This document shows, piece after piece, positions 1-50,111 of a DNA stretch of 50,111 nt. Positions within the stretch are counted from its first letter, which is position 1. Each line of letters opens with the position of its first letter. The stretch covers positions 1-50,111 of the forward strand of contig JYFJ02002830.1 in NCBI GenBank assembly GCA_000934665.2. The letters are read 5' to 3'. This DNA is from Catajapyx aquilonaris (taxonomy: Eukaryota). The position numbers and the translations under genes are program-made. A model generated the notes under the pieces. It searched no databases and was not told where the DNA came from. It saw only the letters and a list, made by a program, of their open reading frames with translations.

Positions 1-240
1 TCTCCTGAAACCTCCGTGGGACGCACTTCTCCAGTGACAATGAGGTGATAAGTGCAATGTATGGGTGGTTGGGTGGGGTCGAGGAAGATTTTTTTTTTTA
101 CACGGAATACAGAGGTTGGAGCACCGGTGGGACAAATGCATCCTGGTTCAAGGTGACTACGTCGAAAAGTCTTAATAAAATTTTGACCATCAAACATGTC
201 TTTCAACATCAGGCTCAGAACTTATTGGACGACCCTCGTA
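1..240 (+). mobile_element. 3' end of a mariner (Tc1/mariner) DNA transposon: frameshifted transposase C-terminus, right TIR and TA target site
   Basis: Translates NLRGTHFSSDNEVISAMYGWLGGVEEDFF, then after a shift in the poly-T HGIQRLEHRWDKCILVQGDYVEKS* (stop 173-175), the typical mariner C-terminal RWxKCxxxxGDYVEK. TIR-like caggctcagaacttattggacgaccctcg (210-238) is followed by TA. Confidence 0.9.
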
Positions 241-277
241 TACCTTAATTTGCTGTTTCACTTTAGCATTGTGCTAT

Positions 278-1430
278 TTTATCTGAAATAATTCCAGAGC
301 ATCGACTGCTTGCTTAGATTCTATGCAATTACACCACACATGAGTATGAATTGAAAACCTGTGTCTGTATTGTCGGTTCATATGTTTCTATATGCCCGCT
401 ACAATACTTTTCCATGATTAGTGAGTGCCTTACCTGCTGCTGGGGCACAACCTCTGCAAAATTTCGAGTCAGACGTACCCAGCAGCAGTTATAAGTAATA
501 ATTATGCAGATTCTACAATCTTATCCGAGGTGGCGCGAGTTGTGATTTTGGCTTCGTGCTTGGTGGATCACCAGGTGAAGCATCTCTACCTTAAAAACAG
601 CTAGAGTCATTGTGGCTCTTGCCCATGTTGACGTGTGTCTGCAAAATTTATGTCGGTGTGTTTATAAACATCTAGTCCCATTTGCTATGATAAGCAGTAG
701 GAAAAATCTTCCTGATGTCGGATTCTACTGGATCGCTTGCACACGTGAGCCATCAAATATACGTCCATGTCGCACGTATTTATAGATTTATACGGAGGTG
801 GTTGCTCAAGTGCACGCCGTGGTTGTGTAGGACACTTGTGCGTTGTCCTGCTTCCTAAGAGCTGTTATTGTCACACTATTTCGCTGATGCTTGTTGTTGG
901 GAGGTTGAGCTGGGATGTCTGGTCCAGCGTCAGCTTCTTTCTATCTCATGCCCCATTTTTACTGACATTCGTGTGTGCTCGCAGGACATACGTATTTTAC
1001 CTTGCAAACGATTGTTGTACTGTAAGCAATGGTCGGAACAGTTTCATTCTATGCTCACACCATTCATCTCATCAGAGGAACAATCAATGGCATATTGAGA
1101 GAGTGAAATTCATTCTAGTCTAAATGTTCTCTATTCCAAAATCGCAGGACATACGTATTTTACCTTGCAAACGATTGTTGTACTGTAAGCAATGGTCGGA
1201 ACAGTTTCATTCTATGCTCACACCATTCATCTCATCAGATGAGGAACAATCAATGGAATATTGAGAGGGTGAAATTCCTTCTAGTCTGAATGTTCTCTAT
1301 TCCATAATCTCTATATACATGGCAGTATATAGTCGTCGGTTCATCATCGTCTGACTGTGTGCTGGAGTTTCATTGTTGGATATTTTCTTACTGTTCACGA
1401 GCATTGACGAGATGCGGGTTACACTTGATG
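278..1430. repeat. Block A, copy 1 of a segmental duplication (copy 2 at 22352-23336)
   Basis: Colinear, high-identity match starting tttatctgaaataattccagagc and ending gggttacacttgatg in both places. Confidence 0.95.
979..1303. repeat. Tandem duplication of a ~163-bp unit (979-1138 / 1142-1303)
   Basis: tcgcaggacatacgtattttacc...gttctctattcca occurs twice head-to-tail. The paralog near 23050-23215 has a single unit. Confidence 0.95.
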
Positions 1431-1934
1431 ACTAATGTAATGTTATCTTCCCAGTTATCTTGTCGCAACTTTAGTTTATAAAGAACAGTTTTGGGCTTAT
1501 TTTGTTGCTGCTTCGTGTTCAATTTTTTAAATGTATGGCAGAAGCCCTTGTTGGCTGATACCTGGTACCTGAACTGGGCCTGGCACTCACTTACGTCCGC
1601 CAGAGTTGCTGTCAGTGTACTACAGGCGAAACATTTCGTACGGCAAATGTGATGATAGCGAATCAATAGAAATAAATTTTATTAAATCCTTATGGACCAA
1701 GCAGGCCCCCTGAGAGTGACCACGTCATTGTTTTATAACATTATCGTGTATAAAGCACTATTAGTGGGACCAAGTCGCACATTTTGAACACTGTGTGGCT
1801 AATTTGGGCACACCGTTGCATACACCGCAGTGCATTTGCTCGATGAGATAGATAAACACGTCATGGTTGGCGCATTGCTGCCTGATATGTTTTCTGAACA
1901 CGTTGTTTATCCTGCCCATGTCAGTTTCCGTCAT

Positions 1935-2530
1935 TACGGTCATGGACCATCAGCTTATGTGTCTGATCGCTTGAGTGGACTGGAGTTATTCATGGTGACT
2001 CCAGGCCTTTTTTCGTCTTCCTGTGACATTTGACAGAATAAAATTATTGTCCATGCTCCTCACTTGAAGTCTGTTGAGTTGTTAAGGTGGACCAGGAACA
2101 TTGAAATTATCTCATGCCCGGAGACGCACATGACAACATACTGTCATAAACCACTGACTATAAATGGGTCATGGGATTTATTTATGATGGACATTGTCCT
2201 TTCCTCTTTGCCAGATCTGGTGTCTGCATGGCTATAATGTGAGTATTTGCATTCATTTCAACTGGTCGCGGACAGACCGAACAACAATGTACTACCGACA
2301 TTTTGGAAGGCCGAAAGAATTCGGCGCATTGTCTCCTCTACTGAAGTATTACAGGCGGAAACGCAGCACCTAAAATCAGGGTAATGGGTATTATTTCCGT
2401 TTTAATTATATTGCCCGACATATATTCCTTGTAAATGGCAAAGGTGGCTCGAGAAATGTGTTGCTTTAACAGTTTAACGCATTGGTTTGGTAGTGTGACG
2501 ACTAATGTCAAAATGCGAGTCGGGAACGGC
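1935..2530 (-). pseudogene. Decayed coding fragment of unknown, probably viral protein (family C; homologs 25650-26160, 2640-2690, 29430-29560)
   Basis: Minus-strand peptides TFAIYKEYMSGN and SACNTSVEETMRRILSAFQNVGSTLLFGLSAT are conserved between copies with many synonymous changes. Stops and indels are present. Confidence 0.6.
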
Positions 2531-2759
2531 TGTTATTCTGTCCTGTGCATTAAAATCAACAACAGGTGAGGGGTTATTTGCAAAACTTTTTTAAAAAAAT
2601 AAATTTACCCAGAATCCAAGCCGTCGTAATATAAGCTTTATTGCCCGAAATATATTCATTGTATATGGCAAAGGTGATAAGTCGGATACATTTTGGGATT
2701 AATGTCTTTAACTTGGTTCCTGATGACTTTGTACTGATGCGTTGAGAGCTTACAGTCAA

Positions 2760-3200
2760 CCACCAGTGCCAGACAAAGTTTTCCGGTTCGGACTGCAAGA
2801 TGTTGTGGCCCTTTTGATTGCAGTTCCTAGATTAGGAGATCCTAAATTCAGTTATGTGACGACTTCAGCCGAGTCCTCTTTTCCTGCCTGGCGTAGTTTC
2901 ATTGCAAGGACCGTGGATAGCTTTTCTGCACTGGCTGATTCCAGTAAGTTTCCCACCTTTCGTTTCCATGTCTTCACACAGCACTGTTCAAATGCTTTTT
3001 GTGGTGTTCCAGGCCTCACGACGACTCTCCCGCTACCTTCTTGTGAAGAACCGGGTACAGCTCGCATGACAATATCAGGAAATGTGACATATTCCTCGAG
3101 CCAAAGTGATTTTTTTTTTTCAAGAACAGATTTTTTAACTCATGAAATCCACTTAGCCCGCCTTTTAGTGTTCAATGAGACTCTTTCTAAACACGTTGCG
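2760..3200 (-). mobile_element. Transib-like transposase N-terminal fragment (decayed)
   Basis: KW...KKKSLWLEEYVTFP...GTPQKAFEQCCVKTWKRKVGNLLESASAEKLSTVLAMKLRQAGKEDSAEVV...GSP matches the Transib N-terminal pattern GRPxKxFxxxSxRTKRRK...EL..A..MxLRxxG..xA. Confidence 0.65.
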
Positions 3201-3559
3201 TTTTTGTAATAACTAGAGAGGGGTCACTTTTCCATTTAAATCCCGTTGGATTGCTGTGATGTCGCGGCTGAAATGCGGCGGGCGGTAATTCTTAAAATAC
3301 CGCTGTTTCAGCACAACACCCACAATTTAGTGACGTGCCGGCATCAATTTGTACAAGTATTAGTTGCCAATTCCTATATACAAAAAGTAATGCAATAGCA
3401 CGTACACTACTACGTTTATAGTGATCGGCCTGACTATTATCAACTGCTGGGCTTTTGGAGGTGATCTATTGCGGTGATTGTGGTTTGAATAAGTGTGACA
3501 TAATTTTCAGCTTTAATGTTTATGCAGGTTGCTCGGCTTCTTTACCCTTGTGGTACTTA

Positions 3560-3740
3560 CACGTACGTATCTCTATGTGCATTAATTAGCATGTGGGCAG
3601 CACAGTGTCCACATGCTGTGATAATCGGCAGTTCATTACATATTCTGAATCCTTACCCGGTAGTCTTGGAAGCACGAATATGTCATATGCAACTGCCAGT
3701 AGTGCAGATTCCACTGCAATAACTTCCTTGAAGAAGGACT
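3560..3740 (-). pseudogene. Decayed coding fragment, family D (homolog 26540-26690)
   Basis: EVIAVESALLAVAYDIFVLPRLPGKDSEYVMN vs VTAMESAMLEAAxYDIxFVPPLLPGKDSEYVMN. Confidence 0.7.
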
Positions 3741-4589
3741 AACCAGACTATTATGTGCGGGAAAATGTTGCATTCACCATAATTATGAGGTGGTCGCTTT
3801 CTTTTATACGTTTCAATCTTGGATGCTCCCATGGGTTAGGCCGTGTCGTAATATCCCCTCTGGATGACTACATTAGGACTACGAATATCAGGCTCGTTAT
3901 TTGGTGGAGAATCGTAGCCTATTGCTTGAGCACCTCATACAAATAGCCCGACATTCAATATTCGAGCCACGAATGTAATTCCTATGTATGAATGCAAATA
4001 CTCCCATGCTTGGATGGAATATAGTGTTTCTCTCCTTTCTTGAATTGGAGGAATAAGCCTTGTCATATAATGACACTCGAGAGCATTGATGAAGATCTTG
4101 TATTTCCGGCTCAACTACTGTAAAAATGGGTATGTGCACGGAAGAACGCCACAACCTTGGATCGGGATAAATGTGTTTTTCCCTCCCAATGTTGACCTGA
4201 CCTTCACTTACAAGATGAAATGACTGCTTATGAAGAGCTTTCATGACATGCACCTTACAACCGAGGTCTTCAATAATTATTTTGGTATGTGTCTGTCGGT
4301 ATCGTTGCAGTGGCAATATCAACTTCATCATGAAACTCGTGTATCCTGAATGATGACTGGTCCAGTCGATGGACTCCATGATTGCGGAATCAGTATTAGG
4401 TGAAACAATATATTGTGTCATCAGTCTAACTAAATTTCCATCTAATTAGGGTAGAATAATGAGTTCTAAAAATAGCGATACGAAGCAACTTCCTCAGTGT
4501 CAATGCCAAGATAATTATTGTTGAGTCGGCAATTAAGTTCACAATAATAATAATCAGTCGGGAAGGAAACCTTCTGTTTTACCGATACT

Positions 4590-5095
4590 TGCTTGTTCGT
4601 GGAGGGTTTTAATGAGGCAGTTTCTTCCATTGTTGCCCTTCGAGCATTGTTGTCAGAAGTCAGTGTATTATTAGTAGGATATCAAATGGGCAAGGTGGAA
4701 AGTCGAGTGAAAGTTGGCCCGTTTAATTGGTGGGTCACTTTTGCCCCCACTGCACTGGTATCCTTATTTCACTCGGCCTTCTCTCCCTCATAAACCTCAC
4801 TCCACACCCGGCTTTGGATCGCTTCAATATCTGCTTTCGTTACTCTCCCCAGCATCACGGAAAGGTAATTGTCGTACACCAGTTCAAGTGGGCATATGTC
4901 TTTTCCATATTTAGTCTTGTACTCATCGCCTGCGTTTCTCTCCCAAGGAGCAATGGCCTTTCTCTGTGCTGTACCTGTACAACCGCCATACAATGCAGAT
5001 TCTCTCTCTCTCTCCTCTGGTGTTGCACCACACGCTGTCAGTAATACACGGACGTCTGACCGAGACGTGCTGTTAACACATTTGTGCCTGATCAT
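4590..5095 (-). pseudogene. Decayed coding fragment, family E (homologs 21590-22150, 28420-28680, 31575-32035, 34430-34555, 48095-48160)
   Basis: Peptides KAIAPWERN, ELVYDNY/ELVCDNY, NGPT and NNARRATM/NNARRPTM/NTARRPTM/VGRPTM are shared among subsets of the copies. Confidence 0.65.
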
Positions 5096-5407
5096 TTTAC
5101 TTTTCAGGTATTCAGGTTAACACTATAGGGTATTCGTAACTTATGGTCGGATTATTTCGTAGTTATTGGCTGTGTTGTGTCATTATGTTTTCTGATGTGG
5201 CTAATTGATCGGTCGGCCGCAAGTTGCGCTTATCAATGTTACTGCACAACAATAATGCTGAATGTGCACACGAAAGTCACAAAGTTACCACCACCTTTTA
5301 TAAGCATATAGTCACATTCTGGAACGTAGTGGCTGTAGACATGTTGACTTCGAATGGGTGAAATTGATGCGCAGGTCTGCCTACTCGCCACAAGCCTGGT
5401 TATACAC

Positions 5408-6410
5408 TGAAGGTGCATGATGTTTATAGGCAGTATTTACAATACTTCTGCATACATTGTGGCACAGTATTTGTCCATTTACATTTGGTAGAAAATATGC
5501 CGTTCGTTGTATAAACAAGTACAACAAATTCCTGATTTTGATAATACTGTATCGACGAGGTTTTTTTTCCAGTAAAGTAGTTCCTATTGTGCACTCACAA
5601 TAATTATGTCGCTTCACATGATTATGTATACTCGATTCAAATTTTACATGATTAGTGAGTGCCTTAACGGTTCTCTGCAAAATTTGATTGAATTAGACAC
5701 ATACCCTACCGCAGCTATATGTAATAGGTAGTATGCATATTCTATGCCGTCTAATCCGAGGCGGCGCTACAGGGACACCATGTAAATCCTGCAACAAGTA
5801 CAATTTGTTAATAATTCTGTTGTGTATATCCTAGTATTAGAACGCAACTGTGGCTGTATGATACGTTAAATTCTTTTGGAACGCTGTGATTTTGGCTTCA
5901 TGCTTGGTACGTAGATCTCCAGGTTAAACCACGTATCTTCCTTAAAACTGCTCGAGTTGTTGGGGCTCCTTCACGTGATGACGTGTGTCTGCACATGTCA
6001 GTTTGATGGCCTCTTTGTGTCATTTCTTTAGTTTATTTGAAAGCTTGACCCACCTTAGTCACTTCTCTTTCCACTGGGAGGTCCTCAGTATTTCTTTTCT
6101 TCTGCGTTAACAACCTGAATACGTGGAACACACGTCTTCATTTACGAGTAGTTGTTTTTTTTTGCCAAGCGATATGCATATAATAAGGATGTTCGAGAAA
6201 GCAATAACTTCGCACTGTCCGAGATTTGGCGCATTTGGGTGGTAGTTATCAGTGGGAATACTTGCGATGCTAGGACAGGTGGCAAGTAGAGCTTGCGCAG
6301 GCTACGTCTCCTCCGCCTCTCTGTCTATCTGTCGTATCTCTTCATTCTTAGAAATAGAAATCGCCAGGAAAGTATACCAGAGCAGGCACAAGATTTTGTA
6401 CACTTTGACG
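5408..6410 (-). pseudogene. Block B: long decayed reading frame of unknown protein; copy 2 at 23340-24622, older homolog inside block A (410-650)
   Basis: Frame ...EMTQRGHQTDMCRHTSSREGAPTTRAVLRKIRGLTWRSTKHEAKITAFQK...APPRIRRHRICI...VKALTNHVKFESSIHNHVKRHNYCECTIGTTLLEK has few disablements. STKHEAKIT, APPRIR and KALTNH recur in all four homologs. Confidence 0.65.
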
Positions 6411-6699
6411 TGTTTGTGTCAGGGAGAGTACCTCCCAAAAATCTAGAAGCACATTGTTCCCACTGGAGCAGAGGGCTTTTCCCACAGGAAAAAACAGTCC
6501 CAAGAAGGTTTTCTTTGCCCCTAAAAATGGGTAATTAATTAAATTTCTAGGAGACATGTTAACCTTTTTATTAGACTACATTAACTTATTAGTATGTCGC
6601 CGATAAGCTGCGGGCAAATTATTTTCCTGCTCCACGCTACGCGACTCCGAGGCGACTTGTATGTCTTCGGAAAGTAGATTCTCGGGTTGGAAAATAATG

Positions 6700-6860
6700 T
6701 AGACATTCTGCTGCGACATTACTCTCAAGAAAGACATTGCGTGTGTCATAATTTGCTTGTTGTCTTGGCCTGTCCTAGTTTAGGTCCTCGGGCGACTTAT
6801 CAGGGGACGACGGACGATGGCACAGATGTGGTCCTCGTCTCTCTGTGTGCGCACTTCCCT
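6700..6860. repeat. Dispersed diverged repeat family H (also 8270-8410 and 43020-43100)
   Basis: Shared gctgcgaca and tggcc(t/a)gtc segments in all three; ctctgtg(tg)cgcac in the first two. Confidence 0.65.
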
Positions 6861-7439
6861 TGTAGGTGCGGTGGTGGCAAACACGGGTTGTCTAGTGTCG
6901 ACACGTTCTGCTAATCACCAGTTCATTGCGTCGGACTTGTTCACAGATTGAAATGGAAGAGGCATGTGCTACGATCATGTTGATCATTTGTTTGCCACGT
7001 ACTGCATCGAACCTGTTATTACAAGTGGAATTCAGTAGTAAAGCAGCATTTTACAGCACGATATTGTGGGTGCATATTAACTGAAAATTAAGGTTAATAA
7101 CTTACGCACTTACTAATTTAGCACATGTGTTTCTGCGGGTAAAGTTTTTCTTTCCATCTTCGGTTTTGTGGGGATGGGAGCTTCAAAAGGCGGAATAAAT
7201 CCAATTGCACTCCTCTTCAAGAGGTACCGCACTTGTTGTTTACACTAAAGGCCTTCAAATTGCGAGGTTACTGTGGAGTAATATTGTTTTTCACTGGAAA
7301 ATGTGACCTGGGAATGTATGAAGATGTCGAGAGTTCTATTCTGACATTATATTGACACAATATGATATATCCACATAATATTATATCATGTACGATGTGT
7401 TTGTTGCAGCCTCAGTCAGTGTCACCTCGGATCTATTTC

Positions 7440-7710
7440 ATATTGAAGTCGGTGTCTTTTGGAGGGCCAAAGTGACTGGTCAAGAGGGACCAGACATCTG
7501 GTCATGTCTTCCTTCCACATCACAATTTGAGGTTCCTCTCTTTGTCGTAGTTTTCTGGCCCGAATCCAGAATCATGCATGAGAATGAGTGCCAGTGTAGA
7601 TAGATTTTAGAAATGTTGTATATTTGGGCTAGTAAGAAGGTAATCGTGATAACAGGTGTATTGTAGTCCCTACGTTCGTTTTCCCTATCTCCGGGGAGAG
7701 CGGCTGAATA
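7440..7710 (-). pseudogene. Possible toti-like (Ghabrivirales) RdRp fragment, motif F to motif A
   Basis: One frame with two stops: SPEIGKTNV...FLKSIYTG...QIVMWKEDMTRCLVPLDQS. It resembles KxExGKxR followed roughly 65-70 aa later by P(L/I)DQSxFD of giardiavirus/IMNV-type RdRps. Confidence 0.4.
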
Positions 7711-7725
7711 TGGAAAACGACAGCA

Positions 7726-7956
7726 CCCATTACTACGTAGGTGGAGCCTGAGCGGCTCCAAGGTGGGACATGTTCCTCGTTACGAATTTTTTTCAGCCAA
7801 AGAATGGCGACTAAAATTTTCTTTTCTTCTTTCCATTCTTAGGAAGGTTTTTGTGACAAAGTCACGGAAGGAGAGGGGGAAAAAAATTTAATTAAAAGGT
7901 TACATGCGTTTAAATAGTGCTTGGAGCTTCTCAGGCTCCACCTACGTAGTTAAGGG
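7726..7956. mobile_element. ~230-bp MITE with piggyBac-like CCC...GGG terminal inverted repeats
   Basis: cccattactacgtaggtggagcctgagcggctccaag at the left is the near reverse complement of cttggagcttctcaggctccacctacgtagttaaggg at the right. A TTAA target duplication is not preserved. Confidence 0.7.
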
Positions 7957-9865
7957 TTTACGTTGGGAAATTGAGAACATCAATTCTGGCAGGTTGTCTA
8001 GCCTGGGTAATTACAATTACAGGTTCAATTCCGGGTTGAAACTACAGGGTCTTCATGCATTCCGGCAGTGTTACCTACATACAATTTATCAATCGGCAAT
8101 AACGGTGACTTTTGCTATGTTCACCAAAACTGCTCAACACTTAATTCTTATAAATGTGAAGAGATTACGAACCCAATAAATGCCAATCGATATCCTGGTT
8201 GTAATATGTATTCCTAATCTTTTGTGTGATTTCAAGAGGGGATACCCAGGTTGAAATAATATATTGTAGTCATTCCGCTAGCTGCGACATGACTCGCAAT
8301 AAAGACACTGCATTTTCTTGTCGTTTTGGCCTGTCATCGGTTAGGTCCTGGTTAGGTCCTCTGGAGACGATTGGACAGAAGTGGCCCTCGCCTCTCTGTG
8401 CGCACATTGATTATTTCAAGCTAACTTACTGCTCGAATTCAGATGTTAACGAGCATAATACGATGTACTGCATAATACTGAATATAATATTTGCGTTACT
8501 TCCCATTCAGACCCTACTCCTTCAAACTACTTACAACAGTAAGTAGTGTTTTATTTTGAAGAGAAAAAAAAAATACTATACGTCTTTCTAGACTGGCAGG
8601 TTAGTCTCCTGTCCTCACATGGCCATGTTGCCGGAGATGACGACCACCTGCCTGGCCGACATTCATGAGCTCACTGGCTTCATTGTTTTATCTATGCCAT
8701 CCTGCTATAGATGGAGTGCTATGTGTGGCCTCACTGCAGTCTATTAATGACCCTTACGTGGATATTTCAGCATCCAGGGCGACCTTTGTGAAACAAACAC
8801 AAATTCACACTGATCACTGATTTTTTTACTGTCAGGTCATATGGCAATCAGATTGCAACTTACTTTCTCTTCTAGCCGGTCAATGTACTGTTGTAAAGGA
8901 CTTGTGTATGCCTCATTCAGTCTGTCAATCTTGACTTGCCCGCTAGTGAGCATTAATTATGGAACCCTGCCCGTTCATTGTCTATGTGAAATTCGCGTGT
9001 CCGTTTCAGGAGGCCCCTAATGTATGAAGAAATTACGTCGTGAAACTGATATATTTTTGACTTTCTACTTATTGCAATTTGCAGACGCAAATAATTCTCC
9101 GAGTGTGTTTGTAGATTTGCATGTAATTTATTGCCTTCAAGTTTCTCTCCCGTGCCCCGCTGGCTGCCGTTAAATCATGGTGCACATAATCATGGACAGT
9201 CTTTCTTCACAGATGACTGTCGAGGGAAGCATGCCACAAGACATGCTTCTCTGAGTATTAGATGACCATTGATCACCACGAGTCTTTCCTGGAGCACCTT
9301 CTTGTGTACGAACTGGAATGATGTGTAGAGGTGAACCTCTTCGCATGGTATCTTGTGGCAGAAGGTATATTTCTTTCGTTTCGTTATTCCTCTTTGGGAT
9401 GTGACCAAGATGAGAGTCGTCGTCTTGGTGCTTTACTCTTTGGCAGGTTCATATCCCCTGTTGAGTTGCGAAAAAAAAACTATTTTTTATGTTCTTGAAT
9501 ACTGTATGTTGGTGGTGCTCTTCCACATGAGAAATTCCTCTTGGCTGTTGGTCAGTGTATTCCAGGTGGTTCGCTGCTGCACCCCACTTTCGGCAACGTA
9601 ACCCCACCTGCAACCTGGGTACGTACCGTAACTTACTGCAGCATGTACACTTAGCAAAATTGTGACAAGGGGCATACAATACCCTAAGAGTTGCGAACTG
9701 GTCCAAAATCAAGCTGAACGACGCAATCACTGAAGGACACGCACAAAAAAAAACGGCGTCCAAAATGCTGACACAATGTGATACGTCCCCCTAGTCAGTC
9801 GTCTGTTTGGATCAGTTCTGGGGCGTGATGCATCTAGAAGGGGTCAATACACACCAGTGTTTGCC

Positions 9866-10125
9866 CTAATCTTTCATGGTCTGGACTCTCTGCAATATTT
9901 TTCCCCTGACGATTGCCAATATTGCTCTTGTTAAAAGGCCCTTCTGCCTTTCTTTTTCCGGAAAGAATGTCGTTGGATATAAGTGTAATAGGCCATTCCT
10001 ACAAGCAGCTGACAGCAATGCGTCGCATAATGCATTAAGCTTCTTGTCATTGAGAAGCAATTTACTTTTACCATTTCCATGACGTATATGTCCCTCGTCA
10101 CTTTTAGCAAAAGTTGTGGGCAACT
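9866..10125 (-). mobile_element. Possible decayed Academ-type protein fragment
   Basis: PTTFAKSDEGHIRHGNGKSKLL...Y...KERQKG loosely resembles the PxSL..xGxxRxxxKSxL...YxxxSxKxxERxxR region of AcademX proteins. Confidence 0.3.
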
Positions 10126-10544
10126 GTCATTGTCTATATTGCTCTAACGATCAGCTGAGTCTGGAGGGAGAGTCGATCTCTCTTCTTACCTTTGGCAACC
10201 GACAGACAACGCTGTATTTTATTGATGCGTAAGGAACTTGCAGTGTCACGTCGGAGGCTGGGGCGGGGGCTATGGTTAGGTACTGGAACTTTTATTGTGT
10301 TTCTATGCAGGAAGATAATCTTGCGCTGGAAGGTGGGAAGAGATTGCAGCAGTGTGTCGTTTTATGTGGATACCTGTGGACGTGAGTTGCGAATGGCGAA
10401 CTACAAAATGACTCGTCTATGCTGCCGATGATGGGGATTATTTCCGCCTGGTTGTATAGATGAATCTTTATCCATTGCTTTCGAGACTGTCTTCCGTGGC
10501 CTGGTGGCTGCCAACAGGATGTTCTTTGGACTTGCATTGTGTCA

Positions 10545-10981
10545 AGGTGACCCGAATTCAGGTGGGTCACATTCGCCACATGGATGCAATATGTGGAGAT
10601 GTGGGCCACATCCTATTAATAGACTCCCAAATATTTTTCATGGTATAATCGTTTCGTGATTACTTTTAATAAGCCTCACATTCAATAAACACTGATGCTA
10701 CACTCTTACCATGTATTTTAATTAATCTACAAGAGCGCTATTATGTTGTTGCGATATTATTGGTCACTGGCTAACTATAGGGAGGAGAAGCAGCCAAGTT
10801 CTGTGTAATGGTAGCACTATAGAAATACCAAAAAGTCAGCAGACCCGTCGTGTGACTTGATACCGATGCTGCAGCTTTCGGCTCGCATCATTTGCAGTGA
10901 CAAAAATGAGTAATTCTGCATTGCTAGATATTTTGGTGTGTAATAGTATTTTAGCACAACTTGTCCACCCCTGTCTCCTAC
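10545..10981. repeat. Block F, copy 1 of a near-identical ~437-bp duplication (copy 2 at 20743-21179; older homolog ~26920-27030)
   Basis: aggtgacccgaattcagg...cccctgtctcctac is nearly identical in both copies. Minus-strand peptides GGQVVLKY and ESCSIG are shared with the older homolog. Confidence 0.95.
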
Positions 10982-11029
10982 CGTACATAATCCACCGTAC
11001 ATAATCGCATAATCGCATAATACATGATT

Positions 11030-12494
11030 CACCCATCAGCTTATTCTCTGCCTGCGCAAGAAATGCCTTCCATACTATACTCCGGTTGTGACACTGTGTC
11101 ATATTTCTCAGGAAAGGGCAAGAACTCTGCATTCAGGTCATGGAGAGCGTCTGGGGAATAAGCCACTGAAGCATTTCAAGCTATCGGGACTACTGACAAA
11201 CTGTCTGCAAATAGCCTACCATTCATGCACTAGAACATTTTACTGCGATTATGTACGGTGGAAAGTGCTGGTCAGGCTGGTCAGGTGTGGGGCAGGTCTC
11301 TTCATCTTTCATGGAGATCCTCCTCCGGATCCTTCGTCATCGGGGTGGACCTTACAATCAAGTGGATGGGAGCCCATATGGACCACACTCCCAAGCATTT
11401 GGGAGTCATGCAGAGCACTAGATATGTGCAAATGCAGGACAGCATGCCAAACCCTTCGGTGCCCCCGCCATGCAGCTCAGCTGCTTTGCACACCTGGCTG
11501 CAAGAACTGCAAGGGTGAATGTTCAAACAAAAGGTAGGAACGTACGTTTATCTATTGACACAGTCATGGCAATAAAAACTGCGGATTAAATAATGATTTA
11601 TTGTTCCAGGACTCATGAAAAGGAAAATCAAGCCTTCTCCAGGGGACACATGAATATAAAGCNATTACGAGGTAGTAGTTTTCCTGTACCTCATATTGAA
11701 CACGCGCCTCACAAGGATAGGGTAAAATCGAAAAAATACCTCATAAAGACAGTAAAAATATATTTCACCAAAATATCGTGTGTTTCCTTGTAGGTTAGGT
11801 TGGTTATGTTAGTTTAGTTTTAAATTTTACATTTTGGAAAAACCTCACAAGGATAGTGTGGGTGTGGGTGTTTGTGTTTATTATAAGGTGAATTAAATTT
11901 AATTTAAGGAGATTAAATTCCTTCAAACAACTTTTGCTGATGTCACATTTAGCCTCAAAATGCCAAGAGTAGTCGGAAATAAATGCCATACCCAAGAAGT
12001 TTTTATTTCGAGGCAGCACAGACCTCTCCCAATTTGCAGTAGGCCTAAGTTTTTTAAATGCTGTCGATGGAGCCGTAATGGTAGATTGGATCCATTTCAC
12101 GATGGTTGATTTAGTTTCAGAAGCACGTAATTTCACATAAACGACACCTTACACAACTAAATAAGATTGTTTTCAAATTTTCCCGCCATTTTGGAAAATC
12201 GGCCGCCATCTTGGATCTAAGGGTTAAAAAAGATGGCGCTACGGGGGAAATCGGTCCTTGGTGTGTAGACAATATTCCTACAAAGTGGCTTGCCGTTATA
12301 GTAATTTGCCGCTTTTTTACAGAATTTTTTACGTTTTTTGAAAACCGGCCGCCATCTTGGGTCCTAAGGGACGAAAAAGATGGCGCCACGGGCAAAATCG
12401 CTTATTTTGGTCTTAACTACAATCCTGCAAAGCGGCTTGCTTTTATCACGATTTGCCGCTTTTTAATGGAATCTCGAACGTACCGCCCCCACTA
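11030..12494 (+). mobile_element. 3' part of an AcademX DNA transposon: XPG-like and Cys-rich C-terminus plus right terminus
   Basis: SGCDTVSYFSGKGKNSAFRSW (from 11081) and PPDPSSSGW...WEPIWTTLP...CKCRTAC...C...LLCTPGCKNCKGECSN* (stop 11535-11537). Two ~146-bp subterminal units contain ggccgccatcttgg. The terminus ...gtaccgcccccaCTA fits Academ TAG...CTA ends. Confidence 0.85.
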
Positions 12495-13629
12495 TCTTAT
12501 CTTCGTGGGAATTCATATCATTAAATAATAATCATCATCATCATATATTATACCATTAATTAATTTAGTAGGCTACAATCAATGATCAATGTCCGTCATG
12601 ATAAATAATATGGGTGTGACGGTTACACTCATCCTACCTCCCTGTCCGTCCGGGTACAGGGTACAGAGATGACGCCGCCACAGTAATCATCCTCCTTCCT
12701 TGTCCTTCAGGGTATTGGGGAATGTGAGATGATTCCTCCACATGAAATCCCAACTCCTCTGTAGACAAACTATGTACATAGGCCACTCGGGCCAAAAAAC
12801 CAAAAAGAAAACTACAACAACAAACAAATGGAATACCCCCCACCGAATACAATTATCCCCATAAGCCAATCGGGCCAAAAACACAAGACAAATATGTGGG
12901 CGTTAGGGCCCTACCGGGGAAACGCGAAGGAATCCCAGGTCTCACCTCATACAGGCACCCACCTCGAGGATGTACATAGTGGACAAGAGAAATACCAGTC
13001 TTTCATCACGAGAAGCTCCAAACAACGCAAAAGAAGGAAACTTATGAACTAACTTTGTACTCAAAAACGCTTGATTTGTGCAGGTCGAGTCAGGGAAAAG
13101 GATAAGGTGCGACGTTGCCAAGTTTTTTCGTGGCTCAGTATTTGGCTACCTAATATGTGTCTTCAAATTAGTTACAAATAAGAGTTCTTGTGCGTTTTCG
13201 ATTGTGTCCGTTGACATGAGGAATAAACAGCTACTAAGCAACACTTGGGAGTGGAGACAGTAGTTCTCGCATCCCATGGGAATGGTTATAATATAATATG
13301 TTTAGAAACCGAATAAACAATACATGAGGTGTTATTTAAAAAAAATACCTCTGGATGCGTACATTACAAGAACCTGGGTGAACTTTGTGAGCAAGATTTT
13401 TGTGACAAATGTTGCAGATGCACAAAGCTAATGCCCTACATACAAAGCATTAAGGCATTGTGATATGCTGTAATTGCTAACTAATCGCGTAGAAGAAAAT
13501 ATTTTACATTAATCCGGTCTAGTGTGCGTAATGCACAGTGTTTTATGTAAATCCAATATTTTATTGTTGCAGATACAACGTGTGTTGTGGTTGAAATGGT
13601 TACGTGTACAAATTCAAGTTAATTTTTGC

Positions 13630-13980
13630 TGAGTTTGGGTTGATGATGCGTGGACCAAGCATGAATCTGCAAGGTTGAGTTGGGGAAGCCGCCTCATGGT
13701 CGCGTGGTGGTCCTCCTGTGCTTCGATACCATTCTCCTGGAACCATCATCATTCAAGACAAGTACATTGTAGCACACCTAGTCTAAGGTTCTACGTCACT
13801 TGACCTCGGGAGAATGTGAGCTTGCACACGGTAGACACGTTATAGAGAGAACTGTAGTATTCCTCGGCCTCGAGACGCGCCAATGCTGTGCAGATTGGAT
13901 CAGGAAGGTTTTCAAGTGAGATTGAATGTCGCCTTATTAGGTCAAATTCAGAATTGAGGACACCAAAGATCAATCAAACT
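13630..13980 (-). pseudogene. Possible Mononegavirales-like L protein fragment (GGxN...DP region after the RdRp core)
   Basis: IFGVLNSEFDLIRRHSISLENLPDPICTALARLE resembles the L-protein pattern GGxN...RN(I/F)(G/P)DPVTxxLAxL. Confidence 0.4.
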
Positions 13981-14234
13981 CTCTTTAATTTTAGTCAAAG
14001 AACATTTAAACTTACTTTTGTACATAATACGTCAAGAATGCCTTTTCTCTAAATCTGAGCGTCATTCTTTGGTTAGAATATTGGGTTTCCTCACTTCATA
14101 AGAAGTGAAAAATACTGATCGTTAACACTTGGTGTTTTCTTCGGCAACCACTATTACTTCTTGCTTTGTACAGTACAAGTGCACATACTTGAGATTAGCT
14201 TGGAATTTACAGTCCATCATAGATTATCATGTGT

Positions 14235-14440
14235 GTAAACTGCAAGGGCTACTTATAAATGCTGATATTTGTAGCAAAACCCGAGTAATTTGAGTACAAT
14301 ATTGTAATTATTGATCTTAAAGGATGGGGGGTGAGGTCATGTAAAGTCACAATAATCGAGCATTATGCCCCTTTTGGCTGCTTTATGATTGTGTTCCACC
14401 TTCCACTTTTGGCAAGTGACATTGGCGTTGTCTTCTTCGA
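14235..14440 (-). pseudogene. Decayed coding fragment, family G (homolog 16070-16270)
   Basis: PMSLAKSGRWNTIIKQPKG vs PMSLAQTGGLDTxIIKQTTG. Both share the flanking gcaagggctacttataaatgctga. Confidence 0.6.
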
Positions 14441-16429
14441 TCATCTGTATCATCTAGTGGCGTCCTCAGGTGACGTTTCTTTCGCATTACGGATTCTCCT
14501 GTGGCTCAAATGCGTTGAAATGGGTGTAGTAAGGTTTGTTCGTGCCTCCCCGAAATGTGATATGCCCATCTATCAATCAAACAGATTGTATATTGATGGC
14601 GAGTATATGGCATGAATTATTGCGAAGGTTAGCCACAAGTCCAATAAATGCAATCGGTAGTTGTTATTGCGTAGAAGAGGCTTGTAATGGGCCGTTGTAC
14701 TATAATGTGACTCATAACAGGAATATTTTGTAATACGATCTGACTCCCCAGCATTTATCTTGAGGTGAAACGTATATGTATTGCTGGAACTCTGCCAGTC
14801 TAAATATTACTTTGCCTAAGTCCAGTTCCGATTTTCATCACATGGTTTATATTATCTTGTCGTAGACACATGCAGTTTAATTCAAAGCAGTCTTATTTCG
14901 TCAAGATCTCGAGCCAGAAAGTCGGGAGTGCGGACATAATTTCCACCGACCCCTCTCCTGCCAATTTCCCTAACAATTAATGCCGTTAAAATTTAGATTG
15001 GTAACAGTACCACCTGACCACTTTGTTGGTGGCCGTCGGCTGAATCCTCATTGAAGCATGTTTCCTGGGGACGTATCCACTTGAATGACGTGAAAATGAC
15101 TTCCCTTCTCACGTATCCTTTTGCACTTGTGGTAGGAGGATATTAAACAATGACTTTTACTTCACTTTTCGCATTCCGTGAGAAAAAGCGGGGCAGTATT
15201 TGCAACTTTTGTAAAGCATCAAGATGCCAGACATTTCCTTTTTAGTTAACGAAAATGTTCATATTCCAATGGGGTCAGTGGTCTTCCTTATACCAGTGCC
15301 TTACGATGAGAAGGGCGAGGAATAATATTACAATTAGTCTTTGCTGTCGGCGCACTCTTAGGAGAGCGTTGATGATTTTAGAGCAATAACTTCAGGATGT
15401 ACTGATTTGATTCCCACCAGTTGGTTGCCTCAACTGCATCTCCAGCTCTTCGAGTGAAAAAAAACAAAACTAGACTGGTTTGACTCCTTGACAATGGCTT
15501 TGTTTAATAATTGTGCGAGTACACTTGCCATGCTGTCATTGATATATTGCATTATGTATGCTATTCAAATGATTCACACGCAACTATTTCCTCCAAGTGA
15601 GTCTTGCAATATCTACATTTTATTATTGATGTGGTCGGCCACTTAATTCAAATAGGTAAATAGTGATTGCTCAATAGTAGATTCTTGGAAATATATTGAG
15701 TTTGTTTTTCTGAGATACGTTAATATAACTAAGAGGGTCATTGGTTCTTGTTAGTTGAACTGCCCTTTCTTCAGTGAAAGTGTTTTTAGCCAGCAGTGCA
15801 GCAACCAAAATAACTTATGGTACCCACCTGATATTTTTTTCCCCCTGTCTGAAAATATCAATTCCTATTGCCAGGGTAAAGTTGTATGGATCACGGGACT
15901 AAAGAAAAGCATTGTAATTGGAGATTGCATTTATTGAAGTCAATATTTTTCCTGGAATGAAGATTATGAACATGTAGGGGTCACAAAATGTTTTGAAATA
16001 AGACACTACATATCATAGATTAACATATGGGCCATTTTTATTAACCCCTCAGTTTGAGAGAAATGTGTGCAAACTGTTGCAAGGGCTACTTATAAATGCT
16101 GAGACTTGTAATGGTAGGGAAAGGTGTTTAATTTGAGTACAATATTGTAATAGTTGGCATGCTATGGTCGAGGTCAATTACAATAACCAGGTATTATGCC
16201 CTGTTGTCTGTTTTATGATTGTGTGTCCAAACCTCCAGTTTGGGCAAGTGACATTGGTTTTATCTTCACCATTTCTTGCCTTTGTTAGCCTGAGATTTTT
16301 CAGATGCTGCCCAGCGGAATGTACAGTTGTGGCCATGTTCAATCCGTATGACTGGTTCCCTTTCCGTCCACGTTGGCGTCTCTGCGCTTCTACCCTCTCT
16401 TTTACCTTCGTAGTTTGTCTGCAAGGAAG

Positions 16430-16860
16430 ATAAGATGTTTCCAGCCCATATCAGGCAACAAGGATGAATCTGTGATTAACCTGCAGTGTGTGATGGCTTG
16501 TGCTCGAGCTATCTTCTGATCCTTATACTCTTGGGCCCATGCGAGATCCAGATGCAGATGTCCATGTCCAGAGCAATTACAATAATATTGTAATAATTTT
16601 GAGTAACAAATTGATAAATAATTGGCTATGATCTTCATTCAACAATGCCAATATGTGAACCTTACGTTGGGTTCATTATGGCTTATCCCGACTCTTCATG
16701 GTCGGAAAAAGGCGCTGGGGGTGATTTTCCTTTCTTGCTGTCCTGTATGGCGGTACAGGAATTGTTAGGGGCCATCGGTCTAGCGTCCAACTCTCTGCAG
16801 GGCATAATGCTAGGTCAGGTGACTGGCTGAATAAACAGGAATTTCCTTGGTAAAGGAACC
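16430..16860 (-). pseudogene. Possible Mononegavirales-like L capping (PRNTase) domain fragment
   Basis: In order, with frameshifts: ESWTLDRWPLTIPVP (cf. SW...GxTVPxP), aac cca acg taa ggt tca cat (NP[Y]VGSH, cf. PYLGSxT), and QVNHRF (cf. HR motif). Confidence 0.4.
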
Positions 16861-19239
16861 GAGAAAAACACTATCCCTTGATGCAACCTGTTTCATTCAG
16901 ATTTCCTTCCGGATGAAGGATTTGTTTACTTCTATTACACTCAAAACATGTTTCTACACTACAGCAACCAATCGTTGGCTATACGAAGTTCATAGATATA
17001 TTGCACCTGTTCCTTATGCAGAAACCAGCAGTTTTTACATAAGCCACATACAGTAATAATGAAATGAAGTGGTAATGAAATATTCTGCTTTTGATGTCCA
17101 GTTGACTCCAAATGTGTCATAGGTGACTGGGACTACTTTTTCTGTGGGTTGTGCACGATGTTTCCTGACATGACGCCATTTTGTATCGCAGGTCTGGAAT
17201 TGTTTGTTAAATTGAGAGTCTTGAGGAGCAATGGAGCAATTCTGCGTCGTGTAGATGATATCCATCTTGCAACGTCGTGACTGATTTCTCATCCTTTCTG
17301 GATTATACATTTCCTCTTGAGCCAGTTATTCTCTATATGCTTCCAGTTTCTGATTATTGTGAGTGAGCCGAAGGTGCGACTCAAAATATTGTTCCCCACG
17401 AGCCAGAAAGTTTTTTTTGGGATAGGATTCAGACAAAAAGCTACACGAGCCTCTCCCGTAAAATTTTTGAATGGGTGTGGCTAACAATATATATTTACCA
17501 ATGTAAGGGACAAACTAACCAACCAGGGCCGGCGCATTATGCTATTGCAATTGATTACATTACACTTGGTTCAAGTGGATTTGGAGCCCTTTGGCTGTAC
17601 GTAAATAACAATTATTTCAGGAGTATGAAGCTAGATAATATTTTATACCATTTTAAATCAAGAGGCACTCCTCCAGGTTGAATCACTAATCAGGAGCATA
17701 CCTGTCACCCACTATAGTTAATAAGGATCCGTGTAAAGCAATTCAGTCTGCTGGGGATCATGCATTACAGTGCATTATGGTTCAGATTTAAAAGGAGATG
17801 GATCCTATTACATCCCATGTCTATGGGAATGTGTATAGGATATTTATGATTAGAATGATATTATATCAACTTATTAGTTCCACTTCAGGGGCCGGGGAGT
17901 CTGATTAGTGCAGTTTTGCCCCCCCAAAAATTGGTTTATTTGTGTTTTAAGATTTACCTGGCAATCCATATGTCTGAGCCATTATTATTTGCCTGATGTA
18001 ATACGCTATTATCTGTTCATATCTGATGGTGTATGCGCAGTCAGTCAGTATCTGCAATAAGAGGAAGGTGTAAGTCTAGAGTGGGATAGCTGTGGATGTC
18101 CGAATGTCGCGACGTTCTTTCGTTATTGTTATAAAACGTAATGATCCTCATATTCCATTGTGGAACGGGCTTAATTATGTGTAGCTTTCTCTACTTAGAA
18201 GCTTCTCTTCTTCCTCGTTGTTCATTCTTAAAATAATGTAACTAAAAGGCGTTTGGGACGCTACCGTTTTCCTTACTTGATCACTTCTCTTTCTGCATTT
18301 GATGGTCGTTCTTGTTCAAAAGACAGTCGTATAATTCAGGCAACACTTCACAGAGTGGGGCTCTTTTAAGTGCGACCAATGTGTCCCATAGTGCAAGTAA
18401 AGAAATGCGATAGAAGAGTGGATATATCCCAGAATCGCTCTTTTGCCATGCATCTCTGAGACGATTTCGGCTGAGGTTAGGATACATGAAGAGGTGCATT
18501 CATATCCTCAATCCACGGAAAGGACATTGAGATATTTCTAGTCTCTTGTGGTTGATGTACTGATGTGTACTAGTTGCAAGACTTAGTAAAGATCACGAGT
18601 AGCTGACTTCTTGTGAGTAAAGGGGGCAAGGGATACCCATTTTCCCAAACCATACCTCCCCTCATTGCAGAAGAAAGTATCCTTATAGCGGTATAGTATA
18701 AACGTCCTAGTCGTACCTATCCAGAGTTTGTGTCGTGTATCGCATCACAAGTAATCTGAGAATGCAATGGACATTGGTGACCAGAGCAGCTAAACCAATA
18801 TTGCTGTAGAGCTTCGAGTGGCGCTCGGTCACGTCTGGTCTGTGCGTTTTTTCTTCTTCGTGAGATTCGTCGATCTTTTTTTTCCACGAGATTATTGTTG
18901 TACTAGAAAATGGAGAACTGCTTGAAAAGTGATTTCAGTAACTACCTGTTTATTTGCCTTGGCGATCACTCCCCAGGGCTCGTACTGTTAATACACACAA
19001 CGTAAACGATAGCAGGTTACATGCGATATTGTCCGTGCGCACATAATAGATTTCAATGCAAGTTGGCGTCTGCACTGCTTGCACATGATGATCACTGGCT
19101 GTCATGAATAGTTCGCTTCGTTTTAAATGCGCTTTCCACCACCACTTTATGCTTAAATCTTTAATGGTTTAAAAGGTGGAAGTATTATGTGGCATATTTG
19201 TGCAAACAAGGTTGTTCTAATGCCTTTAATTTATGCAGA

Positions 19240-19560
19240 TATCGCAGGCAGTTCTTCAAGAGCTTGCTGAGGAAGTATTTTCAAGTGGTAATGGGTCCAT
19301 GTTTATGAGTCTGCAGCATCATTTAGGCATTATCAGACGGAAGTGCCACCAGTTCCGGTACACGTTTATGACCGTGACAATAAATTACTGCCACACTAGA
19401 TTGCTGGCCTTTATGAAGTTTGGTGTAATATATTACATGGCTTCTCCTGCAACGTCTGTCATCATTGACCTAAATCCAGATCTCCAGATGCTACTCCATC
19501 TTGGATATTGAGTGTCCAAATATTTGCAGCCTTCCACTTCTGTGATTCTTCTACACTTTT
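19240..19560 (-). mobile_element. Decayed non-LTR retrotransposon (RTE-like) RT C-terminal fragment
   Basis: ITEVEGCKYL (cf. EVxxFKYLG), then QDG..GDLD and RPAI*CGS (cf. IRPAMLYGSE). Confidence 0.55.
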
Positions 19561-19575
19561 CCTTCACCTAACAAG

Positions 19576-19890
19576 TTACTGGAGTGTCAATGAGGATCGC
19601 CTGCATCTGGAACCAGGCGGTAGGTGATTTTCAATTGGGTGTTTTTCTGTTGGGTGCTTTTGTTGGGCCACTTTGCTGCTTTTCTTCCGGGACCCTAGTG
19701 GAAATTTCTCTAATGCATCGATGGACAGGGTTAGACAGCTATCTATTCTGGTGTAGTCCTGACATTGCTGCTGCTGAAGTAAAATCCTCGTAAAATCCTT
19801 TCTCATACGCGAAGTAGTAGCTCCGCTGTCCACGACGAATACCGTCGACACATCCCCGCACTGAACCTTAATTGGATGTCGCTTCATTGT
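19576..19890 (-). mobile_element. Ty3/Gypsy-type aspartic protease fragment
   Basis: PIKVQCGDVSTVFVVDSGATTSRMRKDF contains the retropepsin DSGA active-site motif. Downstream sequence is decayed. Confidence 0.75.
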
Positions 19891-20235
19891 TTATTGTAGC
19901 ATGGTTTGTAGATAAATAATGTTGTGATTCCCGGCGCTACGTTTGTGCATGGTGTTCTCTAGATGTGCCATTAGATTAAACGAGGCGGAGTTCAGAACAG
20001 GTCCCTGAAGAACAAAACACGCAAGGTTTTCATGTAGTTAAATAGCCTGCGAGATGGTGATAAATACTTGAGCAGGAGCCCACTCAATACTGGAAGTGTT
20101 GACCTATGTGAGTTTCACAGCATGTAACGCCCTAAAATTACCATTGTTGGTAAACATAATTACCTAATGTCACATAATTATGGGCATTCTTCAGCCATTG
20201 CTATTTGCTTGGCCACATTCAAACCTATTGCAATA

Positions 20236-20705
20236 CACAGAGAAAAATTTACGAGTCAAATGACGAGTCGTCTTAGTCACATGACGATACAAATTTGACT
20301 AGCCTTGGCTAGTCAGCCCACTAGTCTTGACTAGTCACTTGACTAGTCGTTCCAGTCAGCCAACTAGCCTCTCCTCGTCACTCTACTAGCTACTTCTCGT
20401 CACTTGACTAGTCTTCCCTAGTCAGCCCACTGACCTCTCCTCGTCACTTGGCTAGTCTTCCCTAGTCAGCCCACTGACCTCTCCTCGTCACTTGGCTAGC
20501 CTTGGATAGTCAGCCCACTGGCCTGGAAGAATCACTTGACTAGTCGTTCCTAGTCAGGCAACTAGCATCTCCTCGTCAATCTACTACCTTGGAAGAATCA
20601 CTTGACTAGTCTTCACAGTCAACCTACTAGCCTTTCCTCGTCAATCTACTAGCCTGGAAGAATCACTTGACTAGCCCATCCTCTTCGCTCTACTAGTCTG
20701 AAAGA
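20236..20705. repeat. Degenerate 44-bp (2 x 22-bp) tandem array behind a CACTA/EnSpm-like terminus
   Basis: Unit cacttgactagtcttccctagtcagcccactgacctctcctcgt at 20401, 20445 and variants either side. Preceded by cacagagaaaaa (20236), typical of animal CMC/EnSpm ends. Confidence 0.75.
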
Positions 20706-20742
20706 TTCAGTAAGGGTCATTCCTATACCAGGTCCCTATACC

Positions 20743-21179
20743 AGGTGACCCGAATTCAGGTGGGTCACATTCGCCACATGGATGCAATATGTGGAGATAT
20801 GGGCCACATCCTATTAATAGACTCCCAAATATTTTTCATGGTATAATCGTTTCGTGATTACTTTTAATAAGCCTCACATTCAATAAACACTGATGCTAAT
20901 CTCTTACCATGTATTTTAATTAATCTACAAGAGCGCTATTATGTTGTTGCGATATTATTGGTCACTGGCTAACTATAGGGAGGAGAAGCAGCCAAGTTCT
21001 ATGCAATGGTAGCACTAGAGAAATACCAAAAAGTCAGCAGACCCGGCGTGTGACTTGATACCGATGCTGCAGCTTTCGGCTCGCATCATTTGCAGTGACA
21101 AAAATGAGTAATTCTGCATTGCTAGATATTTTGGTGTGTAATAGTATTTTAGCACAACTTGTCCACCCCTGTCTCCTAC
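20743..21179. repeat. Block F, copy 2
   Basis: Near-identical to 10545-10981. Confidence 0.95.
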
Positions 21180-22265
21180 GTGTTAATGTAATCTAAATGG
21201 TGTCAGAATAATTCGAGGCCAAATCGGGGGAAATTCTGGGTAACACATCCGTCTTCGCAACTACTATAATTATTGGGAAACGGATACAATATTTTTAGTA
21301 TGATAGTTCCCACGACCTACGTAGGTCTGGTGACAAGTGAGCCGACTCATTTAGAATATGCATGTATACCCTGTTGTTGCGTCGGCCACCTGAGATCACG
21401 AATTATCGCTTCAAGGCCTGCTCAGGGATTAGGTGGAAAATGGGTACGCAATGGGTATTATTTCCGGGGGACTAGGGTCACTCGCTGAATGAAATGACCG
21501 TATCACGTGAGTTTCCAAGCCCTGCTACGATAATTAATGTGGAGTCACCAATTGCGATAACAATAATCCTGAAGGGAACCTGATCTTATATCGAAACTTA
21601 TTCGTGAATGGTTTTAATGTGTCCAGTTGAGTCATTGTTGGCCTTCCAACTTTGTGATCGGAATTCATTTTATGATTCGTGTGAGGTAAAATGCTATAGT
21701 GGCAAGGTGGAAAGTTGGCCCATTGGATTGGTGGGTGGGCGGCAGGGAAGGCTGCTTTTCCCCATTCCACTCGTATAGCCGTATCTCACTTGGCCTTCTC
21801 TCCCTCATTATTAGACCTGACTCCACATCCGGCCTTGGATAGCTCCTGACAAGTCTTGTATATTCCGGTGCTCTCATCAGCGCTACATGAAGGTACGTAA
21901 TTGTCGCACACCAGTTCAGGTGGGTATTTATTTTCCATGTAGTCCTGCACTCTTATCGCAGCCTCTGTTTCTCTCCAAAGGCACAATGGCGTTTGGTTCG
22001 GCTGAAACAACGAGTACCAGACAACGCGGAATCTCCCTCTCGTCTGGTGTGCACCATACGCAGTCAGTCCAGCCTACGCTTCATGCAAGGTATGTGTCAG
22101 ATGATGATCTCAGATGAGGGCGACAAGTTTTTGCCATGTGTTTGACAACATTTCTGCAGGTCACACTGTTTCCGACTTGTGCTGCCTCTTGTTCTTCGCC
22201 AAATGAATGGAAGACGGAGTCAGTTAGTCCACCTATGAGCGTGACAATCATCTGACGTTATCGCT

Positions 22266-22351
22266 ATGTTTTTTTTTTTAATTGTTTTTATTACCCCTTG
22301 ATAGCTTTTCGGGGGACATTCCCCCCAGCATCAGATTTACATACATTTAAA
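22266..22351 (-). mobile_element. Very short 3' end of a poly(A) retroelement
   Basis: Poly-T plus tttatt (AATAAA on minus) sits between gctat and tttatctg, which are adjacent in the paralog at ~273-285. Confidence 0.55.
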
Positions 22352-24622
22352 TTTATCTGAAATAATTCCAGAGCATCGACTGCTTGCTTAGATTCTATGC
22401 AATTACACCACACATGATGAGTATGAATTGAAAACCTGTGTCTGTATTGTCGGTTCATATGTTTCTATATGCCCGCTACAATACTTTTACATGATTAGTG
22501 AGTGCCTTAACTGCTGCTGGGGCACAACCTCTGCAAAATTTCATCGAGTCAGACGTACCCAACAGCAGTTATGAGTAATAATTATGCAGATTCTACCATC
22601 TTATCCGAGGTGGCGCTAGTTGTGATTTTGGCTTCGTGCTTGGTGGATCACCAGGTGAAGCATCTCTTACCTTAAATCAGCCAGAGTAATTGTGGCTCTT
22701 GCCCATGTTGACGTGTGTCTGCAAAATTTATGTCGGTGTGTTTATAAGCATCTAGTCCCATTTGGTGTATGTATGATAAGCAGTAGGAAAAATCTTCCTG
22801 ATGTTGGATTCTACTGGAACGCTTGCACACCATCAAATATACGTCCATGTCGCATGTTTATACGGAGGTGGTTGCTCAAGTGCATGCCGTGGTTGTGTAG
22901 GACACTTGTGCGTTGTCCTGCTTCCTAAGAGCTGTTATTGTCACACTATTTCTCTGATGCTTGTTGTTGGGAGGTAGAGCTAGCTAGGATGTCTGGTCCA
23001 GCGTCAGCTTCTTTCTATCTCATGTCCCATTTTTACTGACATTCGTGTGTGCTCGCAAGACATATACGTATTTTACCTTGCAAACGATTGTTGTACTTTA
23101 AGCAATGGTCGGAACAATTTCATTCTGTGCTCACACTATTCATCTCATCAGAGGAACAATCAATGGAATATTGAGAGAGTGAAATTCATTCTAGTCTCAA
23201 TGTTCTCTATTCCATAAACTCTATGCATGGCAGTATAGTCGTCGGTTCATCATCGTCTGACTGTGTGCTGGAGTTTCATTGTAGGATATTTTCTTACTGT
23301 TCACGAGCATTAACGAGATGCGGGTTACACTTGATGTTGTGAAGGTGCATGATGTTCATAGGCAGTATTTACAATGCTTCTGCATACATTGTGGCACAGT
23401 ATTTGTCCATTTACATTTGGTAGAAAATATGCCGTTCGTGCATAAACAAGTACAACAATATCCTGATTTTGATAATACTGTATCGATGAGGATTTTTTCC
23501 AGTAAAGTAGTTCCTATTGTGCACTCATAATAATTATATCGCTTCATATGATTATGCATACTCGCTTCAAATTTTGCATGATTAGTGAGTGCCTTAACTG
23601 GACGGTGCTCTGCAAAATTTGATTGAATTAGACACATACCCTACCGCAGCTATAATAATAATAATAATGTTTATTCCCTTGTATACACCAACTGGTGTTT
23701 TAAGGGGGACTCTCTCATGTACATTCTACATTACAATATCACAAAATTTCGGTCCCTTTCCAAATATTAAATCAAACTGTCTTGTAAATTCGGGTCCGAG
23801 TCCACCTTCTGCTTAGGGATGACCCCAGTGTTCCCGTCGTTTGTGCCTGGCCCTTCCTCCTCTGGATTCCATGTCACTCGTGCATGTAACAAATGCAATG
23901 GCTTCACTTGACACGCACAGAGCACCACGAGCGCTAAACCGCGACTATTCTACTCTGACCGAAACTCTATCGCAGCTATAGGCTATAGGTAGCGTAATAT
24001 GCAGATTCTATGCCGTCTAATCCGAGGCGGCGCTATAGAGACACCATATGTAAATCCTGCAACAGGTACAATTTGTTAATAATTCTGTTGTATATATCGT
24101 AGTATTAAAACGCAACTGTGGCTGTTTCAGATGCTAAATCTTTTTGGATCGTTGTGATTTTGGCTTCATGCTTGGTAGATCTCTAGGTGAAACTTAAAAC
24201 TGCCAGGGTTATTGTGGCTCCTTCACATGATGATGTCTGTCTGCATATGTCAGTTCGATGGCCTCTTTGTGTCATTTCTTCAGTTTATTTGACAGCGTAA
24301 CCCACCTCAGTCACTTCTCTTCCCACTGGGAGGTTCTCAGTATTTCTTTTCTTCTGCGTTAACAACCTGAATACATGGAACACACGTCTTCATTTACGAG
24401 TCATTTTTTTGCCAAAGGATATGCATTATAATAAGGATGTTGAAGAAAGCAATAACTTCGCACTGCCCGAGATTTGGCGCATTTCGGTGGTATTTATCAG
24501 CAGTGGGAATACTTGCAATGCTAGGACAGGTCCGTCTCTCTGTCTATATCTCTCCCTCCTTAGAAATCACAATCGCCGGGAAAGTGTACCAGAACAGGCG
24601 CAGGATTTTGTGAACGTTGACT
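22352..24622. repeat. Fused copies of block A (22352-23336) and block B (23340-24622)
   Basis: Colinear matches to 278-1430 and 5408-6410, joined directly without the ~4 kb that separates them in copy 1. Confidence 0.95.
23655..23970 (-). mobile_element. 5'-truncated non-LTR retrotransposon insertion with 10-bp TSD
   Basis: TSD cgcagctata at 23645-23654 and 23971-23980. AATAAA and an (ATT)n tail are on the minus strand. The paralog at ~5710 is the empty site. Confidence 0.9.
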
Positions 24623-27600
24623 TGTATGTGTTAAGGTTGCTTGTTGGTACGGCCTTATTTTGGTCGTTTACACTCTCAGTAGGTTCTGGTCACCTTTTCC
24701 AGCGATTTTGTTCTACTGTGATAACTGAGAAGCATTTTGACTCAGAGCTACTTGGTGCGAGGTATACACTATAGTCTTAACCAGCTGGGATTTGAGGAAC
24801 CCTTTAATGCAGATGATTCGACACCTCCAGTTATTGGAGGCACTTTCACCACTAGCAATGATGTCAACTTTGCTGTCTGAAAAGCTTTTGGTAGATTTGG
24901 AAGCCAAAACAGGAGCAGTTCACTGTGTTGATTTTGATGTCTTCGTCGAAGGAAAATGAACCTCCGTTGGAGAAGCTTGTAATAGAAATACTGGACGAGG
25001 AGTCATTTTTGAAAGAAAAAAAGTGGGTGTCTCTTACGACTAAGTATCGCCTGAGTCTATTTGCCACGAGTTTTCATTGTGTTGTTAGAATTGCGCATAC
25101 TGGTGATCATGATTTACTGGTACTTTTTCAGAAGTTGCCTTACGTATATTGCAAGTTTTGGTTCCCTGAGGCTGATGCACCGTGTGTCTCCTTGGCTCTC
25201 TTGGCTCCACCTGAGGATTGGCCAACACAGTTCGCCTTGTCTTTTCCTTCAGCACTTCTGGTGCACGTGGCATGGGCAAGTACGATTTACGAGACTGATG
25301 TGATGTATGCTGCAGCAAACAACTTGATATTAGCTGGCTTTTCACCAGTATACGTCGTATCCTAGCTTTCTTACAGAGTCATAGTGGTTGTTGTTTACGT
25401 ATGCTACATGGAGCTCCCGGTTGGTGGTTGATGCCCTTGCTCAGATGCCTTGCGTATAGATCGGCAAGAGTGCCGCATTGAGCTGATATTTTTTTATAAG
25501 GCGGCATGTATACTATAGGCCTTCTAATTGCGAGGTTACTGTGGAGTAATATTGTGTTTCTCTAGAAAATGTGACCTGGTAATGTATGAAGATGTCGAGA
25601 GTTCTATTCTGACATATTGACACTATGACACAATATGACATCTGGTCATGTTACGATTATGGACCATCAGATGATGATTGTGTCTCATCGCTTGAGTGGA
25701 CTGGAGTTACTCCGAACGATTCCATGTCTTTTTCGTCTTATTCTGACGGCATTACATGCTCTTCACCTGAAAGCGCTTGAGTTGCTAAGGTGCACCTTGA
25801 CTCAGGATCGTTGAAGTTATCTAATGGCACTAGATGCACATGACTACACGGTCATAAACCACTTTGACTACAACATATTTGTAATGTGGATTTACGGCGG
25901 GCACTGTTGTCGTCTGGATATAATGCGAGTTACAGTCATTTCATCTGGTGGCGGATAGGCCGAATAACAATGTACTACTGACGTTTTGGAAGGTCGGAAG
26001 AAATCGTCGCAGTGTCCCTTTGACTGAAATATTGCAGGCGGAAAACATCAGTTCCTAAAGTCAGGTTAATCTGGTAGCCTATATTAGTAGGTTATTGGTA
26101 TTTCCGCCTTAATTATATTGTGCCCGAAATTTATTCCTTGTATATAGTAAAGATGGCTAGTGTGAGGTTCTAGTCGTCTTGGTCTTTGCAAATTGAGCAG
26201 CTTATCTTCTACATGTGATAGATTTTAGAAATGTTGTATATGTGGGCTGGTAAGAAGGCACTCGTGATGATGGTGAACTAACAGGTGTATTGTACTACAG
26301 TGTGTTGCAATTATTTGCCAAGCACAATGAGCGACCTCGCTATAGAATCCTGATGGTTTGGTACATGAAAGTTAATGCTGATTAAAATATCACCTGCTAA
26401 CATTAGAGTACGTACTGCAAGCATGAAAACACGAGTTTGTGAAACATCCCTTCCGACGTGAATTTCTGCTGAAGAGACACTGGTCGCGGTCTGTGGTTCC
26501 TACGTACCCTCTTCCTCTCCTTTTGTTCTTTTGTGTGGAGATACTGTAGCAGGTCGTCCGGCTGTGCTTATTGCCAGTTCATTACGTATTCTGAATCTTT
26601 CCCTGGTAGTAATGGCGGTACGAATACTTATGTCATATTATGCAGCTTCCAGCATTGCAGATTCCATTGCAGTAACTCAATAATGCAGGATGCTGCTCTA
26701 AGGCCCCACACCCTATTAGAGGACGGGGGAGTCCAACTTAGACACGGGTGAGTCCAGGGTATGATGCCCGTCATGTCTTTTGTATGCCAGGTATGATATT
26801 CACTGCCAATCATAAACATGGGTAGCCACACCATCTTATTGCCAACGAGCACGAGTGTTGCTCGTAACTCACGTTCACATATTTCGTCATGCAAACAACT
26901 TTTGTCGACGCGTCGTCTGACTTGATAACCGATGCTGCAGCTCTCCTCATTTGCCTCTCGAGCGACAGTGGCTGCACTGCTCGACATGGGCTTGCTACAT
27001 GTCATATTTTAGCACAACTTGTCCGCCATTATCCATTGCATGTTAATTATGCATTCCTGATATGCTGTCCTTGATATTTACAGACCTATTAGACTTTCCT
27101 ATGGCTCCACAAAAGCAGTGACAACGCCAAAAACATAGCTACCAAGTCAATTGGTGTAGCTGTTAACTTACATTAACCCTTAATCACCAACGTGAATTTG
27201 CCATACATTGTTTACAGTGTGTGTGTGTGTGTGGCAAGGTGTGTGGCCACATCTCTGAGCCAAGTGTAGCCACTCTGACTCCTCTGTTTTCTCTCCGTAA
27301 TACAAAGTGATCATACGTTATCCCACTTTTATGGAAATGTAAACAAATACGTCGCAACGATGTCATTCACCTTTCATCTTAAAATTTAATTTTGGTTAAT
27401 TTTTGAGAAAAGGTGGATGCGATAGTAATGTGTCATGTTGCCTCTTTGTAATAATTATTGCGCAGAAGAAGGCAGTTTTGTGTCTGCCATTCCATCTTTC
27501 ATCTCCCAAATGTGATTGACCTCCGAACTTGGCCATTTCAATGTTTGGGTGGTACGTGTAGCATAATGTACAATTTTGATTTACATCCACTGCTGACTTA

Positions 27601-29589
27601 TGACTCACAATATTTTAAATGCCTGTAAAGTTAACACGACTAACTCAGTTTGAATGCTGTAAGGTTAAGGGAGGGTAGTGTGAAAGATTCTCTAAATTAC
27701 CATTTCAAAAATGATGTTGCCTTTTTTTCTCGTAATGTTTGGAGACATTACTCGCGACTCATACCTATGATTGTATGACAGCTATAATTAATCTGGGAGA
27801 TCCCGGCTTAATACTTGAATTGTAGGAAACTTCTGGAATGGAAACCACTTTCTCTTCTCTCAAAGACTGGTATTTTTGGTGACATTCTTTCCGCGTGCGC
27901 TGGATGAACCTTGGGATGAACATAAGCGACCGGCTCTCTGACTGTGCATTATGTAGGGCGAACCTCACCCCCAGACGATTTGCTTGTGAAGATCTTGTTT
28001 GCACACAATAGATCCTTATTCCTCGCTTATTTTTACCCATATGAATCACCGTTAACGCCACAATTTTATCGTTCATGTCCAAGGCGCCTGGTGTTCCTAC
28101 TTAATTACTATCTAAATTTGTGTCTTGATATGTTTGTAGTTATTTTGTAACACTCAGGTGGACGACTTAATGTTCGCTCTTCCTTTGCTCTCTCTATGTC
28201 GCACTGTGTTACTGGTAAGTTCATGATTGTGTATTGGGCAGTTGATTGGTAATCTGGTTCTTACAAATGTGAAGAGACGACTAACCCAAGATTAGCCTGT
28301 CCTGGTCCTAAATTGGCTTCAGTCTTTGTGAGCTCCATTATTTCTTACTAAAGCTGGCAATGTGGGCTCAGGAAGGATTATTGGAACTCGCTCTTTATTT
28401 TAACGACAAGCGTCGGAATCGGTTCTCATTTTGTGTGGAGAGGTCTGTGTATCATTATTAATGAGAGGTCAAATGAAGGCAAGGTTGTAGGTGGGTCAAG
28501 TGTAAGTGTGCCCATTTGACTGGTGAACCGTGTGGGGGAGGGAAGGTAACTAGTCTTCATTTCCTCACCTCCTTTAGTAGACCTCGCTCCACGTCCACAG
28601 CCTTCTATTTTTCGGTACTCACCTCAGCACTATGTAAGGATAATTGATTGTACACCAGTAGATTCCTACTAACCGTCTTGGGAAAGGTGGAGTGTCATGC
28701 GCACGTGTCCGCCCTTTCCTATTCGCATTGAATGAGCAATTAATGGCCTAAATACCAAAAGTATACACTCGGAACATGAGTGAACTTGTTCAACAGACAT
28801 TGAGCTACAACCACCGTGGCATGCGCGGTTTACTTTCCCTAATTACGTAATTCCCAAATGTCCCTAACTTCGGGACATGAAATTAACAACCGGTATATGC
28901 AACTCTATAGGCTTCACTTTCATCTCGTCACTGGCAATGGAGCGGATGATACTGGTGTACATGAATAATATTGCGCGGCAACTTAATTCGGTTTTTGCAG
29001 ACGTTGGTAACTTTTCTTCGGCTCGTCCCCGACCTTATTATTTAATGACATTGTATACCTACACTATTGCGGGATTTTGAACTCTCTGATTTCTCTTGGC
29101 AGGTTATTAAAGCTTATTTAGTGGGAAATTTCCTCAATTTGATGGGTGTGACGCGTTCATTGGCCAGCCAAAGAAGCTTCTGACACTCACTTATTTTGAA
29201 GCTGCTTAGCATGCCCGTCACGCATATTATTACGTACACTTCTGGTGAAGATATGGGAATAAGAGTGTATTATTTCTAAGTCATCAAATATGAATCGTGG
29301 AGGCGTTGTATTCACCGCAATGCACTTTCTATCATTTGCTCGGTAATTAAAAGAGAGAGAGAGAGAGACGGTTGGCACATTTCAGCCGAATACTTTCTCT
29401 GAACTTAATCAGTTGGTATAATGATCGGAATTATTTCTGCCTGACATAATATATTCTATATGGGCTTATATGTACAGTACCAAAGGGTGAGAAATGTTTT
29501 GCTTTAACACATTGCTTTTGTAGTGTGACTGCCAATTTCAAAGGGGAGTCGTCGGGAGCGGATCTTCGGAGCTCGAAAGAATCAGGATG

Positions 29590-30450
29590 TCATTGGAGAG
29601 GGTCGTCTATTTCTGGCCTAAATCATCCCCACATGTCAATAGGAGTATAATCGTGTGGCTATTTCTGCGAGTATATTTTCTGATTATAGGGCACCATGAA
29701 CGAGGTTTACTTCTCTTCCAAGAGATCCGCCTATTTCATCATCTTTGTGTCGATCATGGGTGGGTGTTATGGTGAACTTTTCTGCCTCCTGATATTTTCT
29801 TGTCGAAATTTTTCATGGTAAAATATTTTTCAAAATTTAATGGTAGCTATTTTGTTCGTAATTTTTCCAGACATTATGCTTGCTATTGCTACCTATGATT
29901 ACATCGCAGATATAGCCAATATAATAGCAAATCAACTCCTCCATGGCTGTAATGGTGCACGGTTAATCTCGTGTTCAGGAAAATTAATCCGTCTATTAAC
30001 ACGTCCTTGAGATCACACGGATCACGACGCAAGCACCCGTTTCCATCTCGGAAGTTGAGCTGAGAGTCGAGAGAAAATGTATTATGACAATGAAAATAAT
30101 TTTTGTAGCTCATTGTCATTGCAATTGGCTACCTCCTAGAGACCTAGAAGTTCATGTAGTCTTGTAAGAGTATAATTTGAATACGCTGTAGAGAGAGGAC
30201 AGCAGCGAATACATGTTGTCCTGTCGTGTATGCGCATCATCATCCACGCATCCTAAGATGCTATCCAGTCCTCTTCCCACTAAAGAGAGGCCCTCTTCCT
30301 TCTCGAAAGGAGCGGGATGTCGTATACATCCCAAATGCCTCGAACTGGGCTAGATCGAGATGAACCACCGATGATACTACTATTCTGAGCCTCAAATTGG
30401 CCAGATTTTGTGCAGAAATAGTTACATTTTGGAGTGTTTTCAATGCGACG
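29590..30450 (-). pseudogene. Mononegavirales (rhabdovirus-like) L protein N-terminal fragment, endogenous viral element
   Basis: Three motifs in expected order and spacing, across frameshifts: LKDVLIDG (cf. KDVIIGR), YICDVIIGSNSKHNVWKNYE (cf. YxxGDxxLxxxGNxxYxxIKxxE), and DMWG*FRPEID (cf. GxFRxWGHPxID with a short deletion). Confidence 0.6.
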
Positions 30451-33069
30451 TCATGTTATGAGCCGTAGCATTTTAATTACGTACAACCTGTGGCCATAAA
30501 TGACATTTGCCACCAATTTGCGCCGCCTGGTTTGTCTCCTCTCTGATGACACGGCTTGAGCTGTTGTCAATTCCGCGCAGCCAACCACTATCCGTCTGAG
30601 ACTCACCTGTGATGTTATGTTAATGTTTTTTTAATGCTTTGCGGTGTACAGTGTAGAGAGTCGGTATCACGCACTTTTCAACCCGTGGAATGTACTGCAG
30701 TCGCCACCGGCGTAAGTATACGTGGCCGCAGTTTTTCCTTCGTCTTGGGTCTCTGGTCAGACTATTGCCCAAAATCTGCTTTCAGTTGCGCCGGTAGAGG
30801 AATAACCAAGTGAAACGATGATGAGGCTAATAATGTTGCAGCGATAGAACGCGGTTCGTGTGATTGTCGTAATTCTATTTCAGTTAACTTGCAACTTTTG
30901 TGTCTATAAGGAATATTACTTTTATCTTGTTGGGTACCCAGCTTATTGTAAGGTGTAATCGCAAGGCTTAGTGTGAAATCGCTGATTGGAAATCCAGCCA
31001 AGTGAATCTCGGGCTTTGCCTTGTCTTACTGGTATCATCATTGCTCAAGCAAGGCTTTTTGTCCACTCCTGGCTTTGGTGTCATCTCTCTGATTGATTCA
31101 CATATCTACAATGCATGCGCATTATGTCTTTCTCTTGTGCTCTCAGGTGATATAATATTCCCATTGAAAGAAGGTGTGACTCGTGATACCACATTATTAC
31201 TTATTTGTCCGTGCTTATGTCTTTGGCACTTGGACAATGACTCGGTAGACAATTGAGCCAATATAATCGTAGTCTTTCGTCGTCTTTCATCGGTACGCCC
31301 TTGTGGCAGTGTTTCATTCTTCTGCTGCACACACCACGTGAAATGCTCCTTCTATGTAGTGGGCGCGTGTACTTGAGAAAGGTTACAAAACTTGCACCAT
31401 ATTTGCACTGAGGTGAGATTCTCGTCACGGTAATGCCTCTAATGAATCGCAGCGTATCCGCGTGATTTGGCGAGAGCTGTGCTCAATTTGAAGGATATGA
31501 TGTACGCCTGTATTTATTTGCAACTATAGGCTGGCAATGTAGCCCAGGATTATTGGGATTCTCTTTCTACTGTGTATGGGAGCTAGGTGGGTCAGGTGGA
31601 ATTTGGCCAATTTGATGAGTGGGTGGATGGGAAGGGACACGTCCTCTTTCCCTTTCTCTATAGTAGCCGCATCTCCCCCACTCCATATCCGGCCTTGGAT
31701 CGCTCCAGTCTTCTATTTTCGGTACTCTCATCATCACGGCGGGCTTGAACTTACTGAGCAATAGTTGTACCAGTTCATATTGGGCTTTTTTGTTACTCAT
31801 TTAGTCCTTTTCTTATCGCCCTTGTGTTTCTCTCCTAACCCGCAATGGCCTTTGCTGTACGGCTGAGACCACGAGCACCAAGAAAACGCAGATGCCCTCT
31901 CTCGTTTGGTGTTCACCACACGCTGTCCAGTCTACTCATCCCAACGAGCATCACTTCATCCGAGGTATGTCTCCGATGTTGCTTTCAGGACAAGGCGACG
32001 GGCTTTTTTCATACACTTGACATACATTTGATGTACCATGCCTGAAGGCTATTTTGTACCTTTCTATTTAACTACAGGGTGAAAAGTCACTATTCTATTA
32101 GCTTCTAGATCATTTCCCAGCCATGATTGTGTTACAATTTATATCTAATTTCGTAGTAAGACTACAGACTTTTCATAGTCAAGAGGTGGTGATCACAAGC
32201 TTTTGTACTGTAATAACATTTAACAATGGTGTACCTATGATTATATTGCTTGTCGCTGGGAATGGTACATTATGGGTACATGGGTGACTCCTGCTTAATA
32301 TGTCGTTAATTGTGTTATTATTGTAGGTTTTCGCCTTTGAAGTGATGTCTTTGTGCGGGATTACAAATTAATATCACCTTCTGGTGGTTAGTTTCAATAA
32401 ATCACTTACAAGGAATACATTCAAGGCTACGTGAGCACGAGACAAATGTATGTTGTTGGTAACCATAAACGAAGTAGAGGAATCAACGTGTACTCAAACA
32501 ACGGGGTTCACATTGAAACTGATGAAACACAGACGTGAAAATAATTGTTTCTTGAATTTGGTGAATGTTTCATGTTTGCATTATCTTTGGTTACACAAAG
32601 GGAGAAATACGTGTCGCACTTATAAAATAAATAAATGTGCGTATTATAATACAGTGATAGCGCATGTATAGGATATCGCATGGGTTTCAGGAGGGAAGGT
32701 ATGTTTTTAACCCTCTGTTTCTAGGCTTGTGCTGCGCTTCGTAATGATATGCTGCCAGTTGTACTCGTCTTCATAAATTTGTTTCAATAGAGATTGTCTC
32801 TGCCAACCCGGATCATTTTCGATTCGAAACTGGGTCTTTCTCATGACGTGTTAATTGTCTTTACTCTGTTTACACTCCTCCACGTTTCTTTACACTTCTC
32901 GCCATGCCAAAATTTGTTTGGCCCTGGGTCACTCCTCCCAGACCCAGTCAGCGTGTGCCTTAAATCTTCGTGATCCTGGGCTTGGTGAAAGATTGTACTC
33001 CACAAGTTGCACTGCTGGCATGACCGCAGAAGACATTTTGTTGTCAGTTATGATGACACGTCGCAACCA

Positions 33070-33073
<4 letters not shown>

Positions 33074-33138
<65 letters not shown>
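33074..33138. repeat. (TA)n microsatellite
   Basis: Uninterrupted TA dinucleotide run. Confidence 0.98.
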
Positions 33139-33142
<4 letters not shown>

Positions 33143-36100
33143 GAAGATCACCTCCTGGTGCTGGCATGGCATATTGATATAGGCTATAGTTACCGTTTAG
33201 TTACTGAGAACACCGTTCATCCTTCCTATACACTGGACACTCCAGCGCCATGCATTATTGTTATTGCTATTTATATTATGATACCCAGCGCCACCTATGC
33301 CATTATGAAGATGTATTAACCACCAATTTAAAATCGATTTATAAATCAATCGTATGTGAGTCTGGTATCGATACTCCCGTATTTTATGCTCGTAAATTAT
33401 TAAAATAATGTTCGTTTATTTGAGAAGCATTCACACTCTGACCGTCAAGAGTATCAAAAACGGAAGTGCATGTTGTTATAGCAGCTCTTGCTTATCGCAA
33501 CCGTATTTGATATAATTATTGTACCTCGGCCAATGCAATGTGCACAATTTATAATATCGATAACTTTTTGGTCGCACAATATAATGAGAAGTAGCAGACT
33601 GAATTATGAGAGAGAGGCAAAAAACAGTACCGTGGGGAATTTGTTCGTTTTTTGTATAAGGAGTCCTCGGTGCGCCTCAAGTGTCACTTTTCGGTTAGTG
33701 ATTTGATTGTTCTAGTACCGTGTGTGGGTAGCAGGCTATTGTTGTGCCCACATTTAGGCCACATTAATATTTTATTTTTCACAAGCTCGAGTCACTCGGC
33801 GCCGTATGTGAGAGTTCCTCGACTGTTGTTGTCCTAATAAAAACGAAATGTGACATAGTGAACCCGGACATGGATCAAGGGAAGACCAGTCTGCATGTAG
33901 CTTTGTCTTCTTCCATCAGGGTCAAGAGCCTTTGTTCCGCCGTCTTGAATCATGTGCATCATCAGACAGACTGTGGCCGTTGCCTGCTCTGGATTTCTCT
34001 TTCAAATAATTCAGACTTTAGAGAAACCATACTATTCCTAAGCATGTTGACATCCGCAGAAGCGATACCTGTGTACTCTGTAGGCAGTGCAAGTATATAT
34101 CCTTCCATATTATATTTGTATAGCAAGAGAGGAATTTATGTACTAAACATGCCTTTTATTACATTTCCGGCGCGGCTTGCCTGTAATAAATCGTACCGTC
34201 AGTGTCCGCTGTAATTGTGATCTCTGCACGTGTTTCATTTGTAACTATAAGCTCAAGATGTGGCACAGGATTCTCATGACACTCTCTTTTGTCACGATGA
34301 GTTCAAAATAATGCTCGCTCTCGTCTGTATCCGTTCTGGTTTTTTTGTGGTTGTGGCATAAGTGAAGGTATAGCTTGAATGAGTCGTTTGACCTTCACCT
34401 TTTTATCTCAGACTCGTGCTTTGACTGAACTTAGGTCGGTTCGGGCATTGTTGGCCTTCGGGCATTGTTATCGTAAGCCGGTCCCAGTGCATTATTCATC
34501 AAATAGCAGGACAAATGGGGGCAGGAGGAAGTTGGCCCATTTGATTTATGGCGGAATAATCTTAATTTCCGTAAATGTGCTGGGTCCTTATTGTGTCGAA
34601 ATGTGTCATTCACAATATGGTCCGTCTCCCACTGCTACTATTCCAACCACGTGTTGGGTCAGGCCTATTGTTGTGAACTGCTACTCTTCCAACCATGTGT
34701 TATTGGGGCAGGCCTGTTGTTGTGAGCCCATGTTTGTTCATTTTGGCTCATTTGAGCAGCACATCCGCGTAGTAATCCGATTTTAATTTGACCATGTTTA
34801 TTGCACCAGATGAGCACAATGGATGTCTGTTATTTTTGTGCGAGATAACATATTAAGAAGTGCCTGTGTTGTTGCATTTTGCAGTGTTTCAGTTGTGTAG
34901 TGCAGTGCTTGACAATATTCCTGCACCGCACTGCTTAGGCCAGTGGTGTGGGTGGGTGGCATAATAGCAATTTGAGATTGCTCATCTGTAATTCCATTTC
35001 CTGTTCACGTGAGACGTATGGAATATTCACTCACTTCTCATGCCCCTTGGAAATGTGCCTCATGTGTGGTACACTCACTGTATTGCCCCCTGGTCAAGCT
35101 TATTGCGAACTGGAGGTTCTGCTACGACACCTAATTTTCAATGGGTAGAGTAAAACATTTTCCAGTGAAGAAATGGACGTAACCGAAAGAAACTCAGCAC
35201 AGCCTTTCCATAAAGTATTACGAGTCCGTGTGTGCTGCAGTTTCCAGCCCTTGTTAGACTTTTCCGTTGAAGTTGAACATGTCTGACATTCCCTAATGTG
35301 CCTCGTTCCTTGCCCATTCCACTGAGCACACAATTCAACTGGAAATTGTATTACTATTTTACTATAGTAGTGAAATTCAGGATTTTGAAATGCATCAGGC
35401 GCCATTTATTGCCTTCACGAATGTAATGGTGCTGCTTCTTGTACTGCACTGCAAGTAGCAAATGTTCCTATGGGAGGGCTGTGCCCATAATAATGTCTTC
35501 CAACTTCCTTCTGCACTGAGCTAGTCCCATTATGTGCTCTTCTGTCGCTGGCCTTCACCTTCCTCATTCTAGGAAGACGCAGACATATGACGCCGCTTTG
35601 TCAAGTGAATCGCCGAAACACTTTTCTTCACCAATTGTCTACGTAAATGTTGTGGTTCATTTCTCCCCAAGAGAGTTTACATGAGCACTTCTTGCTTGTG
35701 TCCTATTTGTATTGTTACTTCAAATACTTCTACCATTGAATGTGTGGCTTCATGGAAAGGAACATCGAACATGCACGGTACATGTAAGGCTTGATTGAAA
35801 ATCTAAGGTGGTGTTAGTGACATACGATTACTAATTCTCAGCTCGTGTTGTGCATAATGTGTTTGGAGGAGACCTTATTAGGGAAAACTCCAAGTGTCGT
35901 CTCCTGCTGAGCATGGCCTCGTTACCTGTTCTTTCTGGGTCTGATGGTAAGATAAAGAGTATATTTGTGTGCCCGTGATGTACCCTGCACCTTTCCCTTT
36001 CTGTGCATATTATTTTCCTTCACAATTCCTTGTGTCTATCTTACAGACCTATCTTACTCTGTGTGCCTCGATATCTTGAAGCAAGGACGTAGCTACGTCA

Positions 36101-36189
36101 CTCATGTAAAAACTAATGTAAGGAGGTCCATCCCGTCGCATCCTGACCTCTCGAATCGCCTCAGACTGTGACCAGATGTCAAGTAGTAT

Positions 36190-36425
36190 TGATATTTATT
36201 TTTCAAAATATTTACTAATTCTTCGTTTGATTTTTGACGTTCACGTTTCCTTCAGTTTAGGCAGCGAAAGTCCCTCGTCTTCTTCTTGATCATAGGTTGC
36301 ACAGGATGGGGAGCCTCGTCGGTAGTGATCAACGGGATGTGAACCCTGAGATGAAATTATGGTGTGCAGGAAGGACCGATATTAATTGTTGTTCATCAGC
36401 CACAGACGGATCTTATCATGCTGAT
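36190..36425. repeat. Dispersed diverged repeat family K (homolog ~49620-49875)
   Basis: Shared ggatgtgaaccct...tgcaggaaggaccgatattaat...tgttgttcatcagccacagacgga. Minus peptide LISVLPAxxxFIxGFTS. Confidence 0.85.
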
Positions 36426-36599
36426 ATAAGCCTATATACTATAGGAAATGCGTATGTCCTACATATTTACGTAATAAATATATACCGTATGGGAAAATAA
36501 AATTCGGTGAATTAAGTGCAACGTATTGTTCTTGCTCTGATGGTCACTTATTAAAATGCTACATGGCGAATAATTACGCGATCAATTAACCGAGATTGC

Positions 36600-37480
36600 T
36601 CGTGTGGACATGACCTATGGAGAGGGATCCTGGTGCATAAATAAACCGAATACTTTCATGTACAAGCTACTGGCAAATGTAAAATATGACCTTTTGTGGT
36701 GTTCCATTCAGTAGTTGATCTTCACCACGTCTTTGTCGTTGCTTATTTTATCACATCTCACCCATTGTGTTTTGCAAATGCTGTATTTCCACGGGAAACA
36801 GCACTAGAAGAAGTGTCATATTCAATTTAGTGCAAGTAATAACCATAATGTGGGCACGGATATTTGTCTCGCAACGCAGCTCAAAAAAGACCGAAGGATT
36901 GTGCTTTGCTTCTAAACTTTGGTCTGTCTCAGGTAATCCCTGCTGGTCGTTTTCCGTCCTATTTATTCGGTGTCAAATTGTCAACTCCACGCTCTTGGCC
37001 CCTTCTTCGCTCTTTGAGGCTCCCTACATGTGGCCTCGAGTTCCAAGTAGTCAAGTTAAAAATAAAATAAAAAACCGACGAGAAATATTGGCTTCACTTG
37101 ACAAGATGGCAATGAAAATCAATCGATGCCGTTACTTGTAATTGAGAACATATGAAGGCACTAGTAAGGTATGTCAGATGGACAAGTCACAAGTAGGAAA
37201 AGCATACATCCTAATTAGCATATCAAATGGTCTAATTCCAAATTCTCTACTTTTCTCTCGCTTAATGATTATGAAGGAGCTGGACATAGAGGATGAAGGC
37301 CAGGCAGTAAAGGAGAAGCATGCTGCCTGCTCGACATGACGGGATCCAAGGCAGCGCTTATTAAGACTCTGCTGTACATTTTTTTTTTTCGTGAGAACGT
37401 TTCCGTCTTTATATCTGCTCAATTTTCTGTCATTGCTGAGAGAGCATGGTATTCATACAGCATGACAATGGAAATAATTG
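36600..37480 (-). pseudogene. Possible Mononegavirales-like L RdRp fragment (pre-motif A/F through motif A)
   Basis: MLYEYHALS...SRVLISAAL, then FIIIKREKSREFGIRPFDMLIRMYAFPTCDLSI*HTLLVPSY (cf. KERELKxxGRxFxxMxxxxRxYFxxTExLIxxHxVP), then KINY-EWN...R...YMKVFGL (cf. IDYEKWN). F-to-A spacing is too long, implying an internal insertion. Confidence 0.45.
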
Positions 37481-38552
37481 CATGCATGTAACGGCACAAG
37501 CCCCCTCTCCTCTTAACATCGAGCAACAATGAATGCAGCTTCTCTCCCTAACGCACTTCTTCCACGTCACAAAATAAAGGAAAGTTGTTGCTATAGGACT
37601 CAGGAACGGAGCATGATAAACAAATTTAAAAATTAGTACAGGACGATATTTTTGAAGTTTAAATATTGGTTAGCATGTTATGTTAACAGAATAATGTTGG
37701 AGGTCTTTCACATGAAAGTGTTAATTTACGTTAAACGTTTGCTAATATTTTTTTGAATACATGTATTGACTTTTCTTCCAGCAAATTCAGACATGGTTTT
37801 GAGCCACTTGTGAACCCGTGTGTTTCTCTCGTCACTTGGTTTCACTGCCAGGTTGATATTTCCATATATTATTTGCGTACCACTCTGTGGGGACAGTTCC
37901 TCAGGTATGCGGCTTGGTTTCATGTGGTGTCCTCCCCCAATAGCCTTGTTATTGTTGCATGTCTTCCTGGACAGCTGAGATTAATACATGTGTCACGATC
38001 TTTGTCGGATGATTTATTCAGCTACCTTCATCCCTACTCTGACAGTGTGTTGGCGCAGGTTGCAAAGGTCCTAGTGTTCGCGATCGTTCAAGAAATAGGT
38101 CTTGTAAATTGCGATGCCTAATATTGCATCGTCGTATGCAGTACTGTTGATGGTCAGAGGTGTATGAGGTATAACCCGGCTTCTTCGTTCTAACAAATCC
38201 CTAGTTCATATAATGCCAGTCGCGTTGTCCTTCTGTTAGGCGAGGCTTGCCTTGAATGTGCCCTGCGTGAAATGCTCTGCACGGATGCAGTTCTTGATTG
38301 TATATCTTCCGAAGTTTAAAAAGTGCAGTTCAAGTAACATTTTTTTTCAGCCTTTAAAAATAATCTTTATACACTTAAAACCGAGTGGGACAAACGACGT
38401 GTACGTTAAAATTTTCCTTGTAAGGAAATTATGAGTAAATATGCTCTTGTACGTGTGTCTATCCTGGTTGCCACGGATATCAACCGATCTTATCTTACTA
38501 TCCGGCATTAACGACGCAAAGTAGCCAAAATCTAATTGCCCATCCATCAATA

Positions 38553-38618
38553 ATAATTAGTTTTGCGAGTACTATCAATCCGCATGACGATTGGGGGCAA
38601 GTTTCCCTTCACCCTGTA
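38553..38618. mobile_element. Remnant Tc1/mariner-type terminus
   Basis: Minus strand reads TA-CAGGGTGAAGGGAAACTTGCCCCC, a CAGGGTG-type TIR start after TA. No partner end was found. Confidence 0.4.
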
Positions 38619-38930
38619 TACAGACTGATATTAACATGAGCTTATTTCAGTTGGCATCCAAAAATTTCCTCACATGAATAGGATGTATTAAAATTTCAAA
38701 ATTACTGCCTGGATTCACCCATGAGCTCATGATGCTATAGTTATTCCACTCAGATTGATGACACAAGTTAAGGGAGGTTATTAATTAACCACACTCTGAT
38801 CAGATATATTAATGCACCACTGTACATTTTATATCACGAACAGAAGTAACCCACAGAATGAATTGTTTAAATTATTTACATCTGGCATACAGCTAGGAAA
38901 GCAGTTTTTCATGGCCATAAAATTCCTTAC

Positions 38931-39100
38931 CTGAACCGGCAGATTAATCTTCTCTTCGATAACAGCCAATCGGTTGTCAGTTTCAGTTATGAATCTGGAC
39001 AAGTTAGCGTTCGTTCTTTCCTGATCTTCGTAGATCTTCCGTATCCAGTTAACGACATCATTTATTGTGTCCATGTTGCTTATTGGAGCCACAATTTCAC
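38931..39100 (-). other. Isolated open exon-like segment encoding a coiled-coil-like peptide
   Basis: Acceptor ctctttacag| and donor CAG|gtaagg flank 170 nt with open frame EIVAPISNMDTINDVVNWIRKIYEDQERTNANLSRFITETDNRLAVIEEKINLPVQ. Confidence 0.65.
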
Positions 39101-42100
39101 CTGTAAAGAGTAATCCTTGATGATACTTGCCTCAGCTTACACAGGGTGCTATATTTAAAAAAATTGGATTTAATGGGACTATGATCGCTCTGCAATTTAT
39201 GGATGCAAATTATTATTATTGGCAACAAAAATTTTCTATCAAAGCTTGAGGAATTGGAACCCATGGCAGAGAGGTGCCAATCACCACAACTGATGACCCA
39301 TGATGCATGTCGGACCCTTTACTCTACACCACTAAGAAAGCTTGTTTGCGTGAATGGAAAAGGTATTACTAGCTCAAGTTTTCTTACTAGTAGTAATCAG
39401 ATGTTAAGAAGCATATTTAAAGTCACAAACATGAGTAGAGATTGGTTCATTTGGAAACTGCAAGGAATATAATTATTTCTTCCAGAGTTTCAATGTGAAA
39501 CGTGGCGTTGTTGCTTCTTTCGTCTGCTTCAGCCTATATGCTCCCTCGAGAAACTTTCTGCTTATCCCTCCTTATTCGTGCACGTCCTCACATGAACGTG
39601 TTGACAGTGGCATTATCCATTTTATGTTACCTGCCATGAATCATTATATCGCATATACTGGTGTCCACATCTTCTCATCGCATCCAAGTACGGCAGGTAT
39701 GATGTTGCGCCATGTCACTTCGTCGTCTTGTAGGATTCATGATGCGCACCCTGCTATGCATTTTAATCGAGAGAGGTCACCCGATCCTATTGTTGAAATT
39801 TCATATCACCTGGAATGGTGCCATTATTAGATGGGAGGTCTGCGTGTGCAACTGTTGGTCTCGTGCGCCTGTTGCTTCTGGCCACAATGGAGAGTTGTTG
39901 GGGGGGGAACTTCCTACTCCATTATTTTGTGAGTCTCGCCCATCTGAACCGGAGATGGGATTTTGGGCGTGCAATAGTCCGTCTTGCTCTACGTGAAGGC
40001 AGCTCCTCGTGACCTATCCCTTCAGAGACCCAAGTTGCCATCCATTGTTGGATAGTGCATTAATTCGGGGCATTTTTTGGACAGTTCCTGGTAACACTTG
40101 GCTGGCGATCATGTGGGAATTTTTATCAAAATGGCAGTAATATTACTACGATATAATGGAATTTACGCGTATGTTTAATTTTTCTGTAACAAAACCCCTT
40201 TAGACATTGGTAAGAATTAGCGGGAAAAAAGGGGTGCTGTTTAATGCACTAGTCTCACTACCTATAATTAGAAGTGACGCCTTTTACTTCTTCACATGTG
40301 CTATGGGGGATTTTTTCGTCTCTTCCTTCCTCCACTTCTTCCTTGTATGGTGCAAGTGACATTAATGAAACTTTTTAATATTCCAGCGAGAGTTGACAGT
40401 TGTTGGACGTCTGCATCCCAATAATTGGGCTGATGAAATAATCGAGAGTGCGAATGAAAACCGGCCTTTTTGTACACTTATATACCAGGGTTTTTTCCCC
40501 TGTCCTGGTCGGAATGGAAGACGTATCTCTGTCTGGAAGGATTTCCTCGCTGACCCCCTTGCAGCACCTTGTCATTGCTGAGGATTTGCCTGAAACCTTG
40601 GGTTAACTGTTTGGAAAAAGGACAAGGTCCTTTGCGATATTCCAAGTCCTCTTTCTCCGGGTTCCAGTGTCGCACTTCAATTGAGTAATGGCCATTATGG
40701 ACGTGAGCATTGCCTGGAGACTCTCAATATATGTGCGCATTATTCAAACGTTTTAATGCACGTTTTAATTGCAAATGGCAGTCATAATGTGACGTCGAAA
40801 TTTCTCATCGGCTTGGTTGCTCTCTCTTCCTTTACTTGCTCTGTGTCTCACTGTGTTTCTTGTACAAGTAAATTGGAGGTATATTAGCGGCAATGTATTG
40901 TAATAGAGCGTAAAATGACACGAAGTAGACTGATGCCCCATGTTCTGAATGTATAGTGAGTGGTCCAGTGTTGAGATGGTGAAGCACTTTGCAAATAATA
41001 TCGAAGGGATCCAAGCAATGCGACCAGTGCTGTATCAAATATTTTTCATCGCTGCTCCGCTCCATATCGGTCCTGCCGTCGGATTTTTTGAAATTACATC
41101 CTTCAAGCAGGGTAATTTCTTCGGGACATGTTTGGTTTCAAACCCATTCTGTTCCTTTTCGAGTATTGATTTCTCCCTCTCCACCCTGTCTGAAATAACA
41201 TTTTTTTTCTCTCATAAGTTCCCATGCTTATTTCCTGATCACTATCTCGATGGTGGATCGAAGATTGCCACCAATAATAATAAGCGGTGTTATCATGACC
41301 GTGCAACAAATTAATCAGCTGTTCAGTAATAAGTTTGTTTTCAAACCGTCATGGAAGATTCTGGGCGACAATTGACATTGGAAGTTGGTTTTGTGAGATA
41401 CCCCCTTTTTACTAGGAGGTGAAGGTGATATAACGATACTCCGTTGAGAGAGCATTTGGGATGCTGGCCCGGAAGAAGACATGTGCTGTCCTTTCTTGTC
41501 CAGTACTGCTAACAATTATTCTTAATGTTGGGTCATTTGAAGGGCTCATCCTGCTGCTTAAATATCTCATGGTGGTCTGGCAACAGTGCATTTCGCTGCG
41601 TCTGTGTCACACTTGTCTCCAGGGCAGCAGCGACTGACAATAGGCCAACTTGTAATGTAAATGTGCTTTTTTGCTGAACGTTGGTCTGCCCCTGCCACAA
41701 CAATTAGGCGCCTATGCTGCCTGTTCAGCAGACAAGGACAAAAATACTTCCGCACACCTTCTCTCAATGCTAAATGTGCAGATCCTTCATATCTCCTTCA
41801 TGCCGTAAGACGCACTAAGAACATCTTTTTCCTCCCTTCAGCACTGGCTTCATCTTGTTGGCCAACTCTTTATTCAGTGTAAATGTATTAATATTGGAAG
41901 TGCTGTACTATGTGGAAAATGGACACAGACAATTACTTCTTCGGGAAGAGAAGGTGCGGGAACCCTGCAGGGTATTCCACGAAATATTAGGTAAGAAACT
42001 GAAACTAGATGGACTTGATATAGTCCGGTCGTGCTCTCTCCCTTTTCTGTCCTTGCCTCACTATCGTCGTATTGCTGGGTGGAATGACCTTCTCATCATA

Positions 42101-45018
42101 GTAGGTTCTCTTGTAGTACAGAAGTATTCGTCGTGTCCTTTTTGACACTGCCGTCGTGTAGATCATAACATGTGAGGCATCATTCTCTGCATTTTAATTG
42201 AGATTGATCACTCGACAGCTGTTGGAATGTTGTATCACTTTGAATGGTGGCATTATTAGATGAGAGTGAGACATTAACTAGTCCATGTTGAGGTCACGAC
42301 CCTTCCTGTTTATAGTGCCACATTTTCAAGAGGTTGTGGGGGGATTATCGTCACTTACGACGACTTTCCCCACCGTCTCGCCTTTAGTGTCGTGACGATA
42401 TAAAGTCGAGTTTTATTTATTTTTTAATGATATTGTGGTATGTGTTGCATCTACCGTTAGCATTAAGAAGACATCCCAATACTGTATAGGTTAGGATTTC
42501 TCGCGCGAAAACATTGATAATCTCAATGTCATAGCCCTATGGTAAGATTCCCAAATCGAATTGCAAAAAATTCGTCTCCTTCTTTCTGGACCTTCCAGAA
42601 CCAGCATGTGCTCGTCAAAATGCCCTCCTGCCTTTCCTTAATCGGATTGATTGTTGTTGCAGTGTCAGTCATGCTCTGATAGTCTCATTCCTCATGAGCC
42701 AAGGAGTGCTTAGTCACAAGATTCGTCAGTCACATGTGAAAATGTTTCCTTCTTCCTATTAAAATACTGTGAAATTGAATGAATATTTGAATATGAAAAC
42801 CTTTGATGTGAAATCCTCCGAGGTGTCAAACTGCGACCAGTAGCAGAGTTTGTGTCACATGTTGTACATTTATAGTCATCATTATTATTTGCTGGTTGCT
42901 TCTTTATTAGTATACATGATTAGTCGTCACTCGGTTGCTTGGAATGCATGTTTTGTTCTTATGAGTCGCGACAATACCTGTTGTGGTGGTGCCCCATCTT
43001 GTCATGTGCAGGGAAACATGGCATTCTGCTGCGACACTCGTCGTAATGAAGCCGTTTTCTTTGTGTTTTGGCCAGTCGTCGTCCGTCTTCTGGTATGTCT
43101 CTGGGAATTTCTGTTGAAGATTCATGGACACTGGTGCTCCTTGTCTCACCCTGTGCGCCTTACCCTTGGGTGAGTGAGTGAGTGAGGGTCTTTTGGCGCA
43201 ACTCCACAGACATAATTATTGCAACAATTAATTTTTCAGCATCCCTTCTCTGTCAGCACACAACTTGTTCCTTTGAAATACCGCCGTCGTCGCGTCGGAA
43301 CAAGGGAGCCAAAAGAAGGGCGATAAAATAATAATACTGGGAGGGAATTAGTGGGCGCTAAAGGACCATTGAGGCTGAGATGAATCATATGATCTGAAAT
43401 TTTGGTAGTCACATTCTGCCATCTTGTGCAATATTATTTATGGTGTCCTTTACTGTTGGGATTTAACGTGACACCCATAGCTTCTGGATAAATGTTACGA
43501 CTATTTCTCGTCCAGATATTGATTAGGTATAGTTATTAACTCGCAGTAGACGAGTAATAACCTCGTTGGTGAAGGCAAAACTGAGCCATTCTCATTTGGG
43601 ACTGGCGGGCAAAGGTGTAAATATGGCTGTTCTGATAATGTTGTTGTTGTGACACAACAACTGTACCAACGAATATTCAGTGAGAGTTTGCGAGACAGAG
43701 TGAAGAATTATGCAAATTAGTCGACATGCTTGTATCAAGAGGCGTGTACATATATGATGGACCCTGCGACTGTAGCACCTTGCCTTTCATAAGTCCTGCT
43801 ACGGCCATGGTACAATTTGTTCCACATTCAGACAATGCGCCCTCAGTTCGCTACTCAAATGTTTGCATGCATCTTGAGCAGCACTAATTAGGAATGCATA
43901 TGCGACGTATTTTAATATGTCAATATGTATTGTGAACAATATGGCACGGGATGTTAGGGTAATAATTATTTTCACACTAAGTGTGCAAAATTGACTTTTG
44001 AGCACGTATTTAATGTGTTGCTTGAAGTATTGAATGCACTGACCGAATATGAGTAGATTAGTGTGCCCATACTCACAATCATAACAGAATAATATATGCA
44101 ACGGACGTCATTCTCCAACTCACTCATTGCACGGAATGGCTAGTAACTGTCTCAAAAATATTTTCGTCTTTCAATTTTGGCTTGGACGTTTGAAGCTTTC
44201 TCTATAGTCTAGAGTTCTAGACGATGCTTTCACATTAGAGCGTGTAACGTTTCATAATATGCTGCCAACTTAGAGGACCACCGGACTAGAGATGTTGGAG
44301 GGGGGGTGGCAATACACTCGCTCCATCAAGGAGTGGCTTACACAACACTGGGTATCCAATATTACTTGTTTAAAAGTTATTATTAGTGTTTGGGAATTTA
44401 TATCAGGTATCGTGCTTGAGTTCAAGTTTCAGAATTGGGACAGTAGCTTTCTGTCCTTTTTCAGTGTTTGTCAGACTGGATTTGTCTATTCCTCCCTCCT
44501 GTTCACACACACTTCATGCCAATTTTAGTGTCAACAGGCAATTATATTATACAAAAAGTGACCTAGCAGTGTCATGGCTTTATAATTGCAGAGCAGGCAG
44601 TCACTGAGTCCAATTAATTTAATGAAATGTGCACATGCCAGTGGTACTAACGACAACTCCTGTGTGGGGCGGAGGTATGATACAATACATCTATTTGCAA
44701 TACTTAAAATTGCGTTGTGCAAACTCTATGCAGTGTTTCCAGGGCAACAATTCTGCCTGCTTAGGTTCTCTGCAATCACCAGATATCAGTGTGAATAATT
44801 GAAAAAAAGTGCTTCGTGCCGTCTCTCCTCTCTGACACGGCTTGAGCTGTTAAGTGTAATTGTGTAATTGCTTCGATTCATGCTGAAAGGTTGGATTGGT
44901 AGTGTTTGTTTTGTCTCTTCTTTTTGGTGTAGGAGAGAGTGTTTCATATTTAACAGTCTTTACCTTAATGTACTTTTAGTGGAGGATGTTTTGTTCTTTT
45001 TTTGCTGTGTATACGAGA

Positions 45019-45427
45019 ACCATGGCATGTCACTCCGTCCTCCTCTCCCGTTCTCTTTTTTTGAGCCATGGTATGTGGATTAATTTGGCTCAATGTTAAG
45101 TGTCACCGGATGATATTTCGACAGTCGACACTTAACTTAATGGGACATTACATGTGACATGATTTTTAACAAATTGCAGATTACTCTCTGCAAGTCAAAC
45201 CTTATTTAGAGGGGAACTCATCAAGTTATTGGCCAGCAGAGGCAACTCTTGACACTCACTTATTACTGCAATGTTTTTCCAGTTCATTTTGTATGCTATT
45301 CATGGTGTGAGCATAATTAAACAATTGCAGAGAAAGTCGATCCTCGTGTGTAATAGCCTATCAAGTTCCCCCGGTTGAGAGTTTGTCCGTCTGTCTTCAC
45401 ACTTCACCCTCATGTCCTTGTAACCCT
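45019..45427. repeat. Block M, copy 1 of a near-identical ~400-bp duplication (copy 2 at 47092-47492; older homolog ~29090-29200)
   Basis: accatggcatgtcactccg...gtccttgtaaccct in both copies. Minus peptide ISECQxLxxLAN is shared with the older homolog. Confidence 0.95.
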
Positions 45428-46185
45428 TGTATACGAATTCTTGTCCTTGTCCTTGTCTTGTCTTGTCTTGTCCCTTGTCCTTGTATACGAATTCTTTATA
45501 CGCACGAATTATTGCAGAAATATGATCAAAACGTGCTGTGCATATGTACTATATAGCTCAAAAAGATTAGAGACCATTTTGTATTGAAACCAAATGTAAA
45601 ATCGTCTCCCATCTTTTCGAGCGATATATACTGTACGCAATGTATTTTTAAAATTAAATTTGGCACAATTTTGCAGAAAAGTCATTCTGGAAGTGTACGT
45701 GCTAGCCGCATCGCATTATTCGGTGTCTGAATGTTTGGATTCGGTTGGTCGACAGATATGCGTAGCAGTCATTGCGGCATCTGATCATATGCGACCATGG
45801 AGGAATTCTGGTGGTGCCAAACAAGAGAATTCCTGCAGGTTGATATGGGAGTCAGATTAGCAATTAGTATTTTTAGGCCTGTAATGCTGGCAGCTACAAG
45901 GTCTCTTCCGGTGGGATATAGTCGAAGGCCGCTCTCTTGGGAATTACTGGTAACATGTGATATGATGAGTAGTAGCGAAACCAACAGGCAATGAGGCCAC
46001 TGTCACCAGAACCAGTATGAAGACCTTGCGCACCGTGCGGCCCCAAGGTCAATGCCGGTTACACACAAATGCTCTATCAGTTCCTGAATATCATTAGATT
46101 TAGTGGTTTTAGTGGGATTTACAATGGAACCTTATGGGCCTTCGAAATTTAAAATGGGAAAATCTCAGTTTCACCTGACATATCA

Positions 46186-46245
46186 GGTGTGAAGAACGAT
46201 CAAGATCCACCTGATATGAGGTGGATCTTGATCATTCTTCACACC
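46186..46245. repeat. Near-perfect hairpin, 27-bp arms and 6-nt loop
   Basis: ggtgtgaagaacgatcaagatccacct-gatatg-aggtggatcttgatcattcttcacacc, one mismatch. Confidence 0.95.
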
Positions 46246-46810
46246 AAATTTCAAATTTCAATTTTATTTTGAAGGGAGAGACGAGTGTACAATATCAAAG
46301 ACGAGTTATTTACTGCGTGATCCGTAAGAATTGAATGTGAGATGTGTGCTGAGAGTTAAATGCATTGTAATTATCTGAGAGTTTAATAATCACCACTGCA
46401 GGGTGCATTCATGTTGAGTAAAGCATAATTAAAACCTTGTTAGTTGAATTCTTCCCTAGAGTTTCTTTTAACACTTGCAAGACTTAATTCCACATTCCAC
46501 TTAACTTAAGTTCAACCACTATACCTGTTATATGGCGTGAATTGCATGACATCATTTATCAGCAGTATGAAGTGTTTGACCTATCCATTGATAAGTACTT
46601 ACGTGACATTTACGTTGGTAATTAGAGCCAAACAAATAGCTTCCCCTTTGTTTCATTTTCCTTTATGGCATGGAGCGTCAGCACTCGAAAGAGCCGGATA
46701 CTTAACCTGTAGTCCTAATATACGTCATTTCTTATTTTTTGGTGCACGGGTCATGTACGTAAACGCTGTGAAATAATTAATTTAAATTGGAAAACATTGA
46801 CGTATTTGCA

Positions 46811-47065
46811 CTAGTGGCTGCGGGCCGAGGGGCTAACCCCACCCCGCGCCAACAGATGGCGCGCACGGCAGCGTCGCCCGTTTTTGCCCTGAGTGTCCTA
46901 TATTAGCGTAGCGCGTATATAATATTTGCCCTAAGCTAAGTAATCCCCGACATACCTCACTGGCGCCTGCCCCTCTTCCTCCTCTCCTGTTCCTTTTCGT
47001 CTCGGGCCTTGCTTGAAGATGGTGCCCTTGAAGATTTAGTTTTTCGCTCCGAGTGCTCACCACCT
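46811..47065 (-). mobile_element. Helitron-like 3' end
   Basis: Minus strand has a GC-rich hairpin gcggggtggggttagcccctcggcccgc, then agccaCTAG followed by T. Abrupt GC-rich composition relative to flanks. Confidence 0.65.
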
Positions 47066-48484
47066 CCAGCTGCACCAGCTCCACCAGCTCCACCATGGCA
47101 TGTCACTCCGTCCTCCTCCCCCATTCTCTTTTTTTTTGAGCCATGGTATGTGGATTAATTTGGCTCAATGTTAAGTGTCACCGGATGATATTTCGACAGT
47201 CGACACTAACTTAATGGGACATTACATGTGACATGATTTTTAACAAATTGCAGATTACTCTCTGCAAGTCAAACCTTATTTAGAGGGGAACTCATCAAGT
47301 TATTGGCCAGCAGAGGCAGCTCTTGACACTCACTTATGTTTTTCCAGTTCATTTTGTATGCTATTCATGGTGTGAGCATAATTAAACAATTGCAGAGAAA
47401 GTCGATCCTCGTGTGTAATAGCCTATCAAGTTCCCCCGGTTGAGAGTTTGTCCGTCTGTCTTCACACTTCACCCTCATGTCCTTGTAACCCTCCTCCAGT
47501 CTCTTTTATACAGTATAACGCAATGCATCCTGCGTGAGACAGAAATGCAATTCGAATCGGCCCTTCTCTGGCAGTACAAAACTCATTCCTTTCAGATGCC
47601 GGAGTCGGAGCAGCCGAGCCAGAAGGGCTATATGAATAATAACATATCGAGAGAATTCATTATGGGGACAAGGTAGAGCTGAATCAGATAAACATTTTGG
47701 TATGATGGTACTCACGTTCTGCTCTCCTGTGAGACATATCTATGGTGTGCTCTGACACAGTGTGCCTTACTTGGTATTTAAAACCCTTTGTTTCTGGATA
47801 TCTGTTACAGTCAGACTATGTCTCGTCTCGGAAATGCCTCTAATTAATAAATAACTTATTCTCTTCAATTGGAGAGGAGGTGTGTAGTCAAGTTGAAGGG
47901 TCTGATCAGCGCATGTTTTTATTTTGTAACTAAAGCTGGCAATGTGGCCCAGGATTATCGCGACTCTTTATACTGTCACGTCAAGTTCATAATAATGCTT
48001 GATCCCGTCAGAATCCGTTCTGGAATGAGTACCTACTGGTGATGGCTTGAATTCGTCGCTTGAACTTCACCCTTAGGTCATATGGTTTTTATGTGTCCGT
48101 TTCGTCCATTGTTGGACGTCGAGCAGTGTTTTCAGAAACCAGTGTATAATTAATGAGAACCAGTGTTCCGTCCTTCTGCACTTCATTGGCGTCTCTTCGT
48201 GTTGTTCTCCCAGTATGAGGGGATGGCAGCATTTTAAAAACAGTTTTCACTCCAAAACCGTTGGGGAAATGTAAACTGCACTGTTTTGTTCCTGCGCCAA
48301 CAATCCTGGCTTAATCCTCCGTCACCATGCTTCCTGTTGTCAATAATAGGTATTTATGTCAATCGATTTCAAAACTTAATTATTGCATTAAGAAGTTGTG
48401 AGTAAATTATTATGAGTTCATCCATCTTGAGTGCCACTGGTAGAGACACGGGGCGGCAAATTGAGTGTTTTGGGTGCATCTTGT

Positions 48485-48960
48485 TTAATCGTTCTTGAAA
48501 TATGAGAGTATTGGGTCGCATGATTTCGTTCGTTTGGCAACATTAGGGCAACCCTGCCTTGTTAGCGTCTTGTGATGTGCACATCGTATGTAGCAGAGTA
48601 TTTGGAAGCAGTTCAACATCACACAAGTCATGGCATTTACGATATGAGTGCCTAAAATTATTAAGTTTCCGTAATGAAAGAAATCTGTTTGGATATTCAG
48701 ATAATTATTGTTTTTGACGACACGGGCTTGTAGGAGTGACCCGGACATGACCCCTGGTGCAAGGGAAGACCAGTCCGCATGTAGCTTCGTCTTCATCATT
48801 GTAGCTTTGATGTCGCCCGTGCCGTCGTCCATTTCTTCCGCCTTCTTATACGTCTGACTTCATCTGTTGTTGCGTTTCGCAGTATGTTTCAGTTGTGTTT
48901 TGTAATGCTTGACAATATTCCTGCACTTCCCTCGTACTGCTCAGATCAGCCATGGTGGTC
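48485..48960 (-). pseudogene. Decayed coding fragment, family J (homologs 33850-33920 and 34880-34950)
   Basis: VQEYCQAL and KTKLHADWSSL are shared with the homologs. The frame stays open through APGVMSGSLLQARVVKNNNYLNIQTDFFHYGNLIILGTHIVNAM. Confidence 0.6.
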
Positions 48961-49875
48961 GTGGCTGAAGTTAATTTACTCCACTATGTCGTGATGGGTC
49001 AGAAATATGAATCGTCTTAACATGATCGGCACTTTTCTATCCCGCAAGAGTGGGAAAATGCAGGAAGCAAAATTTGATAAGCGCATTTTTGCCATCTGCA
49101 TCATAATAAGCTTGCAATTTTTTGCAGTAGTACAAGTACCCCAATGCAAAACCACACTATAATATCTGGCAAAACGCTTAATTCCACACCCTCGCCACGC
49201 CTCGTGATCATGTGGATGGTTCATTCTCAGTACCCCTGGGGAAGTACTGGCCATCCTCGTACATCATACATGTGGTTGGTCTGACCTCCTCCACGAAGGA
49301 GTGAATCTGGAATGGAGCACGTCGGTGTCCCGGTCAGCAGATAGTTGGACTACACTTCTCATTTGGGAAATGTACGGAGAGCGTGTGTTTATCACGAAGA
49401 CCGAAGAAGAGCAATGAACTTGTTTTGCATAACTATGCCTCTTTCATGTCAGCAAGACTTCTATTAGTAATGACAACTCACATAATCACACATGACAGTG
49501 CCTCCTTGGTAGGAAACATAAATTATTTATCATTATACTTTATGACTATACTGTCTAGTAACAATATCTTTGGTTTGTGCTATTCGAATGTTGTTGGACC
49601 TTTTTTGATGTTTGATACTGCGACCAGGGGTCAACTAGTATTGATTGTTATTCTTCAAAATGCTAATTCTTCTTTTGATGCTTGACGCTCACGTTTCCTT
49701 TAGTTGAAGCAGAGAAAGGCGCTCATCTTTTTATAGACTTTGTGTAGCAGCACTATTGGCAGCGTCGTCGGGCGTCATCAGAATGGATGTGAACCCTCAT
49801 ATAAAATAATTGTATGCAGGAAGGACCGATATTAATAATGTTGTTCATCAGCCACAGACGGATATTTCATTCTAA

Positions 49876-50111
49876 TCTAATATATATAAAGCCCCACGCC
49901 GAGGAGGAGGATATAGGATGAAAAAGATTTCGCACTTCCCGGGGTCGGAGAGACGTCGGACTTACGCCGTTGGATTCCTTGCCACCGGGTTACAATATCC
50001 AAAAATCCTCAAACCCGCGAATTTCCCAGCCGTTTTCGAGATCGCCAAATTAAATGTAGACGCTAACCCGAGATCGCGAAATTAATGTATACCCCCAACT
50101 CCCCCGGTTCC
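49876..50111 (+). mobile_element. Helitron-like 5' end running off the window
   Basis: A|TCTAATATATATAAAG start. Homology to family K stops exactly here, and the paralog (~36420) reads ctga|tataag, an A|T site. Confidence 0.65.

Follow-up and report, generated by a model that had tools for sequence, protein, structure and literature searches.

A T-rich block of co-oriented, decayed repeats in Catajapyx aquilonaris as a candidate unistrand piRNA source

In the genome of Catajapyx aquilonaris, a stretch of 50,111 nucleotides (contig JYFJ02002830.1, the whole of which is referred to here as the window) shows a real strand polarity, both in base composition and in the orientation of its internal repeats. 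The sequence anatomy required of a unistrand piRNA cluster, i.e., a long block of co-oriented repeats together with a polarised strand, is present. Our best explanation, a tentative one that we consider possible rather than probable, is that the window represents a piece of a block of at least 50 kb of decayed and near-wholly non-coding repeat DNA, which would have acted as a one-way repeat trap and may serve as a unistrand piRNA source of the flamenco kind. The T-rich block runs past both window ends, with neither a promoter nor a block boundary in between. We regard the finding as a lead and not as a discovery. The window is organized as follows (strand given where assigned):

1–240, plus strand: 3' end of a mariner-type element (Mos1 homology; AT skew −0.008)
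241–11,013: first T-rich, co-oriented repeat part, with block A and copies of several old families (self-comparison)
276–7662: block A, direct and collinear with block B (22,350–26,279)
979–1309: tandem array
3900–4445, minus strand: longest minus-strand open reading frame (ORF), 182 aa (ORF list)
4504–5042: one locus of repeat family F1, direct with the other copies
21,523–22,153, 31,420–31,573, 31,580–32,029, 34,216–34,551, 43,222–43,541 and 47,540–48,158: other F1 loci, direct
10,543–11,013: young repeat F6, 98.4% identical over 437 bp with 20,743–21,179, direct
11,014–13,450, plus strand: sole long stretch in which T is not in excess (AT skew +0.056)
11,078–11,534, plus strand: broken P0001-like fragment (protein homology)
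11,663: an N in the sequence as read
12,189–12,464: 147-bp tandem duplication within the stretch without T excess
13,451–49,875: larger second T-rich, co-oriented repeat part, including block B and the C/D pair (self-comparison and skew)
20,295–20,709: minisatellite with a nested 22/44/65-bp unit structure, adjoining the second F6 copy on its left
31,420–36,438 and 47,540–49,888: old direct pair C and D, roughly collinear (65–87% identity)
45,019–45,427: young repeat F7, 96% identical with 47,092–47,492, direct (AT skew about −0.16)
49,876–50,111, plus strand: piece opening with TCTAATATATATAAAG, a candidate Helitron start according to an earlier note on this DNA (sequence reading only)

The plus strand of the window contains 16,101 T, 12,990 A, 10,694 G and 10,325 C residues, corresponding to a GC skew of +0.018 and an AT skew of −0.107, the latter being the measure that the earlier note had proposed and bearing out its impression of a visibly T-rich plus strand. 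Negative AT skew values were obtained for 24 of 25 2-kb bins, 47 of 50 1-kb bins and 91 of 100 500-bp bins, and the skew of the window still amounts to −0.098 once A/T runs of at least five residues are taken out; over positions 1–11,013 it is −0.112. T-richness on the plus strand is found in 38 of the 39 repeat loci and likewise in the 36 kb in which no repeats were detected (AT skew −0.092). All three 1-kb bins with a positive skew fall within 11–14 kb, at the site of a plus-strand relic verified by homology. The plus strand is, thus, T-rich and purine-poor except at two plus-strand relics, the mariner tail and the P0001-like fragment, and since the skew vanishes only there, base composition tracks element orientation; this is shown for the two elements that can be oriented by homology. 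Regarding the young repeats, the 98% pair F6 is weakly T-rich (AT skew −0.03 to −0.05); F7 is strongly T-rich while young, so that, for this element at least, the skew arrived with the element.

Polarity is equally evident from the repeats themselves, and it is stronger than the earlier note had claimed. Self-comparison of the window by blastn with default scoring returned 39 pairs, comprising 35 direct and four inverted ones, the latter being three self-palindromes and one 38-bp pair about 160 bp apart (7725–7762 and 7920–7957). A more sensitive run returned 50 pairs (48 direct and two inverted, both inverted ones self-overlapping), with all 44 non-overlapping pairs direct, none inverted, 10,209 aligned bp, and 37 of the 44 pairs more than 2 kb apart. 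Clustering yielded 48 loci in 17 families that are co-oriented throughout. After collapsing collinear duplicated blocks, about 19 independent orientation comparisons are left, all of which are direct, an outcome with a probability of about 2e-6 by our own arithmetic if orientation were random. Detectably repeated DNA makes up 13.8 of the 50.1 kb, a value which refers to self-comparison within the window, from which the true share of transposable elements (TEs) may differ.

Blocks A and B are 92–93% identical over 276–1430 and 80–86% identical over later pieces, with about 4 kb of block A (1431–5407) absent from block B. The F1 family occupies seven clustered loci, two of which adjoin, hence about six places, with 62–78% identity and direct orientation throughout. 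Its six reading frames score alike (29–48 bits), indicating conservation at the level of DNA and not of protein; being equally conserved in all six frames, F1 is therefore non-coding or neutrally diverged. A third, weak copy of F6 is found in direct orientation at 26,907–27,047. Neither TG..CA ends nor a target-site duplication were seen at F6, and both young pairs, F6 and F7, are without target-site duplications or terminal motifs.

Two relics were verified by homology, both of them on the plus strand. Positions 1–240 contain the last 37–40 or so transposase codons, the stop codon and the terminal sequence of a mariner-type DNA transposon. A phmmer search of PDB with the translation of 2–175 had Mos1 transposase as its top four matches (E 0.0068–0.018), the alignment covering the last 39 residues of the PDB chain; the remainder of the element falls beyond the window. 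The second relic, at 11,078–11,534, matches residues 146–331 of P0001 with 68% identity (E 5e-26; local tblastn E 4e-42) and is broken by in-frame stops and an internal deletion. P0001 is a 333-aa protein of a family without a name, has a cysteine-rich C-terminal tail and belongs to no Pfam family; its N-terminus gives a PIN/XPG-like impression, which we take as an assumption. The earlier note had placed a mariner element on the plus strand, where the C-terminus of Mos1 indeed matches with E 0.0068, and a DNA-transposon-like plus-strand relic near 11 kb, its putative AcademX, for which the P0001 homology confirms a relic.

Its further claim that nearly all interpretable coding relics (L-protein-like, toti-like, Transib, Gypsy, RTE and LINE) read on the minus strand found no such backing. 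Homology to L-protein, toti, Gypsy, RTE, LINE or Transib was absent from every search run, covering part of the six-frame space, and minus-strand low-stop windows are no better than local-composition shuffles. When homology matches are tallied by strand, at this partial coverage, both verified ones fall on the plus strand and none is viral. Among all 398 ORFs of at least 50 aa, Pfam analysis recognised neither viral nor TE domains, be it a reverse transcriptase, an integrase, a protease, an envelope or a transposase; at the limited sensitivity of such a scan, the RVT, rve, RVP, RNase H and Env families were absent from these ORFs and from four minus-strand read-through frames, as were viral Pfam families. 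A 1200-aa minus-strand read-through (7013–10,612) had no match by phmmer among 1.84 billion proteins, PDB gave no viral match, either in a read-through scan or in searches with three ORFs, IMG/VR contained no relatives of any of five minus-strand ORFs, and two word-indexed searches gave no match. In a motif scan, GDNQ was not found, and the few GDD, SG...T...N, GG.EG and D..KW strings occur on both strands in a non-polymerase context. No relative was found for a DSGA protease-like ORF. As evidence of relic absence these negatives are weak, given that two read-through controls showed such scans to miss short relics and that the sensitive tools covered part of the six-frame space.

Neither strand yielded an exon-like or domain-bearing ORF in 50 kb; minus-strand ORF counts equal those of local shuffles, and the excess of long ORFs sits on the plus strand (14 ORFs of at least 120 aa vs. 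4.65 expected). The longest minus-strand ORF (3900–4445) appears protein-like to a language model (Atlas recognition 3000); it has no usable Atlas match, no TE or viral match in PDB, no relative in IMG/VR and a chance match only in a metagenome scan, its AlphaFold2 pLDDT is 32, and an ORF of at least 182 aa arises in 17% of shuffles, so that it is no statistical outlier. Poly(A) signals on the plus strand number 52 vs. 48 expected from composition and are, thus, not depleted.

On the proposed piRNA source reading, one long plus-strand Pol II transcript would span the block. Insertions placing their A-rich sense strand in this transcript would be lost or would terminate it, while antisense insertions would be retained and would subsequently undergo decay and local duplication; processing of the U-rich transcript would then yield guides that are antisense to these elements. 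The remaining repeats would accordingly be antisense TE copies, for which the A- and purine-rich minus strand is the sole basis of placing them antisense to the elements' coding strand; the defining features of such a locus, plus-strand transcription and an output of 24–32-nt, 1U-biased small RNAs from this single strand, are, likewise, predicted from sequence. The two verified plus-strand relics would yield sense and not antisense guides, which would count against this reading. An antiviral role is left out of it because no virus-derived piece was found.

The closest known counterparts are flamenco and flam-like loci of Drosophila; unistrand clusters of this type extend over tens to hundreds of kilobases with a dense filling of transposon fragments. 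LTR enrichment together with antisense strand bias defines the flam-like clusters, in which sense insertions are rare near the 5' end; they combine antisense remnants of Gypsy-family LTR/ERV elements with a discrete promoter and with single-strand piRNAs enriched in the soma (Nat Commun 2023, PMC10643416). In flamenco, transposons lie antisense to a single plus-strand precursor (Genome Res 2021, PMC7919454). The window resembles these loci in its long block of one-way repeat fragments with rare sense pieces, in nesting and local duplication, and in that the strand that would be transcribed complements the A-rich strand of the elements. In contrast to them, it has no detected LTR, RT, IN or Env homology and no promoter or boundary, and its host is probably not a fly, to judge by the CpG observed/expected ratio of 0.74. 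The most novel version of this proposal, which we regard as rather doubtful, would be a unistrand piRNA cluster in flamenco style outside flies and mosquitoes, in an animal with a CpG-depleted genome; its trapped elements would have become too old for protein homology, and complete co-orientation of the repeats plus a T-rich transcript strand would make it recognisable from sequence.

A rival explanation places the window in a giant intron, or in a long non-coding transcript, belonging to an ordinary plus-strand Pol II gene and devoid of any piRNA role. Here, selection would purge sense retroelements that bring splice and poly(A) signals, and transcription- or splicing-coupled mutation would add T and G to the sense strand. 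The excess of T over A and of G over C on the plus strand has the sign of transcribed sense strands, for which such skews were reportedly described by Touchon and colleagues in 2003–2004, and it extends, as in the introns of long genes, over tens of kilobases, including the 36 kb of non-repeat DNA, with repeats mostly in one orientation relative to the transcript. In a large-genome animal, 50 kb without an exon needs no special cause, and because introns fill far more of such genomes than the small piRNA clusters, the prior favours an intron. However, introns reportedly show a moderate antisense bias of about 60–80% vs. the full co-orientation of 17 of 17 families seen here, the AT skew exceeds the roughly 5% of mammalian introns, and no exon-like ORF or Pfam domain was detected on the plus strand. 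Furthermore, the skew follows single elements and not the region: the plus-strand insert at 11–13.5 kb shows no excess of T despite being broken already, and therefore regional mutation alone does not set the skew. On balance, we consider an intron or non-coding transcript somewhat improbable.

Repeated local direct, tandem-type duplication of T-rich progenitors followed by decay, with neither transcription of the unit nor an orientation filter, would by its mechanism yield co-orientation, the skew being inherited from the progenitor. This is in line with the two roughly collinear direct block pairs (A/B at 80–93% and C/D at 65–87% identity), with the tandem arrays at 979–1309, 12,189–12,464 and 20,295–20,709, and with F6 and F7, whose plain ends are as expected of partial duplicates; moreover, no repeat of the T-rich parts is demonstrably a transposable element by the homology searches run. 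However, the F1 copies at 4.5, 21.5, 31.4, 34.2, 43.2 and 47.5 kb have inconsistent offsets that a few block duplications do not fit, and offsets also differ for F2, F4 and F6; family copies at inconsistent offsets are therefore more like separate insertions than a single tandem array. Also, only 13.8 kb are detectably repeated, yet the remainder is T-rich too, and duplication gives no cause for the skew to stop exactly at the two plus-strand relics. We judge serial duplication unlikely.

Telomeric arrays such as HeT-A/TART/TAHRE and SART/TRAS consist of head-to-tail retrotransposons with a strongly A-rich sense strand and share with the window a single orientation and a polarised composition; the window differs from them in lacking a telomeric repeat (none of 11 motifs tried was found) and reverse transcriptase or Gag homology, and in having many short unrelated families instead of few long elements.

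The full version of the earlier note, in which antisense pieces of TEs and of non-retroviral RNA viruses (L-protein-like, toti-like) are archived and give rise to antiviral piRNAs in the style of mosquito nrEVEs, i.e., a heritable record of past infections, appears very improbable. It shares the polarity evidence of direct repeats and a T-rich plus strand, the two testable plus-strand calls of the note were right, so that its reading of relics is not worthless, and the ORF at 3900–4445 scores protein-like; however, no virus-like protein homology was obtained on either strand in Pfam, phmmer, PDB, IMG/VR and the motif scan, at limited coverage and sensitivity, and an antiviral archive is unsupported. 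Mosquito nrEVE piRNA clusters, reportedly described by Whitfield and by Palatini in 2017, share with the window the idea of a strand-biased store of past invaders giving antisense guides. The CpG observed/expected ratio of the window is 0.74, which we take to be unlike dipteran genomes; the mosquito parallel is, therefore, an analogy only. The Aedes clusters, in contrast, are identified through mapped piRNAs and through clear protein homology of their EVEs to flavi-, rhabdo-, chu- and further viruses (PMC7919454).

If the block were merely an intron or built by duplication, it would be ordinary, and either way the idea of a viral-infection archive gains no support from the computed evidence. 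If, however, the window is a unistrand piRNA source, a flamenco-like locus would be added outside Drosophila and mosquitoes. The AT skew per element and the ratio of direct to inverted internal repeats would then be cheap flags for such loci in unannotated genomes; composition and self-similarity would be enough to recognise them, and neither small-RNA data nor a repeat library would be needed.

When the window is compared with itself, its repeats run in one direction, and this self-comparison is the strongest result of the analysis. With default blastn scoring, 39 repeat pairs were found, 35 of them direct and four inverted; three of the inverted rows are self-palindromes and the fourth is a 38-bp pair lying about 160 bp apart. 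More sensitive scoring gave 48 direct pairs out of 50, with 44 non-overlapping pairs (10209 aligned bases), 37 of them more than 2 kb apart, and no dispersed inverted repeat within the window, since both inverted rows overlap themselves. The pairs group into 48 loci and 17 families, and co-orientation holds in all 17. Part of this signal is contributed by two pairs of duplicated segments:

276-7662 and 22350-26279, direct: blocks A and B, roughly collinear, 80-93% identity
31420-36438 and 47540-49888, direct: blocks C and D, roughly collinear, 65-87% identity

With these blocks collapsed, about 19 independent orientation comparisons are left, all of them direct, for which hand arithmetic gives a chance probability of about 2e-6. 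Base composition cannot account for the co-orientation, because the chance match rates per position for direct and inverted alignments, as derived from the base counts, are only about 1.5% apart.

Blocks A and B each contain two copies of a unit of about 300 bp, designated X (371-658, 5607-6008, 22448-22738 and 23537-24260). Within one block, the two copies agree at about 70%, and across the blocks the same copy agrees at about 92%; hence, the A/B duplication is much younger than the duplication of X itself. About 4 kb of block A (1431-5407) is missing from block B. The F1 family (about six copies) is equally conserved across all six frames (29-48 bits) and has, thus, diverged as DNA. As candidate pairs of long terminal repeats, the X units, the F6 pair (10543-11013 and 20743-21179) and the F7 pair (45019-45427 and 47092-47492) were rejected, given that they lack TG..CA ends and target-site duplications and that X copies sharing a block reach only about 70% similarity. 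F6 measures 437 bp, and its second copy is directly adjoined by a minisatellite (20295-20709) with nested periods of 22, 44 and 65 bp and ACTAGTC/CTCGTCAC motifs.

The same polarity is visible in base composition. The window has a G+C content of 42% over 50111 bases (with a single N at 11663), and its + strand carries 16101 T against 12990 A, corresponding to an AT skew of -0.107 and a GC skew of +0.018. The T-rich + strand described in the earlier note is, therefore, confirmed: negative AT skew occurs in 24 of 25 2-kb bins, 47 of 50 1-kb bins and 91 of 100 500-bp bins, and the three positive 1-kb bins all fall within 11-14 kb. Homopolymer runs do not make the skew, as it persists at -0.098 after A/T runs of at least 5 are dropped. 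It amounts to -0.145 in the repeats, of which 38 of 39 loci are T-rich on the + strand, versus -0.092 in the remaining 36 kb. As a separate feature of the composition, CpG stands at 0.74 of expectation and TpG/CpA is raised (1.23-1.24), a pattern suggestive of cytosine methylation in the germline of the source organism; the values would fit a methylating animal genome better than that of a fly or mosquito.

The T excess is absent at only two places, both occupied by + strand relics. The piece at 1-240 is a mariner 3' end, the last 37 or so residues of which match the C-terminal end of the Mos1 transposase (PDB phmmer, E 0.0068); its AT skew is -0.008. At 11078-11534 (+) lies a broken copy of part of P0001, an unnamed protein of 333 aa; it covers the 186 C-terminal residues, is interrupted by stops and a deletion (E 5e-26, 68% identity; E 4e-42 in a second comparison), and has a skew of +0.035. 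Across 11014-13450 it is +0.056, compared with -0.115 for the rest of the window. The + strand exceptions to minus-strand polarity that had been proposed are, hence, borne out for the mariner and for this relic. P0001 matches no Pfam family and has a cysteine-rich tail conserved as C-K-C ... C-S-C ... C-T-P-G-C-K-N-C-K-G-E-C; members of its family presumably occur widely among invertebrates and fish, annotated as "uncharacterised protein" in many genomes, and are probably transposon-borne. Beside the relic, in the A-neutral + strand insert, sits a 147-bp unit in 1.9 copies at 78% identity (12189-12464, +), each copy with a near-palindromic GCCGCCATCTTGG ... AAGATGGCGC motif. At the right-hand end, the polarised block stops and new sequence (49876-50111) opens with TCTAATATATATAAAG, a putative Helitron 5' end in the earlier reading, followed by a 69-aa + strand ORF.

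Young copies also show T excess, strongly in the F7 pair (96% identical, AT skew about -0.16) and weakly in the F6 pair (98% identical, -0.03 to -0.05). Given this and the loss of skew at the two + strand relics, the composition tracks the orientation of individual elements and does not stem from regional mutational drift alone. For the remaining block, there is indirect support for the minus side as the A-rich, purine-rich strand.

A filter on orientation, operating across 50 kb or more, would be the simplest account, and a long + strand transcript would be its obvious source. On sequence grounds, a unistrand piRNA cluster is, tentatively, the best explanation of the window. In flamenco, transposons are described as lying antisense to a single plus-strand precursor (PMC7919454). 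Flam-like loci have been defined by LTR enrichment together with antisense strand bias, and selection is considered to act against sense insertions in them, one reason being the poly(A) signals they bring (PMC10643416). In that account, Gypsy elements carry the strand bias and other LTR elements show none (PMC10643416). Two sense-oriented DNA transposon relics, therefore, present no clear contradiction. Several results count against a piRNA cluster: neither a promoter nor a block boundary was found inside the window, no Gypsy or other retroelement homology emerged from the searches run, and poly(A) signals are not depleted on the + strand beyond composition; the same null result was obtained for splice donors.

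A giant intron or lncRNA, only slightly less likely as an explanation, has the better prior of the two, and the sign of the skew fits it. It predicts, however, a regional skew, while the observed one is per-element, and also only a partial orientation bias, as is known of intronic repeats. Serial local direct duplication may, at rather long odds, have built the block: it accounts for the collinear segments and for the missing target-site duplications, but leaves unexplained why copies of the old families lie at scattered offsets, why the 36 kb without repeats are T-rich as well and why the skew stops at the two + strand relics.

The window has essentially no coding capacity. Stop-to-stop frames reach 182 aa at most, no alternative genetic code opens frames to a telling length, and tRNA and Rfam scans of the window, including SINE heads, returned nothing but an (AT)n match to mir-297 (E 0.87). 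ORF counts equal those of shuffles (332 vs 329.5 on the + strand, 310 vs 309.8 on the minus strand), and no low-stop window on either strand surpasses local-composition shuffles. Long + strand ORFs of at least 120 aa are in excess (14 observed vs 4.65 +/- 2.3 expected; none of 60 shuffles reaches 14); they measure 120-169 aa, and examples are:

2727-3206, +, long ORF
24301-24771, +, long ORF
24895-25362, +, long ORF
32855-33316, +, long ORF
33768-34211, +, long ORF
36719-37138, +, long ORF

These frames are rich in Cys, Ser, Phe and Leu and do not resemble protein, and none belongs to a Pfam family; one possibility is that they mirror, in antisense, ancient A-rich coding sequence. On the minus strand, an excess appears only with a cutoff of 80 aa and is smaller (43 vs 29.6 +/- 4.7; 0/60 shuffles). 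A language model rates the 182-aa ORF at 3900-4445 (-) as protein-like (recognition 3000); ORFs of at least this length turn up in 17% of shuffles, and it has neither a usable ESM Atlas match nor a confident AlphaFold2 fold (pLDDT 32).

The earlier note had named L-protein-like, toti-like, Transib, Gypsy, RTE and LINE relics on the minus strand, and these could not be reproduced: within the residues searched, Pfam, phmmer, PDB and IMG/VR yielded no homology. No transposon or viral Pfam domain was found in 398 stop-to-stop ORFs of at least 50 aa (E up to 0.01), in which two sub-threshold chance matches, GRAS (+) and DUF3496 (-), were the only ones; with the threshold raised to E 1, the first 134 ORFs yielded only noise. 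Four minus read-through frames (stops as X) matched no family, and the only match in four plus frames was Transpos_assoc, below threshold. For 7013-10612, the minus stretch with the fewest stops (translated with X at each stop), phmmer found no match among 1.84 billion proteins, and the minus 5000-aa read-through frame of 1-15000 had none in PDB. A motif search for polymerases, proteases and integrases produced one plausible match, VVDSGAT at about 19833 (-); for its region (18538-20037, -), a word-indexed search turned up no relative in 2217 candidates of greater length, and PDB gave no protease match. Similarly, 4772-5116 (-) gave nothing in the word-indexed search at near lengths, 38832-39131 (-) no usable ESM Atlas match, the three best-looking minus ORFs no TE or viral match in PDB, and five minus ORFs no relative in IMG/VR. 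A 34-residue metagenome match in a contig with long overlapping ORFs (L001) was dismissed as chance.

The sensitive searches covered a few thousand of about 100000 six-frame residues. In the Pfam control, the + frames of 1-12500 hold two real relics, yet the read-through scan reports no family; in the PDB control, Mos1 is found with a 58-aa query but missed with a 5000-aa read-through query of that frame. Read-through scans, therefore, miss relics that are short or off-domain, and the named minus-strand relics are to be regarded as unverified rather than absent. An archive of antisense RNA-virus fragments with an antiviral role, as originally claimed, is very improbable: positive evidence is nil, with no viral match on the ORFs and frames searched. 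A telomeric head-to-tail array was rejected, as none of 11 telomere motifs is present in the window.

The repeat and composition structure is real and clean, while the exciting part of the original claim rests on relic labels that were not reproduced. The block has at least the build, and may have the workings, of a flamenco-type cluster, but cannot be classed as one: its repeats are co-oriented and only putatively antisense, and Gypsy/LTR content was not seen in searches of limited sensitivity. Of the features that define such a cluster, single-strand transcription and piRNAs carry the most weight. Two measures, the ratio of direct to inverted internal repeats and the AT skew per element, revealed the polarity without any annotation. 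If real, the window would represent a flamenco-type cluster, in itself an already known kind, in a non-dipteran host.
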